From positions 32,001 through 96,000 of the IMG/VR virus record IMGVR_UViG_3300047170_000049: a stretch of DNA of 64,000 bases; one strand, 5' to 3'. Origin of the DNA: a virus. The notes below the pieces were generated by a model. That model was given only the letters and a program-made list of their open reading frames with translations. It was not told the origin of the DNA and made no database searches. This document shows, in pieces, positions 1-64,000 of the stretch; positions within the stretch are counted from its first letter, which is position 1; every line of letters starts with the position of its first letter. Made by a program: the position numbers and the translations under genes.

Positions 1-300
1 CTTGGTATCTGCTTGAGCAGTTCCACCAACAGTCATAGTAACGCTTAACGTGTTTCCACCAGCACTTGATGCAGTGATATTGCAGCTAAAAATAACTAAA
101 TACGTGCCAGCCGCTGGCGTTACCGTTGCACCGCCTATTACGCCTGCAGTCGTGCTTACAGTCAAAGCAGAGGTGCTGTTAACTTCATTGTTGGTTAAGC
201 CTTGAGCAACAGCATTTCCAGCGGAATTAACGGAAAGGGGTGCTCCAGCGGTAGCGCCAAAGATGTATTGACCTACAAATATTGTAGAGCCTTTAATCAT
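1..300 (-). CDS. partial virion/fibre-associated protein (runs off the window edge)
   Basis: ATG at 300 overlaps the TAA of the upstream gene (TAATG); frame open to position 1, MIKGSTIFVGQYIFGATAGAPLSV..., Thr/Ala/Gly-rich. Confidence 0.6.
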   Translation of the reverse strand, partial: MIKGSTIFVGQYIFGATAGAPLSVNSAGNAVAQGLTNNEVNSTSALTVSTTAGVIGGATVTPAAGTYLVIFSCNITASSAGGNTLSVTMTVGGTAQADTK

Positions 301-2609
301 TAGGTTAACTCCTGAATGCCTATATATGCAGCCGTTCCAGAAGTGATGGCGTAAATAGCTCCAGTAGAAAAAGAATATTCATCCATCCAAAACTTTTCGC
401 CAGGGAATAAAGTTATACCCAATTGGTATCCCGCTGCATTTCCATTAAAACCTAAAGATATTTGTTGTGCAGTTGTATTGCTTAGATACAAACCTTTTCG
501 GTTTGCGTTTGCGCCTAAGATTAAAGTTGATGTGGTACCGACCGATGCCGTAGTTGGTGCTGAAAAAGTTCTTGGCACTTTTGTAGACATCAATTGTGCG
601 CCATTGCCGTCTGAATTTAAAGCATTTCCAGAAGAATCAAGTATTTTGGTCGAAATATAACCGTTTGAATCAACCGTTAGTTTTCTCCAGGGATATGTGC
701 CGTCAGCAATTTCTGAATTTGCACCACTGGTATCTCCCAAAAAAACACCGTTATTTGTCAGCAATCCACTACTAGAAGGCGCACTAGAACCAGCAATGGC
801 AAGCATAGTAATAGGCAGATTATTTGCCGTTGGACCTGTAAGTCCTGTGCGCATTGTAGCCACAACGTTATTTAATTCGTCTATGGCCCAAAAAGCTAAA
901 TCGCCCCTAAAAAATACATAATATTTGTGTGCAAGGTTATCGGTAGGCTGTGCATTATTGCCAGAAGTTGAAAGGTCTTGAATTACATTTCTAGTTCCTG
1001 TAGAGTAGGTTACAGCATACATCTTTCCAGTTGTAGAAATTTCATAACCAATTCCGTTGGTAATTGGAGATGCTGCGGTAGGAGTAGCTGGCAGGTTTGC
1101 CATACCCCAAAACCTATAAGCGTTATTAATAACTGGAAACTCTACATTGATATCTGTCATGCTGGCTAAAAAGCCAGGAGACGTTTGTTTAAAAACTGCT
1201 TGAGTCTGTAAATAAGAATAACCGTTGGCAGTTGTGCCTGTCCCAAGCTGAGTATATCCTAGAGTACCAGTTGTGGCTGCAGAGCCACCACCAGCGGCTA
1301 CGGGCGTATTCCATCTATTCGTAGTATCAAGACCAACGTCAAAAGAATCAAAAAACAATTGTTTAGCAATGGCACCCATCGGACTTGTTTCCATGAGGGC
1401 AACTGCCATGTTTCCATATTGAGTTAATGCGCGTGGGGTAGCAGTGCCTTGTGGAATAAGTCTCGTTTGTACTCTTAAAAAAGTAGTAGAAAGAATTCCA
1501 GTATTGGTTATTAAAACTCTGTAATAAGTAGCTGCAGTATCAAAAGTTCTAGCGTCGGCAACGTTTGAGAAAGTGTAATACGTGTCTTTTATGTCCCAGT
1601 TTGTACCGTCAGGAGATTGTTGAACCTGTACAGTACATGGCTGGTCCGCAGATACAAGCACATCAATTAAACCCTCTGTGGGTGTGGTCTCTATTGTGCC
1701 TGTAAACGATGCACCGGCGGCAAGGTTTGTAGTGGTACTATTATTAGTTGACGTAATTATGCTTTGAACTGAACTAACTCTTAGATATTGATTACCATTA
1801 GTTGCTGTGTCAGAACCAATTGCGTTACCAGAACCATCAGAAAGCCAAGCAGATGTAAGGTTATTTGCAGCTACTAAGGAAATAGGCTGAACGGCAAAAA
1901 CTGAAGTAGATGCACGAATATTTACGTTTGCAGTGCCAGAAGTATAAGATGTAAATTGAATGGTAATACTTGCACTTGTTGGGAATCCAACTAATCTGTA
2001 GTTGCCATTTGTCGTTATATTTTGTTGCAGAACAGAGTTCAATAAGGGCTGGATGTAAAGTTGTTTTGAATCAAAAGGATTCTGGGCCAAGGCTGTTATG
2101 GTGCCGACCCATGTACCACCAATGTCAATGTTTATCGTACTAGTGCCATTAAGATTTGGTAACGTGACTACAGATGATAAGCTAGTTAAGGTTCCAGTAA
2201 TGTTAACATCGCTTGGACCAACTGTTTGACCGATATTAATGGTATTACTACCAGCACTGGAATTCCATGCGATAGCCGCTGTACCTGAAGTGTAAGCTGT
2301 CATTGCCAATCGAACTGATTGATAACCACCACAAGGTATTGTTAAAACTGTATTTGCAGTTAAGGTGCTAGTGGCCTGACCAGTAGTAAGAGAGTATGCT
2401 GTTAATGAGTTCCAGTTACCGTCGGCACTTAAGCATTGGATTGATAAAGTCCCAACCCAAGTACCAGTAATACTAAATATTACGGTAGAACAGCCGTTTG
2501 TGACCGCTGCAACGTTACCGTTAAGGGCAGCTATTGTGCCCGAACCACTTACGTCATAGTCGGCAACTGCTTGTGCTGGTGCATTATATGCTGTAGCGTC
2601 ACCTGACAT
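300..2609 (-). CDS. putative tail fibre/virion appendage protein, 769 aa
   Basis: T/S/G/N-rich beta-type composition; duplicated N-terminal domain (GTWVGT...YTSGTA x2); in late operon. Confidence 0.6.
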   Translation of the reverse strand: MSGDATAYNAPAQAVADYDVSGSGTIAALNGNVAAVTNGCSTVIFSITGTWVGTLSIQCLSADGNWNSLTAYSLTTGQATSTLTANTVLTIPCGGYQSVRLAMTAYTSGTAAIAWNSSAGSNTINIGQTVGPSDVNITGTLTSLSSVVTLPNLNGTSTINIDIGGTWVGTITALAQNPFDSKQLYIQPLLNSVLQQNITTNGNYRLVGFPTSASITIQFTSYTSGTANVNIRASTSVFAVQPISLVAANNLTSAWLSDGSGNAIGSDTATNGNQYLRVSSVQSIITSTNNSTTTNLAAGASFTGTIETTPTEGLIDVLVSADQPCTVQVQQSPDGTNWDIKDTYYTFSNVADARTFDTAATYYRVLITNTGILSTTFLRVQTRLIPQGTATPRALTQYGNMAVALMETSPMGAIAKQLFFDSFDVGLDTTNRWNTPVAAGGGSAATTGTLGYTQLGTGTTANGYSYLQTQAVFKQTSPGFLASMTDINVEFPVINNAYRFWGMANLPATPTAASPITNGIGYEISTTGKMYAVTYSTGTRNVIQDLSTSGNNAQPTDNLAHKYYVFFRGDLAFWAIDELNNVVATMRTGLTGPTANNLPITMLAIAGSSAPSSSGLLTNNGVFLGDTSGANSEIADGTYPWRKLTVDSNGYISTKILDSSGNALNSDGNGAQLMSTKVPRTFSAPTTASVGTTSTLILGANANRKGLYLSNTTAQQISLGFNGNAAGYQLGITLFPGEKFWMDEYSFSTGAIYAITSGTAAYIGIQELT

Positions 2610-2620
2610 TTAAACCTCAA

Positions 2621-3730
2621 TTAGGAAATTTGATTGCCTTCTACAGTTGCGTAGACGTTGAACACTTGAATTGGGTCTTCATTGGTGATGATGACGTTCA
2701 CTGTTCCAGCGGCTGCGATAGTAGGAGGTGCTGTGACCGTTAGGTCGATATTGGGATTAGAAGCTGAGTTGAATGCCACGAAAAGATTAGTAGAACCGTT
2801 TTGAACTACAGCTTTGATTGCTCCACGAGCACTTACGAAAACCCTTTCTAGAGAGAATGTGTGTCCAGTGGGCACGGTGTAAGTCAACGTTACGGAAGCT
2901 CCAACAGCTAAGTTAGCTGAAGTCAATGCGTTTTGAATTGGTGTGCCGACTGAGCCAGTGGTGATGGTAACTGGAACAGGATTTGAAACAGTGACGGCAG
3001 CATTCGCAACTTGTAAATTGGCAAGAACACTACCTAAAGCATTTGTGCCTGCAGGAAGTGGGCTGTTTGGTGATAGAGCCACAACTTCTGCAGCTTGAGT
3101 TGCGCCTGCAGCGGTGGAAGCTGGAGCAACTGCCACGGTATTTGTACCATCAGTTATTTTGACTGAACCGATGGTATTCGTACCAGCATTTAAGCCGACA
3201 GTACCGATTGAGTTTGTACCAGTAGGTACGGGTGAGTTAGGGCTTAATGCAACTACTTCGGCGGGTTGAGTTGCCGTTGCAGCGGTTGATGCTGGAGTCA
3301 CGCCAGCAACGTTAGTGCCGTCCGTGATTTCAACTTTACCGATAATATTTGTACCTGCAGGGAGTGCGGTAGCAATGTTTGTTTTTAAGTTACCTACGGC
3401 ATCTAATTGAAGAGCCGCTTGCTGAAGATTTGTAAGGGTGATACCTGCAGAGTTGTATTGGCCGCCAGAAAGCATCGACTTCGTGGCTGCAGTTCCAGGT
3501 TGAACTGAACCGTCGGATATGTCTTGTGTAACCCAAGGTGATGTGGATTGAATGACGGTAACGATGTCCGCTGCAGTTAATGCACGAATTTGACGTGGGT
3601 CAATTTGAACACCACCAACGTCAATACCAACGTCTAGTGCTCTTTGCGCTCCGTTTACCTGAGATGTGACGCCGTTGTCACTTGAATCATATAAACTTAT
3701 TGGCTGAAAGCCACCTGCATCACCACTCAT
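2621..3730 (-). CDS. putative fibre/virion protein with GTNxIGxV repeats
   Basis: Four GTN-x-(I/L)G-x-V repeats and duplicated PASTAA-ATQ-AEVVALSPNSP. Confidence 0.6.
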   Translation of the reverse strand: MSGDAGGFQPISLYDSSDNGVTSQVNGAQRALDVGIDVGGVQIDPRQIRALTAADIVTVIQSTSPWVTQDISDGSVQPGTAATKSMLSGGQYNSAGITLTNLQQAALQLDAVGNLKTNIATALPAGTNIIGKVEITDGTNVAGVTPASTAATATQPAEVVALSPNSPVPTGTNSIGTVGLNAGTNTIGSVKITDGTNTVAVAPASTAAGATQAAEVVALSPNSPLPAGTNALGSVLANLQVANAAVTVSNPVPVTITTGSVGTPIQNALTSANLAVGASVTLTYTVPTGHTFSLERVFVSARGAIKAVVQNGSTNLFVAFNSASNPNIDLTVTAPPTIAAAGTVNVIITNEDPIQVFNVYATVEGNQIS

Positions 3731-3742
3731 TACTAATACCCC

Positions 3743-3952
3743 TTATTTTCCTTGTAATTTCAAAGCTTTTTCAGCTTCTGCAATTTTAATTTCTAACTCA
3801 GCTTCCGTTGCAAGTTGAACGTCGATAGTCTTTTGAATTCGAGCAATTTCGTCTTTTCGTTCGTCTTGGGTTAATTCCATACCCATACGAGCCGCTGCAA
3901 CTTGAGCTTTTTGGACTTTTAATTTTTTTAGGTCTAATTCTGTAACTGCCAT
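3743..3952 (-). CDS. small coiled-coil late protein
   Basis: Heptad-rich ORF directly downstream of a late-promoter motif, RBS GAGG. Confidence 0.6.
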   Translation of the reverse strand: MAVTELDLKKLKVQKAQVAAARMGMELTQDERKDEIARIQKTIDVQLATEAELEIKIAEAEKALKLQGK

Positions 3953-3972
3953 ATATAGCCTCTGTGATTATA

Positions 3973-4003
3973 ATTAAGATTTTAACCTAACTATGTGAAA
4001 TAA
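3973..4003 (-). promoter_or_regulatory. late promoter motif copy 1
   Basis: + strand ATTAAGATTT-TAACC-TAA-CTATG-TGAAAT; one of 12 intergenic copies upstream of structural genes. Confidence 0.7.
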
Positions 4004-4009
4004 CTGCTT

Positions 4010-4891
4010 TTATTCTGTCACTTCCACTGCTTGGATTCTTGCTTCAAAGTCTGCAGCACTTGGCCTATTGTGTATTACCCAAACCTGGACCACATCTTCT
4101 GGATTTAAACTCAAGCCACGGGTCGGTTCGTCCGATATGAATTCAGACACAGCATTGAAATCACCCCAATAGGTACGCTTTCTAGCTGAAACCACTGAGT
4201 TAATTTGAATATCGAAGGTAGCGACGTTTTCGCCGCTCATCTCTATTCTTTGCAAATAAGAATTTGTAACGGCCATTGGTACGGTATATGTAGCTACCAA
4301 TGTAGAGATGCCTGAAGGTACGGAGGTAATCTCATTAAACACTGACTTTATGACTTCAACGCCACCAGTGCCAGTTTGAGTAATAACGTTGATTGACCCA
4401 TCGGCATTGACTTTGACTTCATTACCCGACCCGTCACCTGAAGCAATTTTAACCACGTTAGGGAAAGATGATGTGAAGGCGACTGGAAGTGGGTTTGAGT
4501 TAGAATAGCCATTACCAAAGAAATCGACGTTGAATGTGCGAATGGCTACCGTAGGGTCGCGTTGATAGACGGCTTTGATGATTTCATCAGGTGGAGGGCC
4601 GCTAGGCTTGACTTGCATCGCAGCCGATAAGATGGCGTTATCACTGACTAAGTAGGCGCTAACATCAACGGGTGGGGCATTAATGCCTTTACCAATGGGG
4701 CCTACGACTAATTCTGTGGAGCTTAAAACGTATTTGACTTCGACTGAAAGGTTAGGTTGGGTGTTGGACGTAAGTAAGACTAGTGACTTATTGAAAAGAC
4801 CAGTAGTATCGGCTACTTCTATGATACCTTGTACTGTCCCGTTGGCAGTAAAAGGTTCTCTTACCGCTTCCCAGCTTTTCTCTAAAGCCAT
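4010..4891 (-). CDS. putative virion structural protein
   Basis: Beta-rich; downstream of late-promoter motif; C-terminal domain resembles that of 2621..3730 (TYTVP...LxR). Confidence 0.55.
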   Translation of the reverse strand: MALEKSWEAVREPFTANGTVQGIIEVADTTGLFNKSLVLLTSNTQPNLSVEVKYVLSSTELVVGPIGKGINAPPVDVSAYLVSDNAILSAAMQVKPSGPPPDEIIKAVYQRDPTVAIRTFNVDFFGNGYSNSNPLPVAFTSSFPNVVKIASGDGSGNEVKVNADGSINVITQTGTGGVEVIKSVFNEITSVPSGISTLVATYTVPMAVTNSYLQRIEMSGENVATFDIQINSVVSARKRTYWGDFNAVSEFISDEPTRGLSLNPEDVVQVWVIHNRPSAADFEARIQAVEVTE

Positions 4892-4942
4892 TTATTCACC
4901 ATGTCCCAAACACCACTACCCATGTAGAGGCTTACCTAATGT

Positions 4943-4973
4943 ATTAAGATTTTCGTCTAAGGACCTGATTTTA
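4943..4973 (-). promoter_or_regulatory. late promoter motif copy 2
   Basis: ATTAAGATTT-TCGTC-TAA-GGACC-TGATTT. Confidence 0.75.
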
Positions 4974-5035
4974 TTAAAGAATTAACTGTATTAGTTTTAT
5001 ATTTTTATTTTCCTATTTTCCTTAACATTGGTGAT

Positions 5036-5224
5036 ATGTATATGGTGAGGGAGAAACAAATGACGATTGATAATAAAACTAAGATTGAGCGTTTGAAAGT
5101 AACCTTGGCCCTTTGTGAGATAGCCCTGGAAGAGGGCTGGGATGTAATGAGCGAACAAATTAAACGTATGAAAGCGGAGATGAAAGTTCTTGTTGGCAAA
5201 AAGACTAAGCGTAAGAATTCTTAA
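5036..5224 (+). CDS. hypothetical protein (probable start ATG 5060)
   Basis: RBS GAGGGAG before ATG; first gene of plus-strand block. Confidence 0.5.
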   Translation: MYMVREKQMTIDNKTKIERLKVTLALCEIALEEGWDVMSEQIKRMKAEMKVLVGKKTKRKNS

Positions 5225-5921
5225 GCTGACTTTAGTTTCAGCATTTATACTCAGCGTGATTTTTCACGGTGTGAGTATGTGTATTGTATTGAAGACGCCC
5301 TTGAAGAAAAAATCATCACCCATTGAAGTGACGATTCAAGAAGGCAAGCAAGCGCCTAAAGGTGAAGTGAAGCCTAAGCAAGGTGATGGCCCTAGAGAAT
5401 TAAGCGATAAAGAAAAAGCTGCATTAGCTGAAAAGGCTGCGAAAGCTCAAGCCGAAGCAATGTCTAAGGCCCGTGCTGAAGCTAGAAAGATGGCTCAACA
5501 ACAATTAGCTGCATTGGGGATGCTTCATAAGCAATTCCCTGAACTATTTGGTAACCACAATCACGTCTTAGAAAAAGTCCCTGGAATCATGGGTAAACCT
5601 AATACGCGAAGAACTGGTTATTACGGCATTGGGATTGAAGATGCTAAATGGCAAGACGTTATTTTTAACGGACAAATTATCCATGGTTCTGAGGTCACAC
5701 AAGTATTTGCAGGCTACCCTGCCGATGAAAACGGTATTTTAGTAGGCGATGTTATTGTGGAAGTTGACGGACACTTGGGACCAAGCGGCCAGGCAATTAT
5801 CATAGGTGAATCTGATGCGCCCATTCATTTAACCATATGGCGCAACGGAAGAATTATTGAATTTAGCTTTAAGAGAGGATGGGTTGTTACTGATGGAACG
5901 TCGGGCCGTCGTAATCCTTAA
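5190..5921 (+). CDS. membrane-anchored PDZ-domain protein
   Basis: N-terminal hydrophobic helix, Ala/Lys-rich helical linker, PDZ motifs YYGIGI...VFAGYPADENGILVGDVIVEVDG...LTIWRNG. Confidence 0.7.
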   Translation: MLAKRLSVRILKLTLVSAFILSVIFHGVSMCIVLKTPLKKKSSPIEVTIQEGKQAPKGEVKPKQGDGPRELSDKEKAALAEKAAKAQAEAMSKARAEARKMAQQQLAALGMLHKQFPELFGNHNHVLEKVPGIMGKPNTRRTGYYGIGIEDAKWQDVIFNGQIIHGSEVTQVFAGYPADENGILVGDVIVEVDGHLGPSGQAIIIGESDAPIHLTIWRNGRIIEFSFKRGWVVTDGTSGRRNP

Positions 5922-6025
5922 ACATAGACGCGATAAGAAGATACGTCAAAGGCGAGTGCAAAATACACTGGCCAGTTTGTTTTTCTCTGCATTAGTTTTA
6001 GCCATTAGCTGTATGGGAGTGTGGA

Positions 6026-6373
6026 TTGTCAAATCGGGTTTTTAACTACGGAAAGGCGAATATTACTTTAAGTGGCGTGCCGTTGCCTTCAGGAAATAAC
6101 AATATTGGGTCTATATTAAATAGTCCCGCTATTACCAACACAGGTTTTTACGTTGCCACAGTTTGGCCATACTTAGGCCATAGAGGGCCTGCTTCCATAA
6201 CGGAAACCATAAGTGATTACGGTGTTGGCTATAAAACTTATTATTATTGGATAGATATGATTGATACTGGGATTAAGCAAGAGGTAGACAACATTCAAAA
6301 TCAACTTTTTAAGCCACACGAACGATTGTTGAGTTTGGATTGCTTACCTTTAGCCGAACTACTCTTTGGATAG
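6026..6373 (+). CDS. hypothetical protein, LxxLLF C-terminal family
   Basis: Ends PLAELLFG*. Confidence 0.55.
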   Translation: MSNRVFNYGKANITLSGVPLPSGNNNIGSILNSPAITNTGFYVATVWPYLGHRGPASITETISDYGVGYKTYYYWIDMIDTGIKQEVDNIQNQLFKPHERLLSLDCLPLAELLFG

Positions 6374-6381
6374 GATTTACT

Positions 6382-6966
6382 ATGAGTAATTTTGATATTG
6401 CCACCCACGAGTTTGAATTTAAGTACGATGCGACTGGCGTTAAGCTAGGTAAATTCAAAGCATTTGCTGAAAAGCACGACCCACTTCGTTTCATTGAAGT
6501 GGCAAGCTGGGATACCTACTACGCCAATAAAGACACTAAGAGCAATATTGAATTCATGCGCTTCAGGCAAGGTCCAAGTCCAGAATTGACCATTAAATCC
6601 AAGCTTAACGAAAATAACAACAATAAGCGTATTGAGATTGACCTTCCTTTGGATAACCACCGCTTGAACGAGAGTGTGGTTAAAGCTTATTGCGATAGCA
6701 TGGGCTTTGAAGAGAACTTTAGGCTTTACAAGGTGTGCTTCATCTATTTCTACGAGAAGGTCGATATTGTTTATTACATTTCCTACAATGAAGAAATGAA
6801 GGAAGTAGGCCGCTACGTTGAAGTTGAGGCCCGTAAGGACGTTGCGTTCGACACCTCAGAAGAGGCTTGGGATGCCGTCATTCAATTTGAACAAAAACTA
6901 GCATATTTAGGAATTACTCCACAGAACCGTATGAAGAAGTCCCAATGGGAAATAAATCGAAAGTAA
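6382..6966 (+). CDS. CYTH-domain (triphosphate tunnel metalloenzyme) protein
   Basis: EFEFKY, DTYY, RFR, ELTIK, RIEIDL, YVEVEA motifs; ATG 6382 with RBS AGGA. Confidence 0.8.
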   Translation: MSNFDIATHEFEFKYDATGVKLGKFKAFAEKHDPLRFIEVASWDTYYANKDTKSNIEFMRFRQGPSPELTIKSKLNENNNNKRIEIDLPLDNHRLNESVVKAYCDSMGFEENFRLYKVCFIYFYEKVDIVYYISYNEEMKEVGRYVEVEARKDVAFDTSEEAWDAVIQFEQKLAYLGITPQNRMKKSQWEINRK

Positions 6967-7187
6967 GCCGTCGCATCAAGCGCGGCGACATTTTTAAACT
7001 AGCTAATGGCTTATTTTTAAAAGTGACTAAGATTAACAAGACCATAGACGGTACTTGGTACTCAGTTAAGCCGCTCTTCATCGAAGATGAGCCTTATGGT
7101 GTGTATGGAGAATACTTCTCTTCAAAACATATGAAGAAAGTGAAACTAAACCGCTTGGAGAAGCTTTTGCTTAAGTTGTTATTATGA
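6945..7187 (+). CDS. small SH3/KOW-like protein, LxxLL family
   Basis: IKRGDIF start; ends EKLLLKLLL*. Confidence 0.55.
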   Translation: MGNKSKVSRRIKRGDIFKLANGLFLKVTKINKTIDGTWYSVKPLFIEDEPYGVYGEYFSSKHMKKVKLNRLEKLLLKLLL

Positions 7188-7528
7188 AAAAACCAATCGA
7201 CATAAAAATAGAGCGCGTTCTTCCCTACGATAATCACATATTAGATTCCGTACATTACTTATCCAAGACGTTGGACATAAAAGACCTGGAAGAGGCTGCG
7301 CAAGCCGCTATAGCAAACATGGGCACTCCAGACCGCTTCATCTTAGACCCTCTTACGGCCAAGGCTTACGCACAAGCGGCTGGTATTGACTGGGCTTGGC
7401 ATTCATTAAAGTGGGAAAAACTCAAAGCCAAACTCCCAGGCTTACCTGAAAACATATCCGATGAGCAAATAGATGAAATGGGCCGTGCAGAAAAGAAACT
7501 AGCGAAGATTCTGTATGGGAAGACCTAA
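7184..7528 (+). CDS. hypothetical protein, LxxLLF/Y family
   Basis: Ends EKKLAKILYGKT*; ATGA overlap. Confidence 0.6.
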   Translation: MKKPIDIKIERVLPYDNHILDSVHYLSKTLDIKDLEEAAQAAIANMGTPDRFILDPLTAKAYAQAAGIDWAWHSLKWEKLKAKLPGLPENISDEQIDEMGRAEKKLAKILYGKT

Positions 7529-7784
7529 GAAGCCGCTGCATTTTCACATAGGCCAAATGCTGGTTTGCTGGCCAAATGGCAAGCTTAAGAACTTTCATTT
7601 AGTTAAGGTTACAGACTACCATTCTAATACGCATTACGATGTTATGGTTTTAAAAGGTTACGGCCATAAACCAGGTAAAATAGTTGCTTGGACCCGTCAA
7701 TTCGTGGAAGAAAATTTCTTTACATGCGATAGTGAAGAACAGGCGGCATTAATCGAAGAAATGGCCAAGGTGTTGTTTGCATAG
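7515..7784 (+). CDS. small SH3/KOW-like protein, LxxLLF family
   Basis: FHIGQML start; ends EEMAKVLFA*. Confidence 0.6.
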   Translation: MGRPKKPLHFHIGQMLVCWPNGKLKNFHLVKVTDYHSNTHYDVMVLKGYGHKPGKIVAWTRQFVEENFFTCDSEEQAALIEEMAKVLFA

Positions 7785-8025
7785 CCTATTTGACCCATCT
7801 CTTAGCATTGGTGATACTGTAATCGGCAGAGATGATTATTCAGTTTTTATAGGACAAATTGTTGACATACACGAACACGAATATGAGCTTCATTCACTAT
7901 ATGACTCCGACGGTAATTCTTGGCGTGAAGGAACTATAGAGCTTTCATTTAACTATCGTTTACATTTCCCACTACGCTTAGTCACGCCTGAAGAGCTAGA
8001 ATTATTTCGTCTATTGTTTAAATAA
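7777..8025 (+). CDS. small SH3/KOW-like protein, LxxLLF family
   Basis: LSIGDTV start; ends EELELFRLLFK*. Confidence 0.6.
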   Translation: MHSLFDPSLSIGDTVIGRDDYSVFIGQIVDIHEHEYELHSLYDSDGNSWREGTIELSFNYRLHFPLRLVTPEELELFRLLFK

Positions 8026-8087
8026 ATTCCAACCGTCCACTGCATTTTGTAATATACTTAATGTAATCAATAAAACAAGGAGTCAAA

Positions 8088-9713
8088 ATGAAACAGCCTT
8101 ACGACGTGTTTACGTCAAAATTCGCGCAGGATATTTACCTTCAAAAATACTCTAAAGATGGTGTCGAGACATGGGCGGACACCGCCAAGCGAGTTACTGA
8201 TGCAGTATGCTCACAACTGCTTGACGCCAAATCCCGTGAAAAGATTTACCACATCATTCTAGAGAGAAAATTCATTCCAGGTGGAAGATACCTTTATTCT
8301 GCAGGTAGGGAATTCCATCAAGTAAATAATTGCTTCTTATTCCGTGCAGAAGACTCACGCGAATCATGGGCTGATACCATGCAAAAAATAACGGCAAGCT
8401 TAATGACTGGTGGAGGGATTGGGGTTGAATACTCTAAGCTCCGTGCTGAAGGCGAAATAATTCGTCGTACTGGTGGAACGTCCACTGGCCCTATTGCCTT
8501 GATGAACATGGTCAATGAAGCTGGACGATACATAATGCAAGGTGGTCAGCGTCGTAGTGCTATATGGGCTGGTCTTAATTGGTCACACAAAGACGTTTCA
8601 AAATTCATTCACTTAAAAGACTACTCCGAGGCACTAAAAGGTGCGAAACTTGCTGATTTCAACTTTCCACTTCCAATGGAGTTAACCAATATATCTGTAG
8701 TCTACGACACTGAATTTTTCATTGCCGTAGAAAATGAAAACCACCCCAAGCATCAAGAAGCCCTCAAAGTCTGGTTGGATAACTGCCGACAAGCATTTTC
8801 AAGTGCTGAACCTGGTATGAGCTTTAACTTCACTAAAGATAATGAAAACCTACGCAATGCCTGCACGGAAGTAGTCTCAGAAGAGGATAGCGATAAGTGT
8901 AATCTTGGCACCATATGGATGAACCGTATTAAAGACAAAAAAGAATTAGCTGAAGTAACCAAGTATGCTACTTTATTTCTTTTGTGCGGTGGGATTTACT
9001 CAGACATTCCCACCCAACGTATTAGAGAAATTGGCGTTAAGAATAACCGTATTGGTTTAGGGTTGGGTGGAATCCACGAATGGCTTATGTCTCGTGGGTT
9101 AGAGTATGAAGTGAACCCTGAACTACACAAATGGCTTTCTATTTACGAGCAAGAATCTGACTCAGCGGCTTTCGTAGGCTCTAAACAACTTGGAGTTGCC
9201 GTCCCTAAAGGCGTGCGTGCAATTGCACCCACTGGCACTATTGGAATCATTGCTGAGACCACAACGGGCATTGAGCCTTTATTTTGCAAAGCATACAAGC
9301 GTCGTTACTTTAAAGAAGGTAAATGGATGTTCCAGTATGTAGTGGACGGTGCCGTGAAGCGTCTTCTGGACCAAGGCGTGAAAATTGAGCACATAAAAGA
9401 CTCATATGACTTAACTTTTAAGCAAAGGGTGAAATTCCAAGCCGATGTTCAAAACTATGTGGACATGGCAATTTCTTCTACTTGCAACATGCCTAAGTGG
9501 GGCTCAGAAGAAAATAGTGAGTCTAATTATGAAAAGAACGCTAATACACTACTTAAGTACGCGAAACGACTTAGGGGTTTTACCGTTTACCCAGATGAAT
9601 CTCGTGGAGGCCAGCCTTTAACGCGAGTTGACCTACAGGAAGCTCTTAAGGACGAAGGTAGGGTATTTGAAGAGACTGTAAACGAATGTATTAATGGCGT
9701 GTGTGGAATTTAA
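8088..9713 (+). CDS. nrdJ: ribonucleotide reductase, class II (B12-dependent), compact
   Basis: FIPGGRYL, NCF, GGQRRSA, NACTE, CNLG, APTGTI, ISST motifs and C-terminal CxxxxC; no beta subunit adjacent; RBS AGGAG. Confidence 0.85.
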   Translation: MKQPYDVFTSKFAQDIYLQKYSKDGVETWADTAKRVTDAVCSQLLDAKSREKIYHIILERKFIPGGRYLYSAGREFHQVNNCFLFRAEDSRESWADTMQKITASLMTGGGIGVEYSKLRAEGEIIRRTGGTSTGPIALMNMVNEAGRYIMQGGQRRSAIWAGLNWSHKDVSKFIHLKDYSEALKGAKLADFNFPLPMELTNISVVYDTEFFIAVENENHPKHQEALKVWLDNCRQAFSSAEPGMSFNFTKDNENLRNACTEVVSEEDSDKCNLGTIWMNRIKDKKELAEVTKYATLFLLCGGIYSDIPTQRIREIGVKNNRIGLGLGGIHEWLMSRGLEYEVNPELHKWLSIYEQESDSAAFVGSKQLGVAVPKGVRAIAPTGTIGIIAETTTGIEPLFCKAYKRRYFKEGKWMFQYVVDGAVKRLLDQGVKIEHIKDSYDLTFKQRVKFQADVQNYVDMAISSTCNMPKWGSEENSESNYEKNANTLLKYAKRLRGFTVYPDESRGGQPLTRVDLQEALKDEGRVFEETVNECINGVCGI

Positions 9714-9825
9714 AAATTAGTTTGCTTATTTCTTAAAGTGTGTTAAATTAAAGACTGATTGACCTCCCCTAACCCTGACATGCCTGCCCGTGGGCGGCTT
9801 TCCCCAAAGCCAACACGGGTATCGA

Positions 9826-10077
9826 ATGATTTTATTAAAGTGCATATCCGAATGCAACATCGGAAAAGAAGCTAAGAATGGGGACTGGAAGGTAGAGATG
9901 ACCTTTCACCCTGGTCAATACTATAATGCAGTTGGCCAAGGTAATACAAGTTTTAATGGCCGTTATTACGCCTTTAAAATCAAAGGTAAGGTGGTTAGGA
10001 TAATGTCAGATAACTTTGAGCCCTTAGAGGATAAGGAAGTAGCCCATTTAGCACAATTATTATTCACTGAGGATTGA
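9826..10077 (+). CDS. small beta-barrel-like protein, LxxLLF family
   Basis: Ends KEVAHLAQLLFTED*; ATG 9826 preferred over GTG 9790. Confidence 0.55.
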   Translation: MILLKCISECNIGKEAKNGDWKVEMTFHPGQYYNAVGQGNTSFNGRYYAFKIKGKVVRIMSDNFEPLEDKEVAHLAQLLFTED

Positions 10078-10102
10078 CTTTCCCGTATTAGTTTGTTATC
10101 CT
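10074..10102 (+). promoter_or_regulatory. sigma70-type promoter
   Basis: TTGACT-17-TATCCT with extended -10 TG. Confidence 0.55.
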
Positions 10103-10128
10103 GTAAGAGTAATAACTAAGGGGGTTTT

Positions 10129-10395
10129 ATGAAAACAATCGAGATGGCTCAAAAAAACGGTGTGTACGTCCCAAATGGTACGGTAGCCAATGAAAGCCGT
10201 AACTATGGCCCCTACACCCAGTTCGCCACTCCCAAACAAACCCCTAAAAACACGAAATTAGGGATTAGTTGGTATTTAAAAGAATTTTTCAAAGGTATGC
10301 TGTTTGGCTCTTTCTTCTCCTTCCTTTTTGGTGGGATTTTTGCTGGTGGCCTAATGGTGATTCCAGTGGTTATTAACAACAAGGATAAGAAATGA
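10129..10395 (+). CDS. small membrane protein
   Basis: C-terminal hydrophobic segment; RBS GGGGG. Confidence 0.55.
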   Translation: MKTIEMAQKNGVYVPNGTVANESRNYGPYTQFATPKQTPKNTKLGISWYLKEFFKGMLFGSFFSFLFGGIFAGGLMVIPVVINNKDKK

Positions 10396-10634
10396 ACATT
10401 CTTGATGAACTTAAAGACAAGATTACTGAAGTGCAGACCATCACGGTGGGGACGGATGAAATTCTTGTAATAAAACTCAGACATGACGAGGTATCTCAAG
10501 AGGAAATAAATAAAGTTCATAAAGTTTTTGAAGCCAAACTTCCTAAAACAAAGGTGTTGATTTGCGATGATTTATTTCAGTTCATTAAAATCTCTAATGA
10601 CGAGTTAAAACTCATTGACCTATTGAAGGGGTGA
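10392..10634 (+). CDS. hypothetical protein (weak LxxLL C-terminus)
   Basis: ATGA overlap; ends DELKLIDLLKG*. Confidence 0.55.
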   Translation: MNILDELKDKITEVQTITVGTDEILVIKLRHDEVSQEEINKVHKVFEAKLPKTKVLICDDLFQFIKISNDELKLIDLLKG

Positions 10635-10924
10635 ACATGGTTAAGTTCTTCAAAAATCTTTTCAAACGTAAGCCTAAATTCCAAATCTCTGACCGCTTTG
10701 CAGCCTTAATTTTTGAAGTAGCTACAGGCAACAAGGCAATGATTGCACCTGCCATTTTGGTTCACCGTGCCTATCTTAAAGAATATGGCGATAAGTACAA
10801 AAAGACCAATGAATACTTCTACATGAGCGAAGTTGATAATGTCATTCCCGACTACATCTTCAAAGCTGATGTGCGCCGTAAACTTCTTCAAAAATATGGT
10901 TCAAACGCACAAAGAAATTTTTAA
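10631..10924 (+). CDS. hypothetical protein
   Basis: Coupled ORF in operon. Confidence 0.5.
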   Translation: MNMVKFFKNLFKRKPKFQISDRFAALIFEVATGNKAMIAPAILVHRAYLKEYGDKYKKTNEYFYMSEVDNVIPDYIFKADVRRKLLQKYGSNAQRNF

Positions 10925-10981
10925 AAAATAGCCACTTTTGTGATATTAACTGAATGAGAAACAATCACAAAGGAGCTATGA

Positions 10982-11647
10982 ATGATTCCCAGTAAATTCC
11001 CTAAAGCATTAGTTGTAGAGATTGAAGGGCTTGATGGCTCTGGCAAGACCACGGGTTTAAAATACCTAGTGGAGCAACTGACCGCTAAAGGCTTTAAAGT
11101 CTTATCTACCCGCGAAGTTGGCAGTACCCATATTCCAGTGTGCGCTGACCTAAGAAAAATTGTCTTAAACCCTGAACTGACCTTGGATGGGACGACCATG
11201 GAATTCATCTTCGCAGCAATGCGTATTGAAAACCAAAAGTTCTATAAGTCAGTTGAAGAAGAGTATGATTTCATCATCTCTGACCGTGGATGGCTCAGTC
11301 ACCTTGCTTATACAGACCAAAACGTGAGTAATGAATTCACCCAAGCCTTCTACAAAGGCATTGTAGCTCCGCTAACCAAATTACCTGACAAGATTCTTTA
11401 TTTTGACATTGCACCTGCTACAGCTTTTGAGCGTATGCAAAAACGCGGTGAACTGCCTGATTCCATTGAGAAAAAAGGCGCTGTGTTTATGGAACGCGTG
11501 GCTAAGAGCTTTAAATCTCACATGATGAGCTACGGAGTATTTAGCCGTATTAGCCATGTTGATGCCAATAAGACTTTAGCAGAAGTTCAAACAGAACTGG
11601 ACGGGCACATTGAAGCTCTAGTTAAAGCCCGTGACGAAAAAGAGTAA
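10982..11647 (+). CDS. tmk: thymidylate (dTMP) kinase
   Basis: EGLDGSGKTT P-loop, TREVG, ISDR, LPD motifs. Confidence 0.9.
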   Translation: MIPSKFPKALVVEIEGLDGSGKTTGLKYLVEQLTAKGFKVLSTREVGSTHIPVCADLRKIVLNPELTLDGTTMEFIFAAMRIENQKFYKSVEEEYDFIISDRGWLSHLAYTDQNVSNEFTQAFYKGIVAPLTKLPDKILYFDIAPATAFERMQKRGELPDSIEKKGAVFMERVAKSFKSHMMSYGVFSRISHVDANKTLAEVQTELDGHIEALVKARDEKE

Positions 11648-11882
11648 GGTAATATTTTACATTGGTTTATTTCTAGTGGGCCTATCCATTGAAAGAGCGT
11701 GGGATGCCCACTTAGAGTATTGTTTAAAACTGAATTGGGTTACGGCACGAAATGCTTATCTCACTAGCTGCATTCAAGCGGTTAAAGACTTGCCTCTTAA
11801 AGGCCAGAACAAGAATTTAATCATTCGTGGCTATTGTAATAAAATGACCGATTCATACTTGGAATGGATTTATGGGAAATAA
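11631..11882 (+). CDS. small membrane/secreted protein
   Basis: N-terminal hydrophobic helix. Confidence 0.5.
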   Translation: MTKKSKVIFYIGLFLVGLSIERAWDAHLEYCLKLNWVTARNAYLTSCIQAVKDLPLKGQNKNLIIRGYCNKMTDSYLEWIYGK

Positions 11883-12645
11883 GAACTGGGCAGATTACTT
11901 TGATGTCAATAGTTTATTAACCCAAAAAGGTGGTGATGGTGGAGATACCCCCTCACATGAAGGGTTAGCTTGGTTGGCCGCTCACTTTGGTGGTAACTTT
12001 CCATCTCCATTAGGTTATGGTAATTTCATTTACGAAGTATCGCCAAATGAAAAGTTAATTCGTAACCCAATTACATACAACAACCCTAACGATACTTCTA
12101 GAGACCAATACCGTGCCGTTGTTGTGGCAGACTTCTTTCAAAACCCACACGGCTTGTTTTCGCAGGATTTTTATAAAAATCTACCCAAAAACTTCCTAGG
12201 ATGGGCTCATTACCCCAATGGTGATGTGTTTAATCCACAAGATTACGTCTTGTTTCACCCAAATGCAAATTATGCTTGGAAGCTCCTCAGTGATGTAATG
12301 GCGCTCTTTGGCGTACTCACTTTGGTGTGCTGGACAACTCGTAAGCCTGGGTTTATCACTAAAGCCCTTGGTAAGCTATGGTGGCCCTTCATTGCAATGA
12401 ATCCACCTAATAATCAAGGTGTTCAAGGGTCTTTGCGTGGCCCCGATTACACATCAGATGATTTAGGTACGATTGAAACGCTGTTGTATTCAAAATACAA
12501 CGGTACATTCTTAAATAAACTTAACAGATGGATTTATAGAACCTTTCGACCTAATGGTGTTCAATGGGCTTTAGATTCTTACTTTGCAGAAGACATTGCA
12601 CCACCAATTAACGAAATCTCTCAAGGCATGGTGAAAGAATTATGA
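11872..12645 (+). CDS. hypothetical protein
   Basis: 257-aa coupled ORF with one hydrophobic segment. Confidence 0.6.
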   Translation: MGNKNWADYFDVNSLLTQKGGDGGDTPSHEGLAWLAAHFGGNFPSPLGYGNFIYEVSPNEKLIRNPITYNNPNDTSRDQYRAVVVADFFQNPHGLFSQDFYKNLPKNFLGWAHYPNGDVFNPQDYVLFHPNANYAWKLLSDVMALFGVLTLVCWTTRKPGFITKALGKLWWPFIAMNPPNNQGVQGSLRGPDYTSDDLGTIETLLYSKYNGTFLNKLNRWIYRTFRPNGVQWALDSYFAEDIAPPINEISQGMVKEL

Positions 12646-13202
12646 TTAAATTTATTGGACTGGATTGCGAAACAGGTGGTTTTGCTGGGACGAGCTTACT
12701 TAGCTTCTTCTTTGGTATTTACGACGAAAACTATCAGCTATTGGACGGCCTGGAACTATTCGTCAAGCCTAAAGATGGTATCTATCACGTTACCGCTGAA
12801 GCTTTGGGTATTAACGGCATTAACCTCATTAATCACGATAAGGTCGCCGTAACCTACGAAGCTGGTGGTAAGCTTTTATGGGACTTTCTTGTCAAACACT
12901 CAGACAATGGAAAGAATAAGTTACTACCCTTAGGGCACAATGTTTATTTTGATATTCAGCGTCTTACCCCTGACTTGATGACCAAGAAGACATGGAATAT
13001 GTTCGTAAGTTACCGATTGGTAGACTTAGGCGGGATAGTAACCGCATTGAAGTTAGCAGGTAAGTTGCCTCATTCCATATCTGGAAGCTTAGGTTCAATT
13101 TGTAAGCACTTTGGGGTTCAATTAACCAATGCCCACGATGCCAAGGCCGATGTTACGGCTACCGTAGAATGTGTCAAACATTGTGTGGAGTTGATGAAGT
13201 GA
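12642..13202 (+). CDS. DEDDh 3'-5' exonuclease (DnaQ-like)
   Basis: LDCETGG, GHNVYFD, HDAKADV motifs. Confidence 0.85.
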   Translation: MIKFIGLDCETGGFAGTSLLSFFFGIYDENYQLLDGLELFVKPKDGIYHVTAEALGINGINLINHDKVAVTYEAGGKLLWDFLVKHSDNGKNKLLPLGHNVYFDIQRLTPDLMTKKTWNMFVSYRLVDLGGIVTALKLAGKLPHSISGSLGSICKHFGVQLTNAHDAKADVTATVECVKHCVELMK

Positions 13203-13360
13203 GTGAAATTGCTGAATGGGTGCTAGCCCAGATGCACGAACCATGCGAATTTTGCGGGTTACATCATATTACCCCAGAAGATGAGCGCCAATGTGAAGAA
13301 CTCATGGAAGAAATGTTCAATAAGAAATTGGCTAAAGTAATTGAAGAACTAAACCGATAG
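13199..13360 (+). CDS. small CxxC protein
   Basis: GTGA overlap; PCEFCG. Confidence 0.4.
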   Translation: MSEIAEWVLAQMHEPCEFCGLHHITPEDERQCEELMEEMFNKKLAKVIEELNR

Positions 13361-13367
13361 AGGTCGT

Positions 13368-13748
13368 ATGAGCTATCCCACGGAATGCAAACATTGCAAA
13401 AAGTATCAATGGCCCGATAAATATTGCTGCAAAGCAAACTTTCGTGACCGCACGGATAACTCAGTTTTGATTGACGTTAAACCCATTCGTTACAACCACG
13501 AATCTGTCTACTTCGTGCCCGTGTTCCAAAAAAACTTTAAAGACGATGGTACGCCCGAGTACAGCCCTACATTTACTTATTCTTTTGAACTTTGCACCAG
13601 TGATGAACAAATGGCCTGGAGCTTTGAACCTGATTATGTGCTGGTACTTAAGGGCACGTTTGATGCGACCACTCAACCATTTATAATCAAAGGGGACGAA
13701 GATGATAAGTCTGTTGTTCAAACTCCTGGCGGGACATGCGTTAGCTGA
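13368..13748 (+). CDS. hypothetical protein with N-terminal CxxC
   Basis: RBS GAGG; CKHC...CC. Confidence 0.55.
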   Translation: MSYPTECKHCKKYQWPDKYCCKANFRDRTDNSVLIDVKPIRYNHESVYFVPVFQKNFKDDGTPEYSPTFTYSFELCTSDEQMAWSFEPDYVLVLKGTFDATTQPFIIKGDEDDKSVVQTPGGTCVS

Positions 13749-14055
13749 TTTCGCCCTACAAAGCGACTTTATCGCTAATAATAAGAATCGCCATTCTATA
13801 CCCAAGGGTTACAACCCAGACCTTCATGGTCCAATGCAAACCATCTGGCCATACGTTCTGACCTCCCATGCCTTAATTCACGGCCTAATGGTGTTCCTGG
13901 CCACGGGAAGCACTACCCTGGGATTAATCGAGACTGGTGCTCATTGGGTGATTGATTTTGGGAAATGTGAAAAATGGTATGGAATTCACACGGACCAGTG
14001 GTTACACATTGGTTTTAAAGTCGCTTATGTGTTATTCTTAGGACTACATGGATAA
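13702..14055 (+). CDS. DUF3307-like membrane protein
   Basis: GHALADFALQ, HALIH, HWVIDFGK, DQWLH motifs. Confidence 0.75.
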   Translation: MISLLFKLLAGHALADFALQSDFIANNKNRHSIPKGYNPDLHGPMQTIWPYVLTSHALIHGLMVFLATGSTTLGLIETGAHWVIDFGKCEKWYGIHTDQWLHIGFKVAYVLFLGLHG

Positions 14056-14347
14056 TTACGACCAGCGTATTGAAGAATTTAAGGCTAGAATCGCCGTAGA
14101 GCCTGAGTGGTGCGAGGAACTGTTCCGTTACGCTACCATAAGGCTATTAGCGGCAAAATATGCGTATTATGTATTGAATGACCCCTATCAATCTGACATA
14201 GCCTACGACCTAGATGAAAAAGGCTGGTATGTTATGGGTAGAGCGTTGGGGCACTTGAAAGAAGACGATACCTCACCTTGTGTCGATTGGAATGAAAATC
14301 ACCCATTAGCCGCTGAAGCTATTGCTTTGGCAAAGGAATTAGTATGA
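14048..14347 (+). CDS. stand-alone NAD+-dependent DNA ligase domain Ia (Nlig-Ia)-like protein
   Basis: AKYAYYVLNDPYQSDIAYD matches the YY-x-D-P-x-SD-x-YD motif of LigA subdomain Ia. Confidence 0.7.
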   Translation: MDNYDQRIEEFKARIAVEPEWCEELFRYATIRLLAAKYAYYVLNDPYQSDIAYDLDEKGWYVMGRALGHLKEDDTSPCVDWNENHPLAAEAIALAKELV

Positions 14348-14565
14348 CCGATTTATTTTGGATTGTGTGGGCTGGAATTTCACTTTTTAACGTAATGTTG
14401 GTGGGGCACGAATATGCTTCACAGATTAGACGTGATGGTGAGGTTGTTGGGTTTAAGTGTGTTGCAGGGGTTTTATTTGCCCCGTTCTTTTTGGCTTTCA
14501 CGATAGGCTACCGCATCAAAAAATTCCCTAAATTCAAAGTTTCTATTCAAAAGGACAACACATGA
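14344..14565 (+). CDS. small membrane protein
   Basis: Two hydrophobic segments. Confidence 0.5.
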   Translation: MTDLFWIVWAGISLFNVMLVGHEYASQIRRDGEVVGFKCVAGVLFAPFFLAFTIGYRIKKFPKFKVSIQKDNT

Positions 14566-15134
14566 AAACTTGGTTCACTAGCGATACCCACTTTGGCCAC
14601 TTGAACGTCATTAATTATTGCAAACGCCCATTCACTGGCATTGAGCATATGAATGCAGAGATGGTGCGTCTTTGGAATGAGACTGTGGCTCCTGAAGATA
14701 CCGTTTACTTTCTGGGTGATTTTTCACTGGGCAAACAAGCGGTGGTAGAGATTTTACCTAAGCTCAATGGCATAAAACACTTGATTGCGGGTAACCACGA
14801 CCGTTGTCACCCAGCACACGCCAAGAAAGAAGCTAAGATTGCAGCTATGACCCAGTGGTACTTGGAAATGGGCTTTGCGACCGTTCAATTGGAACTTAAG
14901 ATTAATATTGCAGGCCACTCAGTGAAACTTCACCACATGCCCTATAGCGGTGACCATACGGAGATGGAACGCTATGGTAAGTACCGTCCTAAGAATGAAG
15001 GCGACTGGCTTCTTTGCGGTCACGTCCACGACCTTTTCAAGATTAAGGGTAAGCAAATTAACGTAGGCGTTGATGTTTGGGACTTTAAACCCGTAAGCTC
15101 AGAACAAATTGCAGAGATTATTAATGGAGCATAA
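14562..15134 (+). CDS. calcineurin-like metallophosphoesterase
   Basis: SDTHFGH, LGDF, GNHD, HHMP, GHVH, NVGVD. Confidence 0.9.
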   Translation: MKTWFTSDTHFGHLNVINYCKRPFTGIEHMNAEMVRLWNETVAPEDTVYFLGDFSLGKQAVVEILPKLNGIKHLIAGNHDRCHPAHAKKEAKIAAMTQWYLEMGFATVQLELKINIAGHSVKLHHMPYSGDHTEMERYGKYRPKNEGDWLLCGHVHDLFKIKGKQINVGVDVWDFKPVSSEQIAEIINGA

Positions 15135-15477
15135 AAAAGGCGATGTCTTTTGGATGCGAAGGAAATCTGCCATTGGTGGCGCGCCTAAGAATTTCATGCG
15201 CATTATCCAGCTAGACGGCAATCCAAGACTGACAAATTTAGCTCAATACGACAGTGAGTATCTTTACAACATAGTGCATTTACGGCATTACTCAAATAAT
15301 CCACATAGAGTCAAAAAGGTAGCTTCAGAACATGATTTGGATTCTTTTTGGATTAAAATGAGCGATGACGAAGCATATTTGGCAAAATTATTATTTCAAG
15401 TTTTAGACTTTAAAGAGTATGAAGAGACTTCAAGAATTAGGGCTGGTCAATTTTTAAAAAAGATAGGGGTAATATGA
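15109..15477 (+). CDS. SH3-like protein with internal LxxLLF motif (probable start ATG 15124)
   Basis: KKGDVFW; DEAYLAKLLFQ. Confidence 0.55.
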   Translation: MQRLLMEHKKGDVFWMRRKSAIGGAPKNFMRIIQLDGNPRLTNLAQYDSEYLYNIVHLRHYSNNPHRVKKVASEHDLDSFWIKMSDDEAYLAKLLFQVLDFKEYEETSRIRAGQFLKKIGVI

Positions 15478-15710
15478 ACATTTATTTCAAATACTGGCTT
15501 CCTAAAGACGTTGATGTAGAAGTAATGGAATGGTACGGTATTCGTTTTGGTAGGCATTCAAAAAGTCACAATTATAATGCCTGGGACCTGAATATTGTCA
15601 TTCCAGGTAAAGGTGTATACGAATTAACGATAACAGATAACCATGCGAAATTTCTCAAGGAATGGGGGAAAGACTTTAAAATTGTGGTTGATTGGCAATT
15701 ATTCCCTTAA
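15474..15710 (+). CDS. hypothetical protein
   Basis: Coupled ORF, RBS GGGG. Confidence 0.55.
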   Translation: MNIYFKYWLPKDVDVEVMEWYGIRFGRHSKSHNYNAWDLNIVIPGKGVYELTITDNHAKFLKEWGKDFKIVVDWQLFP

Positions 15711-15733
15711 GTTTTAAACATAAAAACCGATAG
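15707..15733 (+). promoter_or_regulatory. sigma28/FliA-like promoter
   Basis: TTAA-GTTTT(N15)-ACCGATAG. Confidence 0.55.
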
Positions 15734-15749
15734 AATATATAGAAAGAAG

Positions 15750-15953
15750 GTGATTATGTTAGAGTTTATAGTTAATTATCTTACAGTTGATGCGGTGGCC
15801 TCTTTGTTTGTAGGCGTTATTATCTACGCAAAAAGAAACCAAATCAAATACGCCTTACGCGCTTGGTTGGCCGTTCCTGCAGGTTGTTCACACCCTGAAG
15901 AGATTGAAGCTGATGATGAATTTATTAATGACTATGACAGTGAGGAAGAGTAA
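15750..15953 (+). CDS. small membrane protein with acidic tail
   Basis: Hydrophobic N-terminus, RBS AAGGTG. Confidence 0.5.
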   Translation: MIMLEFIVNYLTVDAVASLFVGVIIYAKRNQIKYALRAWLAVPAGCSHPEEIEADDEFINDYDSEEE

Positions 15954-16114
15954 TGTGCAATTGTTCTGGACCCTGCCGATGCAGTGAAAAGAATGAAAAA
16001 TTAAAGGCAGAACTTGAAGCCTTTAAGCTAAATAACACCATTGACGAGCTTATTAAAGAATTGCAAAGCCTCAAGCTAGAGGTCAAGGAGTTGAAACGTG
16101 AGCCATCAAACTAA
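15953..16114 (+). CDS. small Cys-rich/coiled-coil protein (53 aa, not in ORF track)
   Basis: TAATG overlap; MCNCSGPCRCSEKNEKLKAELEAF... Confidence 0.45.
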   Translation: MCNCSGPCRCSEKNEKLKAELEAFKLNNTIDELIKELQSLKLEVKELKREPSN

Positions 16115-16391
16115 AGGTCCATGGTTTGTAAATGCTGAAGACGGTGCGGATTTCACCGCCATATCCACTAATCCAAATGGCGATGGCAGTATAGAATTTG
16201 AAAAGGAAGTATTAGGCGCTTCCGAATGGTTGAGAGTCAAGCCTGAAGATTTGCGATTGATGGCAGCGGGGCCTGAACTTTTGGAAGCCGCGAAATTAGC
16301 ATTAGACATTGCCGTTGCTGGACAATTCCGTGTTCTTGAAAAAACTCTAAGGGCAGCTATTAAAAAGGCAGAAGGTGATGAAGGTAGGTAA
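16098..16391 (+). CDS. hypothetical phage protein
   Basis: TKGPW...LMAAGPELLEA motif typical of small phage proteins; RBS AGGAG. Confidence 0.65.
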   Translation: MSHQTKGPWFVNAEDGADFTAISTNPNGDGSIEFEKEVLGASEWLRVKPEDLRLMAAGPELLEAAKLALDIAVAGQFRVLEKTLRAAIKKAEGDEGR

Positions 16392-16521
16392 AATCATCAC
16401 CTTTACAATTTATGATGGTAGCCGAGTCCATGCCGTCATAACGAAAATACATGACAATGGCAACGTAGAGATTGCCAATGGCACTATATTGATTCTGACA
16501 GGTTCTGAAGAATTTACTTAA
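16378..16521 (+). CDS. small hypothetical protein (47 aa, not in ORF track)
   Basis: MKVGKIITFTIYDGSRVHAVITK...; fills gap. Confidence 0.4.
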   Translation: MKVGKIITFTIYDGSRVHAVITKIHDNGNVEIANGTILILTGSEEFT

Positions 16522-16527
16522 AAATAC

Positions 16528-16554
16528 TAAAGTTTTAAAAACAGATGCCGAATA
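16528..16554 (+). promoter_or_regulatory. sigma28/FliA-like promoter
   Basis: TAAA-GTTTTAAAAACAGAT(15)-GCCGAATA. Confidence 0.7.
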
Positions 16555-16578
16555 GTAGTATGTAACAAGGAGAAACAT

Positions 16579-17142
16579 ATGAAATTCAGTATCAAAGACC
16601 CAAATCGCCTGAACTACTTCCGCTGCATGGACTGTCTGTCCACGATGACTTCTTACGAAACCCCAGTAATGTGCGCTTGTGATGGTTTACTTGTACCGAT
16701 GGGTCAGGTTTACGACAAGCATTACGGTGAAGAAGTTGTGCGCCCTGCTTGTGACGGACGTTGCACCCACTCCGCTGGCCCGATTTGCACATGCAAATGT
16801 GGTGGTGCCAATCATGGTACTGGCAAATTAGTCAAAACCGTGGTAATTAATGGTGTGGTTAAAGTAACTGAAGTTGACGCAGATGCTCATAAACGTGCTC
16901 AAGAATGGCGTGAAGCTTTTAACGCTGCCCGTGACCGTTTTGAAAAACACCTGGCCGCTCCTTTCAATGAGATGGTAGCAAACCAAGGCAAGGTTAACAA
17001 TGTTCAATTTTGGACCATTCGCCGCGCCTATAGCAGTGGCAAGTTCCACTTAAGCAAAATATCTCAAATGAAAGTACACAAGGCACGCATGGAGGCAGCA
17101 AAAACTGCCTTCCCCGTTCCTTTGGAGGTTGTCAATGAGTAA
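16579..17142 (+). CDS. Cys-rich Zn-binding protein
   Basis: CMDC, CAC, CDGRC...CTCKCGGANHG; RBS AGGAG. Confidence 0.7.
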   Translation: MKFSIKDPNRLNYFRCMDCLSTMTSYETPVMCACDGLLVPMGQVYDKHYGEEVVRPACDGRCTHSAGPICTCKCGGANHGTGKLVKTVVINGVVKVTEVDADAHKRAQEWREAFNAARDRFEKHLAAPFNEMVANQGKVNNVQFWTIRRAYSSGKFHLSKISQMKVHKARMEAAKTAFPVPLEVVNE

Positions 17143-17368
17143 TGTAGCGTTTAGAAGGTCAAGAATTAATAGGGTAATTGAAAAGAAAGCTATTAGCGAA
17201 GATGTGTCAGTTAACAAGGGGGATTTGGTTCAAGTTATTAATGTAGGTAAAGGCACCATAAGATGTAAGCCTGTTAAAACCCCTGATTATGTAGTCGATT
17301 TTGAAGTTGCTGATTTAGAGCACTTAACTAAGGAAGAGAACGAATTAGCAAATTTATTGTTTGGATAA
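17129..17368 (+). CDS. SH3-like protein, LxxLLF family (probable start ATG 17135)
   Basis: VNKGDLVQV; ends EENELANLLFG*. Confidence 0.65.
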   Translation: MSMSNVAFRRSRINRVIEKKAISEDVSVNKGDLVQVINVGKGTIRCKPVKTPDYVVDFEVADLEHLTKEENELANLLFG

Positions 17369-17398
17369 AACTAAAGGGCACCTTTCGATGCCCTCTAG
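17367..17398 (-). terminator. intrinsic terminator between convergent units
   Basis: Minus strand CTAGAGGGCATC-GAAA-GGTGCCCTTTAG followed by TTTT. Confidence 0.7.
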
Positions 17399-17441
17399 TG
17401 GGATACTGCCGCCCGATAGCTTGATTTACCGTTCGGCAATT

Positions 17442-17516
17442 TGGTAGCGGGTCTAGGAGTCTAACCTAGCGTGATACGGTTATGAGCCGCACCAGTCCAC
17501 ACGTTCTCTACCCGCG
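17442..17516 (-). tRNA. tRNA-Met(CAT), initiator-like, atypical D arm and T loop
   Basis: CGCGGGT/ACCCGCT acceptor with C1:U72 mismatch, anticodon arm TGCGG-CTCATAA-CCGTA, T arm CTAGG-TTAGACT-CCTAG, encoded ACCA end. Confidence 0.8.
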
Positions 17517-17522
17517 AAATAA

Positions 17523-18308
17523 TTAACGTCTAACAGTCCAAAAGTCTGAAGCAAGGTCATCGCTTGAGATGTAAGCGTATGGCATAAAAAAGTATCCACG
17601 AACACCCCAGTCAGGTCCCCAACTATTACGAATCTTCATCATTTGAGTTTTATCATCGTAACCTACGCACATAACTGCATGACCACCTTCTGGTGCGTCA
17701 TCGCCTGAAGGCATTGCAAGAATACCGTCTTTAGCCATTTGCTCAGATTCCATTTGTGAATAAACGGTGAATCCAAATACGAATGGGAATCCAGCGGCCA
17801 AACAATGCTTCATATCGTCCAAAGATTCTAAACGAAGGTATTGGCTAATCTTATGCGTAGCAGCTTGAGTGAAAGATTCTTGCGTTGGTTTATGATAAAG
17901 GTTGTTTGGATTGTAGGGCCAAACTAATTCGGTGCAAGCTCCAATAGAAGCTAAAGTTTTAATACCGTCACGAAGTTGAGCGCCACCGTCTTGATGTGGG
18001 TCACCTTCTAAAACTCGTTCATTCCAGTAAATGAATAAACGGCTTACATGCTCAAACTTAGCATCGAACTCTTCAGGAGCGTTAGTTTGACTAGCTTTCA
18101 TTTCAGCTAATTCCAAGAATTCAAGATTACCAGCTAAAGAGTTGGCGGTACATGAACCGATTTGGCCTTGGTCGAAAACAGGTGAGCATAGTGGCTCTAA
18201 ATCGACTGAAGCAGGTAACGCTGCAGGTGCTACATCAGCAAGTCTTAAAGTTTTATATTTCTTATCTCTATGGTCAGGTAGGTCTGGGTTCCAATTATAT
18301 TTTTTCAT
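17523..18308 (-). CDS. papain-family (C1) cysteine peptidase
   Basis: QGQIGSCTANS, GGHAV, IRNSWG catalytic motifs; start MKKYNW after AGGAAAG. Confidence 0.9.
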   Translation of the reverse strand: MKKYNWNPDLPDHRDKKYKTLRLADVAPAALPASVDLEPLCSPVFDQGQIGSCTANSLAGNLEFLELAEMKASQTNAPEEFDAKFEHVSRLFIYWNERVLEGDPHQDGGAQLRDGIKTLASIGACTELVWPYNPNNLYHKPTQESFTQAATHKISQYLRLESLDDMKHCLAAGFPFVFGFTVYSQMESEQMAKDGILAMPSGDDAPEGGHAVMCVGYDDKTQMMKIRNSWGPDWGVRGYFFMPYAYISSDDLASDFWTVRR

Positions 18309-18325
18309 GGTCTTTCCTTTCAAGT

Positions 18326-18351
18326 AAAAGGCCAGTATCTCTACTGGCCTT
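18326..18351 (-). terminator. intrinsic terminator after tail tube gene
   Basis: AAGGCCAGTA-GAGA-TACTGGCCTT followed by TTACTT. Confidence 0.7.
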
Positions 18352-18404
18352 CGGACCCCTCAGTTATTTCACATTCGGGGGATTCATCATCGGGTGTTTA
18401 GAGA

Positions 18405-18890
18405 TTAGAATTCTGGAGTTGCTGGGATAACTCCACCGCCGTCATTAACGTCCGTATCGCTACTTTCGTCATGAGCGCGTAAGCCTTGGAAGGTAATGCT
18501 AATGTCACTAACCGCTCTAGCAGTAACACCAGAGTTATATCCAGTGGGACGGCAATGAAGGGCTGTGAAAATAGCTTGTCCAGTTTGACGGTCAACAATT
18601 TGAATTGTTAAATCATCAGCGGACATAAGTTGGTTAAGTTGGGGAAGTCCAGCGGCTTCATAAGCACCTTGACCAACAACACGATAACCAGTAGCAGTGA
18701 TATTGATTGCTTCTTGTCCCGTGTAGGTGATTTCTGCAGGTGAGTATCTGCCTAAGATATAAGCTGGGTTCGTATCGTAGTTGACACCCCAAGTACAACT
18801 GGTGAAAATACCGATTGTTTGAGCTTGTCCGCTAGCAGAGGCAATTTGTACAATTGCTCTGGACCCATGTAATACATTTTGGTCTGCCAT
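18405..18890 (-). CDS. tail tube protein
   Basis: 161 aa directly after sheath; YILGRYSPAEI, LTIQIVDRQTG; RBS AGGAG. Confidence 0.75.
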   Translation of the reverse strand: MADQNVLHGSRAIVQIASASGQAQTIGIFTSCTWGVNYDTNPAYILGRYSPAEITYTGQEAINITATGYRVVGQGAYEAAGLPQLNQLMSADDLTIQIVDRQTGQAIFTALHCRPTGYNSGVTARAVSDISITFQGLRAHDESSDTDVNDGGGVIPATPEF

Positions 18891-18910
18891 TTTAAATTCT
18901 CCTTAATTTC

Positions 18911-21709
18911 TTAAGCTGAAGCCGAGGTACTGATACCTTCGATTGTTAAATCAATTGGGATAAAGTAGATTGCGCCAGCTTCAATGAGGTCAATCTTAAC
19001 TGACATAACGCCAGCGTTGATTTGAACGTCGATGCTGTTGTATCCACCTGGTGCTTTAGCTGTAGCGACTGTGTACTTATTGTGTAAGAACTCAGCCATT
19101 TTAGCTTTACAGAATCCCACCGCAAGGGCTGCAGAAACATCGGCAACACTTTGACCGACGAACGCAGTCTTGAGACTTTGTGCGAGGCTAAGTGCCATAA
19201 TGTCACTAACATAAACAGCTTGTAGGCTGTTGTAGACGAAGTTTTTGTCCACACCGTATGTGGTTTGGTCTGAAGGGTACGCGAATCCACCGTTTGGTTG
19301 AGCTTGGATTGGTAACAACCCAGCTAACAGTGCATCTTCAACATCGGACACATCTCCATCATCGAAATCGTTAGCGGCTTGAATGACGCCAGAGATATTG
19401 ATTGATTTATTGAAGATAGCCTTGTAACCACCAGCGGCTTGCATACCTGCAGCAACTGCAGCACCCATCCAAGGTTGGAATTGAGTGGTGTTACCAGTTG
19501 ATTGCGATACGTTGAAAACGTCTTGGAAAGAACAAGTTACGCGGAAGCTTGCAAGGTTCTGAGCTTCTGCTTGAGCATTTGCGAACGTGTCGCGAATGGA
19601 GCAAAGTGCAGAACGATGTTTCTTAACTTTAGGAGTAGACATCGCGATAACGTGTGATTTCACTAAAGAGTTAACCGCTCTAACGGTGTAAGTTGAGCTT
19701 GGGTCAGTTAAACCTGAAGCAATGTCGAGGGTCGCATCTTGTGAAACAAGAGGAACTACGAAGTTACAGGTAACACCAGCAAGTGCGTCGATAGCGTTTG
19801 ACCAGTCAAGGCCAGTTGAACCACCCTTAGCTCCGTTAGCTAAGAAGGTAGCAGCTTGTGCGCTAGGAAGACCAGCTTTTGCGATTGCTCCGTAACCAGC
19901 TAATTGTGAACTAGCGAGACTTCTAGTACCTAAAGTTAGGTCATAAAGGTCAGACTTGATTTCACCAGGTTGGAAGCCTTCGTCACTAGCAATTCCGATG
20001 CTTTGAACTTGGTCGAGAACGCTGATTGGACGTTGACCTTGTAAAGATGAGAAGAGACTAGCTGAGTAACCAGTGTTTGAATTGATTAAGTTAACTAAGT
20101 CGTTAATGGTTGATAATTGACTTAAGTTAATGCTGAGGTTTGCACCTTGGCCACCAGTAACGGTAGTTGTGAAGATGTTTTGCCCAGAAACTTGATTGAT
20201 GCTTGCACTAGCAGTTGTACCGTTGTAACCTAAGCTAAATACGATATTTCCACCGACAGTGTAATTTTCTTGCTTGGTGCTTGACACGAGATTGATGGTC
20301 TTTTGGAGTTGAGCATCAGACTCAAGTAAAGTTCCTAAGAAAGAAGCGGCAGAGGTCGTACCTTGGTTAAGGAACATATTGCCAACGTTGGTAGCTCCAC
20401 CATTGTCATAAAGTTCCATGGTCTTTCCAGCACCCTTGATTTGTTGGTCAAGGTCTTGAACATCGCTAATAGCTGCGATTGGGGTAGAAGCTACTGAAAC
20501 TGGAGAACCGTTGCTCAAGCGAGACATCGTAATGAATGCGCTTGAAGAGTTATTAGCGGTAGAGGTAATTTGATACCAACCGATATTAGCATTACCAGCG
20601 CCTGCGAAAGCAGAACCTGAAGGAATGCTAACCCAGTCACCAACGCGAGGGCTTGAGGCCCATAATTGGCCTGCAGCTAATGTCATGGTGAGGTTAGAAC
20701 CAACTGCAACTGAAGTGATAGTTTGGCCAGTCAACCCAGTGAGGATTTGACGGTCAGTACCAGAAAGGTTATTGATTTGGAGGTAGCTCCAGTCAATAAG
20801 GTCATTACTAGGCGTACCAGTGATGGTAGCACTAGAAACCGCTACAGGGGCTCCTGCAGTAATCTTAGTTGCGCTTAATTGAGCTAATGAGGTTGTGTTT
20901 GAAATTGCAGTAACTACATACCAACCAACATTTGCATTTCCTGAGCCAGCTAATACTGAGCCAGAAGGGATTTGCATGGTATCGCCAACTTGAGGCGCTA
21001 CGCTGAATAAGGTAGGAGCGGTCAATGTTACGTTAACATTTTGACCTGAAACTGATAATGAAGCAACTTGCCCACCAGAACCTAGAGCAAGACGATTAGT
21101 TCCACCGACTGCATTAATGCCTGAAAGTGAAGTTAATGCACTTGCAAGGGCAGCGGGTGTTTCGTTAGCTGAAATGGCTAAGGTTTGTTTAGCTCCACCG
21201 TTAACTCGTGCGGCCAATGAAGCGCCAGAAGAGTTAGGGACATAGGAGAACTGTCCAGAAGTAGGAGCGGCTTCAAGGGTTGTGTCTTGAATTTGGAAAT
21301 AAATGAGGTTACCAGGTTGTCCAGCTAATTTAGCTACGAACATACCGTGGTTATCTTGGGTAGCCTTGGAAGCTCTAACACCTTCGTTAACTTTGACGAT
21401 AACGATGGATTGTGGAGCACCTTGGATTGCTTGGCTAGCTGAAGGCGTAACGGCAGCACGGAAAGCGTCAATTAAACGACCTGTTCCGTATTTAGCGACA
21501 AGTTTAGAAATATCACCAGGGCCGAAAACGTTATTAGCAAGTTTACCTTCTGAAGGGTCATCCCAGGCTGGACCTTGGTCTGCTTCACCAACTAGAGCAA
21601 CTACGCCCGTGGTAGCAATACCCGTGGGATTGCTAGCTACGTTAACAGTGACGGCAGAATCTGGTACGATTAACGTATATCCTGAAGGGTCTGTGTATGT
21701 GAAAGCCAT
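18911..21709 (-). CDS. contractile tail sheath protein with inserted domains
   Basis: N-terminal VALVGEADQGP, C-terminal DQTTY...IYFIPIDL sheath-like; 932 aa. Confidence 0.85.
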   Translation of the reverse strand: MAFTYTDPSGYTLIVPDSAVTVNVASNPTGIATTGVVALVGEADQGPAWDDPSEGKLANNVFGPGDISKLVAKYGTGRLIDAFRAAVTPSASQAIQGAPQSIVIVKVNEGVRASKATQDNHGMFVAKLAGQPGNLIYFQIQDTTLEAAPTSGQFSYVPNSSGASLAARVNGGAKQTLAISANETPAALASALTSLSGINAVGGTNRLALGSGGQVASLSVSGQNVNVTLTAPTLFSVAPQVGDTMQIPSGSVLAGSGNANVGWYVVTAISNTTSLAQLSATKITAGAPVAVSSATITGTPSNDLIDWSYLQINNLSGTDRQILTGLTGQTITSVAVGSNLTMTLAAGQLWASSPRVGDWVSIPSGSAFAGAGNANIGWYQITSTANNSSSAFITMSRLSNGSPVSVASTPIAAISDVQDLDQQIKGAGKTMELYDNGGATNVGNMFLNQGTTSAASFLGTLLESDAQLQKTINLVSSTKQENYTVGGNIVFSLGYNGTTASASINQVSGQNIFTTTVTGGQGANLSINLSQLSTINDLVNLINSNTGYSASLFSSLQGQRPISVLDQVQSIGIASDEGFQPGEIKSDLYDLTLGTRSLASSQLAGYGAIAKAGLPSAQAATFLANGAKGGSTGLDWSNAIDALAGVTCNFVVPLVSQDATLDIASGLTDPSSTYTVRAVNSLVKSHVIAMSTPKVKKHRSALCSIRDTFANAQAEAQNLASFRVTCSFQDVFNVSQSTGNTTQFQPWMGAAVAAGMQAAGGYKAIFNKSINISGVIQAANDFDDGDVSDVEDALLAGLLPIQAQPNGGFAYPSDQTTYGVDKNFVYNSLQAVYVSDIMALSLAQSLKTAFVGQSVADVSAALAVGFCKAKMAEFLHNKYTVATAKAPGGYNSIDVQINAGVMSVKIDLIEAGAIYFIPIDLTIEGISTSASA

Positions 21710-21744
21710 TATTTATCTCCTATTAATTCGTAACTGTTAACTAC

Positions 21745-21775
21745 ATTAAGATTTGTAGTTAAACTGTTGAAATCA
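21745..21775 (-). promoter_or_regulatory. late promoter motif copy 3
   Basis: ATTAAGATTT-GTAGT-TAA-ACTGT-TGAAAT. Confidence 0.75.
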
Positions 21776-21782
21776 TTCAATT

Positions 21783-22058
21783 TTATTTTTCTACTTCAAT
21801 ACCAAAGTTCTTCACGCCTTCAATCCACTTTGAGGGCTTATCTAGCCAACCAAGCGATTGTAGGTGGATTTTGCAGGCCACCATATGACGTTCGTCACCG
21901 TTTTTAATGCAGGCATTCCAGAATTGCTCAAAGGATTTCCACATAACAGGTGGGGTATTTTGAACAGTTCCTTTAGTGTCACGCACTGCAGGTCTAACGG
22001 CAGACTCTTTGTGTTCTGGTGCTTTTACGTTACTTGGCATACTAGTTGGACGTGGCAT
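21783..22058 (-). CDS. hypothetical late protein
   Basis: Precedes sheath; RBS AAGGTG. Confidence 0.55.
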   Translation of the reverse strand: MPRPTSMPSNVKAPEHKESAVRPAVRDTKGTVQNTPPVMWKSFEQFWNACIKNGDERHMVACKIHLQSLGWLDKPSKWIEGVKNFGIEVEK

Positions 22059-22066
22059 AAATCACC

Positions 22067-23602
22067 TTATTTCTTACGTTCGATAATATCGAGCATATCT
22101 TTGATAGTGTCTTTGGGTTTAGGCTGTTCTTCTTTGGGTACCTCTTCCGACTTAGGAAGGTTAGGCTTTGGCATATTTTTAAGTTCAGCTAAAACTCTCT
22201 TAGCTTCTGGCTTTGCTTGTTCTTCAGGTAGTTTGCCCATTTTTGAAGTACCGCGACGTTTAGGTGTTTCACCCCTTGGGGCATGGACACCTTTTTCATC
22301 AGCCTTTTGCATATTCTCAGAATTCATTCGATTTTCTTTGGGTTCATCTTGAGTGGGGCCACCAGCGGCAGAATCGTGCGCTGGCATAAGTGGCTTACCC
22401 ATTTCACTCATTTGCATATCGCACTTATCGAGGCAACGTTTTAGAGCCTTGAGGTTATGCTGTATGGCGTTCTTTTGGAAAATCTTATGGCCTTCTTTTT
22501 GTTCAGCGGGTTTGTTGGCAATCATATGGTCTTCAACCAAGTGCTCAACATTTTCGCCTAATTTAGCATCTTGTTTTTCATCAGGATTAGCTTCACTCAT
22601 AAGAACCTGTGGTTTATTCAAACCGTCTTCTAATGACTCAGCTTTACCAAAGTGGAAAGCATCACGCATGGATTGCTGTGCAGCTTGAGCGCCTGATGGA
22701 GGTGGAGGTGGTGGTTGATTAGAACCGTCTTTTTGTAACTCCGACTTAGGAAGATTAGGTTTAGGCATTTGCTTCAATTGATTGAGCTTTGATTTGTGTG
22801 AAGCGATTGAAGGTACGCCGCTAGCTTGTTGCGCAGCACCAGCATGGCTTTGGCCAGAATTTGGTTGAACAGGAGTGTGAACCCCTTGTTGCATATCGGC
22901 TGGATTACCTTTTAATAGTTTATGCAATCCCTTTAGATGACGGTCGATAGGTTGTGCCATAATGTCTGCCTTTTGTAAGGTTTCTTCAATTGCTTGCAAC
23001 TTTTCTAATACGCTAGCCACGGTTGGCTTATCTTCTGCTTTTTCAAATAATGTTCCAGGGAGTCTGGTTTGAGGGTCAACTTTTTTAACTGGTTTTGGTT
23101 GTGGTTTTGGTTGTTCGGGCATTTTCTGTCCTGCAGCGGCAGCGCCTGCTTGTGCAAAACCATCAATAATGGCTTTAACTGGTTTTTTAACCATATCACC
23201 TAAAGATTTGTGCATTCCCATACCCATTCCCATATTAACTGAAATGTGAGGTGCGGTATTAGCTGGTTTGGCAGGAGCGCCAGTGGAAGTTCCACCAACT
23301 ACTGCGCCTTCGGATTTAGGAAGGTTAGGCTTAGGCATATGAATTAATTGATGCAATTGTTTCAAATGACTTTGTTTAGCTGAGTGATTCATAACCCTGG
23401 AAGCTGCAGCAACATCTCGTTTGGCAGAAACGGGTGTAGTCATCTTGTCAGAAAGTTGTTGGAGCTTGTTAGAGCTTCTGACTTCCATGCCAGCGGTCGA
23501 TTGACCTTTTACATCTGGTCTAGCTGGGTGGACACCTGCCTTATCCAAATCGTAGGATGGTTGAAACTTGTCTTCTTTTTTGAGGTCTTTTTTGTCTGCC
23601 AT
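22067..23602 (-). CDS. disordered repeat protein with three MPKPNLPKSE modules (putative processed head protein)
   Basis: Start MADKKD preferred; K/P/Q-rich; many LxK[A/S] sites. Confidence 0.7.
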   Translation of the reverse strand: MADKKDLKKEDKFQPSYDLDKAGVHPARPDVKGQSTAGMEVRSSNKLQQLSDKMTTPVSAKRDVAAASRVMNHSAKQSHLKQLHQLIHMPKPNLPKSEGAVVGGTSTGAPAKPANTAPHISVNMGMGMGMHKSLGDMVKKPVKAIIDGFAQAGAAAAGQKMPEQPKPQPKPVKKVDPQTRLPGTLFEKAEDKPTVASVLEKLQAIEETLQKADIMAQPIDRHLKGLHKLLKGNPADMQQGVHTPVQPNSGQSHAGAAQQASGVPSIASHKSKLNQLKQMPKPNLPKSELQKDGSNQPPPPPPSGAQAAQQSMRDAFHFGKAESLEDGLNKPQVLMSEANPDEKQDAKLGENVEHLVEDHMIANKPAEQKEGHKIFQKNAIQHNLKALKRCLDKCDMQMSEMGKPLMPAHDSAAGGPTQDEPKENRMNSENMQKADEKGVHAPRGETPKRRGTSKMGKLPEEQAKPEAKRVLAELKNMPKPNLPKSEEVPKEEQPKPKDTIKDMLDIIERKK

Positions 23603-23609
23603 ATAAACC

Positions 23610-24071
23610 TTATTTTTTATCTTTCGCTTCAATGACAACTGGAGAATTAACAAATTCAGGTTGTGTGGTCGTTAATGGAGCATTTTGAATCATAGGTTGA
23701 TTACCAATCCTAGGAGCAATGTCTTTGGCTTCCGATTTGGGTAAATTGGGTTTCGCCATATTCTTAAGGTGATTTAACAAACCACGGTGAATACTTTTAG
23801 CTTTTGCAGCATGTCTCTCAGGGTCACTGACTCGACCGTAGCCGTGTGCAATAACACCTGGAACTTTTGCATCGGCTCTGCGAACTTCAATACCGACATC
23901 GCTTACGCCTGGAGTAACAGTCTTTTGATTCTCTAGGGCATCACGGCCTTCGCTATCAAATTGTTTAAATGCTCCGCGAATCATTCTCTTCTCGGAATCA
24001 CTTACGGTCTTTTTTAGCTCCGCTAGTTTCACTAGACGTTCCAGTATTGCTTTCATCATTAGACTTTCCAC
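23610..24071 (-). CDS. putative head protein with one MAKPNLPKSE module (probable start 24059)
   Basis: Same module as neighbouring gene. Confidence 0.65.
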   Translation of the reverse strand: MESLMMKAILERLVKLAELKKTVSDSEKRMIRGAFKQFDSEGRDALENQKTVTPGVSDVGIEVRRADAKVPGVIAHGYGRVSDPERHAAKAKSIHRGLLNHLKNMAKPNLPKSEAKDIAPRIGNQPMIQNAPLTTTQPEFVNSPVVIEAKDKK

Positions 24072-24556
24072 TGACCAGATTTAAAATGATGAACAATATC
24101 GGGAATAGCATCCTTCTCAGAAGAATGAGCATTTGGCGACCTACCAATGACTGAACCATCGGACGATTGAACGTGTTGAACGCTCCATGGATTTTTGGGT
24201 GCAGTCATATCAAATTCCATGCGATAATGATTTTTTCCACCAGGCTGGCCAATATTGTATCTCAATATGTGACCATGCTTTTCTGGTTTAGAAGTTAGCA
24301 TTTTTAAGCCCATAGGTTGTTGACCTGCCATTTGTGGTTTTGGGTCTACAACTGCGAAAGGCTTGGGTTGATTTGGAATAACTGGTGCAGCGGGGCCTTT
24401 GGGTTGTAACATTCCATGAGGCTGTTGAGTCCAGTGTTCGTCACCAACGGCTTTTTCCATTAGCTCACTATTCTTAAGCGTCAACTGAATAGCGGCTTTT
24501 AAGTCCTTCAATTCAGAGAGTTTTTTGATGTGTTCAGCTAATGCTTTCTTATCCAT
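24059..24556 (-). CDS. putative head/internal protein
   Basis: Helical leader ending LMEKA, then His-rich domain; directly after late promoter. Confidence 0.6.
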   Translation of the reverse strand: MDKKALAEHIKKLSELKDLKAAIQLTLKNSELMEKAVGDEHWTQQPHGMLQPKGPAAPVIPNQPKPFAVVDPKPQMAGQQPMGLKMLTSKPEKHGHILRYNIGQPGGKNHYRMEFDMTAPKNPWSVQHVQSSDGSVIGRSPNAHSSEKDAIPDIVHHFKSGQWKV

Positions 24557-24567
24557 ATCCAGTATTA

Positions 24568-24598
24568 ATTAAGATTTGTACCTAACATATTGATTTTA
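24568..24598 (-). promoter_or_regulatory. late promoter motif copy 4
   Basis: ATTAAGATTT-GTACC-TAA-CATAT-TGATTT. Confidence 0.75.
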
Positions 24599-25615
24599 TT
24601 CATCATCTACGGGGTCAATAGGGTCCAAGGACCCACGCCAGCCTTGCATGTCAACTTCAGGCAATAAAGACGCTGGTGATTGCATACCATCAATGGTGAT
24701 GGTAGGTGCAATTCCTTGAATGCCTTTATCCGTGGTATCAGGCCAAGACATGCCAACTCTGCCACGAAGAGTGATTTGGCGATGCCACAATACGTTAGGG
24801 TCCTCAGGGGCACTGCGAGTTAAGCCATCATATGCAATGGTTCCAACTTCAAACCCACGAGCTTCAAAAAGAGTTTGCTTGTATTTTAAAAGAATGAACA
24901 TGAGGATTTGGAATAAGTACATTGTGTCAACCGCATCTGTGGTATGAACACCTAGGGTGTAGTTATTCCAGAAGTACAGGAACTTGCGAGTTTGAATAAA
25001 ATTATTCGTATTAGGTCGAATGGTACAACCATTCAGATTGGGTACTTTCCCTTGGGGAATTGTGATAATTAAGTTTTCTTCATCGAGAACAGTTTCAATG
25101 ACGTAAGCCACATCATTTACTTCATCGTAAACGAATTGACCTTCAAAAACATTAGTCAAGTCAACGTCGGGGCCGAAAGTAACTTGTCCAGTTTGAGGTA
25201 TTACTGCTAGAGGGGTTACTGGGCCTAATATTTTTTGAGGTTGTTGGTATGAGCCTAAAAACTCTTCTGGGGTAACATTGCGGGTCTCAAAACCATCGCC
25301 TAGGCCAGCTTTAGCTTGGTCTTCACTACCACCGTTTAATTCAATGGTAATGCAAGGGAATTTCACATGGTCATCAACACGATGAGCCATTACCACGAAG
25401 ATTTCTTTCTTCATGAATGCTAGAAACTTTTGAACTTCAGCTTTACCGTAGGACTTGTCGGTGTAGGGGTCAGTTAAGATTTGATTAGCAATATCATATA
25501 TATAGTTGGGATTGGCACGAATATCTGACAAGGCTGTTTTGATAGCCGTGAACAAGATTAAATCGTCCTGGAAAATCCCAGGAGTAGATGTGGGGGGATT
25601 AGTAAAATCAACCAT
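24596..25615 (-). CDS. putative tail completion/terminator (neck) protein
   Basis: FPCITIEL motif, acidic, positioned near sheath. Confidence 0.55.
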   Translation of the reverse strand: MVDFTNPPTSTPGIFQDDLILFTAIKTALSDIRANPNYIYDIANQILTDPYTDKSYGKAEVQKFLAFMKKEIFVVMAHRVDDHVKFPCITIELNGGSEDQAKAGLGDGFETRNVTPEEFLGSYQQPQKILGPVTPLAVIPQTGQVTFGPDVDLTNVFEGQFVYDEVNDVAYVIETVLDEENLIITIPQGKVPNLNGCTIRPNTNNFIQTRKFLYFWNNYTLGVHTTDAVDTMYLFQILMFILLKYKQTLFEARGFEVGTIAYDGLTRSAPEDPNVLWHRQITLRGRVGMSWPDTTDKGIQGIAPTITIDGMQSPASLLPEVDMQGWRGSLDPIDPVDDE

Positions 25616-25623
25616 ACTTCTAT

Positions 25624-25654
25624 ATTAAGATTTTGGCCTAAGTTGCAGATATTG
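25624..25654 (-). promoter_or_regulatory. late promoter motif copy 5
   Basis: ATTAAGATTT-TGGCC-TAA-GTTGC-AGATAT. Confidence 0.7.
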
Positions 25655-26422
25655 TTAGGTTTTTGACTGCATCTCTTGGATGAAAGCAGACCATAGAGCG
25701 TCTATCTTTGCTTCAGCTTCTTTAAAGGCACCAAGTGGCTTAGTTCCAGGGTGCCACCATTTACCAGTACCTTTTTGTTTTTCTGAAACAACACGGAAGG
25801 TAAAGATGTCGCGCATGACTTTAGTCTTGCCGTTTTTCATCTGCACTTCGCGTTGATAGATATTGACGCCTGCTAAGAGTGGAATCTTAGAACGTATGGA
25901 GTTGGCGAATTCCATATCGACGGTGGCAGCGGCGACTTTGCCTAATTTAGGCTTTCCGTCATCATCGAGTATGGTTTTATTTAGCTTAAGTTTTTTAAGT
26001 TCACTCTTAACGTGTTCAGCTAATTGCATTTCAGCACGAGACATATCTTGTGGTCGTTTATTGTGCTTGAAAGGAATGATTGCGTACCGCTTACCGTCTT
26101 TACCCACTTTAGACTTAGGGCCGTGAGTTAAGGCTTCAATCATGTCATGGGCAGGTTGACCGTCTTCAATCCAGTTGGCTTCAGGTTGAAGATAAACAAC
26201 CCAAACGCTATCATTTTCGCTACTAATTTTTAGAGCGTCCATGTAAGTGCTTAAAGATGAATGCAATGTGTGGGTGGCCTTGTCAGTGATAAACGCATGG
26301 GTTTCTAAAGCAATGCGTTTCAAACCCATCTTTGATTGCTCAATAAGGGATTCGGACATATTGTCGATAGTCTTGCCTAGAGCTTCTAGCTCCGCTTCTA
26401 TGCTTAAATCTTTTTTTGCCAT
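25655..26422 (-). CDS. putative neck/tail-completion protein
   Basis: WIEDG, YAIIPFKH, TFRVVS...WWHPG motifs typical of myophage neck proteins. Confidence 0.6.
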   Translation of the reverse strand: MAKKDLSIEAELEALGKTIDNMSESLIEQSKMGLKRIALETHAFITDKATHTLHSSLSTYMDALKISSENDSVWVVYLQPEANWIEDGQPAHDMIEALTHGPKSKVGKDGKRYAIIPFKHNKRPQDMSRAEMQLAEHVKSELKKLKLNKTILDDDGKPKLGKVAAATVDMEFANSIRSKIPLLAGVNIYQREVQMKNGKTKVMRDIFTFRVVSEKQKGTGKWWHPGTKPLGAFKEAEAKIDALWSAFIQEMQSKT

Positions 26423-29400
26423 TATTTTTTCTTCTTATTATCAGGATGGTTGGCAATTTGAAATTTTAAAGCCTGCAAGTCGTGATGGTCTTCTTCTCTG
26501 TTACCAGTATGAGACATTTTTTCTTCAAGTTCATCGTGGTCTTGCTGAAGTTCCTTAAGAGGTCTGATTTTTTCAGATTGTTGCAAGGGTTGACCTTGAG
26601 AACCTTCGTCGGGGTCATTCATGGTTGATAGAGATTGCCATGAACCATCAGGCTTTTTAATCTTTTCATTACCTGGACCATAAGTTCTCTCTGAACCTGG
26701 AGCGTAAACCTTCTTACCGTGAGTAATGGGTTTATCTTTTGGAGCGCTAATTTGTGGAGCTTGACCTTGCTGTTGCTGCGCTGGCGCTTGTTGTTCTTGG
26801 CCTGGTTGAGCATTGGGGTCTTGTTCTGGAGCTTGCAATTCATCGGGATTAATTTGCGCTTCTTTCATCGTAGTCATTAGAGACTGGATGATTTCTGAAA
26901 TTGCATTATACACATCAGGAGCTTGTGAACGTAGTTGTTCAATCAACATCTTGTTTTGGTCAAGATTTTGTAGCGTTTGCGCTAATTGAGCCTTAGTAGC
27001 ATCACTGATGGGTGATGGCGCAGGTTCGGCTTTACGAATAATATCTTTGTAAGTGGGCTTACCCTTAAACTCAGGATTATCTTGCGTGGGGAGTTCACCA
27101 TAATGGCCTTCTTGATATTTCATCGCCTTGGGAATCTTACCGTAACCTTCTTGCATATGTACTGGTAATGGAACTTCCAAATCAGGATGTTCGCCACCAT
27201 GTGATGCAGCATAGTCATTATGAAACTTAGTATAGGCTTCTTTTAATTGGTCCAAATGCCCAGGAGTAACTTCTTTGTTATTAGAAGGTACGATTTTGTT
27301 CTTTTGACCCCAACGTAGGATAGCTTTGCCGCCCTGTCCACCTTGACCTTCTTTTAACGCATCAATTTCTTCGATAACTCTATTAGGATGAACCTTAATT
27401 GATTGTTGTTGACCAGAAATTGGTGCCTTAGATTCAGGCTGCCAAATATGAATTGGAGTATCGCCTAAACCCTTGTTACGCATATGCTCTTTGAACGCTT
27501 CGTGAATAACTTCACTTGGATGACGCCCATTGAATGCAATTTCTTGAATTTTATTAAGATGGTCTTCTGGAAAATTATCTTTTGCACGTTCCATTGCATC
27601 GGCAGCTTGCTCAGGAGTGATTGCTCCAGTGCGAACGGCTTCCTTAGCTTGCTGTGCCGCTTTCTTAATAAGTGACTGACCTAAATCAGTTTGAACTTCA
27701 TCAACGTGGAAGCCTTCACCAGGATTACCAGTGAAACGCACCCAGCCTAATGTATTCTTTTTAACAGGGTGGCCAGAAGAGAATGTATGCTCTTGCAACT
27801 TACGGAATGTACCTAGAACACCAGCTTTTTGCATTTGTTGAAGTTGGTCTTCAGTGTAGTTCATTTGGAAAACATTTTGTTTCTTGTCGCTATGTCTTTG
27901 AGCGCCTTCCCAATCTGCAATTGAGGAATTGTAGGTGGTGGCAGGCATAGCATCAATGTGATTTTGAATGTCTTGTGAAGTAATCGTTCCTTTAGGACCG
28001 AAAAGCTTGTCAATTGCATTGGTGTTAACACCAGCGGCCTTGAAGTCTTGCTTCTTCATTTGTCCACCATTAGCAGCAACGTAATCTCTTAGTTGTCGTA
28101 ATGGGTGGGTTCCAAGCTTAACATTTACTTGGTTTTCATTCTTAGGGAAGCGATTAGCATAAACACTTTGAACGGCTTCACGAACATCTTCATTTGGATG
28201 ATTCGCTAAACTATCTACTTGTGGACGTGTAGCAGCATGATGACTAATAGCTTCAGCTTTTAATTTATCATTATCCCCACTTAAAGCATTTTGAATATCA
28301 TCTGGAGTAAGCTTAAATTTGTTATCAAAAATCTTCTTAGCAGTGTAACGGTCAGTATCGTTACTGTCTTTGGTAGCAGCTAAAGCCTTACGAGCATGTT
28401 CTTCATTTGCATTAGGATGGTCAAGTATAGTTTCAATATCTGAGTCATTGTCTTTAGCTATGGCTTGGTCCAACGCTCCATGAAGGTGTTCTGCATTGGC
28501 ATTAGGATTTTTAATAGCTAATTCTTTTAAAGTTTTACTGGCATTAGGATTAGCAATAACTTGAGAGATATGCTCTGGGCGCACATTATTATGGCGCATT
28601 ACATCTTCTTGAGCCTCTTCAGAATAATTGTCATTGTTGTTATCGGCCAAAACTTTGGAGATTAGTTCAGGAGGTAGGTTGGGGTGTTTGGCCGCTTCTT
28701 TACGAACCATACCAAGTGGATGCTTTAATCCTTGGTCTAATTGCTCAGGAGTTACATCGGTGGAGTTCTTACTCCATGGCTGCTTTATAGCCTTAACGAC
28801 ATGATTAGGTAGCCAATCTTCTTGTGAAGTGGCGTTCTCTAAATCATTTTCAAAAAGGTCATGAGTTCTTTGACTAACGTCATCGTTTATGGACTCATCG
28901 TAGTTTTCATACAACTGGTCAGGGGTTTGTTCATTATCAATCGCTTCTTGCCAAGCCTTGTCAGCTTCTGCATCGCGTTTGGCATATTCAGGATGGTCTT
29001 CAATACCAATACTATTGCTGTGATTTGCATAGTCAATAGTAGGAGGCTCTTGCTCTTCATTAGGGTCTAGATTTTGCTGACCATCTTTATATTCTGGGTT
29101 TGGACCATTCCAATCATATTTGTCAGCTAGATGTTCTTTCTTCCAGTCTTCTTTAGACTTATCGAAGTACGCATTAGAAAGTTCATCGTCATTGTAGTTG
29201 TCACTTATAAACGATTTCCAAGGATAGTTCTCGGCAGCATCTTCACGAGCTTCTTCGCTATAACGTTCCCACTTATCGTCTTCGTTCTCGTCACGAACAC
29301 GGTCTCTAAAGTCATCTAAAGCATACCCCTTACCATCATCATCGTTATCCCAATGTGATAGCATTTCAGTAGCGTGCTTGGGGTCAACTTCGGAGTTTTG

Positions 29401-30348
29401 AAAAAGATTATACTTGGAATCAAAATCACCATGATGTTTAATATGTTCAATAGCTTCAGGTGTTAGATGCCTACTTGCAGCTAATGATTGCATCATCTTT
29501 TTATCATAATGCTTACCATTAGTCCAATTATTCCATTTAGCAGCTTCCTCTGAATCCATATCACCAGGATTATAAATATCCTCTGGTGATTTTTCAGGTT
29601 GACCGCCAAGCATACCTAATTTGGCTTCAACATACGCCTTGCGACGTTCGGGTGGTAATTTATCTAACAAGCCGTTGAGGTCTGAGGAACTGAGACTGTG
29701 TGAGCGTGCTAAGAGTTTAGCCGCTGCATTTTCGTCAAGGTGCTGTGAGTTAGTAATAGACCCAGGTAATTTTTCCGATTCATAATTTTTTGATTGTAAA
29801 AGCTTATCGAAAAGATTCTTGGTCATTGCAGGATGATTGACCATTTGATTAGATATGGTGGCTTGTGGATTATCTAGAATTTGGTCTAAGTGTTGGCTGT
29901 TAAATAAAGGCTGCTTTGTTATATGGCTCAGGTCAACTTTGTTGTCAACATCTGCGCGTTTTGATTTTGCGCCATGCTCTTTAATAATTTTGCTGATTTT
30001 TTCTGGGGAAAGCTTCAAATATTCTATGGCGTTTTCTGCGTTACGCTTATCCCAATAATCATCGTCTTTATTTGTATTTTTAAGCTTCTCAGCTAGAGCG
30101 TCATAAATTTTATCATTATTTGCTGGAGTATCGTGTTGGTGACCCTTTAGCGCACTATAAAATTTAGTAATAGCAGATTCATGGTTATCTTCTGAAGAAT
30201 TAAAAGCGTTAGACAATAGGTCACGATATTCTTGAGGTGTGAAGTGCTCAGAATTAATGTATTTTTGTACTTGTGCTTCCTTTTCAGGATTACTGAGGTC
30301 AGCGCCAGTAAAAACACCATGTATTCTTTTTGTCTTAGCTTTTGGCAT
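26422..30348 (-). CDS. large putative internal virion (polyvalent) protein, 1308 aa
   Basis: HPN-type helical (LRV/HEAT-like) repeats, acidic region, LGWVRF...HVDEVQTD domain, RKAE site then helical APDVY domain. Confidence 0.65.
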   Translation of the reverse strand: MPKAKTKRIHGVFTGADLSNPEKEAQVQKYINSEHFTPQEYRDLLSNAFNSSEDNHESAITKFYSALKGHQHDTPANNDKIYDALAEKLKNTNKDDDYWDKRNAENAIEYLKLSPEKISKIIKEHGAKSKRADVDNKVDLSHITKQPLFNSQHLDQILDNPQATISNQMVNHPAMTKNLFDKLLQSKNYESEKLPGSITNSQHLDENAAAKLLARSHSLSSSDLNGLLDKLPPERRKAYVEAKLGMLGGQPEKSPEDIYNPGDMDSEEAAKWNNWTNGKHYDKKMMQSLAASRHLTPEAIEHIKHHGDFDSKYNLFQNSEVDPKHATEMLSHWDNDDDGKGYALDDFRDRVRDENEDDKWERYSEEAREDAAENYPWKSFISDNYNDDELSNAYFDKSKEDWKKEHLADKYDWNGPNPEYKDGQQNLDPNEEQEPPTIDYANHSNSIGIEDHPEYAKRDAEADKAWQEAIDNEQTPDQLYENYDESINDDVSQRTHDLFENDLENATSQEDWLPNHVVKAIKQPWSKNSTDVTPEQLDQGLKHPLGMVRKEAAKHPNLPPELISKVLADNNNDNYSEEAQEDVMRHNNVRPEHISQVIANPNASKTLKELAIKNPNANAEHLHGALDQAIAKDNDSDIETILDHPNANEEHARKALAATKDSNDTDRYTAKKIFDNKFKLTPDDIQNALSGDNDKLKAEAISHHAATRPQVDSLANHPNEDVREAVQSVYANRFPKNENQVNVKLGTHPLRQLRDYVAANGGQMKKQDFKAAGVNTNAIDKLFGPKGTITSQDIQNHIDAMPATTYNSSIADWEGAQRHSDKKQNVFQMNYTEDQLQQMQKAGVLGTFRKLQEHTFSSGHPVKKNTLGWVRFTGNPGEGFHVDEVQTDLGQSLIKKAAQQAKEAVRTGAITPEQAADAMERAKDNFPEDHLNKIQEIAFNGRHPSEVIHEAFKEHMRNKGLGDTPIHIWQPESKAPISGQQQSIKVHPNRVIEEIDALKEGQGGQGGKAILRWGQKNKIVPSNNKEVTPGHLDQLKEAYTKFHNDYAASHGGEHPDLEVPLPVHMQEGYGKIPKAMKYQEGHYGELPTQDNPEFKGKPTYKDIIRKAEPAPSPISDATKAQLAQTLQNLDQNKMLIEQLRSQAPDVYNAISEIIQSLMTTMKEAQINPDELQAPEQDPNAQPGQEQQAPAQQQQGQAPQISAPKDKPITHGKKVYAPGSERTYGPGNEKIKKPDGSWQSLSTMNDPDEGSQGQPLQQSEKIRPLKELQQDHDELEEKMSHTGNREEDHHDLQALKFQIANHPDNKKKK

Positions 30349-30351
30349 ACA

Positions 30352-31356
30352 TTAGTCTTTCTTCAACAAGGTCATCAAAAGGTTATACTCAGGATTACTT
30401 TGGAGTAACTTCCTTTTAGCTTTGTGACGGGCCATGTGAGCTTTCATACCCTCATCGGCCTTATTCGCTTTTTCTTTAGCGTCATCTTCTGCACTAGACA
30501 TAAGTGCATTGTTTATGTCTTCACTATGGTCTGGGGTCTGGATAGTAGGCTGGACCTGTCCTTGCTTAATATCCGTAGCAATACCCACTAATGAAGATAC
30601 CACATTTACGACCGATTCGTAGATTTCTGGTGCTTCCGTTTTAACTTTATCTAACATTGGCTTATTTTGCTGCACACTTTGTAAAGTCTGCATTAACTGT
30701 TGTTTTAATTCAGGTGGCAAAGCATTCCCAGGTGAAGCGGGTTGACCAGAATCTGGTTGTTGTTGACCAGATTGTGGTTGTATTGACTGGGAAGGGTCTT
30801 GAGCCACGGCAGCGGGTGCTTGTGGCTGTGCAGGTTGTACGGACGCACCTGAAGGGTTTAATTGTGCAGGTTGAGGGTCGGTTGAATTAGTTTCGCGTAT
30901 TAGTTCTGGATTAGGTGTGCTTAGGTCTGAGGCTTCTAGACCTTGTTCAGGGTAAAGCTCATCAGTCTCATCTTCCATGGGCTCTTCATTTTCAAATTCC
31001 ATGTCAGGTTGATAAACTTTAATACCATGGGCATCGTTAGCTTCTAAGTTAGCTAATGCTTTTTCAGCATCTTCTAGTGAGTCGCCTACCCCAATTAAAA
31101 GGTCTTTATCTAATACAATTTTGAATTGTTTTTCAATGTCGTTAAGGGCATCAATATTGTCGATGTCTAATTGTACGACAGTATTGCCTTCGAGCATTGC
31201 TACAACTTCGCCTTGCTTCTGTGCAATGACAGAACGTATTAGGCGATGCAGCATTTCCTTGTGGCGCATAAGCCACTTAGCGTCGGTTATGTTACGAGCT
31301 TCTTCTAGGAAAGGTGCTGATATGATGGCGACAATTTTATTTTCTTCCATTGGCAC
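30352..31356 (-). CDS. degenerate mCpol/GGDEF-fold protein with Q/P-rich linker
   Basis: GEVV...IGVGDSLEDAEKAL...IKVY resembles mCpol; catalytic DGD/GGDE not present. Confidence 0.55.
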   Translation of the reverse strand: MPMEENKIVAIISAPFLEEARNITDAKWLMRHKEMLHRLIRSVIAQKQGEVVAMLEGNTVVQLDIDNIDALNDIEKQFKIVLDKDLLIGVGDSLEDAEKALANLEANDAHGIKVYQPDMEFENEEPMEDETDELYPEQGLEASDLSTPNPELIRETNSTDPQPAQLNPSGASVQPAQPQAPAAVAQDPSQSIQPQSGQQQPDSGQPASPGNALPPELKQQLMQTLQSVQQNKPMLDKVKTEAPEIYESVVNVVSSLVGIATDIKQGQVQPTIQTPDHSEDINNALMSSAEDDAKEKANKADEGMKAHMARHKAKRKLLQSNPEYNLLMTLLKKD

Positions 31357-32365
31357 GACTCATCAATGATTTATAAAGCATCTCTATAGAATCCGTGTCC
31401 CAATCTTCCTTGAATGACATTGAAATGGCTGCGCCTTCAGCTTTAATGACAGGTTCTGATAGTGCTTTGAAGCAAGCGCATCTTACTGGTGTGCCGCTTT
31501 TAATTTCTGACTCACCACAATCTGGGCATGTGCTATTTTGTGACTTGTTAAGGCTCATCTTAAGAGACTTTACGAACGGATTTGGCACTTTAGGCCCCGT
31601 TTGTGGAGCTTTAGCGGCAGTTCCAGGAGCTTTAAGGTTTGGCAGCTTCATCTTAGAAGGCTTAAGGTTGGCATCTGTAGCTGGGGTCTTATCACCCATG
31701 ATGCCAGTCTTAGGTTCTTTTACGCCACCAGCACTACCAGCTTTTGGAGGTGCAGGCATTGCAGGCATCAATCCTGCTTTATCAAGTTCGTCGGTCTTAA
31801 TTGTTAGTTCAGGAGCTTTAGATTCTTTGGAGTGAGCCACAACACGCATAAGGTCATCAACCTTATCGTTAAGCATCTGCATCTGGGTATCATTAAGCTT
31901 TTGCTCTAACTCGTCAATTCGTTCATGTACTGAAGAATCTTCTTTGGCTGATTTTTCTTCTGGTTTCGATTTTTCGCTTTGGTCTGGTCCCATTTGAGAA
32001 TCTTCATAAAGCTCAAATGTAGACATGATGTGTGCAGCAAGTTGTGGCAGTGCTGTAAGTCTAAATTCATGTATGATTTTTCCACCGTCACGGATGTGTC
32101 CGTTGTAAACGTCGGCGGTTTGTTTATTAACTAGAAGAAAGCAATTTTCTTTGAATGGAAGGTCAATCTCTTTATTTCCGTGCTCAGGAATAGGCTTTAA
32201 CTCTTTAATTAGGAACGAAATTAAAGCTTTAGGTACAACCTTCAGACTTGCATGAAGCTCTTGTAAATCCACTACGGATTTCGTAGGGATTTTGTCCAAG
32301 GCTTTCGCCAAGGCTTCGTATGGTTGTTCGCCCATTAGGGCTTTTAGAAGCTTAATCTGTTCCAT
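31337..32365 (-). CDS. putative head protein with C-terminal Zn ribbon
   Basis: CPDC...CAC; LDKA, LNKS, FVKS sites. Confidence 0.6.
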   Translation of the reverse strand: MEQIKLLKALMGEQPYEALAKALDKIPTKSVVDLQELHASLKVVPKALISFLIKELKPIPEHGNKEIDLPFKENCFLLVNKQTADVYNGHIRDGGKIIHEFRLTALPQLAAHIMSTFELYEDSQMGPDQSEKSKPEEKSAKEDSSVHERIDELEQKLNDTQMQMLNDKVDDLMRVVAHSKESKAPELTIKTDELDKAGLMPAMPAPPKAGSAGGVKEPKTGIMGDKTPATDANLKPSKMKLPNLKAPGTAAKAPQTGPKVPNPFVKSLKMSLNKSQNSTCPDCGESEIKSGTPVRCACFKALSEPVIKAEGAAISMSFKEDWDTDSIEMLYKSLMSRANGRK

Positions 32366-32372
32366 GAAAAAC

Positions 32373-32759
32373 TTACTGTGCTACGTTGTTTAACTGAGAA
32401 TCGTCTTGAACTAAGTAGACGCCAACAGTAGAAGCACTGGTCTTCAAAGAATTGAACTGACCTGAACTAAGCTTTGTATAGGCGTTTGGGGAAAGTGCGA
32501 TACCCGTGGTTAATGTGGGTGTAGATGGTACGCTTCCTGGTTGAGTGTAGAAGATTGCGAAAGCTGTGCTGGTAGAGTTATTGTACAACCAAACACTTTG
32601 GCCAATTCCTGGAAGACTCAATCCACCAGAAGCATCACCTAAGTTCATAAGGGAAGGTCCGACTTCAATGGTCTTCTTACCGCCGCCATATTGGTTAAAC
32701 TCAATAGCCTCAATTTGACCTGAGTCAGCGCCGCCTTGTTTAAGTACACGTTTTAACAT
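32373..32759 (-). CDS. putative structural protein
   Basis: Beta-rich; RBS AGGAG after late promoter. Confidence 0.6.
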   Translation of the reverse strand: MLKRVLKQGGADSGQIEAIEFNQYGGGKKTIEVGPSLMNLGDASGGLSLPGIGQSVWLYNNSTSTAFAIFYTQPGSVPSTPTLTTGIALSPNAYTKLSSGQFNSLKTSASTVGVYLVQDDSQLNNVAQ

Positions 32760-32803
32760 TGATAATCACTCCTGGCAAAGATAGTATTGCTTTAATCTAA
32801 TCA

Positions 32804-32834
32804 ATTAAGATTTTGGGTTAACCCTTTGATATTC
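32804..32834 (-). promoter_or_regulatory. late promoter motif copy 6
   Basis: ATTAAGATTT-TGGGT-TAA-CCCTT-TGATAT. Confidence 0.75.
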
Positions 32835-32862
32835 TTAGCTTTTTTATTTATTATTATTTGGC

Positions 32863-32889
32863 TTAAGTTTTTAAAATATAAGCCGAATA
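32863..32889 (+). promoter_or_regulatory. sigma28/FliA-like promoter
   Basis: TTAA-GTTTTTAAAATATAA(15)-GCCGAATA. Confidence 0.65.
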
Positions 32890-32910
32890 GTCATATAGAC
32901 GGAGGGTTAT

Positions 32911-33177
32911 ATGAACAACCAAATAAAAGTGGCATTTGATGTTCGGGCTCTGACAAGTGAAAAAGGTCTTAGGACGTTCAAGACGTTCGCAGATTTAGGC
33001 GTACATATATTTATCACGGCACCCAATCGCGAAAGCGAAGAGATTGCCTTACAGTTGGTAGATTTATTAAAAATAAAGGCAGCGGTTGTGACAAAAGGCA
33101 CGTTGCTAACTGCAGATTTATCCATAGATTACGATTATTTAGAAAATGCTAAAACTAATATAGTGTTTAAGGATTAA
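32911..33177 (+). CDS. degenerate HAD-like small protein
   Basis: KVAFDV...ADLSID, similar to 43567..43851; RBS GGAGG. Confidence 0.55.
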   Translation: MNNQIKVAFDVRALTSEKGLRTFKTFADLGVHIFITAPNRESEEIALQLVDLLKIKAAVVTKGTLLTADLSIDYDYLENAKTNIVFKD

Positions 33178-33186
33178 GGAGGGTAT

Positions 33187-33447
33187 ATGGAATTGAATGG
33201 TTTAGCTAACATAAGAATGGTATTGGACGCCGCCAAGGATAATAACGAGGTGACGGAAGAAATCTATAAAACCCTGACTGAACAGGCTGTTTTAATGGAG
33301 CGGTACATGATTGCCCTAAAGCATATCCCAGACATTGCTTGGCATGAAGTTAGGGCTAACCCTGAACTTTTTCCCACCCGTAGGGAAATGCTTAATTTGG
33401 AAGGTGAGCCTTACGCTGCATTCTTTGCGCGACGCAATTCCTTGTAA
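33187..33447 (+). CDS. hypothetical protein
   Basis: RBS AGGAGG. Confidence 0.6.
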   Translation: MELNGLANIRMVLDAAKDNNEVTEEIYKTLTEQAVLMERYMIALKHIPDIAWHEVRANPELFPTRREMLNLEGEPYAAFFARRNSL

Positions 33448-33499
33448 GAAGATTTGGCTTAGTTTGATGGACTCATTCCAAGCCAAATCTGAGGTGGGA

Positions 33500-33883
33500 T
33501 TAGAAGGTCTCGCCGTACAAGAACCAAAATAGGCCAATAACACAACCCATTGCGACTACCGCAAAATACACCCATAATATGCGTGGGTCTACGCCATGGC
33601 GCTTACTGCTTAATTCAACATAAGGAATTGTGCCAGTGTGGTGTAATTGGAATTGGTCTGGGTTAATACCTGAATACTCAACAAACCAACCCCAGTGGTA
33701 TGACTTCCAAAGCTCTGGACGGTAAATGTAAACACCATCAGGCTGGCAGTTGAAGGTCGCTTGTCTCATTAGGCCGATGACGTACTGAGGATAGTGCTCA
33801 AAATAAATCTGGGCTAATTCAATACTTCTTTGCTGTTCGGACTGAGGCAGGTCTTGAAACTGCTTCTTCTGATGCTGAGTCAT
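33500..33883 (-). CDS. hypothetical protein with C-terminal TM helix
   Basis: RBS GGAG; hydrophobic C-terminus. Confidence 0.55.
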   Translation of the reverse strand: MTQHQKKQFQDLPQSEQQRSIELAQIYFEHYPQYVIGLMRQATFNCQPDGVYIYRPELWKSYHWGWFVEYSGINPDQFQLHHTGTIPYVELSSKRHGVDPRILWVYFAVVAMGCVIGLFWFLYGETF

Positions 33884-33954
33884 AGTATTCTCCGTGTTGT
33901 TGTTGGTTATAAAATCACAACACGGGGATAAAACGCAGTCAAGGCCAATTTTTA

Positions 33955-34818
33955 TTATCTTGGTCCTACGTTGCCGCCAGTAGGGGCATTGATTTCGGCG
34001 TCGGGTACGTCTTTCTCCGTGCGATTACCTAGGAAAATGTAATCGGCTTGAACTTGAGCTTGCATTGGCATTTTCTGCATTGAGTAATCGCCAGTGTAAG
34101 CGTTCATCTGTGGGAAGATACGGATTTCGTGCATCATCTGCTTGACGTAAAAATAAGGCTTATATTTGTAACGAACAGAAATTAGTTTGGGTTGGTCACT
34201 TGTGTTATTCCAACCAGGTTGTTTACCACCAGGAATCCACGCAATGTGTCCTTGAGCGTCGATATTGAAATCTTGGCCTTCGGTATAGAACTTACCATCG
34301 GAGTCGGTGACATATTCAATTTCTGAAATTTGGAATTGAGTGCGGTCAATGCCAGTCATCGAGTGGGTGACTTTTTCAAAGTTAGAATGGAAGAATTCTG
34401 CGGGGCATTCGCAAGGAATTAACTTATCGTATTCAGTAAACGATGCAAGTTTGGTCGTGCCCTTGTAGTAGCGATTAAATGTGAGCATCGCACTAGAGCT
34501 ACCGTAGAAACCTGCAGGGATGTATGCTAGTTGTTTAGAGTTGTTTGTAAACACTCCCCAAACTTGTCCAGCGCACATATAAACAAATCCATTTTCACAG
34601 TGAGCGGTGGCGTTGCCATCGAAATCGTGATTATGGGAATGACGAATGTCACCATCAGTAACTTGGCCTAAGACGCAAGGGATTGCCTTGTAGTGCCAGA
34701 ATAATACACCATTTTGAATTAAGAAATTATCTTGACCAATGGAATCGACGGTGACCGCGTTCCAAGGTTCTTCATAATTAATTAATACAGCATTTACCGC
34801 TGGTTTTACATCGGCCAT
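33955..34818 (-). CDS. putative head-closure/neck protein
   Basis: PC...HC.NGF segment, YTEGQDF...W...P...SVRY motif typical of neck proteins. Confidence 0.6.
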   Translation of the reverse strand: MADVKPAVNAVLINYEEPWNAVTVDSIGQDNFLIQNGVLFWHYKAIPCVLGQVTDGDIRHSHNHDFDGNATAHCENGFVYMCAGQVWGVFTNNSKQLAYIPAGFYGSSSAMLTFNRYYKGTTKLASFTEYDKLIPCECPAEFFHSNFEKVTHSMTGIDRTQFQISEIEYVTDSDGKFYTEGQDFNIDAQGHIAWIPGGKQPGWNNTSDQPKLISVRYKYKPYFYVKQMMHEIRIFPQMNAYTGDYSMQKMPMQAQVQADYIFLGNRTEKDVPDAEINAPTGGNVGPR

Positions 34819-34821
34819 TTA

Positions 34822-35466
34822 TTACTCCCAGAAATTTCCAGGCAAGTGCCCTTTGGGTACGTTTTTATTTTTCATACGGTAATCATCTTCCAATTTTGAA
34901 CCATGGAAAGGCTGAGGTTCATTGAAGTAGACTTTACCATCGGGGCCTTGTTCTTTGTTGTACATATGTTGAGCACCAAAGGCTTCATGGGCTTGTTGTG
35001 GATTCATGCCTGCCATTTGATAGTGCTTAATTGCTTCGTTCTTATGATACTCACCAGCCAAGTGATTATTAATATCTTTACCTTGGTCGTAGTTATCTTT
35101 ATGGAAGTTTGAAAAGTGAGCGTGCCAATTAGCAATTTTCTTATGGTTCTCAGGAGTGGAGGCGTGTGGCATGGAGCGAAGCTCTGCATCGTGCTGTATG
35201 GACGAGACGTTGCCCCATTGTGGGTTGAATTGCCTATCGGTAGACTTGTAAAGATTCTCGTGCCAGCTAATACCGTTTTGAACCTTATCCGCCATACCCT
35301 TGGCAACGGCACGGTGAGCGGCTTGTCCTAGGACTCTTAGTTCGCCTGAAGCTTTCTTCAAGGCCATAATGTTTAATCCACCCTTGGTACGGATGTGATA
35401 AATAGGGTCGGTCTTGTAAACGCCGACTTGTTCCATAGTGTGAATGTCTTGTTTGTTTAAATTCAT
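34822..35466 (-). CDS. putative head protein
   Basis: TKGGL...AAHRAVA N-domain, LYKS site, His-rich C-domain; after late promoter. Confidence 0.6.
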   Translation of the reverse strand: MNLNKQDIHTMEQVGVYKTDPIYHIRTKGGLNIMALKKASGELRVLGQAAHRAVAKGMADKVQNGISWHENLYKSTDRQFNPQWGNVSSIQHDAELRSMPHASTPENHKKIANWHAHFSNFHKDNYDQGKDINNHLAGEYHKNEAIKHYQMAGMNPQQAHEAFGAQHMYNKEQGPDGKVYFNEPQPFHGSKLEDDYRMKNKNVPKGHLPGNFWE

Positions 35467-35487
35467 ATTTTCCCCTAAAGGACTATA

Positions 35488-35518
35488 ATTAAGATTTTAG
35501 GTTAACCCTTTGATTTTA
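35488..35518 (-). promoter_or_regulatory. late promoter motif copy 7
   Basis: ATTAAGATTT-TAGGT-TAA-CCCTT-TGATTT. Confidence 0.75.
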
Positions 35519-37646
35519 TTGCATCTTTGACGGCTGGAATACCCCATACCCAAATAGAATTAATCAATGAATCAGGGTATTTAGACTGTTTTACCAATTC
35601 TTTGATTTCTTCTAGACGGTATAGTTCAGGGCTTGGGTCTAACTTATATTTAAACATAAGTTCTTTGATGAGGTTTGGGTCTAGACGTAGAATCCAGTCG
35701 CGAAGTTCTTCTGCGACCTTGGGATTTCTAATACGAGGTAGGCCCTGGAACTTAGTTTCATTATTAGAGTTTTGCTTAACGTCATTTTCTACGCGCAAGA
35801 TGTATGGGATGAAGATGTCCGTGTCTTTAGAAGGGTCGAAGGCAAGATTGGCAAAAGAAGACCCGTGGTCAATCATTTGCAAGCCCTTGCCGTTTGTCAT
35901 GACATTACCGCCATGAGAATCAGCTTCGCCTAGGATGTAGAACATGGTGGCTATTTTATGGACAACACCTTCACGGGTGAGTTCGCCAATGAGTGCCTTG
36001 AATTCATGTTCGTCATCTTTTTCAAGGTCTTGCGCTATCTTGTAATCGTCGGGTAGCATTTTGATTGCTACGGCATAGTGAGGCTTACCATCTTTTTGGA
36101 TTTCACCCATAACTGAATGTGGAATGTAATCAACCAAACCAAACACACTATGGGCTAGTTTATAGAAACAGGCTTCTTTAATGAATTGAGGGCCAGTATC
36201 TTTTAAAGACTTAACACCAGGCTTATTCTTAGGTTCGAGTTTTAAGAGCCATGAGTCTTTAGGTTCGTCGCCGACGATAAAGGAATCTGTGGTGAAATGG
36301 CCATAGTGACTTAGGTCATGAATCTTCTCGTCACGGATTAGCGAATTGATATTTTGTGTTGCTACTATGGAGTAATCATCTTGAGTCAGTGGCTTAAAGA
36401 ATTTAATGCCAGCAAACTTTTGTTCAATCTTTTCTAGAAGACCTTCTTCTTTAAGGAAGGAGTCCAGGCTCGAACCTAGATGTTTATTTTCGTTCTTTGT
36501 CATCTTAGGTTTAGCATCGGCAACTTCACCGTAATTATGTATGTTGCCTTTTGCATCACGTTGTGGTTTAGTCTGAAACTTCAGATTTTTAGAGTTGATA
36601 TTGAAACTTGCAGTGGGATGGCCAACAACAATTTCATTTTCATGCGAATGGGGATGTTCTTGGCCTTGGACGGTCATGTGATGACCAGAGTGAAGGACTT
36701 GTTTCAGTGGCACCCATTTGGACATTACCACCCCATGATTATCTGGTTGACCTTCAATATGCCCACGATTATATGCGAACCTCGCTGCCATTTCTGGGTC
36801 CGTTGTCCACGACGTTAAGTGTGCTGTGGGTAATTTTATTTTTTTATCGTCAACCTCGTTAGTTTCGGGGTTATGACCTACTGCATCTTTAATTGCTTTG
36901 CCATAATGCCCACCGACCCCACGATAAAGTTTGACATGAGGCTCACCATGAAAATAACGTTTAGGTGTGAATTTATCTTGCATTATTTCAGCTTGAACTT
37001 TTTTAGCGTACTCATCTAGGTGAGGAAGAACATCAGAGGCTTGCATGAATTTATTGGGGTACTCAAATTTAGTATTTTTTAAATGTTCTAAGGTTTCTTT
37101 GTCATGACCCATCAATCCATCAGGGTTGAGATAAGCTTCGTGACTATTGGCAGATTCGCCACGGTGGTCCGTTACCGTTTCAGGTTGACCCGTGAAATGA
37201 GACTTAATGGTCGCGAAATGACCAGGGCTAACCGCTCTTTCGTAGCTGGACCAAAAATTCCCAACCTTCTTCATGTTTGCCAAGGCTTCATCGGGCGCAA
37301 ATTTGGGATGGGTTTGTATTGCGTTGGTGACGTACTGGTCTTCACGACCTTCGTGACCCACACGCCTTAGTGTGGCAGCATCAGCATGCTTAGGGATGTG
37401 TCCAGCGTATTCAAATAGAAACGAATTGAGATTATCTTTTTGATTAGGACGAGTCTTAAGATGGTCTAGGACTTTGTGAACTGCAGCATTAGGCATACCT
37501 TCGCCGCCGTCATTGGGATTATTGGCCGAAGGAAGGCGCTGCCAAATGTCGTAGTTAGCTGGCACACGTTTAGCATGCTCAATGGCTTTATCCCAGTCAC
37601 CACGATGGATGGCTTCAAAAGTTGCTTTCTCATTTGAGTCAGACAT
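35502..37646 (-). CDS. multidomain protein: ADP-ribosyltransferase-like + HipA/PI3K-like kinase
   Basis: KLYRGV...TSWTTD...ENEIVV (R-S-E ART); LKLE...KEAC...DSHGGNVM...IDHGSSF (kinase). Confidence 0.75.
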   Translation of the reverse strand: MSDSNEKATFEAIHRGDWDKAIEHAKRVPANYDIWQRLPSANNPNDGGEGMPNAAVHKVLDHLKTRPNQKDNLNSFLFEYAGHIPKHADAATLRRVGHEGREDQYVTNAIQTHPKFAPDEALANMKKVGNFWSSYERAVSPGHFATIKSHFTGQPETVTDHRGESANSHEAYLNPDGLMGHDKETLEHLKNTKFEYPNKFMQASDVLPHLDEYAKKVQAEIMQDKFTPKRYFHGEPHVKLYRGVGGHYGKAIKDAVGHNPETNEVDDKKIKLPTAHLTSWTTDPEMAARFAYNRGHIEGQPDNHGVVMSKWVPLKQVLHSGHHMTVQGQEHPHSHENEIVVGHPTASFNINSKNLKFQTKPQRDAKGNIHNYGEVADAKPKMTKNENKHLGSSLDSFLKEEGLLEKIEQKFAGIKFFKPLTQDDYSIVATQNINSLIRDEKIHDLSHYGHFTTDSFIVGDEPKDSWLLKLEPKNKPGVKSLKDTGPQFIKEACFYKLAHSVFGLVDYIPHSVMGEIQKDGKPHYAVAIKMLPDDYKIAQDLEKDDEHEFKALIGELTREGVVHKIATMFYILGEADSHGGNVMTNGKGLQMIDHGSSFANLAFDPSKDTDIFIPYILRVENDVKQNSNNETKFQGLPRIRNPKVAEELRDWILRLDPNLIKELMFKYKLDPSPELYRLEEIKELVKQSKYPDSLINSIWVWGIPAVKDAIKSKG

Positions 37647-39724
37647 TATTTATCCCAGTTGTGCGTCGCGTTCATCATAACGTGCTTATCGTCAATAAGT
37701 ACGTCTTGTGCAGGTTTAACATCATGCTTCTCGTTTTTAACTGAAGCAGGTGAACGTTCGGCGTTCATTGCAAAGTTGCCTAATTTCTTAAATTTGTTAA
37801 ATTTTACCACATAAGGATGGTTCTTGATTTCATCGGGGGTAGCATCAAGTGCGTGGGTAATCCCATTGTACCAAGCGTAAGCCGCTTTATCATGGTCGTT
37901 ACCAAAGCGGTTTAAAAGCCTATGCCAATGGGCATGGACTAATTGCTCTTCCATTTTCTTATTTCCTAAAACCAACTTGGAAATTTTCTCTTGGTCCATC
38001 TTAGGGTCCATTGAGCCAAGTTCAGGATAGAGCTTTTTAATGTGGGGATTCTTCTGGGCAGTCTCAACAATAGTAATAGGCATAAGGCCGTAAGAGCCTA
38101 TGGCTTTCGTGCCAGTGTTGATGCCGTGTACAACTTCAGCGTGCTTTAAATTTTTACCGTTAGAAGATTCAATATTCTTGATGGCATCTAAATCGCCCTT
38201 GGCAGTGTCAACTACTTGGATACCAGGCTGACTCTTATCTTGGCTACTTAAAGCCGTAGGAGCGCCGAGCATTGACATTGCCGTGATAACGTTCATAGCT
38301 TTTGTCTTCATGTTCTTATCCAACCCTTCTGATAAAAGTGTATCATAAGGCTGGCTTAAAGTCTCTATTTTGCTTATTTCCGTATTTTTCCTAACGTTTT
38401 CAATGGCTTTGAGCTTATCTTTTTTAGTAAGCTCCGCTTTCTTAGTGTCTTCAGTGGCTAAAGCCCAGTCAGGAAGCAAACCAGCTTTCTGGTCAGCGTA
38501 AATTGTTTGCGCGGGGTTAGCTCTATTGTGCGCTGCGTGCTTACCAAAGTTAACCCATGAGTTCTGGCCGCGTGTTTCTGAGGTCAGGGCCTTTTGTGCT
38601 TGAGGTGAATACATCTGCTTATGGCTAAGGTATGCGTTCTCTTCGCCTTTGGGACCAAATCCATAACCTTCTTTAGCGTGGCCAAAATAATCGTGGACTA
38701 TACGGAAGAGGTCGTTAGCGGGTAAGTCTTCGCCATTATGAATAACGCCTGAAGGTTTGAGCATTGGGTGATTGGAGTATAGTGAATCTCCAGAACCAAA
38801 ACCTTGTTCGGTAGGGTAGTACCACATATGATTGTTTTGGCGAACGTCTTGGAGCATATCTTTAGATGATTTATAGGGATTAGCCATGTCTGGTCTAATC
38901 TTACTGATTTTTAAACCAGCATTTTTAATGTGATGAAATTGTTCTGCCGTTTCATTGATTAGTGCATTGTAGGCACGTTTAGTTTCAGGATGGTCAGGGG
39001 TGTGGGGCATGGCTTCGTAGGCCGCTGCAATGTTCTTAGCACGAGGCACGTTGACTTCTGCTTGGGTGTCTGGATGATTTAAAGTCAAACCTTTCGACTT
39101 GGCGTAATTGTTAGCGACGCTTCTAATTTTAATATCGGGTTGAGTTGGGGTAGGTGGCTTGAACGCATCTGCCTTGCGAAGGTTACGGTACTCAATCTCG
39201 CCCTTGGCCATCTTATAGCCATTGGCATTAGGCTGCTTGTCAGACCAAAGGACTTTATCTTCTTTCCAAAGCTCTAATGGCTTAACCTTGACGTTTAATT
39301 TGTGTTGGGGCATTCCCGCTTGGACTTTATCCCAAAGGTCCTTATCCACCGTTATATGAGGCTGGAACGTGGGAAATTTATCTGGGCCATAATGGTCTTG
39401 AAGCTTCTTGTTGGCTTCTTCCATATGTTTGATACCAGGGCCTACGAGCTTAAGGACGTGCCATGTCTTACCTTCTGGGGTATTAAACTTATGGGGCACT
39501 AGCTGGAATTGGTCAGGAGGGGTTGTATTGAGTTGATTTAGGTGGTGTTCCATTTGCTTCACGTCGGGCTCATGGGCTCCTAAGTTTCTTAGGGTGACGT
39601 GGTACTTACCGCCATTTTCTGGATTGATAGCTTGGCCGTTGATATGAACGGGCCACATCAAATAGTGCTCTTTCCACGCTGGGTCTTGCGCTTTTACATT
39701 TGAAACACTAGTCTTCGTGGGCAT
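37646..39724 (-). CDS. multidomain protein: 2H phosphoesterase + HDxxGH domain + lytic transglycosylase-like
   Basis: HVTL and HITV; FRIVHDYFGH; IESSNG...AIGSYGLMP...YAWYNG. Confidence 0.75.
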   Translation of the reverse strand: MPTKTSVSNVKAQDPAWKEHYLMWPVHINGQAINPENGGKYHVTLRNLGAHEPDVKQMEHHLNQLNTTPPDQFQLVPHKFNTPEGKTWHVLKLVGPGIKHMEEANKKLQDHYGPDKFPTFQPHITVDKDLWDKVQAGMPQHKLNVKVKPLELWKEDKVLWSDKQPNANGYKMAKGEIEYRNLRKADAFKPPTPTQPDIKIRSVANNYAKSKGLTLNHPDTQAEVNVPRAKNIAAAYEAMPHTPDHPETKRAYNALINETAEQFHHIKNAGLKISKIRPDMANPYKSSKDMLQDVRQNNHMWYYPTEQGFGSGDSLYSNHPMLKPSGVIHNGEDLPANDLFRIVHDYFGHAKEGYGFGPKGEENAYLSHKQMYSPQAQKALTSETRGQNSWVNFGKHAAHNRANPAQTIYADQKAGLLPDWALATEDTKKAELTKKDKLKAIENVRKNTEISKIETLSQPYDTLLSEGLDKNMKTKAMNVITAMSMLGAPTALSSQDKSQPGIQVVDTAKGDLDAIKNIESSNGKNLKHAEVVHGINTGTKAIGSYGLMPITIVETAQKNPHIKKLYPELGSMDPKMDQEKISKLVLGNKKMEEQLVHAHWHRLLNRFGNDHDKAAYAWYNGITHALDATPDEIKNHPYVVKFNKFKKLGNFAMNAERSPASVKNEKHDVKPAQDVLIDDKHVMMNATHNWDK

Positions 39725-39759
39725 TTCTTAATTCCTTAATCTTCTTATGTACTTAAGCT

Positions 39760-39790
39760 ATTAAGATTCTTATATAACCTATCGGAAGCA
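39760..39790 (-). promoter_or_regulatory. late promoter motif copy 8 (variant)
   Basis: ATTAAGATTC-TTATA-TAA-CCTAT-CGGAAG. Confidence 0.6.
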
Positions 39791-39827
39791 TTCAGGAATA
39801 CTTAAGGGATTTATTGTGATTATTTCC

Positions 39828-39854
39828 TAAAGTTTTAACAAAAATTGCCGAATA
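39828..39854 (+). promoter_or_regulatory. sigma28/FliA-like promoter
   Basis: TAAA-GTTTTAACAAAAATT(15)-GCCGAATA. Confidence 0.7.
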
Positions 39855-39866
39855 GTAATATGAAAG

Positions 39867-40082
39867 GTGGTTGTTATGAAAGCAACGTATGTGGTTAAAT
39901 ATACGAAAATTTTCATGAAAGACGCACAACGCTTAAATGAACAATTATGTCAGGTTCAATTCGAGGATAAAGAGAAGGCCAAGGATTTTAAAGAAGAGCT
40001 AGGCATTGAGGCAGGTAAGACCTACCCCACAGGCTTTGGTTGTTTTTATTATGTAGATGAAGCTGAAATTTTAGTTTTGTGA
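39867..40082 (+). CDS. hypothetical protein (probable start ATG 39876)
   Basis: RBS AAGGTGG after sigma28-like promoter. Confidence 0.55.
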   Translation: MVVMKATYVVKYTKIFMKDAQRLNEQLCQVQFEDKEKAKDFKEELGIEAGKTYPTGFGCFYYVDEAEILVL

Positions 40083-40088
40083 GGTCGT

Positions 40089-40697
40089 ATGGCTAAGGTG
40101 GTTAATTTATATAGTTCTTTTGGTTTTTGGACTGAAAACTCTGCGCGATTCCCAAATTTACTTCATAGGTTGGGAATTGAAGTAAACCCAGGACGTTCGT
40201 TAACTTTCAACAAAACATTAGAAGAAATGGAAGCGATTGCAAATGAGCTTGGCTTTACCCCACTTCCAATAGTTCAAGTGGCCTATGGTGATAAAATGCC
40301 ACAAGAAGAGATGGGTAAAATTATTATGGAAGGCAAGTGTGCAGTTGATTTAATCTACTCACACGATTGGGTTAGCCATCTGTTTGCATACTTATTGATG
40401 ACGCCTAAACTTAAACATAACTTACAAGACTTGGTGGTAAATCTACCTCCAGATGGGAAATCTTCCGAATTAACAAAGCAAACCTCTGTTTTTGATGTGC
40501 TTACCGCATTATCAATAACGGAATTATCTACCCAAAAAAATGATGAGGATTTTGCAAAATTTGTTAAATATGCTTTAGAGGCATACGGGGGTGCAAAAGT
40601 TCACATTGAGAATGTGGGTGGATTCGTACACAATTTCAAAGAAGCTAGGGAGAAGGTTTACGAGGTGGAGAATTTTCTAGCGCAGAAAGCCGCTTAG
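40089..40697 (+). CDS. hypothetical protein
   Basis: RBS GAGG; HDWVSH possible metal site. Confidence 0.6.
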   Translation: MAKVVNLYSSFGFWTENSARFPNLLHRLGIEVNPGRSLTFNKTLEEMEAIANELGFTPLPIVQVAYGDKMPQEEMGKIIMEGKCAVDLIYSHDWVSHLFAYLLMTPKLKHNLQDLVVNLPPDGKSSELTKQTSVFDVLTALSITELSTQKNDEDFAKFVKYALEAYGGAKVHIENVGGFVHNFKEAREKVYEVENFLAQKAA

Positions 40698-41602
40698 AAA
40701 TTAGTCATGTAGACTTTTTTGCCCCACATTGCCTTTAGAACGTCCATGATGCTTTCACGCTTGGCTTCCAATTCTTGTGCGCGTAACGCATAGATTTGAT
40801 TACCAGGACCGCTAACGCCTTGGCTAATACCGTCAATACCAATACTTTGAGAGTTGAAACGATAGAGAGGGCCAAGCATGGATAGAACATCTAATGCAGC
40901 GGTGACGCCGATGATGTCATTAATGATTCCAGGGACCGCATTTTCTTCAAACCCGAATGTAGCGCGTATGTAGAAAAATGAGGGAATCCACTGGAGTCTT
41001 GAGAAGACCGCGAATAATGCAGCGGCAGGTCCTGAAGACGCACCAGCTACGATACCCGTGGAATTGAATGTGGTTTGCAAAGGAACTAAGTGGAGTAGAC
41101 CACGGTCAGCATAGGTTAAATCAACCCACTCTAATGGGAATTGATAAAACACCGTACCATCAGTGTCGATGTTACCAGCTTCATTTGAAATATATTGGCC
41201 GTTGATTGTTTGAGCACTATTAACGGCTCGAATAGATACTTCTTCTAGAGAGTACATATTCTTAAAGCCCATATCTAATTGGTTGTAACCTTGAAGATAC
41301 TTTGTGCGGTCGAAATCTTTACGAATGGTACGTTGAACTTGTGTAATATCAACCTTGCATTCAGTTTCAACGCGTGACGTAGCACGGGCTAGTAAATCTT
41401 TTAAAGTGTCATCGTCGAGAACTTGCTTAGTGTAAGGGTGGACCAAGGGGATGCCGAATAGAAATTGCTTTTTAAATTTGTCAACGGAAAGCATAGGCTC
41501 AACACGAGCATAGCCAGCGGTTCCATTCTCACCGTTAAACTTTGAGACTTTTTGTGGAAATCCACCAAATGTATTTTTCTTTGAATTACTATAATCAGCC
41601 AT
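40694..41602 (-). CDS. head-tail adaptor (connector) protein
   Basis: FLFGIPL, Y...GF...VP..I, SQSIGIDGISQGVS motif of gp15/gp6-type adaptors. Confidence 0.7.
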   Translation of the reverse strand: MADYSNSKKNTFGGFPQKVSKFNGENGTAGYARVEPMLSVDKFKKQFLFGIPLVHPYTKQVLDDDTLKDLLARATSRVETECKVDITQVQRTIRKDFDRTKYLQGYNQLDMGFKNMYSLEEVSIRAVNSAQTINGQYISNEAGNIDTDGTVFYQFPLEWVDLTYADRGLLHLVPLQTTFNSTGIVAGASSGPAAALFAVFSRLQWIPSFFYIRATFGFEENAVPGIINDIIGVTAALDVLSMLGPLYRFNSQSIGIDGISQGVSGPGNQIYALRAQELEAKRESIMDVLKAMWGKKVYMTNF

Positions 41603-41745
41603 CTTTTTTCTCTATCTCTTTACGAATTCGCTTCTTAGCTTGCATTCGTTCTTGGTGTTTATATTTTTTGTAAGTCTTACCCTTGACTTTCATATCAGCG
41701 CCGTTGTTTTCAATTAACGTGCGGTGACCACCCATAGGCTTCATC

Positions 41746-42153
41746 TTAGCACTGGTAAAGTGACTGAGGCTGCATAATGAGTACATTATACCCAACTGCA
41801 ATCTTAGTGTTAGCACCTTCGATAAGGGTAACGTTGATATTAACTCCAGCCATATTTTGGGTATCGGCTTGAGCTAAGTTAAAAGCCCAGATTGATGGGT
41901 CTTGTGAGAAGGGCTGGTACATTGTTTTTGTTACGGTGTTAGCATCGTTAATGGAATTAATTACGGCAGTAGCTGTAGCTCCAGTTGCAGGCATGTAGCG
42001 ATTGCCCCATTTGGAATAATCTTGAACGGTGTTTAAATCGACGAATTGTAAATAGATGGTAGTATTCTCACCAGGGAAGATAGTGAGTTGATTCATATAT
42101 TGAAGGTCGTTAACCGTGGTGCCTGAATCTAAAACGCGAAAGCCTAATCTCAT
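41746..42153 (-). CDS. putative Ig-like structural protein
   Basis: Beta-sandwich-like pattern; RBS GAGG. Confidence 0.55.
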   Translation of the reverse strand: MRLGFRVLDSGTTVNDLQYMNQLTIFPGENTTIYLQFVDLNTVQDYSKWGNRYMPATGATATAVINSINDANTVTKTMYQPFSQDPSIWAFNLAQADTQNMAGVNINVTLIEGANTKIAVGYNVLIMQPQSLYQC

Positions 42154-42162
42154 GTGTGCCTC

Positions 42163-42474
42163 TTAAAGCTTGAAGACCATTTTAATTGCACCAGCAATAA
42201 TACCGCTGAGAATGGTCCATAGAATTTTGTTTTGTAGCTTTGTATCTTTTTGAAGGGCAGATAGTTGTTCTTTTTGGTGTTCTTGATTGTTTTCAAAGAG
42301 TATGACTTTTTCAGCCAACATCTTTTGGGTGCTAATGATTTGCTTTAACAGTTCGTCACGCTCTTCACCCGCTTGTTTGATGTAATCAAGCTCAGTGCGT
42401 AATTTAATTAAATCTGTGCGAACCGATATTTCTTTGTTCAAGTTAGACCTGCCGTTACTGGACATTCTTATCAA
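42163..42474 (-). CDS. coiled-coil protein with C-terminal TM (XhlA/holin-like)
   Basis: Coiled coil plus one terminal hydrophobic helix; after late promoter. Confidence 0.5.
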   Translation of the reverse strand: MIRMSSNGRSNLNKEISVRTDLIKLRTELDYIKQAGEERDELLKQIISTQKMLAEKVILFENNQEHQKEQLSALQKDTKLQNKILWTILSGIIAGAIKMVFKL

Positions 42475-42505
42475 TCCTTTGATTTCATTAGCGAATAGAT
42501 ACTAT

Positions 42506-42536
42506 ATTAAGATTTGGAGCTAAGATATTGGAATGA
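42506..42536 (-). promoter_or_regulatory. late promoter motif copy 9
   Basis: ATTAAGATTT-GGAGC-TAA-GATAT-TGGAAT. Confidence 0.7.
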
Positions 42537-42574
42537 TTGGGGTTTGGCGGGTCGAAACTAATACGGAGATTTTC

Positions 42575-42943
42575 CTAATTGATTTTAAGAACTTCCCAAT
42601 TAGGCTTGGCATCGGTGGTAAAGTAGACATTAGCCACCCCTGCCTGTTTTAGGAGTTCCATACAATGAATGCAGGGTTTGGCCATGGCAGGCAGGCCAGT
42701 CTTGTATTCTCTATAGACATAGGCGTCGGCACCCCTAATCTCCGCATCTTTCGCGGCGATTATTGCAGCAAGCTCCGCATGAACGGTATTAAACGGTACG
42801 GCACTTTTGGGGTGGGTCTTATTGGCTTTATTGAAGCCCACGGATAAGACCTTGTTTTTCTTAACTATTACACAAGCAAGCTGGTGCCTATAGGTAGACT
42901 TAAGGGCAATCTTCCTGCCTAGGGCAAAGAACTTGAATTTCAC
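42575..42943 (-). CDS. Zn-dependent deaminase (dCMP/cytidine deaminase family)
   Basis: HAE and KPCIHC motifs; probable GTG start 42943. Confidence 0.85.
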   Translation of the reverse strand: MKFKFFALGRKIALKSTYRHQLACVIVKKNKVLSVGFNKANKTHPKSAVPFNTVHAELAAIIAAKDAEIRGADAYVYREYKTGLPAMAKPCIHCMELLKQAGVANVYFTTDAKPNWEVLKIN

Positions 42944-43108
42944 CTTAAACTCGCTTTGTTTTAACTTCTTTAGGTTCGGCTTCAATTTCTTCAATAGCAA
43001 GCTCATCGCACCATAATTCATAGTCGCGCTGACACACTTCACATGCGTCCTCAAAGGTGAGAAGCTTTTCCTCACACTTGCATTTTTTAGTCTTGCTATC
43101 GTATTTCA

Positions 43109-43348
43109 TCAAAGCTTACCAATATGCCCACTCACGTTATCCCAAAAGTTAGCCAACTTGGTGTAGTGCTTCTGGTCTTCCTTGCTGAGGGCAGCATCCG
43201 TAGACTTAGTGCGGCTTACTAGGGCTAGATTCTTAACATTGATTAAAGCCTTGTCGCGTGAGCCAACATTTGCGGCATACGCCTTTGCAAACTCAGTCGC
43301 ATTGACTTTATCGTTCTTAGGCTTTCTGTGCTTTTTTGCGCTTTGCAT
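43109..43348 (-). CDS. hypothetical protein
   Basis: RBS GGGAG. Confidence 0.5.
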   Translation of the reverse strand: MQSAKKHRKPKNDKVNATEFAKAYAANVGSRDKALINVKNLALVSRTKSTDAALSKEDQKHYTKLANFWDNVSGHIGKL

Positions 43349-43556
43349 TCTTAACTCCCTTAAGTTTTAAAGATGATTGTGTTTGTAATCGGCCTACAGT
43401 GTAATATGTGTAAAATGAAAAGTAAAGAAAAAGTGCATAGGTCAGGAATGGGTCGCGTTTGACTAGAATCAATCCTTCGTAGGAGGCGGCCAGAATCTTA
43501 CCAAGGTAAAATCCAGCAAATAACGCGGTCAAAGTTAAAAGTAATTTCTTAAACAT
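43317..43556 (-). CDS. small membrane protein
   Basis: Two hydrophobic segments; RBS AGGAG. Confidence 0.55.
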   Translation of the reverse strand: MFKKLLLTLTALFAGFYLGKILAASYEGLILVKRDPFLTYALFLYFSFYTYYTVGRLQTQSSLKLKGVKNAKRKKAQKA

Positions 43557-43566
43557 GCTTATCTCC

Positions 43567-43851
43567 TTAAATTTTAATAGTTACAAGGCCAAGTGCTGCA
43601 GGCTGGTCATCAACCGCAATGTCAACTTGGATAGAACCCTTGCGCAGTACGGTAGCTTGCAGGCCAAGTTTATCACGCCACTGTTCAGCGTAATCTTGAC
43701 CGCCTCCACTCCAAATTATCATGTCGCATCCAATATCTTGAAAGCCACGGAATAAGTCAATTACCTTATGATTGGGAATGGTACGCCCTTGGTCATCTTG
43801 CTTAATGAGTGTATCGTCAATATCAAAGGCAACTTTTAAGTGCTTATTCAT
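43567..43851 (-). CDS. HAD-family small phosphatase
   Basis: FDIDDTL, WSGGG, VDD motifs. Confidence 0.8.
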   Translation of the reverse strand: MNKHLKVAFDIDDTLIKQDDQGRTIPNHKVIDLFRGFQDIGCDMIIWSGGGQDYAEQWRDKLGLQATVLRKGSIQVDIAVDDQPAALGLVTIKI

Positions 43852-43852
43852 A

Positions 43853-44431
43853 TTAATAACTCACAGTCCATGCTTTGGTTGTTGCATTGTAATTTGCAAA
43901 ACCAGGGTTATAGGTGGCATGACCATCTTGGGTAGTTCCATCCCAAACCATACTACGGTTACCGCTACTATCAGTGGTCAAAGTAAACTTACATTTGGAG
44001 GTATCGGTATCAAAGTAAGTATTATCGGGCATAAGAATATTAGCTGATTGACTTGCGTCACTCAAGTTGCCAACAAAGTAAGCAAATACCCCACCGCCAA
44101 AAAGTCCAAGTAAGGCTTCTTTGTAGGTAGCCGAGTTAGGCCCACACGGGGTGATTGCAATGGTAGGAGTTAAATTTGCTGCGCTACCGTTTGATACCGT
44201 CCCATTACAAATTACGGAGCTTTGTGTAACTTCAGTTGAGTCAAGAACATTATTGCCATTTGCATCTAATCCAGTGGCAATCAAAGTTCCACCGTAGAGA
44301 CATTGAGACCCAGGATTAATGCCCGTTATGTTGATTAAGCTATTTAAGCCGTTAGACCCGTTAGCACCTGTAAAATTACGGTTCGGTCCACAACCTACTA
44401 CCAATAACAAAGCCAAAAATAATCTTTTCAT
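43853..44431 (-). CDS. lipoprotein with G.NGLNSL...C..GG...GLDxNGNNVLD module
   Basis: Lipobox VVGC after a short signal peptide. Confidence 0.7.
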   Translation of the reverse strand: MKRLFLALLLVVGCGPNRNFTGANGSNGLNSLINITGINPGSQCLYGGTLIATGLDANGNNVLDSTEVTQSSVICNGTVSNGSAANLTPTIAITPCGPNSATYKEALLGLFGGGVFAYFVGNLSDASQSANILMPDNTYFDTDTSKCKFTLTTDSSGNRSMVWDGTTQDGHATYNPGFANYNATTKAWTVSY

Positions 44432-44440
44432 TTTATTCTC

Positions 44441-46198
44441 CTATAAGTTGGGTAATACGTTAATTTCATTTCCATCTGCACCAGGAATGGTATAAATTCC
44501 ATTCACAGGCGGTGGCACTTCCAAAACTTCTGGAGGTGTCACAGGTACAACTTGAATCGTGTTGGCCGCTCCTTGCGCTACCTCAATCGCGCCGTTTCTT
44601 ATGGTTAAAGGCACTTGGTTACCGTTAGGGTCGGTGTAGGTTAAAACCCCATCGTAATTAACATAAAGACCGTTATTCAGTGCAAGACCATTACCACCAC
44701 CCACATTAACAATCAAACTGCCATCGTTTGGCTGTGTTTTAATATTTAGAGTCTTTAAAAACTCACGCACCTTAACCTCATCTTCTTTGTCGGCGGCTTG
44801 ATTATTGTGACTTCTAAATTCTACTATATTATTGTTCCTAACGTCAATGCAATATTTCAACTTACCTTCGTTATTCCTTATACCAACTATAACCAATTCG
44901 CCGTTAAGCATTCTTTCACCATAGGAAGCAACACAATTATTAAACTCTTGACCCCAGTCGTATAATTCCCATGTGTCTTTAGGGAAGCTAAGGACTAGGC
45001 CATCTTCAATCTGGTGATTATCAGCGGCAAGCCATTCAGGGTTTAAAGTGAATACTTTCTTTTCTGTCTTAAATTTACGGTACTGTCGTGAAACGTAGTC
45101 ATGGAGTTCGCCAAGTGTCTTAAAATCTTCTGGTAAAACTATATCGTTTTCATGCTCCAAATATTGCCTAGTCGTATCCATCAAGTAGCCTTCTTGATAA
45201 GCCGTAAGCATAATCTTTTTAATCTTAAAAGGGCTAAACTTTGCTAAGAACTTTCTAATTTGTTCAGTCATACCAGGCTCAACTTCCGTAAATCCATTAA
45301 AGCCTTTGAAGTTTTCAGTCAAATCAATCAACGGAGCTTTCTCAACCACTTCATGAATGTAGTCGAGCGGGATTAAATCCTTAAGGAGAAATCCAAAATT
45401 AAAAACTTTTAGGCTGAGACGCTCAACCTGGTATAAAGGTGATGATGCCTGGTAATAATCTGAAACTGTCGAAAAGCCAGTGACTTGTGGCGTTATATTG
45501 TCAATTACCATATTGGGATTAAAAACAGCGTTGCCGCCAACTATGTTCATTGCACTAATGGCTTGGGTGTAATTATCGTTGCTTAGTTCATAAAGGCGAC
45601 TAGCAACTAATTTTGTAAGCTTAGGACCGCTAGACCCAAAAGCCTTCTCAATCGCATCTTTAAAAGATGTGAGCTTACCTAATTCAACAATACCCTTTTT
45701 AACTGTATGAACATCAGAGTTGGTAATATTAATGCAGTCCTTCCAAAGAACCTGTGTTATAGGACTCTCAAGACTATTGAAAACTGTATTGATAGAATCT
45801 TTATAGGGCAAAACAAATTTGTGGTCAGGCAAGAAGTGATTTCTTATATACTCTGCAATTGTTGCCTCAGTTTGGTCTTCAAATTTACCCCTGGTGTCAA
45901 CATAAACCTGACTAGTAGAAGTGAGCGTGTAATTATAAGAACTTGATGCTAATGCAAGTCCAGTTTGACGCTCACGCACCCTCTTTTCAAAAAGACCTGA
46001 CACAAAGCTAGCAGGGTGAACTTCGTATGCTACCCCATTCCATACCCAAAACTGTACAGAGCGGTCAGGGTAACGTTGTAGCTTAACTCGTGAGTTTGTG
46101 AGTGAGTTGGGATAATAAGACAAAATTTCTAAGCAATCTGGTTCTTTAGCCAGTGCGTATGCTTTTAAGTCTGAAGCGTCAACAATTACTTCTTGCAT
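44441..46198 (-). CDS. PcfJ-domain-containing protein
   Basis: LHD, PKDTWELYDWGQEFNNCVASY, EFRSHNNQ. Confidence 0.7.
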   Translation of the reverse strand: MQEVIVDASDLKAYALAKEPDCLEILSYYPNSLTNSRVKLQRYPDRSVQFWVWNGVAYEVHPASFVSGLFEKRVRERQTGLALASSSYNYTLTSTSQVYVDTRGKFEDQTEATIAEYIRNHFLPDHKFVLPYKDSINTVFNSLESPITQVLWKDCINITNSDVHTVKKGIVELGKLTSFKDAIEKAFGSSGPKLTKLVASRLYELSNDNYTQAISAMNIVGGNAVFNPNMVIDNITPQVTGFSTVSDYYQASSPLYQVERLSLKVFNFGFLLKDLIPLDYIHEVVEKAPLIDLTENFKGFNGFTEVEPGMTEQIRKFLAKFSPFKIKKIMLTAYQEGYLMDTTRQYLEHENDIVLPEDFKTLGELHDYVSRQYRKFKTEKKVFTLNPEWLAADNHQIEDGLVLSFPKDTWELYDWGQEFNNCVASYGERMLNGELVIVGIRNNEGKLKYCIDVRNNNIVEFRSHNNQAADKEDEVKVREFLKTLNIKTQPNDGSLIVNVGGGNGLALNNGLYVNYDGVLTYTDPNGNQVPLTIRNGAIEVAQGAANTIQVVPVTPPEVLEVPPPVNGIYTIPGADGNEINVLPNL

Positions 46199-46216
46199 CG
46201 TTCATCCTCAAGGGGT

Positions 46217-46274
46217 TTTGCAGGTATCGGGTGCGAACCGACGTTTAAGACCGCCAATCTTGTGTCCCTGCAAA
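46217..46274 (-). ncRNA. tRNA-like structured element lacking a D arm
   Basis: TTTGCAGG/CCTGCAAA stem, AAGA-TTGGCGG-TCTT arm, GTCGG-TTCGCAC-CCGAT T-like arm, intergenic. Confidence 0.4.
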
Positions 46275-46281
46275 CTTAAAA

Positions 46282-46713
46282 TCAAAGTGAGAGTAGGGTC
46301 AGCTTGCCTGCTTTAACCTTCGCAATTACATCACGGGCTTCTTTCACGGTGTGAACTTCTACTAAGATGGGTCGGCCACTCTTACCTTTGACGGTGAATG
46401 CACCATACATTTTTTCAGAGTCACTCTTACCTGAAGCCTGTTCTTCAAAGGCAGCAATTTGCTTTAGAATGGCTTTCTCTAAAGTGGTGACTTTACCTTT
46501 GACTGGAGATAATGCTTGAACTTTTGCTTCTAAAGTTTTTACTTTTTCCTTAAGGTCTGCAACTTCAATTCCCAATTCAGCATTCAAATCTTGCAAATCT
46601 CCATTGCGTTGAATCTCTTTTTCTAAATCGCGGTTGGCAGTCTTTAATTCAATTTTCAAATCAACAATTTGTTGGCTTTCTGTACTCTTAGGTTTACGGC
46701 TAAATAATCCCAT
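46282..46713 (-). CDS. coiled-coil hypothetical protein
   Basis: RBS AGGAG; heptads. Confidence 0.6.
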   Translation of the reverse strand: MGLFSRKPKSTESQQIVDLKIELKTANRDLEKEIQRNGDLQDLNAELGIEVADLKEKVKTLEAKVQALSPVKGKVTTLEKAILKQIAAFEEQASGKSDSEKMYGAFTVKGKSGRPILVEVHTVKEARDVIAKVKAGKLTLLSL

Positions 46714-46722
46714 TTTTATCTC

Positions 46723-46992
46723 CTAGTGAAAAAGTAATCCATATAGTTCTTTTGTTTCAGTATCCCAATTACAACGCTCAAACCAACTTGGTGGAAATGG
46801 TGGTGTTTCACCGTAGTCAGTGTAGACCGACACATATCCACTAAACTTCACACTGCGAATCTGATATAAGCGATTCACAATTAGCCCTTCTTGTGCGTAA
46901 AGGGCACCGGAGGTATTGAACATCCAATCTCCAACAAATATTACCCATTCGCCAATCTTCAACGGGCTCAAATCATTCTTCGGCATACTCAT
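46723..46992 (-). CDS. SH3/KOW-like protein, LxxLLF family
   Basis: LKIGEWV; ends ETKELYGLLFH*. Confidence 0.6.
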   Translation of the reverse strand: MSMPKNDLSPLKIGEWVIFVGDWMFNTSGALYAQEGLIVNRLYQIRSVKFSGYVSVYTDYGETPPFPPSWFERCNWDTETKELYGLLFH

Positions 46993-47017
46993 AAATTACT
47001 TTAGTTATTTCTTTAAA

Positions 47018-47260
47018 TCAACTAAATAAAAGGCGTGCCAGTTCGAGTTCTTCCATCTTATTGAGATTAGGCAGCTTTTTCATAGGAGGGATATAATCGC
47101 CAAATTGAATTTTGATGCGCCGTTCGTCTTCTGTAAGGTAGACGCGGTTAACCCAGGCATCTCCTTTATCTAGGTGAAGGCGCGACAAGATAGTTCCTTG
47201 TGTGATTCTTTCACCAGTTTTTAAACTAATGTGTTCACCTAATACGAAGTAGGATTTCAT
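47018..47260 (-). CDS. small protein, LxxLLF family
   Basis: FVLGEHI; ends EELELARLLFS*. Confidence 0.6.
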   Translation of the reverse strand: MKSYFVLGEHISLKTGERITQGTILSRLHLDKGDAWVNRVYLTEDERRIKIQFGDYIPPMKKLPNLNKMEELELARLLFS

Positions 47261-47979
47261 CGGACGTAATCAATTACCGTAATTGGATTACCAGGGAAGT
47301 AGGTCTCATCGCAAATTGCCGCGTTATAGTAGCTAACTCCGTCCTTATGTACTTGAGTTCCACCAGGAGTATGGATATGGCCAAAGATGTGCAAATCAAG
47401 TTCTTTGAGTTGCTTGATTCTATCCATTAAATCCATGCAGCCTAAGTGCTCATCACGCAAGGTGCCATCAGCGTAACTCGTTTGGTCGAGAATACCGTAA
47501 GGAGGTCCATGAGTAATTAAGATATGAGTGTTATCTGGGATAGCTTTCCAATGTGGTACAATAGGCTCTGCAGGCTTCATTTTGCCGTAGCCACAATTTT
47601 CCATACGACGCAAATGACCGCGAGCACGATTCCAAGCCCAGTTAAAGAAGAAAGGTTGAACGGGTGAACCGTAAAAATTAATACCTTCGATTGTTACAGC
47701 TTGGTCTATAAGAAGATGGGCTCTAGGGCATATGTCCGTAAACCACTTAAGACTATCGGGCATGAATTTTTCAAAAGTCTTTTCGTGATTACCTGGAATA
47801 AGAACTATGTGACGAGCTTGGGTTTGTGCGTTCATCCATGTAGCGAACGCTTCAACTTCGTGCTTGTCACCGTGACCAGACCAATCCCCAGCATGGATTA
47901 AAAAATCACACTCGGGAATTACAATTTTATTATGTCGATTATGTGTGTCGCTAATTGCTACGATTTTAAATTGACTCAT
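47257..47979 (-). CDS. metallophosphoesterase (MPPED-like)
   Basis: SDTH, HAGD, PGNHE, THGPP, FGHIH. Confidence 0.9.
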   Translation of the reverse strand: MSQFKIVAISDTHNRHNKIVIPECDFLIHAGDWSGHGDKHEVEAFATWMNAQTQARHIVLIPGNHEKTFEKFMPDSLKWFTDICPRAHLLIDQAVTIEGINFYGSPVQPFFFNWAWNRARGHLRRMENCGYGKMKPAEPIVPHWKAIPDNTHILITHGPPYGILDQTSYADGTLRDEHLGCMDLMDRIKQLKELDLHIFGHIHTPGGTQVHKDGVSYYNAAICDETYFPGNPITVIDYVR

Positions 47980-48202
47980 CTTTTCGCTCCAACCAAGTAA
48001 GAAGACCTGCTATAATCATGTTAGGGCCAGTGCTCAAAGCGCCTACGATTAATTCATAAAGAATAAATCCACCAAGCATCTGGTGCCAATTTTGAGGTTG
48101 TGGAGGCTGCATCATCATTACCGCTCCGAGGGGGAATGAGCCTACGATAGTTAAAAAGTAACAAATGCTAAACCATCGGGACCATCGCTTAATATGCTTC
48201 AT
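47966..48202 (-). CDS. small membrane protein
   Basis: Two hydrophobic helices. Confidence 0.55.
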
Positions 48203-49053
48203 ACTGACACCTTGCCTTTGATTGGTGGGTGATGTTGATAACCGTCTAGGAAAATGTCTGTGATTTTAAAGTCATCAATGTTGGTAATTAATTTATTAAG
48301 CCTGAGCGTTGGGAGTTCTTTTGGAAGACGGGTCATTTGCTCTTTGATTTGGTCAATGTGATTATTGTAAATATGAACGTCGCCAAAGGTGTGTACGAGT
48401 TCGCCCACTTCTAATCCTACAACTTGAGCAATCATGTGGGTGAGTAGTGCGTAAGAGGCGATGTTGAATGGAACACCTAAGAACGTATCGGCACTGCGCT
48501 GATACATCTGACAAGAAAGCTTACCGTTGGCCACATAGAATTGAAAGAATGCGTGACATGATGGTAGGGCTTGGTCTTTAACTTGGTTTGGATTCCAGGC
48601 CGTAACAATCATGCGGCGTGAATCTGGGTTTGTCTTAAGTTGCTCAATAACGTCTTTAATTTGGTCCGTGCCACGGCTACTAGGCCATGCAAAGTTATTT
48701 TTAATGCCATGATAGTCACCATCAAAGTGACGCCATTGGAAGCCATATACGGGGCCTAGGTCACCTTTTTCGTCGGCCCACTCATCCCAAATATGAACGT
48801 TATTATCTACAAGGTATTGGATGTTGGTATCGCCTTTAAGCATCCATAGAAGCTCATGGGCTACGCCGTGAAACCAAACCTTCTTTGTGGTAAGTATTGG
48901 GAATCCTTTAGCTAAATCAAAACGCATTTGATGCCCGAAAAGGCTTATCGTACCAGTTCCAGTACGGTCGTTCTTTTTATTACCTTCGCGTAAAATCTTA
49001 TCACAAAGCTCTAAGTATTGAACATCAACGTGGTTTGCTGGAAAAATCTCCAT
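48199..49053 (-). CDS. thyA: thymidylate synthase
   Basis: [44 protein letters not shown]. Confidence 0.97.
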
Positions 49054-49142
49054 AATCTCTTACCTCTTAAACTTTAATACCACATTATTTCCAAAAGTAT
49101 GGTATATTTTTATTAAGGCACCAGGTTATATCGAAAGCTGAG

Positions 49143-49391
49143 GTGTCTATGATGACTGAAGTAGGGCCTGTACTGAAAAAAGGCGATTTGATTTTTAACA
49201 AACGCTCAGGCGAATTAATGCGCATGGTGGGTAGTGACAAAGACTTATATTGCCATTTTAGAATTGGCTTGGAAAACAACCAGCCTATGTTTGTATTATC
49301 AATATTAGACGTACTTAATGGCATTAACAAAGGGGAGTTATTCCCAGTGGACGAACAAGAAAAAGAACTTTACCAAACTCTGTTCAAATGA
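49143..49391 (+). CDS. SH3/KOW-like protein, LxxLLF family
   Basis: LKKGDLI; ends EKELYQTLFK*. Confidence 0.6.
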   Translation: MSMMTEVGPVLKKGDLIFNKRSGELMRMVGSDKDLYCHFRIGLENNQPMFVLSILDVLNGINKGELFPVDEQEKELYQTLFK

Positions 49392-49615
49392 TTAAAATTG
49401 GGACATATCTATACCAAAAGAATTCTGGTCGCGGGACTGTCTATGAAGTCATATGGATTAATACGAAAAATAATTCTATTTTTTTAAGAAGCTTAAATGA
49501 TAAAAGTAAGGGTCAACTCATTTTAAGCACGGTCAAAGAGGCGGTGAATGATGGCATGATGGGTGTCGTTAGTCACAAATCGAGAAGACTTGCGCAACTT
49601 CTTTACGGCAAATAA
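49388..49615 (+). CDS. SH3/KOW-like protein, LxxLLY family
   Basis: IKIGTYL; ends RRLAQLLYGK*. Confidence 0.6.
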   Translation: MIKIGTYLYQKNSGRGTVYEVIWINTKNNSIFLRSLNDKSKGQLILSTVKEAVNDGMMGVVSHKSRRLAQLLYGK

Positions 49616-49644
49616 AAACCCCTGATATTTCTACCAGGGGTTTT
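49615..49644. terminator. bidirectional intrinsic terminator
   Basis: AAAACCCCTG-N10-CAGGGGTTTT between convergent genes. Confidence 0.75.
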
Positions 49645-49668
49645 CGGAAACTATCTTAACTACTTAGA

Positions 49669-49983
49669 TTAGAACTGAATGGGTGCTTGTGGAAGGAGAG
49701 GTCGTAATTGAATATACAAATCTCCGACTACGGCTGCAGAAGGTTTAGTTCCTGCAGTTACACACTTTTCAAAGCTTGCATTCCCAGCGGTAGCTGGAAT
49801 GTGAACAAGAAGGTCGTTCACTTGTAAGCTTGAGAAGTCATGAGTGGCACTTACGTTCGTCGCAACAATCATTCCAACAAATTGTGAAGAACTATTAATA
49901 GCGTTTACAACTTCTTGGCCATCTTGTACGCGGTGAGCGATTCCAGTGGCTAATGCTTTCGCGGCTTCTTTTGATAAACTCAT
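49669..49983 (-). CDS. putative capsid decoration protein
   Basis: Directly after major capsid gene; RBS GGAGG. Confidence 0.5.
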   Translation of the reverse strand: MSLSKEAAKALATGIAHRVQDGQEVVNAINSSSQFVGMIVATNVSATHDFSSLQVNDLLVHIPATAGNASFEKCVTAGTKPSAAVVGDLYIQLRPLLPQAPIQF

Positions 49984-49995
49984 CGTCGCCTCCGA

Positions 49996-51378
49996 TTAAC
50001 TGTTACGGAGGTTGTCGATAAGGATATTGAAGCGAGGAAGTTTAACAACTGTAGCGCAGAATCTAAAGCTAACTTTAGGAATGCTGAGGTCAGTCATAGC
50101 AAGTTGCATTGACTTGTAAGGGCTGAGTTCAGCAATTTCAAGACCGCGCATATCTAACATAAACCCAGTAACGAAACCAGGGGTTTTGTTATTGAGGTCG
50201 ATGAAAGCAGTGGTAGCTCCACCAGAGTTAACTACTCGACCAATCCAACGTAAGCTGCTTCCACCTGCATCTGAACGATACATATTGAAGTGCTTGGCGA
50301 AAACGCCTGAAGCTGGGGTGATGGTAGCAGTTACGCTATTGCCAGAAGCACCAATTGTGATGGGGCTAATAGCAGTTGCAGGGGATTCACCAATTTCGTT
50401 AACTGCAGTACAAAAGTATTGATAAACTTCGTTTGCGTTGAAAGAGGTTGTTCCTGCAGCTTGTGCAAGAGCGATGGTAGGGCTGTTAGGAGCACCGATA
50501 CGGGGACGGGCTACTGCAGTTTTACCAGAGAGGAAACGGCTTGATTCGATGCTAACAACTGAATCAGCTACTGCTTGCTCTTTCAAGCTTGCACCAGTTG
50601 ATTGTTGAGGGCTTCCTGCGAGAACGATACGTTCTTTGGGGAAAGCAATCTTGTTATAAGCGCCGTGTGTCAAGGGGTCAATGTACAATTTCTCAGGAGA
50701 ACCGTGGTTCATAGCAGCTTGTGCATATGAATCTTCGATGATTCCTTGAGAAAGGATACCGTTCTGGTTGAATACGATTGATTTGTTTGAACCGTACTCA
50801 TTGAACATTAAGTCTTGTGTTGAAGACAAATAATCTGATTGACGAATTTGGGGGTCAAGACCTTGCATTCCAGGGGTTGTTGACATTGCGAGGGGGTTAC
50901 CGTCGAAAACGCCAGCATTGCTGAAAGCTTCTTTACCACGGAATACTTCAAATTCGATGTCGCCAGCGATTTTCAATGCACTGTCTGCTTCAGCGCGGTC
51001 TTCGGATTTAACTCCGTCGAAAGCTTGAATCATTGTGGATTGAACAGTCACTCTACGAACTTCAGCGTAGTATGCCATGGGCACCACTGAACGAACATAG
51101 CTTGAGGTTTGTTCTTGTCCGACAGAGCCTTCAAGCACTGCAGAACCACCGAACACACCGTAATCAAGTTGACGGTTGAATTGTACTAAGGTCCCCTTAG
51201 CTGGGTTCACCTTAAGAAGCTTTTGCAACTTAATGTGTTTATCTTCGTAGGTAGCAACGTTCATTACAGGAGAAAGGTCTTCCATCTGTAATGCGCTACC
51301 TTGGTTTAGAGCACTGGGGGATACGTTATATCCACCTGCTTCTAAAGCTTTTTTAAGGGCTTCTAATTGTTCAATCAC
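49996..51378 (-). CDS. major capsid protein
   Basis: LKKA|LEAG...GSALQMEDL N-terminus and Ig-like insertion (YFCTAVNEIGES), as in SPO1/K-like MCPs; order portal-protease-scaffold-MCP. Confidence 0.9.
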   Translation of the reverse strand: MIEQLEALKKALEAGGYNVSPSALNQGSALQMEDLSPVMNVATYEDKHIKLQKLLKVNPAKGTLVQFNRQLDYGVFGGSAVLEGSVGQEQTSSYVRSVVPMAYYAEVRRVTVQSTMIQAFDGVKSEDRAEADSALKIAGDIEFEVFRGKEAFSNAGVFDGNPLAMSTTPGMQGLDPQIRQSDYLSSTQDLMFNEYGSNKSIVFNQNGILSQGIIEDSYAQAAMNHGSPEKLYIDPLTHGAYNKIAFPKERIVLAGSPQQSTGASLKEQAVADSVVSIESSRFLSGKTAVARPRIGAPNSPTIALAQAAGTTSFNANEVYQYFCTAVNEIGESPATAISPITIGASGNSVTATITPASGVFAKHFNMYRSDAGGSSLRWIGRVVNSGGATTAFIDLNNKTPGFVTGFMLDMRGLEIAELSPYKSMQLAMTDLSIPKVSFRFCATVVKLPRFNILIDNLRNS

Positions 51379-51380
51379 GG

Positions 51381-52226
51381 TTATGACTCCTTCTCAATAA
51401 GTTTTAAGATAGTTTCTTTACCCTTTTTATGAAGGTAAAAATCTACGATACTGTCTCGTTCGTTCTTAGTTAATGTGGGCTTACGGCTAATGGAAGTTAA
51501 CTTAGCGTGAATTTCCTTATCCGTTAGAGGCTTCTTGTCTTCAGATTTTTGAAGACTGCCTTCGCCTGGTTTAGCAACATGATTAATGTCAGTCACAGCT
51601 TTGCGAACTGGCTTGTTAATCATCTTCTCGAAAAGCTCTGTAACTTTTTCGAGACCAGCTTGAAGCTTCTTGGTTTCAGTCTCAGACTTAGCAAGCTTCT
51701 GTTCTAATTCTTCAACCTTAGCGTTATCCTTTTCAGACATTTGCAAAGGTGCAGATGCTGAGGGGGATGGTGCAGGGGCTGCAGGACTAGCTGAACCCAT
51801 ATCTGCAGGAGCGGCTTCTGGAGATGGAGATGAGCGTTTAGCCATTTCCATTTTGCATTTTTCCATAAGGTCCTGGAGTTTTTCGGGGTCAAGGTCAGCT
51901 AAGAGTTCTTCTAAGCTGCCAAAGTCTTGGTCTTGTTGACTGTCACTTGCTTCAGGTGAAGCAGGTGGAGTTGCGCTTGAATCAGAAGCTTCAGGAGAAG
52001 GTGCAGGGGCAGAAGCACTTGCATCGTCTTTCTTCATTGACTCTTCTTTTTCTTTTGAAGATTCTTCTTTGGATTTTTCTTTGGAAGATTCTTCTTTCTT
52101 AGCGAGTTCGGCAGCTTCAGCTTTTTTAAGCTCTTCTGCCTTATCCGTTTCTTTCTTGATTAACACGTCAAGTTCGCCAATGGCTTCCTTAACGAGTTTC
52201 TCAAGGTCAATTTTTGGTGTATCCAT
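51381..52226 (-). CDS. capsid scaffolding-like protein
   Basis: E/K/S-rich coiled coil with many LxK[S/A/K]E sites, upstream of MCP. Confidence 0.7.
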   Translation of the reverse strand: MDTPKIDLEKLVKEAIGELDVLIKKETDKAEELKKAEAAELAKKEESSKEKSKEESSKEKEESMKKDDASASAPAPSPEASDSSATPPASPEASDSQQDQDFGSLEELLADLDPEKLQDLMEKCKMEMAKRSSPSPEAAPADMGSASPAAPAPSPSASAPLQMSEKDNAKVEELEQKLAKSETETKKLQAGLEKVTELFEKMINKPVRKAVTDINHVAKPGEGSLQKSEDKKPLTDKEIHAKLTSISRKPTLTKNERDSIVDFYLHKKGKETILKLIEKES

Positions 52227-52271
52227 TTTCTCTTCCTCTTATTAGTTAAAGTAAAACTAACTGCTTCCCTA

Positions 52272-52727
52272 TTATTGACCAGAACCTGGCCATTTGTAGT
52301 CGCCGACTTTGGCAACAAGGTTAGCGGGGAGGATTTCAGCGGTTGATGGAACTGAACCATTCGCGCCGAGATAACGTTCTTGATACACGCCTAATTGAGC
52401 AAGGTCCCAGTCGATTAAAGATTTAACTGAGCTAGCAACAATGGAATGTCCAGAGTCAGTGTCAGATTCTTCAACGATTTGGAGTTTGCTTGGGCTGTAG
52501 ACTTGTTGAGGGCTGCCGATACTGTCCAAAAATGGAGTGTCGAAAGGAACAATGCGAATTAGCATGTTGTTCTGACCTGCAGTAGGGGTGGCACTTTGTG
52601 ACACAGACAAGATAGCACCAGAAGCATCAGTCGATTGACTGAATGTATAGCTGGGAAGACGTAATGAAAGTCTTTCTTGGAGGTCACGAGCGAGGGCTTG
52701 TTGTTTTGCAATTTGTAAAAGGGACAT
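52272..52727 (-). CDS. putative head structural protein
   Basis: First gene after late promoter in capsid operon; RBS AGGAG. Confidence 0.6.
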   Translation of the reverse strand: MSLLQIAKQQALARDLQERLSLRLPSYTFSQSTDASGAILSVSQSATPTAGQNNMLIRIVPFDTPFLDSIGSPQQVYSPSKLQIVEESDTDSGHSIVASSVKSLIDWDLAQLGVYQERYLGANGSVPSTAEILPANLVAKVGDYKWPGSGQ

Positions 52728-52777
52728 CTTTTATTCTCCTTATTTAAAAATAACTAGTTACTAGAGATATTACCTTT

Positions 52778-52808
52778 ATTAAGATATTTCCCTAAGTTCT
52801 TAAAATGA
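52778..52808 (-). promoter_or_regulatory. late promoter motif copy 10 (variant)
   Basis: ATTAAGATAT-TTCCC-TAA-GTTCT-TAAAAT. Confidence 0.6.
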
Positions 52809-53768
52809 TTAATGTTTTTTAGAATTATTCAATTTCGCGTAAATTTCCATAGCTTCTGCCTCGTTAGCGGCATAGAGCTTGTTGGCTAGCACAGCTTCCA
52901 CTTTTTCTAAGTTCTCCTCAGATAGGGTAGGAAGATGTTTTCGCATTTCAGTACGGGTTAGCTTCTTTTTCTTGAAAATTTTCACTAACTTAGCTAACTC
53001 AGTATCGAGTCCTTCCTTTTGCAAGGCAGGCCCACTTGAGAGGGCTGAGGGAGTGGCACCCATTCCACCAGCGGAGATTGCCTTTTTAAGTCCGCTGAGG
53101 GCATTGGATAGCTGTGCATATTGGTCAGGTCGTACTGAGTCCTGAATTATATACACTTCATTGTAAGCCGATTTGTGCAAGGATTCGTGGCCACCATTGG
53201 CAGTCGAGTAATCCATAGACTTGCGGACTCCTTGGTGGGATTCCTGCACAAATTCAACTTTGGCGGCTCTATTACAAGGCTTGTGCGTTAGCGCAAGTCT
53301 ACGAATAGCCGTTTCTTTTAAAAGATTTCCTTCACGTTTAACTGTAGAACCTTCAACGCTAAAGCCAAGTTGTTGTTCAACCCCAGCCGATTCAAAGTTG
53401 CGTATAATAGATGCGGCAGCTTTGGCGTTTGGATGATTCTCGTCATCAAAGATTTCTACTTGGCCCCAAATGAGTGGGACCTTGAGTTTCTTAAATGCTT
53501 GTAATTCTTGCTTATTTGAGCAATCTTTTTCGCTAAAGATTTTCTTAGCGTTCATGACCCTACCGACGATAGACTGAAAGCCTTCAAAGCCTTTGTTTTT
53601 CTCATCTTTTAGGTCTTCTGGGTTGATATGCTCCGTATTAACTAGAGCCTTTCCTGAACGTAGCTCTTCTATGTCAGCACCCTTAACATCTAGGACTTCG
53701 CCTGAAGTATCGGGGGTTTGCGCTGAAAAGACACCAGCCAGTATTAGATTTTTCTTAAGGTCACTCAT
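52809..53768 (-). CDS. prohead maturation protease
   Basis: DTSGE, NTEH, GFSVEG, ALTHKPCN motifs of HK97/U35-like proteases. Confidence 0.85.
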   Translation of the reverse strand: MSDLKKNLILAGVFSAQTPDTSGEVLDVKGADIEELRSGKALVNTEHINPEDLKDEKNKGFEGFQSIVGRVMNAKKIFSEKDCSNKQELQAFKKLKVPLIWGQVEIFDDENHPNAKAAASIIRNFESAGVEQQLGFSVEGSTVKREGNLLKETAIRRLALTHKPCNRAAKVEFVQESHQGVRKSMDYSTANGGHESLHKSAYNEVYIIQDSVRPDQYAQLSNALSGLKKAISAGGMGATPSALSSGPALQKEGLDTELAKLVKIFKKKKLTRTEMRKHLPTLSEENLEKVEAVLANKLYAANEAEAMEIYAKLNNSKKH

Positions 53769-53777
53769 ACTAACAAA

Positions 53778-53808
53778 ATTAAGATTTTAAGCTAAATACT
53801 TGATTTAA
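53778..53808 (-). promoter_or_regulatory. late promoter motif copy 11
   Basis: ATTAAGATTT-TAAGC-TAA-ATACT-TGATTT. Confidence 0.75.
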
Positions 53809-53834
53809 TTAAAGTTAAATGCCTTAAATTCTTA

Positions 53835-53862
53835 TTGACACTAATACGGGATGTGGTAATAT
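53835..53862 (+). promoter_or_regulatory. sigma70-type promoter
   Basis: TTGACA-16-TAATAT with extended -10 TG. Confidence 0.55.
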
Positions 53863-53895
53863 TAATGAATAGCGACTTAAACAAAGGGGATTAAA

Positions 53896-54153
53896 GTGTA
53901 TCTTACAAGAATTTTAGACTTAGGTGTTTGGAAGACCGTAGCGACCGTTATCAACCCAATTGGTCAATTTCGTAGCGCCTTAACCTTAGAACAAAAGCGC
54001 CGCGTGGTATCCATTGGCAAGAATATTGATATTGATAAGAAAATTGAAGCCGCTCAATTATGGGCTATCGCCCGTGAATCAACTGACCAAGAACTGCGTA
54101 AAATGCAAGCCGCAATCAAAGTAGTAGTAGAGCATAAAAACAAGGATTTATAA
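53896..54153 (+). CDS. hypothetical protein
   Basis: RBS AGGGG after sigma70 promoter. Confidence 0.55.
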   Translation: MYLTRILDLGVWKTVATVINPIGQFRSALTLEQKRRVVSIGKNIDIDKKIEAAQLWAIARESTDQELRKMQAAIKVVVEHKNKDL

Positions 54154-54440
54154 TGGGTTCTTCTAAATTAGGCATGGCTAGATTTTGGCCTTCCGTAAAA
54201 AATGAAGAACCTAAAGCACCTCAAGTTGTCATACCTAAAATAATTCACATAACGGATTATGAATATTACGACTCACATGAGGTAATTCTAGCGGTTACAT
54301 TTAAGGACCAAACGATACACCATTGCGAACCGCAACAACAGCATAAGTGTCACGAATTGATGGCACAATGGGCAAAGTCAATTATAGGTCCTAGTGAATC
54401 TGAAGAGATGAAATTGCACGACTTACTTTTTTGTAAGTGA
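54153..54440 (+). CDS. small protein, LxxLLF family
   Basis: Ends EEMKLHDLLFCK*. Confidence 0.6.
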   Translation: MGSSKLGMARFWPSVKNEEPKAPQVVIPKIIHITDYEYYDSHEVILAVTFKDQTIHHCEPQQQHKCHELMAQWAKSIIGPSESEEMKLHDLLFCK

Positions 54441-55253
54441 CTTTTCTTGTTTCTTTTGATGGTCGTATTCATTGTGGTCTTGACCCACATATTCTAAGCG
54501 ACCTGCTTTATTGAATCCAAACCCAGGACCGACGAACACTAGGACGTGACGGCAGTTAGGATGAGTCGTGGATATACTTGCTTTACGGTCTTTCCAATCA
54601 CCTGAATCACTAGCGAGTTCAGACATTTTATAGACCTTTGGGGTAACCATATCAGGTTGAACCCATAAACGAATACAGTCTTTACAAATCTTATCATCGT
54701 TAACGCCAATTTTGCAAACCAATGGGTCTTCAATACCAAGCTGTTCAGAGCTTTTAAGAATGGCATCGGCCACACCATGGTTTTGAGCATTGTGAAGTTC
54801 GACGTTGGCAATAAGCTCCACACCCTTATCGAGCTTCTTACGTTGCTCTTCTAAAGACTCACGAATTTTGGAGAAGATTTCTTTGCCTTCATCTGTACGA
54901 AGAAAATCGCCAATCTTCTCACTCTTAAGTTTATTTTTGTTTTTAACCGTAGCTAGACCTTCTTCGATGGTTCGCATCATATCGGCAGTGGTCTTTTGCT
55001 TTAGGGAGTCGATGTAGTCTGAGGCGGTATTTTGCAAGCGTTCCATGTTCACTTTATCGCTGGAATCTTGCATACCGTTTAATAGGTTGGCGTGTAAGTA
55101 AGCCTGGAGCAATGACTTTTTAGGGTCGTAGTTCTTTAAGGCAAAGGAATAGTAATTCTTTAAGGCGCTAGGGCCTAAGAACGTACCTTTGAGGTTATCA
55201 AAGGACCTTGAGATGATTGATTGAATTACTTCGCGTGCTTTTTTGCTTAACAT
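54423..55253 (-). CDS. MuF/gp7-like minor head protein
   Basis: CKDC...HPNCRH motif; directly after portal. Confidence 0.75.
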   Translation of the reverse strand: MLSKKAREVIQSIISRSFDNLKGTFLGPSALKNYYSFALKNYDPKKSLLQAYLHANLLNGMQDSSDKVNMERLQNTASDYIDSLKQKTTADMMRTIEEGLATVKNKNKLKSEKIGDFLRTDEGKEIFSKIRESLEEQRKKLDKGVELIANVELHNAQNHGVADAILKSSEQLGIEDPLVCKIGVNDDKICKDCIRLWVQPDMVTPKVYKMSELASDSGDWKDRKASISTTHPNCRHVLVFVGPGFGFNKAGRLEYVGQDHNEYDHQKKQEKSLTKK

Positions 55254-57274
55254 TATTCGTGCCCATGACCGTCATCTTTGTCACCTAGGGCGTTCATAAT
55301 TTGGTTGAGCATGTCTTGTGACTGAGCCTGCCAACTTTCAGTAACCTTGTCTTTGATTTGCTTATGCAATTTGAGTAACTCTCTACGATTTTTGGGTAAG
55401 CTCTTTTCAGCTTTGGTTAAGCCTTCAGACTTATTCAAAAGTTCTTGGAGTTGAGCCACTACGGAGTCAAGGTCTTGAGGTTGTTGTGGAGCGCCGCCAC
55501 CTGGTTGTCCTGGTTGACCAGGTTGGGGTGGAGGGTTAAGCATTTGCTTAACTTCTAAGTACATCTCGTCGCCAAGGTAGTAGTCGAATTCAGGATGTTG
55601 GGTCTTGTCGCCATAACCTTTATATTGCTCACCGCCAAAGGATTCGAGGATTTGTCCCTTCGTGTAGTATTTTTCAAGGATTGCAAGCCATGCAGCGTTC
55701 ATTGGGAATTCGCCTGCAAGTGGGACCTTCTGTTTTTCTACGCGGTCCATGATGTCGTTCATGTTCATGTAGATTGCAGAGTCTTGCTCTAAGCGGGTAG
55801 CTTCTTTTTCTGGTGTATCTGCATCAAGACCTTCGAGGTCGATGTAGAAAAGTTTAGCCCATTCAGGATTAATCTTGGGTAAAAGTCTTTCGTTAATGAA
55901 ATCTTCTACGCTAAGTAGTAATGGACGAAGACCAATGTCACGAGCGGCGATTAACTTCCATTCGTTATTAGCTTCTGCCATTGACTGAGAGTTCGTACCG
56001 CGTGATAGGTATGATAGAGCGGCTACTTCATCAGGTGACATTTGGAAAGCGGCGAAAATCATACGTTTAGTCAAGTCTGATAAGTATTGGAATTCCATGT
56101 CGCGGCCAGCGGCATCTAATGCAACGGTATCAACTTCGTCTTTAGTACCGATACCAAATACTGGCATACGCCAAGCAGCATTAGAAGAGTTGATATGCGC
56201 GTTCATCTGAGCACGAATCATTTCAACGTCTTCTTTGTCCAAGTTCTCAGATTTGAAAACCAGGATGTTACGAGATGCGCGACCGTTAATGAAGTACATC
56301 TTGTTATGAGTTGTAATATTGATGTGGGTTGTGATAGCATTAATAATACGGTCAAAGATGGTTACAGGATAACCTGAACGTAGAATGTCAGTTGAAGGGC
56401 TAAGGGTCCAGACTAGTAGTTCATCATCTGTAAAGAACTGTCTTGGACGTTCTTGGATAACTTGTACCCATGTGTAATCATCTTCAATGAAGCGTTCTGG
56501 GTCAACTTCGATTTTACCTTGTCCGTCAATACCATCGCGAATGCGTTGAAGTTCTACGATAGCTTGTTCACGGATAGATTGAGCGGCATCAGCTTTAGGT
56601 GCTGCGAAGTAAATAGTACCAGCATCGACGGCGCGAAAGTATTGAAACTCTTCTGAGCTTTCAGTCTTAATGATTTCAGTTGCGAACCACCCGAACGTCA
56701 AAGCATCTTCTATGATTTCTGAGAAGTATTGGGATAGGGTACGTTTTTCTTTATCTTTAAGCCCTTCGTTAGAACCACAATTGAGCATAAGTTCTTTAAT
56801 CTTAGGGACTTCTGTCTCTTTAAGCTCTTTGATTTTTTCATCACTCAAACCTTCTAAAATTTGAGGCTTGATGTTAACGGTAAAACCAACATCGAAACGG
56901 TTAGCACGAGGTCTAGCGAATGATGCAATTTGACGAGCACGAACGGGTAGGATGACGCCGCCGATAAGTTCTTCTGTATCGCGGATGCGCTTGAGCATGA
57001 TGTTTGGAATGAGCGAAGTTTTTTGTTTATAGAGACCTTCGTAATTGGAATAACCAAGCTGAGGGTCTACGTCATAAGATAGGCGAAGACTCTTCTTGAT
57101 TTTCTCATCAGAGCTTTTCTTAAGTTCGCTAAGGATTTGTGCAATTGGGTCAGCCGAATTGGTATTAGGGTCAACTTCAATTGTGGTAAATCGCTTATCG
57201 CTAGTAGGAAGCTGCTCTGCGTTTCTAGGTAACTCAGCGCCGCCTACTAATCTTTGTGTTTTATCATCGCTCAT
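55253..57274 (-). CDS. portal protein
   Basis: FRAVDAGTIY, GYP, NAAWRMPV, RDMEFQ, AAFQMSPDEV, GLRPLL. Confidence 0.9.
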   Translation of the reverse strand: MSDDKTQRLVGGAELPRNAEQLPTSDKRFTTIEVDPNTNSADPIAQILSELKKSSDEKIKKSLRLSYDVDPQLGYSNYEGLYKQKTSLIPNIMLKRIRDTEELIGGVILPVRARQIASFARPRANRFDVGFTVNIKPQILEGLSDEKIKELKETEVPKIKELMLNCGSNEGLKDKEKRTLSQYFSEIIEDALTFGWFATEIIKTESSEEFQYFRAVDAGTIYFAAPKADAAQSIREQAIVELQRIRDGIDGQGKIEVDPERFIEDDYTWVQVIQERPRQFFTDDELLVWTLSPSTDILRSGYPVTIFDRIINAITTHINITTHNKMYFINGRASRNILVFKSENLDKEDVEMIRAQMNAHINSSNAAWRMPVFGIGTKDEVDTVALDAAGRDMEFQYLSDLTKRMIFAAFQMSPDEVAALSYLSRGTNSQSMAEANNEWKLIAARDIGLRPLLLSVEDFINERLLPKINPEWAKLFYIDLEGLDADTPEKEATRLEQDSAIYMNMNDIMDRVEKQKVPLAGEFPMNAAWLAILEKYYTKGQILESFGGEQYKGYGDKTQHPEFDYYLGDEMYLEVKQMLNPPPQPGQPGQPGGGAPQQPQDLDSVVAQLQELLNKSEGLTKAEKSLPKNRRELLKLHKQIKDKVTESWQAQSQDMLNQIMNALGDKDDGHGHE

Positions 57275-57277
57275 AAA

Positions 57278-58252
57278 TTACTCTGCCGTCGCAATCGTTA
57301 CAACCAAAGTCTCAAGACTGAGGTTAGTTACACTTAAAGCGTAGGTCGTTCCATTCTTAAGATAGAGTCCTGGGGTTTCAGGACTATCGACTGTTGTGGG
57401 CTCAACTAACGTGTTATTTGAAACATCAGCATTAGCTTGAACACTGCAACGTTGTTGTGCAGCAATCATGACCCACTTTTTAGCGTTTGAATAAATTACG
57501 AATCCAGCGGCTCCAGGCATGATGCCTGATTCAATTGGAAGTCCATTTGGATTAGCTGCCGTGATTTCAATGTAATTAGGCGTTACGTTTGTAAGAACGT
57601 AGGTGCCTTGGGTGTATTGACTAAATCCAGCGGAGATTAGAAGCTTATCGCCAATTTGTGCTTGATTATTTGAAGCACCATTACTGAAGAGTAATAACAG
57701 TGTAGGGTCTAGAACCACTACAGTTTCTGCCACTGCATCAAGATTTTGAATAGAAAATGATGTTGCGTTCTTACCAATAACAGTGAACACACCTTGGTTA
57801 ACTGGGTTAAAGCCAGAACCTGCACTAATGCTAACTTGGTCACCAATTTGAAGTGTGCTGAAGTCAGGCGCTGTACCCGTTCCAGTATATGTGTAAAGGG
57901 CAATGCCACCATTTACCGTAACGGCGAATTGGGTGGTATTATCAATGCCTGTCACGCGGCTAGTTCTAAAAGCTGGGGCTGTTCCACCAGTCCAAGTAAA
58001 TCTAAAGGTGTTAAGAGCAATAGAAGGTTGGCTTACGGTAAATGCCGTAGTGCTATCAATCGCGGTATTTCTCGTACCGTTGAAGATTGATTGGGTAAAC
58101 CCTGGAGCAATTGCAAACTCTTCCGACTTAGGTCTGGTTACCGTCATGCCTAGCAAATTGTAAGAAAGGTCAGCATTTCGGATACTTGGGTTGTTATTTT
58201 GTAGCATGTCAGAGAAAGCTAAAAAGCCTAATCGTAAATTTAAAGTGCTCAA
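57278..58252 (-). CDS. putative structural protein
   Basis: T/G-rich, two IGD-x-V/L-x-I-S-AG repeats; TTG start with RBS AGGAG. Confidence 0.6.
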   Translation of the reverse strand: MSTLNLRLGFLAFSDMLQNNNPSIRNADLSYNLLGMTVTRPKSEEFAIAPGFTQSIFNGTRNTAIDSTTAFTVSQPSIALNTFRFTWTGGTAPAFRTSRVTGIDNTTQFAVTVNGGIALYTYTGTGTAPDFSTLQIGDQVSISAGSGFNPVNQGVFTVIGKNATSFSIQNLDAVAETVVVLDPTLLLLFSNGASNNQAQIGDKLLISAGFSQYTQGTYVLTNVTPNYIEITAANPNGLPIESGIMPGAAGFVIYSNAKKWVMIAAQQRCSVQANADVSNNTLVEPTTVDSPETPGLYLKNGTTYALSVTNLSLETLVVTIATAE

Positions 58253-58287
58253 GAAAGTGCTCCTTGGATAATACCGTTTTTTAATAC

Positions 58288-58318
58288 ATTAAGATTTTCA
58301 TATAACTCATTGATTTTA
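58288..58318 (-). promoter_or_regulatory. late promoter motif copy 12
   Basis: ATTAAGATTT-TCATA-TAA-CTCAT-TGATTT. Confidence 0.75.
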
Positions 58319-58322
58319 TTCA

Positions 58323-60161
58323 TTAAATTCCCCAATGAAATCCCTGCTTTTTGGATGTTTGCGTAGGGTTTGCCCCACCAGATTCCTGGGTAACCGTCTT
58401 AATTTGAGTAGAAAGCCAGTTGTCCATTTGCTTTTGAACTTCTGCACGATACTCTTCAGGGGTTTGCTCTTTTTTCTCTTCATTGTTCTTAGGGATAATA
58501 ATTTGGTTACGGCTAATCCATACGTTTTGAGCTATGTAAGACAATGCGTCATGAGAGTCATCGTCTTCTTTTACGGGGGTATCTGTAAGCTTACCTGCCG
58601 TATCGTAACTAAAGTGATAACGCTCTAAGTTTTGAATTAAAGCCTCACACTCACCCTTAAGACCATAAAGTCTAGTGCCGCCCGTGGTGGGTGCAATTTT
58701 AGAACGGATGGCGGTAATACCGTTTTCAACGCGTTTGGTGAAGTCATCATATATTCTAACGACTTTAGACAACATCTTGTTAATACCAGGCTGTGCAGTA
58801 TCTGGGTACATGACAGAGAATTTATACTCATCGTGCATCCTACCCGCTAGTTCGACTACTTCTGGGGGTTCTAGGCCAGCTTGTTCATGAACTTTAAGAA
58901 TATAAACATTTCCAACGCCATCTTCATAGGCAATAACTATAGAGGTAGGGTGAGTTACGCCGTGGTCAATACCAGCATAGCGTCTAACGCCAGCTTTGAT
59001 GAACCTATCAATAAGGTCTTTTTTGGTAACCTCAAAGCCTGGGTCTTCACCAGTAAAAATCTCCCACATCTCACGAGGGGTCTTTTCAAAATTCTCTCGT
59101 TTAAATCTTGAGTAGACCGCACCTTCTGCCGATGGTGCCATTGACATTTTTTGTGACAAGAACCATTCGACCGTAGGGGCTGATTTGAATTCTTGTATTA
59201 CTGACTTAGTAGGACGAAGTGTTTTGCAAGTTGAGGTTTGCTTCTTAAGGTCACCACCACATACGGCAGAGAGTGGGCACTTCAAACAGCCTTCAAAGCC
59301 CTGCACCGTTTCAAACTTTGCTTGTTCATGCACGGGTAATAAATCGAACTGAGCGTCAACTAAGGTTATGTTTTCCGTAACGTTGACGTGCATGGTCACA
59401 GGAACCGTCCCAGATATTTCATCAGGGCAACGCTTAGTGTTTTCTAATACAGTCCAAAACTCAAATTGAATGCCGTTAGTTTTACGGTCTTCATATTCAG
59501 TTTCAATAATAGTGTACTTACCCTTACGAGATGAAATCCCAAAATTAATCCATGGCTTGCCATCTTGGGTGTAAATTGGAATACCGCTAACGTCTTGGTA
59601 AGCTACCATTTTATCTGGGCTTAAAGACGCTAACTCATCTAATGACACTACAGGTTGGTGAGGCCCTTGAACGGCCATAGGGGAGATGGAAAGAATTTCT
59701 ACTTCCACATCTTCCCCGTTCACCATGAACTTGGAATTTTTTTGGGTCGGCTCACCAGTCAAGTGTTCCTTGACATAAGGCTTATTAGCAAATTTCCTAA
59801 AATAGGAATATGCGCGATTCGCTTGTGGAATTGTACCGCCTAAGTGTACAACCCCGCGACCAAAGTGCAAAGGCAGTAGGATAGCTAATACGGCAGATGA
59901 TAAGGTCTTTTGGCTAGAACGGCCTGCAATGAAACGAATCGTTACAGGCTCATCACCTTTTTCATCAGCACAAAATTGATAAATCTTCCAAACCATATCG
60001 AGAGGATTGGAAGTGGCAAAACGAGACACCGTGCAGTCAGCTAAGTCTACATCAAGAAAATACTTCAACCAACGTTGAAGGCCGACCTTAGAAGTAATGC
60101 GCTCTAAGAGCATTATTCGGTCGCGGTTTTCTTTTTCAGTGTCTACTACAGGGATGGTCAT
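58323..60161 (-). CDS. terminase large subunit
   Basis: Walker A AGRSSQKT, Walker B VSLDE, nuclease GIDHG, YPD, DDSHDALSY. Confidence 0.88.
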   Translation of the reverse strand: MTIPVVDTEKENRDRIMLLERITSKVGLQRWLKYFLDVDLADCTVSRFATSNPLDMVWKIYQFCADEKGDEPVTIRFIAGRSSQKTLSSAVLAILLPLHFGRGVVHLGGTIPQANRAYSYFRKFANKPYVKEHLTGEPTQKNSKFMVNGEDVEVEILSISPMAVQGPHQPVVSLDELASLSPDKMVAYQDVSGIPIYTQDGKPWINFGISSRKGKYTIIETEYEDRKTNGIQFEFWTVLENTKRCPDEISGTVPVTMHVNVTENITLVDAQFDLLPVHEQAKFETVQGFEGCLKCPLSAVCGGDLKKQTSTCKTLRPTKSVIQEFKSAPTVEWFLSQKMSMAPSAEGAVYSRFKRENFEKTPREMWEIFTGEDPGFEVTKKDLIDRFIKAGVRRYAGIDHGVTHPTSIVIAYEDGVGNVYILKVHEQAGLEPPEVVELAGRMHDEYKFSVMYPDTAQPGINKMLSKVVRIYDDFTKRVENGITAIRSKIAPTTGGTRLYGLKGECEALIQNLERYHFSYDTAGKLTDTPVKEDDDSHDALSYIAQNVWISRNQIIIPKNNEEKKEQTPEEYRAEVQKQMDNWLSTQIKTVTQESGGANPTQTSKKQGFHWGI

Positions 60162-60601
60162 TTTGCCTTTAAATCTTCCTTAAGTTGTTCATCAAGAACT
60201 TGGAGTACAACGCCTGGTTTTTCATCTCCAAAAATCTGTAAATGTGATTCGTGTACTGAGTGGACGGCTTCTGCAACTACTGATTGGACTCGCTCAACTT
60301 CTGACATACCAACGGGTTGTTGTGATTTAAAACCTGGATTGCCATTTTTAATTTCCAATTTTCCTTTAAATTCTGGACGAGGATTGGCTTTAACAATATC
60401 CAAAGGGTTGGTGTCATCTGAAGCAACTAAATTCCCACCTGTAGCTTCGATAACTGCAATAGCCATCTTAACTTCTTCCTCATCAACAACATCATGCAAG
60501 GTATTTAAAAGTTGGTTATGCGCAACAACCCTATCAAGTGAAGCTTCAGATTCTTTTTTGTACATCTCAGTGAGTTCTTCTGGTGTAGGCATCTTTGTCA
60601 T
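60158..60601 (-). CDS. hypothetical protein
   Basis: ATGA-coupled to terL. Confidence 0.6.
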   Translation of the reverse strand: MTKMPTPEELTEMYKKESEASLDRVVAHNQLLNTLHDVVDEEEVKMAIAVIEATGGNLVASDDTNPLDIVKANPRPEFKGKLEIKNGNPGFKSQQPVGMSEVERVQSVVAEAVHSVHESHLQIFGDEKPGVVLQVLDEQLKEDLKAK

Positions 60602-61188
60602 TTTTTACCTTCCTTTTCATTTATCATTTGCTCTAAAAGAGCTTCTTTAACTTGTGGTGTTAATTCTTTCTTAAATTCAGGGTCTATCTTGAAAGTTGTA
60701 ACACTATGATTTTCCGTTTTAATTTCTTGCTTTGTAATCTTGTCTTTACCCGTAATCTTTTGGAGTAAGTCGATAGCGTCTTTATAGCTCTTAAGACTAT
60801 TAATTGAATTATCTGGCAGGTCTTCTTTCTTGCCAGTTTGTAGGTACTTAATCATTTGCTCATTGTGTTGCTTATGGGCCACAGAGATTAAATTGGTTAA
60901 GTGAACTATGGACTCCAGTTCTTGCTTGGCCATCTTCTGACCTACTTGTTCTTGCAAGCCCTTAGCGTATTCATCACGCTTACGGTGCCACTCAAACTTC
61001 TCAGCGGCAAACAATACATCACCTTCAGAAATACCTTTATTAAGACGGGCAATCTCAGCACATGAGTAATTCTCAAGGAACAGTTCATAAAACTGTGCAA
61101 CTAAGGCAGGCGACATGGGTCGAATGCCAATCTTCTTATACGATTCTAAAATTTCTAATTCGCGTGGGTTAAAATTTGGCATCGTCAA
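60598..61188 (-). CDS. putative terminase small subunit
   Basis: HTH-like YSCAEIARL...W..KRDEY followed by helices; near terL. Confidence 0.55.
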   Translation of the reverse strand: MTMPNFNPRELEILESYKKIGIRPMSPALVAQFYELFLENYSCAEIARLNKGISEGDVLFAAEKFEWHRKRDEYAKGLQEQVGQKMAKQELESIVHLTNLISVAHKQHNEQMIKYLQTGKKEDLPDNSINSLKSYKDAIDLLQKITGKDKITKQEIKTENHSVTTFKIDPEFKKELTPQVKEALLEQMINEKEGKK

Positions 61189-61561
61189 TATACACTTCGA
61201 TTTTAGTGTTCTCCCAAAGCAAATGCTTGGTCCAGAGTTTTAAGTTCTTAACTGCCGCTGCAGTTTCTTTATTGTACTTAAATGTAGTTTTGAGCTTACG
61301 AGGGTCGTACTTCTTACGCTTGATAAGAGCTTCGCCCTTCTTAGTGTAGTGGTGCTTAGTCTTAAGGCGGTAAATAACCACACGAGCTTCAGTATCGACT
61401 TCAAAGGAAGCTTCTAGTGTTAACGGAGTGCAGGCATATGTGTACGCTTCCATTTGGTGAATGTGGAAATCATGTAATACGCCAAACTTAGTTAGAAGTA
61501 GTTTTCCTAGCGTCCACTTTTGTTGAGCATTTGTGGTATTACTTGCTGCAGCTTGTTCCAT
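61169..61561 (-). CDS. hypothetical protein
   Basis: Coupled ORF. Confidence 0.55.
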   Translation of the reverse strand: MEQAAASNTTNAQQKWTLGKLLLTKFGVLHDFHIHQMEAYTYACTPLTLEASFEVDTEARVVIYRLKTKHHYTKKGEALIKRKKYDPRKLKTTFKYNKETAAAVKNLKLWTKHLLWENTKIEVYIDDAKF

Positions 61562-62514
61562 ACGCCTTCCTTTAATTCTTCATTGATGTCAGCTACTTCA
61601 AACACATATTTATGAAGCGCATCTGAAATGGAGTCTGACTTTTCTAAATCAATTTTTTTGCCTGAGACTTGTTTAATATTAGGAATTATCTTTGCTTTGC
61701 CGATAAGGTCTTGGTGACGGTCGATGAAGTTGTTGTAAAACTCTTGCGTCCCGCTTACGACGATACGAATATCATCTTTCAAAAAGTTTAACCCGTCTAA
61801 GTGAATAGCCGTGTCAGAATCAACCTCTAAAGTGCGGTACGTTTTAACAAAGGGGTCTGTGCAATACTTTTCAAAGGTTCTAGTTTCGGTATCAAGAATC
61901 CAGATGAATTTAGACTGGTTAGCTTCACCAGCGGTCACTGCGCGAGGCGTACCAATATATGTTACGCCGTCAATGACCTGGTGTGAATGGATATGTCCAG
62001 ACACAATGAAGGATTGTGGAATAAGCTTTTGGTCTAAACCATCTGGCGCGTAGAAGCCGTTTTCATATTTGGACCCATCAAATGTTTGATGGCAAAGTAG
62101 GATAGCATCTGCAGGAATGCCTTTGCATACTTCGATGAACTTTTCTTTATCTGCAATAAATGGTACGCCCCACACGCCGTCAAATAATTTCGTGGCCTTA
62201 ACTACAGGGGTGCAATACCCCTCAAGGGTAAGGGACACGGCATTTAACGAATCATTAGTGGGGCCGACCATATCGTGATTACCAACTAAAACGACTGGCA
62301 CATCTTGTTGTGTTCCAGCAATACGTTCTAAGTTATTTTTATAAAATGAAATGACTTCTTGCTGAAGGATACGATGCGTATGAAACAGGTCGCCCATTAA
62401 AATGGTGCCATCAACATCACCAGCATGTAACTCGGCTAAGTCGAAAATCTTTCCCAAGTCGATTAGATTGTTTGGCTGCCCATGGGGGTCGCCTATTAAA
62501 AGTAACTTGCTCAT
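61507..62514 (-). CDS. Mre11/SbcD-like recombination nuclease
   Basis: IGDPH, MGDLFH, VGNHD, CHQ, SGHIH, YIGTP. Confidence 0.85.
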   Translation of the reverse strand: MSKLLLIGDPHGQPNNLIDLGKIFDLAELHAGDVDGTILMGDLFHTHRILQQEVISFYKNNLERIAGTQQDVPVVLVGNHDMVGPTNDSLNAVSLTLEGYCTPVVKATKLFDGVWGVPFIADKEKFIEVCKGIPADAILLCHQTFDGSKYENGFYAPDGLDQKLIPQSFIVSGHIHSHQVIDGVTYIGTPRAVTAGEANQSKFIWILDTETRTFEKYCTDPFVKTYRTLEVDSDTAIHLDGLNFLKDDIRIVVSGTQEFYNNFIDRHQDLIGKAKIIPNIKQVSGKKIDLEKSDSISDALHKYVFEVADINEELKEGVWNKLQQVIPQMLNKSGR

Positions 62515-62792
62515 TTTCTATCCACTAATACGACAAACATCTCAGGGAGAATGATGCACTTTTGGCTATCGAATTCAAAAATGTTTTTAACTGCAGCATG
62601 TGAGCTTACGTCGGAAGCCCTAACGTACACGACATCGCCAGCATCGAATTGCTTAGACTTAGCTAATACTTTAGTACCGATAAGTGCATTAGAAATCTTA
62701 TCATCTTGAACCCAACCACGACTGGGAGTAGCTTTTTCTTTATTAAAAACGAGTGGTTCAACCATTACTTGGTCATTAACTGTTAGAAACAC
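62511..62792 (-). CDS. GroES-like co-chaperonin
   Basis: NDQVMVEP...AGDVVY...IILPE.FVVLV pattern, 93 aa. Confidence 0.6.
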   Translation of the reverse strand: MFLTVNDQVMVEPLVFNKEKATPSRGWVQDDKISNALIGTKVLAKSKQFDAGDVVYVRASDVSSHAAVKNIFEFDSQKCIILPEMFVVLVDRK

Positions 62793-63772
62793 GTCTTAAC
62801 TCCCTTAAGTTTTAAAACCTTCTGTTCGATGACATTAAGCTTGTCTAAGTTACTATATAGCACATTTAGTAGTTCATTCGACTCAGTATTTACATGGGGG
62901 TTGACGAATTCTGAGTTAGGGTCTGCAGTGTAATCCCCAAGTAACTCATCTGCATCTTCCGTATTAAGTGGCTGGTCTAAGCTAGAATACTTAGTGGCTT
63001 CTACCAGTTCATCGACTTCTTTTTCAGTTAATTCAAGAATTTCAGCTATTTCTTTATTTCTTAAGTCAGGCCGAGTTTGTTTAAGCTTACGAATCTTATA
63101 AAGCTTCTTTTGATTATGCAGGCCAATGGTGGCAGAGGAAGGTGAAAAAGAATTTGCTATCAAATTTGCTAGCATACGTCCAATGGCCATGGCGTGGAAG
63201 CTTGATGAGTTTTCATCTAATACATATTTATCTACGGCCAAAACTAATGCCTCATTTGAAAGCTGCAGTATGTCGCCAAACTCAGAGTACCCCTTATAGG
63301 ATGACTTAGTGAACACCTTGGCACGGTTAAGAGCAAGGTGGAGATACTTGTTGATGATTTCTTCACGGGCAACTTTAATCTTCTCGTATAGGGCATGGAG
63401 GCGCTTATGTGGCCTTGTAACGTTCTGCACGGCAAATAATACGAACTTGTAATTAATTGGAACAGCGTACATCAATTGAGGCTTACGTTTAGAAATTGCT
63501 TCGCCAACAGTCGCCGTAAAGGTATCCTCACGGCCACGAAAGTAAGCGCGAGCCATCTTGATACCACCTTTAGTGTGGTTAATCTTCTCTATGAACTTAT
63601 CATAAACACGTTTACCATCGGCGGTGGTCTTAAGCTTCTTTGAGAACGCTATCTCCAATCCATTGAGCTTAACGAACATAGCTTCAGTATCCGTATCTGG
63701 AAGCTTCTTCAATTCTGCATTAAGCTCTTTTATGTAAATATGCACGACGTTGCTAGAGTCTTTGTCTTCCAT
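62783..63772 (-). CDS. sigma70-family RNA polymerase sigma factor (region 4 truncated)
   Basis: REEIINKYLHL, DILQ...LVLAVDKY (region 2), EIAEILEL...SLDQPL (region 3); ends at EQKVLKLKG. Confidence 0.8.
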   Translation of the reverse strand: MEDKDSSNVVHIYIKELNAELKKLPDTDTEAMFVKLNGLEIAFSKKLKTTADGKRVYDKFIEKINHTKGGIKMARAYFRGREDTFTATVGEAISKRKPQLMYAVPINYKFVLFAVQNVTRPHKRLHALYEKIKVAREEIINKYLHLALNRAKVFTKSSYKGYSEFGDILQLSNEALVLAVDKYVLDENSSSFHAMAIGRMLANLIANSFSPSSATIGLHNQKKLYKIRKLKQTRPDLRNKEIAEILELTEKEVDELVEATKYSSLDQPLNTEDADELLGDYTADPNSEFVNPHVNTESNELLNVLYSNLDKLNVIEQKVLKLKGVKTCF

Positions 63773-64000
63773 TACGATAGCCTTTGTTGTTTCGTAGATG
63801 CGATTTCTAAAAATTGAACTTCGCCAACATCTTGGTAATACCCAATTCTAATATTGGCATGACGATAGAGTAGGGGCACATTGATAATACGGAAATCTAT
63901 AATCTTACAATCCTTCTTGCCTGATGCAGGGTCAAGACGGGTGGAACGGCCAATGGCACCTTGTTTGACCTTAGTGCCTGCCTTGTTAGCCTTCCACGAA
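63772..64000 (-). CDS. SF2 (UvsW-like) helicase, C-terminal part
   Basis: KQGAIGRSTRL...KKDCKIIDF...RHANIRIGYY (motif VI); TAATG overlap with sigma gene. Confidence 0.7.
   Translation of the reverse strand, partial: SWKANKAGTKVKQGAIGRSTRLDPASGKKDCKIIDFRIINVPLLYRHANIRIGYYQDVGEVQFLEIASTKQQRLS

Follow-up and report, generated by a model that had tools for sequence, protein, structure and literature searches.

Results

A repeated motif and a sigma-factor gene in an Mx1-like phage

The window, the whole stretch of 64,000 nucleotides that was analysed, derives from the genome of an uncultured 159-kb phage with a GC content of 42%, a relative of Myxococcus phage Mx1. On its minus strand it carries twelve copies of a conserved motif, here treated as putative late promoters, together with an operon that includes the genes for a sigma factor and the large terminase:

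3973..4005, minus strand: putative late promoter copy; precedes a 69-aa ORF and then gene 2621-3730
4943..4975, minus strand: putative late promoter copy; precedes the 293-aa gene 4010-4891
21745..21777, minus strand: putative late promoter copy; precedes the tail sheath gene 18911-21709
24568..24600, minus strand: putative late promoter copy; precedes the 165-aa gene 24059-24556, whose ATG lies 11 nt past TAAT
25624..25656, minus strand: putative late promoter copy; precedes the 339-aa gene 24596-25615, with the ATG 8 nt past TAAT and no Shine-Dalgarno sequence
32804..32836, minus strand: putative late promoter copy; precedes the 128-aa gene 32373-32759
35488..35520, minus strand: putative late promoter copy; precedes the 214-aa gene 34822-35466; box overlaps the end of ORF 35502-37646
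39760..39792, minus strand: weaker putative copy with GAATCTTAAT and a box three mismatches from the IHF consensus; precedes the 692-aa gene 37646-39724
42506..42538, minus strand: putative late promoter copy; precedes the 103-aa gene 42163-42474
52778..52810, minus strand: weaker putative copy with ATATCTTAAT and a poor box; precedes the operon 52272-52727 / 51381-52226 / major head gene 49996-51378
53778..53810, minus strand: putative late promoter copy; precedes the prohead-protease-like gene 52809-53768, with the ATG 9 nt past TAAT and no Shine-Dalgarno sequence
58288..58320, minus strand: putative late promoter copy with box AATAAAATCAA, TTA and AAATCTTAAT, an exact IHF-consensus match; lies directly past the terminase stop codon and precedes the 324-aa gene 57278-58252
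58323..60161, minus strand: large terminase, encoded last in the sigma operon
60598..61188, minus strand: 196-aa protein of the sigma-terminase operon, modelled as all-helical with an N-terminal HTH domain and a long helix
62783..63772, minus strand: sigma-70-family factor of 329 aa with regions 1.2-like, 2, 3 and 4.1 only

A first-pass annotation of this DNA had listed the twelve copies as intergenic, upstream of minus-strand late genes, and with TTA and its spacing invariant in 12/12. All twelve are present, and the whole-genome count rises to 17, all of them minus-strand copies that precede late (virion) genes and retain TTA at the same spacing (17/17); the plus strand has none. Genes 3' of the copies encode the tail sheath, the prohead protease, the major head operon, a virion protein and a tail fibre. 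That the copies are intergenic is not strictly true, as at 35488 the box overlaps the end of the ORF before it. The junction occupied by the copy at 58288..58320 also carries a putative promoter in relatives of the phage, and no late motif lies upstream of the sigma-terminase operon within the window.

When WATCA-N5-TTA-N5-AAATCTTAAT was searched with up to two mismatches, ten minus-strand matches were obtained in the window against 0.04 expected; the two remaining listed copies, at 39760 and 52778, have one core mismatch each and retain TTA at the correct spacing. The core of this pattern is thus real, but the pattern as originally described is too short, as the conserved block runs further upstream. 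The full motif of this phage is AATnAWWTCAa-N4-TTAg-N4-aAAATCTTAAT, a tripartite signal that spans ~36 bp in the subclade to which the phage belongs. Expressed as offsets from the last T of TAAT, A-32 occurs in 17/17 copies, T-30 in 15/17 and A-28 in 16/17, while a G follows TTA in 10/17. The upstream box contributes ~12 bits at positions outside those used for site picking, and the bases of the spacers vary among copies in which the blocks are conserved. Stop codons of the upstream genes do not account for the conservation of the box, as they fall at many different offsets. A lone AAATCTTAAT at 2148, which has neither TTA nor box, is probably not a site.

A sigma-factor family that ends in region 4.1

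The product of 62783..63772 matches Pfam Sigma70_r3 at 27.2 bits, which is over the cut-off, and PHROG 351 with E=2e-15, and its top Foldseek matches are SigA/RpoD. The protein terminates in '...LDKLNVIEQKVLKLKGVKTCF' and the helix-turn-helix of region 4.2 is absent, in agreement with the earlier description of a sigma factor lacking this region. The profile of the family matches SigA (E about 1e-10) and aligns with residues 371-566/570 of E. coli sigma70, ending in region 4.1 (AKVLRMRFGI). No Sigma70_r4 or r4_2 signal (no PF04545) was detected when the whole phage genome was searched in all six frames; the same search gave a single chance match to PF08281 (E=0.09) inside a 1309-aa ORF.

The 17 homologues that were aligned (24-80% identity) all end within ~10 residues past KVLKLKGV. 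In 50 of 63 related loci, defined as those in which a pattern search located the sigma reading frame, the protein ends 3-20 residues past a KvLrLKG-type motif; the other 13 did not fit the pattern, and their printed ends also fall soon past the motif, except in two frames cut by the end of the contig. At E<=1e-30 the family comprises at least 341 clusters (50% identity), and in nearly all of the 150 clusters listed the match to the profile stops no more than a few residues short of the protein's own C-terminus. Two possible sources of a separate region 4.2 were rejected. Neither a frameshift nor the next, overlapping ORF (62511-62792) is likely to supply it, as an r4 signal is absent from every frame and all homologues share a common end point. 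The frame at genome positions 110539-110820 (plus strand), considered as a stand-alone region-4.2 gene, has no ATG, GTG or TTG start and no sigma r4 Pfam match at E<=10, and carries the promoter-like word GCCGATAA.

Relatives of the sigma factor occur in bacterial genome bins assigned to Patescibacteria, Flavobacteriaceae, Saprospiraceae, Deltaproteobacteria and Elusimicrobia, and indicate no single host. A megablast search of the phage collection with the sigma region gave no matches and a single-sequence pattern search for the sigma in IMG/VR returned nothing, whereas an alignment-based search succeeded. A search of a limited literature collection found no paper on the Mx1 sigma or on phage sigmas without region 4.

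The AATCTT core accompanies the truncated sigma family

The pairing of motif and sigma factor proposed in the first-pass annotation extends to other phages, as the AATCTT core co-occurs with the truncated sigma family across genomes of 31-69% GC. Close relatives, with sigma factors 38-47% identical to that of this phage, have the same tripartite motif, and the upstream box and TTA are confined to the subclade with sigma factors at least 38% identical. An unbiased 7-mer search of distant relatives, limited to gaps before late genes (whole-locus 9-mer counts were too noisy), identified CAATCTT or CCTAATCTT in 4/5 genomes, Mx1 included; a different word, CATGTTAT, was enriched in one distant relative (G008). 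In 85 sites from distant relatives no position between -57 and -19 exceeds 0.11 bit and there is no conserved -35, although this logo pools phages and could hide genome-specific -35 boxes, for which four genomes were checked by eye. In these phages, which lack the upstream box, position -13 is a C and positions -18/-17 show a weak A/purine signal. As the distant relatives have AATCTT only, with no conservation at -35, this sigma family most likely uses the hexamer as its -10 element and would need no -35 box.

The ORF starts of relatives peak 6-7 nt past AATCTT. Starts 5-9 nt past the hexamer occur at 2.9% of sites, and 17 of these 19 starts are ATG; across 59 permuted hexamers the frequency averages 0.57% and peaks at 1.4%. 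The frequent location of ATG 6-7 nt past the predicted -10 element implies that the relatives would have many leaderless late mRNAs. The phage studied here has no gene start at this distance from AATCTT; its shortest gaps, of 11-14 nt, belong to four genes, none of which has a Shine-Dalgarno sequence. The start site is thus uncertain here, and TAATNN could be the true -10.

Fit of the box to the IHF consensus

The IHF consensus is WATCAANNNNTTR. Six of the listed copies had been reported to match WATCARNNNNTTR exactly, which was borne out, and a seventh exact match was found outside the window. Across the 17 sites, 7 are exact, 5 have one mismatch and 5 have two or three; exact matches genome-wide number 26, against 21.7±4.3 expected. 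The earlier suggestion of a phage HU/IHF gene elsewhere in the genome was followed up and none was found, the best PF00216 match in the phage genome scoring 15 bits against a cut-off of 22.4. The 196-aa protein (60598-61188), in which this match lies, was rejected as an HU/IHF protein: its all-helical model lacks beta-ribbon arms, there is no HU-like fold match, and the weak Pfam match is spurious. Its weak fold matches go to small terminases, and from the model it is probably a small terminase.

Discussion

On the strength of these sequence comparisons we propose, with a probability of roughly 75%, that the 17 copies are late promoters, used by host RNA polymerase in combination with the sigma factor that the phage encodes. 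This sigma factor keeps regions 2, 3 and 4.1 and has lost the -35-reading helix-turn-helix of region 4.2; region 4.1 may, by the precedent of sigma70, continue to tether the factor to the beta flap. AATCTT would be read as a -10 hexamer, with its A at -11 and its T at -7, an assignment to -12 to -7 that, like the promoter function, the start site and all protein-DNA contacts, is inferred. In most relatives the putative promoter would consist of AATCTT alone, preceded by the C at -13 and the weak A/purine signal at -18/-17. In the subclade it appears to have grown into a tripartite signal, with AATnAWWTCA at ~-36 to -27, TTA(G) at -21 to -18 and AAAATCTTAAT at -15 to -4. The added elements may provide an upstream hold for the holoenzyme that substitutes for the lost -35 contact, and may have raised both strength and specificity.

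If the motif is indeed a promoter, several readers of the box can be envisaged. Parts of the holoenzyme itself (the alpha C-terminal domains, the beta-prime zipper or sigma region 3) rank first, if tentatively; a subclade-specific phage activator comes second, as a possible reader, and host IHF or another DNA bender third, which we regard as a doubtful one.

It could be argued that a subclade-specific phage activator or co-sigma binds AATnAWWTCA and touches RNA polymerase, much as T4 MotA does at -30 or as class II activators do. Specific bases of the box, a C among them, are conserved at a fixed distance from the -10, and the box is confined to the subclade. The recruitment of co-activators by phages with a minimal sigma is known, for instance that of gp33 and gp45 in T4 (PMC7892883). 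We consider this explanation unlikely, however, as the one helix-turn-helix protein examined, from the sigma operon (196 aa), resembles a small terminase and leaves no candidate gene, and by eye the box has no clear dyad symmetry.

Comparable in likelihood is the proposal that host IHF, or an HU/IHF-type bender, occupies WATCAR-N4-TTA (~-31 to -19) as an architectural stand-in for region 4.2. The 12/17 sites within one mismatch of the consensus, the lack of conservation in its internal 4-bp gap and an A/T-rich patch 10-13 bp upstream of WATCA are all consistent with this view; many E. coli IHF sites, such as lambda H', have an A/T-rich patch upstream. The box is, furthermore, retained in subclade relatives, a ubiquitous host protein would require no new phage gene, and no region 4.2 would compete for the box DNA. 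IHF-assisted phage promoters, such as lambda pL and Mu Pe, share with this system the phage context, and 7-12 of the 17 copies here match the consensus. To our knowledge, however, activating IHF sites lie well upstream of -35, whereas the match here is inside the putative promoter, where a bound protein would, by analogy with the lambda H' complex, cover ~-49 to -15 and border directly on the extended -10 region. The strongest positions of the box (AAT.A, at A-32, T-30 and A-28) are not part of the IHF consensus, and WATCA keeps its 'A' in only 10/17 sites. The last base of TTA is always A, G is often next and box-less relatives have a weak counterpart at -18/-17, so TTA may belong to the part read by the sigma factor. 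The phage, moreover, has no HU/IHF gene of its own, and, given how many memorable consensus sequences exist, a match to one of them would not be very unlikely.

The form in which the idea was originally put, that an IHF/HU-type protein replaces region 4 in late transcription, is not supported as stated. The box is found in one subclade, and distant members of the family have equally truncated sigma factors yet nothing conserved between -57 and -19; thus truncation alone does not demand an IHF box. That an IHF-type host bender is a built-in part of a phage late promoter at the -35/spacer, in place of the region 4.2 contact lost by the whole family, is slightly less likely still.

The notion that a host sigma reads the motif, or that it is an RNA processing site, a recombination or packaging signal or a mobile repeat, is improbable: the copies are very alike, as with mobile promoter cassettes, but the core tracks the phage sigma family across very different GC contents and presumably different hosts, spacers differ between copies while blocks are kept, and the strict orientation to gene starts, with 6-7 nt to ATG in relatives, fits a -10.

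Phage-encoded sigma factors are a classic means of timing late genes, of which there are few textbook cases (T4 and SPO1). This study adds a large, previously uncharacterized family from Mx1-like myoviruses in which most of a primary-type sigma is retained and the -35 reader is cleanly removed, a natural experiment on the need for region 4.2. AATCTT, as its putative cognate word, offers a simple annotation rule for late promoters in such genomes; together with the truncated sigma it also offers synthetic biology an orthogonal sigma/promoter pair that is compact. With its additional upstream signal of 20 bp, the subclade may illustrate how a system that lacks a -35 element can recover an upstream hold.

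Several known systems resemble the proposed promoter-sigma pair. The T4 late promoter, TATAAATA, consists of a -10-type element only, whereas the corresponding word here is AATCTT and two fixed upstream elements are added. T4 late transcription depends on gp55 with the co-activator gp33 and the sliding clamp gp45 (PMC7892883). In both phages a sigma-family protein without a -35 reader would send host RNA polymerase to late genes, but gp55 is minimal and region-2-like, while the sigma factor described here has regions 1.2-like, 2, 3 and 4.1. Gp39 of Thermus phage P23-45 binds RNA polymerase and thereby disables region 4 of the host sigma. The outcome is -35-independent middle/late transcription from -10-type promoters (PMC3950348). 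The end result would be the same in the phage studied here, which supplies a sigma factor without region 4.2 altogether. Middle/late switching of RNA polymerase is also brought about by the sigma-70-family factors gp28 and gp34 of SPO1 and gp36 of phiEco32; the promoters of phiEco32 are described with a single -10-like element, whereas those of SPO1 gp28/gp34 have -35 elements. None of these factors is detectably of the same family as the sigma reported here.

The closest comparison is with Mx1 (OR576727.2), the only phage record matched by the sigma factor in tblastn. Mx1 differs in its GC content (55% vs 42%) and in having neither the AATnAWWTCA box nor the invariant TTA. Its 'putative RNA polymerase sigma factor' (WNM70309) is, however, a homologue (31% identity) with the same length and the same C-terminal end, encoded within a shared gene order of helicase, sigma, hypothetical gene, phosphoesterase, further genes and terminase, and, as in other relatives, CAATCTT precedes the late genes.

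Probable late promoter motif of the phage

The source IMG/VR virus record, of which the window covers bases 32001-96000, spans 159,288 bp, is complete according to CheckV and has a GC content of ~42%. The phage is a myovirus, in which PHROG searches identified the tail sheath, portal, large terminase, major head protein, prohead protease and thymidylate synthase; ribonucleotide reductase was identified through both Pfam and PHROGs. The first-pass annotation had listed twelve copies of a late promoter motif, all of which are present. Its pattern, when up to two mismatches were allowed, gave 10 matches in the window, on the minus strand only and against 0.04 expected, and the two further copies, at 39760 and 52778, each carry one mismatch in the 10-mer and keep the distance to TTA. 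A genome-wide search raised the number to 17, every one on the minus strand, with three copies upstream of the window coordinates and two past the window end. The genes 3' of the copies include those for the tail sheath, the prohead protease and a virion protein, an operon in which the major head gene is last, and the gene that follows the terminase; 'late' is thus a fair label for them.

A logo of the 17 sites, numbered from the last T of TAAT, revealed a conserved block longer than originally described. Within the upstream box (AATnAWWTCA) A-32 and R-31 are present in all 17 copies, T-30 in 15 and A-28 in 16, while T-25, C-24 and A-23 each occur in 14-15. TTA at -17 to -15 is invariant (17/17) and is followed by G-14 in 10 copies, and the stretch from A-10 through T0, which contains the core AATCTT, is almost invariant. 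Both spacers, the four bases that separate TCAa from TTA and the bases from TTAg to the A run, differ freely from copy to copy, so the sites cannot be simple duplicates of one another. The box does not owe its conservation to stop codons of the preceding genes, whose offsets differ widely. Two other matches on the minus strand, an isolated AAATCTTAAT at 2148-2157 within the ORF at 300-2609, with neither TTA nor box, and the one-mismatch copy TTAGAGCAAAAGCTTAAT at 31892-31909 within the ORF at 31337-32365, may have arisen by chance or may act as weak promoters inside genes.

A sigma factor family lacking region 4.2

The proposal that the 329-aa phage sigma (62783-63772, minus strand), whose C-terminus reads '...LDKLNVIEQKVLKLKGVKTCF', lacks region 4.2 was borne out by a profile of 17 homologues, which covers residues 371-566/570 of E. 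coli sigma70 and ends in region 4.1, at the position of AKVLRMRFGI. The profile, which also aligns to Thermus and Bacillus SigA, has no counterpart of the region 4.2 helix-turn-helix (approximately residues 572-599 of sigma70). An AlphaFold model of the phage protein (pLDDT 72.8), for which the best Foldseek matches were primary sigma factors, contains two C-terminal helices past the region 3.2 linker.

That the truncation is not an assembly error follows from three sets of data. The 17 aligned homologues (24-80% identity) each stop within ~10 residues of KVLKLKGV. Among 63 related viral and bacterial-bin loci whose sigma frame was picked up by pattern matching, 50 frames stop 3-20 residues past a KVLKLKGV-type motif; the remaining 13 do not fit the pattern, yet also end soon after the motif, except for two cut by contig ends. 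A profile search recovered at least 341 family clusters at E<=1e-30 and, in nearly all of the 150 clusters listed, the match reaches within a few residues of the protein's own C-terminus. Region 4 models matched no frame of the phage genome. A 93-codon open frame at genome positions 110539-110820 on the plus strand (L120:2039-2320, a locus beyond the window) was rejected as a separate region 4.2 gene, as it has neither a start codon nor a region 4 signal; it lies in frame straight after the TGA of a 138-aa coiled-coil ORF, contains CCGATAA and ends with an IA..L.IS...V....VEKLRK pattern.

Some homologues (P0040, P0041 and ~20 more) reach 570-820 aa, and here the profile matches in two stretches separated by an insertion of ~250-450 aa after profile position ~210-225. 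Pfam gave sub-threshold Intein_splicing and Hint matches, and these insertions in a conserved sigma segment are probably inteins. Among the papers searched, none dealt with the truncated family or its promoters.

The core AATCTT and the truncated sigma

The tripartite motif also precedes late genes in four IMG/VR relatives with sigma factors 38-47% identical to that of the phage, where it is again present at the junction after the terminase. A tblastn search matched the sigma to one phage record only, that of Myxococcus phage Mx1 (31% identity), and the two phages share the gene order helicase, sigma, hypothetical gene, SbcD-like phosphoesterase, two more genes and terminase. An unbiased 7-mer enrichment, which made no use of the motif, was carried out on the gaps before late-strand genes of Mx1 and four distant relatives (sigma 25-31% identical). 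CAATCTT was the top 7-mer in three of the five genomes and CCTAATCTT in a fourth, and CAATCT(T/A) precedes nine annotated late genes of Mx1. These data argue that AATCTT travels with the truncated sigma family across genomes of 31-69% GC, and comparison lends good support to the link between this sigma and the late promoter. The sole exception is G008, a distant relative of 35% GC (loci L117-L119; sigma 27% identical), in which CATGTTAT and TACTAGCA, not AATCTT, are enriched before late-strand genes; its promoter specificity may have shifted.

If AATCTT is assigned as the -10 hexamer, it places A at -11 and T at -7, the bases flipped out by sigma region 2 in known holoenzymes. The distance from AATCTT to the first start codon of the following ORF was measured in 75 distant loci and five longer stretches. 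Starts peak sharply at 6 and 7 nt, with 9 and 7 cases where nearby distances have 0-2. A start 5-9 nt away was found for 2.9% of AATCTT occurrences (mean 0.57% and maximum 1.4% for 59 permutations of the hexamer), and 17 of these 19 starts are ATG. Such a peak would be expected if the hexamer ends at -7 and the start codon's A is the first base transcribed, generating leaderless mRNAs. In the phage itself four late genes (window 24556, 25615 and 53768; genome 28642) begin 8-11 nt past TAAT with no Shine-Dalgarno sequence, and their mRNAs would carry leaders just a few nucleotides long; clear GGAG-type sites are found at its other late genes.

The -35 region and the upstream box

In a logo of 85 non-redundant distant-relative sites, signal was evident only at A-18, R-17, C-13, AATCTT, T-6 and A+1, with no more than 0.11 bit at any position between -57 and -19, and no box was seen by eye in the individual alignments of Mx1 and the distant relatives G005, G006 and G009. 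The family in general thus appears to rely on promoters with no -35 element, in keeping with the absence of region 4.2 from its sigmas. The subclade displays three additional features (in promoter coordinates): AAA 5' and AAT 3' of the hexamer, TTA(G) at -21 to -18, and AATnAWWTCA at -36 to -27, the exact place of a -35 element.

The box might be read by RNA polymerase itself or by a phage activator. The first-pass annotation had instead suggested that an IHF/HU-type protein replaces sigma region 4, and the likeness behind this proposal is, as sequence, real: WWTCAa-N4-TTA matches WATCARNNNNTTR exactly in 7/17 copies and with one mismatch in 5/17, and the DNA 10-13 bp further 5' contains an A/T-rich patch. 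The best-kept box positions (AAT.A), however, fall outside the consensus, the consensus 'A' occurs in only 10/17 sites, and TTA is never TTG. Indeed the invariant TTA, the G that comes next and a weak A/purine signal at a similar place (-18/-17) in relatives without WATCA suggest that TTA may belong to the part of the promoter read by sigma. If IHF bound here as in the lambda H' complex, it would span approximately -49 to -15, abutting the extended -10 region, a position from which IHF is not known to activate. Moreover, the same truncated sigma operates without the box in most of the family, and the phage genome contains no HU/IHF gene, the search for one returning only a weak Pfam match in an all-helical, small-terminase-like protein. 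Involvement of IHF at the box is thus unlikely, and its mechanism a minority possibility.

Neighbouring genes and repeats

Two further minus-strand features lie close to the sigma gene:
60598-61188, minus strand, 196-aa protein, unannotated, two genes 5' of the large terminase
62511-62792, minus strand, 93-aa ORF with a 10-nt overlap at the sigma stop codon

The model of the 196-aa protein comprises an N-terminal four-helix HTH domain and a helix of ~50 residues, and the best, non-significant, rows of its fold search were the small terminases of Sf6 and G20c; as judged from the model, it is probably the small terminase. The 93-aa ORF resembles GroES/gp31-type co-chaperonins by eye, a likeness for which Pfam and PHROG searches gave no supporting match. 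In two relatives' loci (L013:7516-7620 and L022:5267-5440) the large gap 5' of the helicase-sigma operon holds tandem arrays of 4-5 direct repeats (TGTCCATACC and GTCCGCTTTTGAGGACATAAT), which could be iterons or operator arrays.

Follow-up and report, generated by a model that had tools for sequence, protein, structure and literature searches.

A C-terminal tail on small phage proteins

The window, the 64,000-nucleotide stretch of DNA analysed here, belongs to an uncultured 159-kb phage and contains 14 small ORFs whose products carry related sequences at or near the C-terminus (Table 1). The preliminary description had listed these C-termini under their ORF starts, which also serve as gene names below, and all of them are present in the ORFs indicated. 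Most fit the consensus; however, 6945 and 10392 lack its aromatic residue, and the motif of 15109, the only strong tail-profile match that is not C-terminal, is internal. The roughly 14 tailed mini-proteins first described are real, and a genome-wide tail-profile search enlarged the set to about 50 ORFs (56-122 aa) of the ~245 in the phage. ORF 47018 sits within a run of minus-strand genes, where a thymidylate-synthase-like gene was recognised by eye. The phage itself appears to have a contractile tail, since a close relative has a Phi812-type tail-tube protein adjoining the array.

Table 1 ORFs of the window with the shared tail or a variant of it. Scores are matches to the tail profile.
Feature	Position	Strand	Length (aa)	Head	Tail	Score (bits)
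Tailed mini-protein	6026..6373	+	115 (longest ORF, start uncertain)		…LPLAELLFG, 1 aa after Phe	8.4
Weak variant	6945..7187	+	80	RGDIFKL strand	…LEKLLLKLLL, no aromatic	under cut-off
Tailed protein, non-barrel body	7184..7528	+	114		…EKKLAKILYGKT	11.0
Tailed mini-protein	7515..7784	+	89	FHIGQML strand	…EEMAKVLFA	
Tailed mini-protein	7777..8025	+	82	LSIGDTV strand	…VTPEELELFRLLFK	15.3
Tailed protein	9790..10077	+	95 (longest ORF)		…KEVAHLAQLLFTED, 3 aa after Phe	12.0
Weak variant	10392..10634	+	80		…NDELKLIDLLKG, no aromatic	5.5
Internal-motif protein	15109..15477	+	122		…SDDEAYLAKLLFQ…, 26 aa before end	15.0
Tailed mini-protein	17129..17368	+	79	VNKGDLV strand	…LTKEENELANLLFG	16.7
Tailed mini-protein	46723..46992	-	89	LKIGEWV strand	…TETKELYGLLFH	11.4
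Tailed mini-protein	47018..47260	-	80		…MEELELARLLFS	13.1
Tailed mini-protein	49143..49391	+	82	LKKGDLI strand	…EQEKELYQTLFK	13.0
Tailed mini-protein	49388..49615	+	75	IKIGTYL strand	…SRRLAQLLYGK	8.4
Tailed protein	54153..54440	+	95	motif absent	…SEEMKLHDLLFCK	11.3

The tail corresponds to a helix of about 13 residues with the consensus L-[TSD]-x-[ED]-E-x-x-L-[AYF]-x-[LV]-L-[YF]-X-stop. Information content, calculated over the 72 tails of this phage and one relative, is concentrated in the hydrophobic positions (L1, 2.9 bits; L4, 2.2 bits; L5, 3.4 bits; Y/F6, 3.65 bits). The aromatic, which is Phe in 25 of the 72, is penultimate in 53, with exactly one residue after it. The tails are acidic (E/D at position -4 in 44/72, E at -3 in 40/72), and they end mostly in G, E, D, A, S or K.

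Enrichment of the motif over a shuffled background, which the preliminary description had proposed to check, is strong. Within four residues of the C-terminus, L..[LIVMT]L[FY] occurs in 10 of 94 window ORFs, against a mean of 0.11 in residue shuffles (2000 trials, maximum 3 matches), while only four more matches lie elsewhere among the 20,416 window residues. Genome-wide, every tail-profile match above 4.5 bits falls within eight residues of a C-terminus, with the exceptions of 15109 and one spurious ORF. None of the ORFs above 135 aa in the genome, the DnaE-type polymerase included, ends in the core motif; the phage sigma factor has a weak tail-like stretch (3.9-8.4 bits) 23 aa from its end. 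The tail matched no Pfam or PHROG family, and we found no publication describing it.

The tail is selected as a peptide

All six leucine codons are in use at L1, L4 and L5 of the tail, and at residues conserved with the relative, synonymous differences are as frequent in the tail as in the body (46% against 51%, p=0.49). Thus the tail is selected as a peptide. Its last residues have in addition a second coding role. Neighbouring genes in the arrays overlap stop to start by 8 or 11 nt, and the identity of the aromatic follows the arrangement: in 21 of 27 Tyr tails the next ATG lies inside TAT-G, whereas 16 of 20 Phe tails have no overlapping start (Fisher p=1e-4). Four Phe tails contain the TTG start of the next gene. 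The gene after 7515 in G000, for example, has its TTG start within TTT-G. The aromatic is retained under every gene arrangement, and dual coding is limited to these last residues. The set is therefore a clean example of overlapping genes deciding a residue, Tyr or Phe being set by ATG, TTG or no start.

These overlaps raise the question of whether the tail is a by-product of translational coupling, its codons holding the Shine-Dalgarno sequence, spacer and start of the next gene. The TAT-G and TTG starts fit this, as does the codon preceding L-L in the arrays, usually GAG, AAG or AGG, although over the whole genome Glu is encoded more often by GAA (1494) than by GAG (535). In a further lineage, L026, gene coordinates likewise give 11-nt overlaps, in which endings of the form …VLYG-x precede proteins that start M-E-N. 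However, coupling accounts for the final three to four residues only, and an ATG alone would not favour TAT over CAT, AAT or GAT. Tails with no downstream overlap retain L-x-x-L-L-F; 17129, the top tail-profile match, has no overlapping downstream gene, nor does 49388, where Tyr is encoded by TAC. Together with the free use of leucine codons and the unreduced synonymous change, this largely refutes coupling as the sole cause of the tail, and we regard that explanation as very improbable.

Heads are variable and the bodies are of more than one kind

Many N-terminal regions of the tailed proteins have a signature in common. Of the 50 tailed ORFs, 32 contain a Φ-x(1-2)-G-[DEQT]-x-Φ head motif and 18 do not; among the 102 other small ORFs, 10 contain it (p=7e-12). 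An N-terminal strand of the form Φ-x-x-G-D-x-V is common to about two thirds of the tailed set. This agrees with the earlier remark that many begin with an SH3/KOW-like strand, and it fits the model obtained with AF2 for one folded member, a compact SH3/KOW/Tudor-like barrel followed by a helix (pLDDT 83; helix blocks 76-82). The final strand of the body leads straight into the helix, with no flexible linker between them. Fold comparison gave Z scores of 5.2-6.6 over the barrel and Foldseek E values of ~0.01, and a Z below 8 may mean a common arrangement only. KapB, PWWP, the MRG15 chromo barrel and OapB match the whole model, helix included; in KapB, PWWP and the MRG15 chromo barrel the C-terminal helix packs on the barrel. 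The likeness to SH3-like barrels with a C-terminal helix (KOW, Tudor, chromo barrel, PWWP, KapB) is in the fold of this one modelled member; in contrast, the tailed proteins do not belong to these families at the level of sequence, and no family in Pfam or PHROG was matched.

The N-terminal parts had also been described as not obviously alignable, and a leave-one-out profile from which the tail was removed indeed recovered few of the 28 members, 3 at E<1e-3 and 9 at the looser limit of E<0.05. At E<=1e-3 the head profile matched just two ORFs outside its training set, both with a degenerate tail at the end.

Non-barrel bodies were recognised from one Pfam match over the cut-off, in a relative, one match under it and one low-confidence model. 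The first is a protein of lineage L028 that has a Ribosomal_L12 domain (36 bits, residues 61-112) and ends in the L028 version of the tail. The second is a tailed ORF of the phage that is a CxxCxGxG zinc finger (Pfam DnaJ_CXXCXGXG, E=2.6e-4, under the curated cut-off); the relative L025 has finger mini-proteins with tail-like ends at the equivalent place. The third is 7184, whose body is probably all-α: its AF2 model has helices throughout, at a pLDDT of only 48. Compared with its orthologue, the final 45 residues of 7184 are almost identical, while the N-terminal part is ~45% identical. A Pfam search with 54153 gave no match. These observations support a tail borne by different kinds of body, in the way expected for a portable module.

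The main rival to such a module is that the helix is simply the structural end of one expanded barrel-plus-helix family, capping the barrel and needing no common partner, the other bodies being products of extreme divergence or chimeras. We judge this unlikely overall but by no means negligible. The preliminary description had named a helix integral to a common paralogous fold as one outcome that would count against its adaptor system, and half of this picture is found: the head signature recurs in about two thirds of the set, and the model of the folded member is a barrel plus helix. The resemblance to KapB, PWWP and chromo barrels over the whole length, the missing linker, the degenerate tails of both untrained head-profile matches and the tandem arrays, which suggest duplication, all point the same way. 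Against this, the helix is conserved far above any core strand, with L5 and Y/F6 at 3.4-3.65 bits in proteins whose heads are barely recognisable, and it also occurs on the bL12-like protein of L028, on CxxCxGxG fingers and on a predicted all-α body. Furthermore, from helical geometry, the hydrophobic arc formed by positions 1, 2, 4, 5 and 6 would exceed one packing face.

Evolution and spread across phage lineages

In two phages that share 78-94% identity in their structural proteins, the heads are only 29-72% identical and genes have been gained and lost, which supports heads that are both variable and fast-evolving. Tails of window genes persist in homologues: in the related phage the orthologues of 6026 and 7515 end …LQETLFG and …MAALLYG and that of 6945 retains …LEKLLLKILL, and P0032, a metagenomic homologue of 46723, retains the tail. 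The tandem arrays suggest duplication, and because head motif and tail co-occur strongly, most copies are most simply derived from one ancestral domain.

The tail is spread over several uncultured phage lineages, in lineage-specific variants. The C-terminal core Φ-x-x-Φ-L-[YF] is enriched in five further lineages with GC contents of 32-43%: rel1 (27 observed, 1.7 expected), L026 (8, 1.7), L028 (7, 1.6), L029 (6, 0.9) and L018 (4, 0.3). G001 shows no such enrichment (3 observed, 4 expected), the tail is absent from the nearest IMG/VR relative, and a head-plus-tail profile found no family member in Myxococcus phage Mx1.

Candidate partners of the tail

We tentatively favour, at somewhat less than an even chance, the view that the tail is a portable handle by which variable heads attach to a single, putative common partner. 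On this view the genes multiplied chiefly by tandem duplication into arrays, and the heads diverged very fast, about two thirds keeping the SH3/KOW/Tudor-like barrel signature and others being different small bodies, each ending in an N-capped amphipathic helix of ~13 residues. Variable heads may bind different targets, which the constant helix would bring to a single partner of the host or the phage. That partner could be a protease/unfoldase, the tail then acting as a degron or an adaptor dock.

A close known parallel is in T4, where the otherwise unrelated proteins gp43, gp55 and gp33 have interchangeable, portable clamp-binding C-termini that all dock on gp45 (Geiduschek and Kassavetis 2010, PMC2988020). 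Those tails are likewise short hydrophobic and acidic peptides at the extreme C-terminus, comparable to [ED]-E-x-x-L-A-x-L-L-[YF]-X-stop in our phage. However, T4 has three such proteins and this phage ~50; the gp55 tail is preceded by a divergent flexible linker of ~17 residues (PMC2988020), absent here; and the polymerase of our phage bears no tail. T4 also encodes its hub, whereas searches of the complete phage genome with the sliding-clamp families PF00712, PF02768 and PF09116 gave no match.

The HbYX motif is found on AAA+ ATPases and activators of the proteasome, and HslU has a comparable C-terminal tail. The phage tails similarly place a hydrophobic-Tyr/Phe-X sequence at the free C-terminus (L-[YF]-X-stop in 53/72), but they are on small proteins and not on the phage AAA proteins, they accept Phe as well as Tyr, and a search of the phage for a proteasome-like ring (PF00227) gave no match. 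The original proposal of variable heads on a constant adaptor helix stands as regards the enriched C-terminal motif, the variable heads and the multiple bodies, but no clamp or proteasome-like ring was found in the phage to serve as its hub.

Other docking partners were considered. A PDZ-domain ligand would not end in the mostly non-hydrophobic residues seen here; a PDZ protein does adjoin the cluster (window 5190-5921), and the tail-less relative G001 has one too. The phage ClpP, PDZ protein and GroEL-like chaperonin are all also present in tail-less relatives. An ssrA-type degron (-LAA, read by ClpX, ClpA or FtsH) does not agree with endings of -LL[YF]-X in which X is often charged. Mimicry of the first helix of sigma-70 region 4.2 or of the RNAP beta-flap tip was dismissed on tail-profile scores of 0.5 and 2.2 bits for the E. 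coli segments, against a maximum of 3.6 bits in a background of 81,000 residues. Among PDB chains the tail had no match at E<10 beyond noise.

The tails might instead bind each other, giving homo- or mixed oligomers with no separate hub, and the broad hydrophobic face of the amphipathic helix would suit this, as would the lack of any larger phage protein with a clear tail beyond the weak stretch in the sigma factor. Yet ~50 paralogues would bind one another indiscriminately through a shared interface, and the interfaces of paralogues tend to diverge; we consider such bundling quite unlikely. Less probable still, and barely plausible in our view, is anchoring to the inner membrane in the manner of MinD and FtsA, which also have C-terminal amphipathic helices. 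The helix and its end near -L-F-G would allow this, but known bacterial membrane-targeting helices are basic and the phage tails are acidic.

Implications

The boldest version of the handle reading, which we think doubtful but worth stating, is an adaptor library: some 50 mini-binders that diversify rapidly (SH3-like barrels, zinc fingers and helical bodies) would plug by the helix into one hub, such as a host protease/unfoldase or a phage MoxR ATPase with its VWA/metallopeptidase partner, so that many host proteins would be captured, remodelled or destroyed by a single machine. Poxvirus ankyrin-repeat proteins recruit host Skp1-cullin through a C-terminal PRANC/F-box-like domain of ~50 residues. 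By analogy only, these too form a viral multigene family with variable heads, a constant C-terminal element, fast divergence and copy gain and loss; they differ in their eukaryotic hosts, their folded ~50-residue domain and their established hub, the phage element being a 13-residue helix. If true, the library would be to bacterial viruses what the ankyrin/F-box adaptors are to poxviruses, and would belong to a broader and as yet undescribed habit of addressing in large phages.

Even on a modest reading, the multigene family is unusual for a phage in its size and in how fast it evolves. For one fifth of the phage genes, orphans that match no family, the tail is the sole handle. Should it dock on a single partner, one pull-down would assign ~50 uncharacterised proteins to one pathway and would identify a host-takeover machine of large phages.

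A C-terminal helix shared by small phage proteins

The 14 C-termini listed in the preliminary description are all present, its coordinates marking the ORF starts, and the proposed enrichment of the motif holds against shuffled controls: in a crude gene set of 94 window ORFs, L..[LIVMT]L[FY] lies within four residues of the C-terminus in 10, against a mean of 0.11 and a maximum of 3 in the shuffles. Genome-wide, about 50 of about 245 ORFs carry such an ending, all of them 56–122 aa long. We refer to this helix of about 13 residues as the tail and to the remainder of each protein as the head. Taken together, 72 tails give the consensus [RK]-x-L-[TSD]-x-[ED]-E-x-x-L-[AYF]-x-[LV]-L-[YF]-X-stop, with an information content of 2.9, 2.2, 3.4 and 3.65 bits at the conserved hydrophobic positions L1, L4, L5 and Y/F6, respectively, and the aromatic is the penultimate residue in 53 of them. 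By established helix-capping rules, the opening T/S/D-x-x-E and the glycine with which many tails end would be ordinary helix caps. This descriptive core is solid. Literature searches found no published description of the tail, a tail profile gave no meaningful match in the PDB, and Pfam and PHROGs returned no family for the tailed proteins, save one function-unknown PHROG for one member.

Genomic setting of the tail genes

The phage record is a single contig of 159,288 bp (42% GC), rated 100% complete, and the window spans its bases 32001-96000. The genes of the phage include those for a portal protein, a DnaE-type polymerase, a DnaB-like helicase and a capsid protein, the last with 29% identity to its counterpart in Myxococcus phage Mx1. 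No close cultured phage was found by megablast, nor by tblastn with two tailed proteins. One tail array extends from 156.5 kb over the ends of the record to 4.8 kb; it forms a single uninterrupted block in a related phage. Interspersed among tail genes are nucleotide-metabolism genes, RNR-like and thymidylate-synthase-like by eye, thymidylate kinase and metallophosphatase by Pfam, which suggests early or middle rather than late expression of the tail genes. Sigma-28-like promoters were rejected, a strict pattern giving 5 sites against 2.3 expected and 0 in front of tail arrays.

Features of the phage genome and of its relatives (L004 and L005, loci of this phage; L028, locus in an uncultured relative; G001, nearest IMG/VR relative)
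Feature	Coordinates	Strand	Remark
GroEL-like chaperonin	L004:4464-6278 (genome 100464-102278)		40% identity to Mx1 counterpart
Cdc48/p97-D2-like AAA protein (335 aa) and ClpP-family protease	L005:6259-7266 and L005:7589-8278 (genome 122259-124278)		
MoxR-type AAA_5 ATPase adjoining DUF2201 protein	L005:12880-15342 (genome 128880-131342)		
PDZ protein	window 5190-5921	+	directly upstream of tail-gene cluster 6026-8025
Sigma factor	window 62783-63772	-	Pfam Sigma70_r3
93-aa ORF	window 62511-62792	-	just downstream of sigma factor
Nucleotide-metabolism genes among tail genes	window 47257-49053; 8088-9713; 10982-11647; 14562-15134	-; +; +; +	
Open frame without obvious start codon	genome 110539-110820	+	just upstream of DnaE gene
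Tailed ORF with predicted all-α body	window 7184-7528		pLDDT 48 only
Tandem array of small paralogues	G001 68037-69091		tail-less relative
bL12-like phage protein	L028:2113-2502		

The Cdc48/p97-D2-like AAA gene lies upstream of the ClpP gene with one small ORF between them, and the pair is kept in the relatives L024 and L025; no canonical aromatic pore loop was seen in the AAA protein. In the PDZ protein, the C-terminal PDZ domain is preceded by a linker rich in Ala, Lys and Glu and, at the N-terminus, by what looks like a hydrophobic, membrane-anchor-like segment. The sigma factor ends just past the apparent first helix of region 4.2 and carries, 23 aa short of its C-terminus, a stretch (ESNELLNVLYS) with a weak likeness to the tail, and the 93-aa ORF has, by eye, the look of a GroES/gp31-type co-chaperonin. 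The terminal segment of the open frame upstream of the DnaE gene resembles a region-4.2 HTH (IIAVLLCISVEEVQGHFQSSVEKLRKAF).

Selection acts on the tail peptide

All six leucine codons are in use at the three leucine positions of the tail. Where residues are conserved between this phage and a relative, synonymous differences are about equally frequent in tail and body (46% and 51%, p=0.49), and the tail peptide is therefore the target of selection. Codon diversity is too great for a DNA-level recombination cassette, and this reading was rejected. Dual coding is confined to the last residues of the tail: the ATG of the next gene lies inside TAT-G in 21 of 27 tyrosine tails, whereas 16 of 20 phenylalanine tails are without an overlapping start and 4 have a TTG start (p=1e-4 for the Tyr/Phe contrast). 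An orthologue pair fits this pattern, the gene at window 7515 ending in -VLFA with the next gene's TTG start inside TTT-G, and its orthologue in a relative ending in -LLYG. Within arrays, the codon preceding L-L is mostly GAG, AAG or AGG, in the manner of a Shine-Dalgarno sequence.

Distribution of the tail among relatives

In a close relative (Logan SRR29078101, loci L021-L024), structural proteins share 78–94% identity with those of this phage, but tailed proteins only 29–72%. This relative holds extra tailed copies, and an 11-kb array between its tail-fibre and tail-tube genes contains about 40 tails. The tail is on 7 of 7 genes in L018, from a distant uncultured phage, and variants occur in further uncultured relatives: L-A-x-L-F-Y-G-K in L019, A-x-V-L-Y-G in L026, E-M-x-x-V-L-Y-[GED] in L028 and E-L-x-R-L-I-Y-G in L029. 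Searches for the tail in G001 and Mx1 found it in neither; a degenerate DNA pattern gave 0 matches in IMG/VR, and a word-indexed protein search returned 7 proteins only. G001 has a tandem array of its own, in which five small paralogues start with MKKRK and end in …LYKGIKYYEET.

Candidate readers of the tail

Neither a sliding-clamp gene nor a proteasome-like gene was found in this phage. ClpP occurs in this phage, G001 and Mx1, PDZ in this phage and G001, and GroEL in Mx1; since all three are found in tail-less relatives too, they do not track with the tails. Mimicry of sigma region 4 or of the beta-flap tip was also set aside, the tail scoring only at background level. The MoxR/DUF2201 pair is flanked by tail genes in this phage and in L025, L026, L028 and L029, DUF2201 with AAA_5 was absent from the two tail-less relatives in which it was looked for, and 4 of 4 sampled DUF2201 contigs (39–68% identity) carry tails. 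DUF2201, which is marked by an invariant HExxH…H motif and a DxSxS metal site, is also widespread among N4-like and jumbo phages. Because the sampled contigs were picked via DUF2201 itself, common descent accounts for the association just as well, and MoxR/DUF2201 as a candidate reader is a lead, not evidence.

Heads, other bodies and the proposed role of the tail

The heads are hardly alignable, as had been claimed from first inspection: once the tail is removed, a leave-one-out profile finds only 3 of 28 heads at E<1e-3 and 9 at E<0.05. The SH3/KOW-like start described for many of them is likewise borne out: Φ-x-x-G-[DEQT]-x-Φ lies close to the N-terminus of 32 of the 50 tailed ORFs, compared with 10 of the 102 other small ones (p=7e-12). 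One tailed member, modelled from an alignment of 28 paralogues, is predicted to form a small barrel followed by the C-terminal helix (pLDDT 83). In fold comparison the predicted barrel is similar to KOW, Tudor and SH3-like domains (Z 5.2–6.6), and the whole model matches KapB, PWWP, OapB and the MRG15 chromo barrel. On a purely structural explanation, the helix would be merely the end of one expanded paralogue family; the modelled barrel-plus-helix arrangement, the strong co-occurrence of head motif and tail, and the direct junction of head and helix with no linker all speak for it, and we consider it somewhat less probable than the shared handle discussed below.

Tails are also found on bodies of other kinds. 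Among the tailed ORFs is a CxxCxGxG finger (Pfam match below cut-off), and similar finger mini-proteins with tail-like ends occupy the same place in L025. An all-α body is predicted, at low confidence, for another. In L028, a Ribosomal_L12-domain protein (above the Pfam cut-off) terminates in that phage's own version of the tail; this bL12-like protein has a 17-residue extension ending in ASEMFKVLHGD, which matches the L028 version.

The boldest reading, an adaptor library in which about 50 variable mini-binders would be plugged by the tail into a single hub, appears improbable. Portability, the very strong conservation of the terminal helix alongside hypervariable heads, and the precedent of T4, with its interchangeable hub-binding tails (PMC2988020), lead us to favour, tentatively, a shared handle: the tail may be a portable helix that joins variable heads to one common partner.

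Follow-up and report, generated by a model that had tools for sequence, protein, structure and literature searches.

Late enzyme-chain proteins of an uncultured myophage carry, at the joints between their domains, the same lysine motif that fills the capsid scaffold, and the head-maturation protease therefore probably separates these chains inside the capsid. The window, the whole 64,000-nt stretch that was analysed, holds the late module of a 159-kb genome whose kin is Myxococcus phage Mx1. In the full reading, which we judge somewhat better than even, the cargo joins the prohead, is cut at its linkers into single enzymes and is released with the DNA. Coordinates are those of the window, and all head, neck and block genes located below lie on its minus strand.

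Probable cleavage motif and head proteins

A blind k-mer count was carried out on 69 non-redundant scaffold orthologues of the Mx1-like clade. L.KS topped the list (181 versus 13 expected), and excesses were also seen for L.KA (113 versus 21), M.KS (68 versus 7) and I.KS (47 versus 7), with E or D at P2' in 78% of scaffold sites. The strict motif [LMI]-x-K|[SA]-[ED] was derived from these counts. L.KE was depleted rather than enriched in the clade scaffolds, so the motif does not reflect coiled-coil periodicity. A matrix derived from the scaffolds backs the relaxed forms L.KN, M.KN and M.KG. It gives no support to T.KA, so that TKK|AE, proposed earlier as a site, is present yet unsupported.

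The scaffold of the window (281 aa, 51381..52226), assigned from position and composition, lies directly upstream of the major capsid protein (MCP) and has three strict sites, LKK|AE (52116-52130), LAK|SE (51681-51695) and LQK|SE (51540-51554); scaffolds of relatives typically contain 4-10 [LMIV]-x-K-[S/A/T] sites. The MCP itself (460 aa, 49996..51378; phrog_752, 55% identity to the Mx1 MCP) begins MIEQLEALKK|ALEAGG, with a putative 10-residue propeptide (51349-51378) ending in LKK|A. Nearly all of the 76 loci whose MCP N-terminus was read show L-x-K-[AT]-LEAG after a variable leader of 8-15 aa. Lys|Ser maturation in a related myophage, named in the preliminary description, is borne out by the A511 record, where mature Cps starts at residue 24, following ALK|S, and the annotated cut K23|S24 aligns within one residue of MCP K10|A11. 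The portal (673 aa, 55253..57274; portal PHROGs) has LNK|SEGLTK|AE (55406-55438), a pair of strict sites, in the C-terminal tail; in Mx1, three such sites lie at the portal N-terminus.

The prohead (head-maturation) protease (319 aa, 52809..53768; phrog_1028, E 3e-11) matches the A511 head-maturation protease (E 1e-9), and the syntenic Mx1 gene is annotated as a prohead protease. Its catalytic part spans approximately residues 1-200, with H47 and S137 (GFSVEGS) invariant across 20 clade members. The protease bears an LHK|SA site and, beginning directly after an L-x-K site, a copy of the MCP N-arm (LSGLKK|AISAGGMGATPSALSSGPALQKEGL, 53007..53099) with 58% identity to MCP residues 5-35. This copy is present in most clade proteases examined and also in Mx1 and A511; the A511 protease matches MCP family phrog_752 across this stretch. 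The copy is probably a self-cleavage site and capsid-binding handle. Three findings make this motif very probably the site of the prohead protease: its strong excess in scaffolds, the conservation of the N-terminal site of the MCP, and the experimentally annotated Lys|Ser cut made at the aligned place in A511 Cps by a homologous protease system.

Searches with the strict pattern [LMI]xK[SA][ED] used per-protein shuffles to control for composition. The block at 22067-39724 contains 8 strict sites versus 1.65 expected (at most 6 in any of 300 shuffles) and the head core 5 versus 0.76, while the 212 proteins of the rest of the genome are at chance (7 versus 8.0) and tail proteins show no excess by the same control. 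The anticipated enrichment is thus found, but unevenly: 6 of the 8 block sites sit in two disordered pre-sheath proteins, and among the large enzymes the 37646-39724 protein has one, the 26422-30348 protein one in 1308 aa and the 35502-37646 protein none. In relatives G2 and G5, and likewise in Mx1, the excess falls mostly in scaffold and pre-sheath proteins. Every instance previously listed was found where it had been placed; several of these are individually not significant. Lys-rich linkers favour the chance appearance of motifs containing K.

Enzyme chains between conserved neck genes

The block had been put forward as one system. It is instead an interleaving of cargo genes with conserved neck genes that lack strict sites. 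Upstream, the cargo insertions are bounded by an A511 gp88-type neck/virion gene (40694..41602; phrog_772) that lies just beyond the block, followed by a gp89-type virion gene (33955..34818; phrog_1004) and two neck genes of gp90 and gp91 types (24596..26422, comprising 25655-26422 and 24596-25615; phrog_16819 and phrog_1000). The gp88- and gp89-type genes have no motif sites and the gp90- and gp91-type genes no strict sites. As conserved A511-type neck genes, 33955-34818, 25655-26422 and 24596-25615 were rejected as cargo.

Late expression of the block, assumed in the preliminary description, is suggested by the 9-mer AATCTTAAT, which occurs 12 times versus 1.5 expected, always on the minus strand. 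Nine copies start at 58288, 53778, 42506, 39760, 35488, 32804, 25624, 24568 and 21745 (span 21745..58296) and the other three, at 4943, 3973 and 2148, belong to the tail module. Copies stand just upstream of the protease gene, the sheath gene and five block units; of the part of the copies looked at, most fall in gaps just upstream of late genes. From its placement, AATCTTAAT is a putative late-promoter element common to head and cargo genes.

The first large cargo candidate is a polyvalent protein of 692 aa (37646..39724; AF2 pLDDT 77) with three domains: a 2H phosphoesterase (residues 17-163, 39236-39676; PF13563, E 1.5e-4; Z 8.3), a conserved anchor domain of unknown function (193-446, 38387-39148) and an SLT lytic transglycosylase (503-656, 37757-38218; Z 12.5 to MltC). 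Its linkers comprise residues 164-192, 426-429 and 447-505. The strict site LRK|AD (P1 = 184, 39167-39181) is accompanied by relaxed MAK|GE (P1 = 174) and LDK|N (470) and by TKK|AE (429). The second, of 714 aa (35502..37646; AF2 pLDDT 85), consists of a helical N-domain, an ART-like domain at about residues 229-358 (36573-36962) and a PI4K/HipA-like kinase (417-704, 35535-36398; Z 18.8 to PI4KIIalpha), with linkers at 192-198 and 385-408. Its relaxed site MTK|NE (384, 36489-36503) reads MRK|SE, LRK|SE, IKK|SE or IRK|SE in homologues.

An mCpol-like N-domain (residues 1-135, 30952-31356) opens the protein at 30352..31356; a P/Q-rich spacer separates it from a helical C-terminal module (212-278, 30523-30723) shared with a second block protein. 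Through jackhmmer the N-domain connects to proteins that have a Pfam mCpol match, and the Mx1 orthologue matches mCpol at E 4.6e-4. The same C-terminal module (residues 1107-1185, 26794-27030) is found in a 1308-aa protein (26422..30348) made up of a repeat region and a conserved region of unknown function (817-1108); its strict site IRK|AE (1106, 27025-27039) is retained as IRK|SE in the orthologue of relative G3. By eye, its repeats resemble the Pfam LRV/HEAT repeats of a different, 1229-aa cargo protein in relative G1. Of the earlier domain calls, 2H, lytic transglycosylase, PI3/4-kinase-like and mCpol-like hold, whereas ART is kept as ART-like, a candidate assignment from the invariant R / S / E-x-E residues (R242, S279, E336, E338).

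A variable 214-aa protein (34822..35466) has two core sites versus 0.11 expected, LKK|AS and LYK|ST (35239-35253), and its G1 orthologue reads NLFK|SE at the aligned position. A conserved 342-aa protein (31337..32365), with a folded N-domain, a disordered central part and a Cys-rich (zinc-ribbon-like) domain at the C-terminus, has five core L.K[SA] sites versus 0.65 expected, among them LDK|AG; its Mx1 orthologue has 4 versus 0.28. The site directly N-terminal to the Cys domain, LNK|SQ (31538-31552), is retained in five orthologues as [LMV]xK|[SN]. Three small or disordered pre-sheath proteins of 165, 153 and 528 aa (22067..24556) follow. A module of a helix plus KPNLPK|SE occurs four times (23730-23744, 23309-23323, 22739-22753 and 22145-22159), with three of the copies in 22067-23653 and the fourth in 23610-24071, and further sites are LQK|AD (22964-22978), MQK|AD (22298-22312) and MEK|AV in the 24059-24556 protein. 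The module is retained in G2 and in G1, there fused to the 1229-aa DUF6321/LRV protein. The Mx1 protein at the pre-sheath position shows a weak SAM-lyase match.

Sites at domain joints

The expectation that the motif would fall at AlphaFold domain boundaries was confirmed in the two modelled proteins, where all five candidate sites fall within linkers of pLDDT<50 or border on them. These linkers coincide with the breakpoints of domain shuffling among relatives. In homologues of 35502-37646, the ART-like domain ends in a site in 9 of 23, and the kinase is immediately preceded by one in 8 of 17. For the anchor domain, 892 homologues were found in fusion with many enzymes; its partners include GNAT, ART-PolyVal, mCpol, NUDIX, kinase, SLT and SAM-lyase-like domains. 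Across 119 of these homologues, whose relatedness inflates the counts, the flanks of the anchor contain 26 sites versus 2.8 expected and its interior 4 versus 30. Site density per 1000 residues is 10.7 in the 20 residues before the anchor, 3.9 just after it and 0.15 inside, corresponding to an approximately 10-fold enrichment just before the domain, in sequence that is not conserved, and a 7-fold depletion within. These results support the motif as a mark of inter-domain linkers in modular multi-enzyme late proteins.

Separation into single enzymes has to be weighed against simple trimming, in which the site is genuine, but the protease removes only N-terminal leaders or a C-terminal targeting module and the multi-domain chains stay largely intact. 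The scarcity of strict sites in the large enzymes fits such trimming, as do the short N-terminal leaders ending in L.K|[AS] in the MCP, the protease and the 31337-32365 and 23610-24071 proteins, and the site directly preceding the shared C-terminal module in 26422-30348 and relatives, which parallels the T4 capsid targeting sequence. Large chains are also packaged in other phages, such as N4 vRNAP and P1 DarB (Iyer 2017, PMC5512222). Among 93 anchor homologues with an upstream domain, 26 have a strict site within 30 residues before the anchor, 29 more a relaxed one and 38 none; because only 26 have a strict site, cutting may be partial or optional. Against trimming alone stands the recurrence of sites between enzyme domains, namely 2H/anchor, SLT/kinase in G1, ART/next domain, and an Mx1 protein of GNAT, ART-PolyVal, NUDIX and SLT in which every site lies between domains. 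We consider trimming alone unlikely.

It is also conceivable that the motif is never cut, arising as a side effect of linkers rich in Lys, Ser and Glu or serving for docking, and that the enzymes are cytoplasmic late non-virion proteins. The linkers are indeed K-rich and, as noted above, several listed instances lack individual significance, but composition was controlled by the shuffles, the motif stays at chance in the 212 other proteins, and its depletion inside the anchor and enrichment in the non-conserved sequence before it speak against this reading. In relatives, proteases of 1100-1570 aa continue after the MCP N-arm copy into a member of the kinase family of 35502-37646 or into a GGDEF cyclase, which favours a location within the head, and an SLT domain makes sense in a virion protein. 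An uncut motif is therefore quite improbable. Very unlikely, finally, is a virion location in the neck, tail lumen or baseplate with cutting by another enzyme, for example the papain-like C1-type peptidase (17523-18323): the cargo genes are interleaved with gp88-gp91-type neck genes just upstream of the sheath gene and the peptidase gene comes after the tube gene, but scaffold, MCP and protease, which share the motif, meet only in the prohead, the protease fusions point to the head, and tail proteins have no site excess.

Known systems and proposed pathway

The earlier designation as a novel system does not stand: the proteins fit the polyvalent-protein class, for which packaging into capsids and peptidase processing had already been put forward (PMC5512222), and the processing of internal and ejected proteins by head proteases is established in T4, phiKZ and SPN3US (PMC5694885). 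Polyvalent proteins are predicted to enter the capsid, to undergo processing by peptidases and to be injected together with the DNA (Iyer 2017, J Bacteriol, PMC5512222). Like the cargo described here, they are long phage chains of ART, NUDIX, GNAT, lysozyme/SLT, kinase and nucleotide-signalling domains encoded in the head-morphogenesis region, and homologues as well as the Mx1 orthologue carry Pfam ART-PolyVal, named after the class. In PMC5512222 processing is stressed through embedded zincin-like metallopeptidases, whereas here the head protease would act in trans, at a defined Lys motif that the scaffold shares. Further, the assemblin-like (prohead) peptidase is only C-terminal in those polyvalent proteins, while in the fused relatives it is N-terminal and followed by the capsid N-arm copy. 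A term search of the main text of PMC5512222 returned neither 'mCpol' nor 'DUF3293'.

A511 (Herelleviridae) shares a homologous protease and capsid protein, the MCP N-arm copy in its protease, a maturation cut that its record places behind Lys at the aligned position, and four neck genes in the same order between capsid and sheath genes. Its neck genes are, however, contiguous, with no cargo polyproteins between them, and its site has Leu at P2 whereas the Mx1-like motif has Leu at P3. In T4, IPI-III and Alt, comprising enzymes and anti-restriction proteins, enter the prohead, where gp21, the protease that also shreds the scaffold and matures the capsid protein, trims them before their ejection (PMC5694885). 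There, a protease of different lineage cuts after Glu (L/I-x-E) rather than Lys and takes an N-terminal tag of 10-20 residues off single-domain proteins without separating polyprotein domains. In phiKZ, 201phi2-1 and SPN3US, the prohead protease acts at a short consensus on many head-internal and ejected proteins and on the portal, commonly at several sites per substrate (Thomas et al. 2010, 2012; Ali et al. 2017, PMC5694885). These phages differ in the A/S/G-x-E motif, the S80 protease family and the removal of long N-terminal propeptides; their substrates are not described as swappable enzyme chains, and cuts were measured there but are predicted here.

We propose that the clade inserted fast-changing polyvalent late genes between four conserved neck genes and that these are apparently transcribed from the same late-promoter element AATCTTAAT as the head genes. 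The A511/SPO1-type serine prohead protease would most likely cleave [L/M/I]-x-K|[S/A]-[E/D] behind the Lys, tolerating N, T or G at P1', thereby shredding the scaffold at its three strict sites inside the prohead, trimming some 10 residues from the MCP as well as the portal tail, and cutting itself just before the MCP N-arm copy. Unrelated enzyme domains strung on disordered linkers that bear the scaffold motif would co-assemble into the prohead as cargo: 2H + anchor + SLT, ART-like + PI4K/HipA-like, mCpol-like + module, the 1308-aa repeat protein + module, and the KPNLPK|SE proteins. Cutting of their linkers would yield separate enzymes. The phage proteins belong to the known polyvalent-protein class and would be processed as in T4 and phiKZ; they do not constitute a new system. 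The freed enzymes would enter the host cell together with the DNA and, by analogy with Acb1-type 2H enzymes, T3 SAM lyase and T4 Alt, may play anti-defence roles there.

A lysine motif in head and late proteins

The window (bases 32001-96000 of a 159,288 bp IMG/VR virus record) encodes a major capsid protein (MCP; 49996-51378, minus strand) that is 55% identical to the MCP of Myxococcus phage Mx1 (OR576727), followed by SPO1-like Bacillus phages at about 27%. Megablast matched no close relative among cultured phages, and a single-protein scan of IMG/VR returned no relatives; an MCP alignment-based scan was needed and recovered at least 106 related IMG/VR contigs, many of them 150-180 kb long. 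The head-to-sheath module is collinear with that of Mx1. In the window, terminase (58323-60161), portal (55253-57274), protease (52809-53768), scaffold (51381-52226) and MCP are followed by some nucleotide-metabolism genes, the block of modular late genes studied here (39724-22067), sheath (18911-21709) and tube (18405-18890), all on the minus strand. Inspection of the late strand between the capsid and neck genes, helped in part by PHROG and BLAST matches, indicated a dCMP-deaminase-like (42575-43075), a calcineurin-like phosphoesterase-like (47257-47979) and a thymidylate synthase-like gene (48199-49053); Mx1 carries thymidylate synthase and dNMP kinase in the equivalent place. A papain-like (C1-type) peptidase gene (phrog_16701, 17523-18323) immediately follows the tail tube gene. 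A possible MuF/SPP1 gp7-type head protein at 54423-55253 was rejected, as it showed only a C-x-x-C ... H-P-N-C-R-H pattern and found no support in Pfam or PHROGs.

The sequence AATCTTAAT is present in 12 exact copies, all on the minus strand, compared with 1.5 expected (copy starts at 58288, 53778, 42506, 39760, 35488, 32804, 25624, 24568, 21745, 4943, 3973 and 2148). Copies lie mostly in gaps before late genes, including just upstream of the protease, the sheath and five block units, and the element is likely a late promoter.

The preliminary description had proposed that block proteins are cut by the prohead protease after lysine in LxK motifs, and all motifs it quoted were found in the proteins it named. 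We derived the motif independently from the gene that immediately precedes the MCP in related loci, which yielded 69 non-redundant scaffold proteins. All patterns of the form a.bc were counted and compared with shuffles of each protein. Highest-ranking were L.KS (181 observed, 13 expected), L.KA (113 and 21), M.KS (68 and 7) and I.KS (47 and 7), while L.KN, L.KT and M.KG were moderately enriched. Glutamate occupied P2' in 66% and aspartate in 12% of scaffold sites. Together, counts and P2' preference define the motif as [LMI]-x-K/[SA]-[ED] (slash, predicted cut), referred to below as the strict motif. L.KE was depleted, which argues against helical periodicity as its source. Threonine, phenylalanine and tyrosine were not enriched at P3, so that TKK/AE in the 37646-39724 protein, one of the originally proposed cleavage motifs, was discarded. 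In nearly all of 76 readable loci the MCP begins with a variable leader of 8-15 residues ending in L-x-K-[AT], followed by a conserved LEAG...AAP...GxALQxEDL.

Across the 231 called genes of this genome, the suggested enrichment over other proteins was borne out. The 14 block proteins contain 8 strict motifs against 1.65 expected (at most 6 in 300 shuffles) and the five head-core proteins 5 against 0.76, whereas the remaining 212 proteins are at chance (7 against 8.0). Six of the eight strict sites in the block belong to the disordered pre-sheath proteins 22067-23653 and 23610-24071, which carry four copies of a longer 'helix + KPNLPK/SE' module. The other two, LRK/AD and IRK/AE, are found in the large proteins 37646-39724 and 26422-30348. 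Sites of the looser core L.K[SA] exceed expectation in 31337-32365 (5 against 0.65) and 34822-35466 (2 against 0.11), and the three large enzymes show no such excess. The small number of strict sites in the large enzymes is compatible with the main rival explanation, according to which processing is limited to trimming and the large cargo chains remain whole. The complete relatives G2 and G5 show the same distribution, with the excess mostly in scaffold and pre-sheath proteins and the rest near chance. Mx1 shows core-site excess in its scaffold (4 against 0.5), portal (3 against 0.4), 31337-32365 orthologue (4 against 0.28) and a 1479-residue cargo protein (5 against 1.1), and in the last of these all six core sites lie between Pfam or homology envelopes.

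Domains and joints of the putative cargo proteins

Database searches with the block proteins gave only one sub-threshold 2H match in Pfam, a few PHROG family matches mostly of unknown function, and no significant match in PDB sequence and profile searches. Structure models confirmed three enzyme calls of the preliminary description, namely 2H phosphoesterase, transglycosylase and kinase. The AlphaFold2 model of 37646-39724 (pLDDT 77) comprises three folded parts. Residues 17-163 form a 2H phosphoesterase domain with HVT and HIT motifs (PF13563, E 1.5e-4, below the gathering score) and a fold matching Usb1, LigT and the rotavirus VP3 phosphodiesterase (Z 8.3 over 129 aligned residues, rmsd 3.6); the domain resembles the fold class of the anti-CBASS nuclease Acb1, itself a weak match in the same search. 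Residues 503-656 form a lytic transglycosylase (SLT) domain (Z 12.5 to MltC). In 35502-37646 (pLDDT 85), a helical N-terminal domain and a beta-rich region precede a PI4KIIalpha/HipA-like kinase (residues 417-704, Z 18.8). The beta-rich region, in which R242, S279, E336 and E338 are invariant among 23 homologues, appears ADP-ribosyltransferase (ART)-like. It has no Pfam match, structure searches with the whole model were dominated by the kinase domain, and comparison with a viral library listed a mycobacteriophage 'ADP-ribosyltransferase' polyprotein and Alt, matches that do not tell which domain is aligned. No window protein matched Pfam ART-PolyVal.

The N-terminal domain of 30352-31356 appears mCpol-like (minimal CRISPR polymerase) with no direct Pfam match. 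Its residues 20-124 were linked by jackhmmer in a small database to residues 310-414 of the homologue P0049, overlapping the mCpol match of that protein (E 3e-16), and its Mx1 orthologue matches mCpol PF18182 below the cutoff (E 4.6e-4). A C-terminal helical module of about 70 residues (..LxQTLQxxxQNKxML..AP..Y..) is common to 30352-31356 and the otherwise unrelated 26422-30348 (window 30523-30723 and 26794-27030). The module follows the IRK/AE site in 26422-30348 and is present in the four relatives in which it could be traced; as it often stands directly after a lysine site, it may serve in packaging or anchoring. At the equivalent place, the 1479-residue protein of Mx1 combines GNAT, ART-PolyVal, NUDIX and SLT domains. 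The Mx1 protein in pre-sheath position (37603-39282 of the Mx1 locus L002) has a weak SAM-lyase/DUF3293 match (E 7.6e-5, below cutoff). Two L-x-K/S sites were also seen at its N-terminus.

The central part of 37646-39724 (residues 193-446, window 38387-39148), here called the anchor domain, is strongly conserved with 892 homologues. H241, D293, D338 and H368 are invariant and H344, D345 and E383 nearly so, and the domain is probably an undescribed enzyme. It corresponds to no Pfam family, and no structural match was listed for the whole three-domain model, a search that barely tested the anchor part; in the ESM Atlas, the anchor and the conserved part of 26422-30348 fell into unnamed viral clusters only. 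Partner domains of anchor homologues include GNAT, ART-PolyVal, mCpol, NUDIX, PI3/PI4 kinase, SLT, DUF3293/SAM lyase, DUF5661 and DUF6321. Cluster C mycobacteriophages have the domain by itself (gp102 of Cali and Rizal), and in one cyanophage it falls under a gene annotated 'RelA/SpoT'. Homologues without the lysine motif often have a Gly/Ala-rich hydrophobic stretch before the domain that ends in [DE]-A-E-A-x-P-L-D (P0076, P0089, P0110, P0111, P0124, P0127 and 10001-12817 of locus L090) and may mark another kind of joint or a membrane segment. The contig examined for one such protein comes from another phage lineage, with a portal of P22 type and no protease evident within 10 kb.

The proposed comparison with AlphaFold boundaries places the sites at joints. 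Segments with pLDDT below 50 span residues 164-192, 426-429 and 447-505 of 37646-39724 and residues 192-198 and 385-408 of 35502-37646. All five quoted sites of the two modelled proteins lie in these segments (MAK/G 174, LRK/A 184, TKK/A 429 and LDK/N 470) or at their edge (MTK/N 384). The segments coincide with domain-shuffling breakpoints, as the proposed comparison of relatives (G1, G2, G3 and Mx1) revealed: the 35502-37646 orthologues of G1 and G3 are split into two halves with the SLT domain of 37646-39724 between them, and in G2 the 2H and anchor domains are in reversed order.

Among 119 anchor homologues, strict sites were counted 26 times in the 20 residues that precede the domain (2.8 expected), 15 times just after it (4.4 expected) and 4 times inside it (30 expected). 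Of the 35502-37646 homologues, 9 of 23 have a site where the ART-like domain ends, at which MTK/NE aligns with MRK/SE, LRK/SE, IKK/SE and IRK/SE, and 8 of 17 have one that precedes the kinase by 10-20 residues. As the homologues are related to one another, fewer independent events lie behind these counts than the numbers suggest. Sequence around the anchor-flanking sites is not conserved, and only 26 of 93 homologues have a strict site within 30 residues before the anchor. A less probable explanation treats the lysine motif as an uncut docking motif or a product of composition. This explanation fits poorly with the excess before the anchor and the deficit inside it. Block proteins carry the predicted prohead-protease motif above chance at accessible positions.

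The prohead protease and the neck cassette

The sequence of the window protease places it among the HK97/A511-type serine prohead proteases (phrog_1028, E 3e-11). It is homologous to the protease of Listeria phage A511 (E 1e-9) in an alignment spanning QLGFS[IV]EG, the two share one PHROG family, and the 20 clade members compared all keep H47 and S137; Pfam and PDB sequence searches returned no match. In the GenBank record of A511, the mature capsid protein (Cps) is annotated as beginning at residue 24 (...EDALK/SFTTGYG), and in the capsid alignment this cut point falls within one residue of K10/A11 of the window MCP. The annotated Lys/Ser maturation of A511 Cps is the sole experimental anchor for the predicted cuts. 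The A511 cut has leucine at P2, whereas the window motif has it at P3.

Residues 224-254 of the window protease (53007-53099) contain a copy of the capsid N-arm, LKK/AISAGGMGATPSALSSGPALQKEGL, that is 58% identical to MCP residues 5-35. A copy directly follows a lysine site in the proteases of the window, A511 (about 7950-8050 of locus L110), Mx1 (L002 13725-13811) and most clade members examined, and may serve as a handle that docks the protease and its fused partners in the prohead. Of 27 clade proteases recognised in fetched loci, 15 have at least 536 residues, most of those 1100-1570, and consist of the protease domain, in most the N-arm copy, and a long extension; the Mx1 enzyme is a 1239-residue form. 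In many relatives, among them L021 (2670-6518), L036 (2049-6770), L042 (2396-6484), L053 (3714-8027), L040 (4281-8075) and L062 (4832-6829), the protease makes up the N-terminus of a 660-1570-residue protein with a PI3/PI4-kinase-like or GGDEF domain at its other end. A Pfam scan of six fusions located a C-terminal PI3/PI4-kinase domain in four and GGDEF in two, and in nine protease fusions the kinase is homologous to that of 35502-37646 (BLAST, E down to 8e-12). Prohead proteases act within the prohead, so their kinase and GGDEF partners should be located there too. The motif common to scaffold and cargo, together with this fused kinase family, constitutes indirect evidence that cargo may be packaged in the capsid and delivered with the DNA.

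Cargo genes are interleaved with neck genes. In A511, gp88, gp89, gp90 and gp91 are contiguous between the capsid and sheath genes, whereas in the window clade cargo genes are inserted among them. The window genes of gp88 type (phrog_772, 40694-41602), gp89 type (phrog_1004, 33955-34818), gp90 type (phrog_16819, a secondary match for A511 gp90; 25655-26422) and gp91 type (phrog_1000, 24596-25615) keep the A511 order but are dispersed over 17 kb. Compared directly by BLAST, the neck genes gave no significant match in A511, and their equivalence is based on shared PHROG families and gene order. Genes inserted between them differ from phage to phage, with capsid-to-sheath distances of 11-32 kb in five relatives. 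A location of the cargo in the neck or tail, which this gene order could suggest, is likewise a lesser alternative, and the neck genes themselves, conserved in most relatives compared, contain zero strict sites.

Relation to polyvalent proteins and biological meaning

Judged by their domain content and setting, the proteins of the inserted genes are 'polyvalent proteins' as described by Iyer et al. 2017 (PMC5512222). Disparate activities are joined in one chain in 37646-39724 (2H, unknown domain and SLT) and apparently in 35502-37646 (ART-like and PI4K/HipA-like kinase), the block shares its strand and AATCTTAAT with terminase, portal, protease and MCP, and its shuffled homologues carry ART-PolyVal, GNAT, NUDIX, mCpol, kinase, SLT and SAM-lyase-like domains. 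The system as a whole is not novel, contrary to the preliminary description, since polyvalent proteins were already proposed in 2017 to be packaged in the capsid and processed by peptidases (PMC5512222), and head-protease processing of internal or ejected proteins is established for T4, phiKZ, 201phi2-1 and SPN3US (PMC5694885). What is new is that, across a large uncultured clade, scaffold, MCP, protease and cargo linkers share a specific lysine grammar, that the protease forms the N-terminal part of fusions carrying a copy of the capsid N-arm, and that cargo genes are inserted into a neck cassette of A511 type.

In the mechanism we favor over trimming alone, cargo proteins would probably co-assemble with the scaffold, be split by the head protease within their linkers and exit with the DNA, after which the SLT domain would attack the cell wall and the remaining enzymes would act on targets in the host. 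There are precedents for host take-over by SAM lyase, NUDIX, ART and kinase domains. A virion proteome for the Mx1-like clade was not found in the literature searched. We tentatively propose, at clearly less than even odds, that the head protease of this clade is a general device for loading and releasing cargo, in which the N-arm copy carries the protease and its fused kinase or GGDEF domain into the prohead, the five-residue lysine grammar frees spliced-in enzymes, and the effector arsenal evolves by shuffling at cut sites.

Polyvalent phage proteins are widespread, and how they enter the capsid and are taken apart has so far been largely conjecture. The Mx1-like clade, of which Mx1 is a cultured member infecting Myxococcus xanthus, offers a simple and checkable rule: one lysine motif in the scaffold, the capsid propeptide, the predicted own cut site of the protease and the joints of cargo enzymes. 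Should the proposal be wrong, the motif would remain useful for recognising the scaffold proteins of the clade. If it is correct, it would explain how injected enzymes (2H phosphoesterase, NUDIX, SAM-lyase-like, ART, kinase and cyclase) can be swapped freely and would make injected effectors predictable from sequence alone, providing a testable rule for the packaging and processing of polyvalent proteins and suggesting a tag-and-cut design for loading foreign proteins into phage heads.
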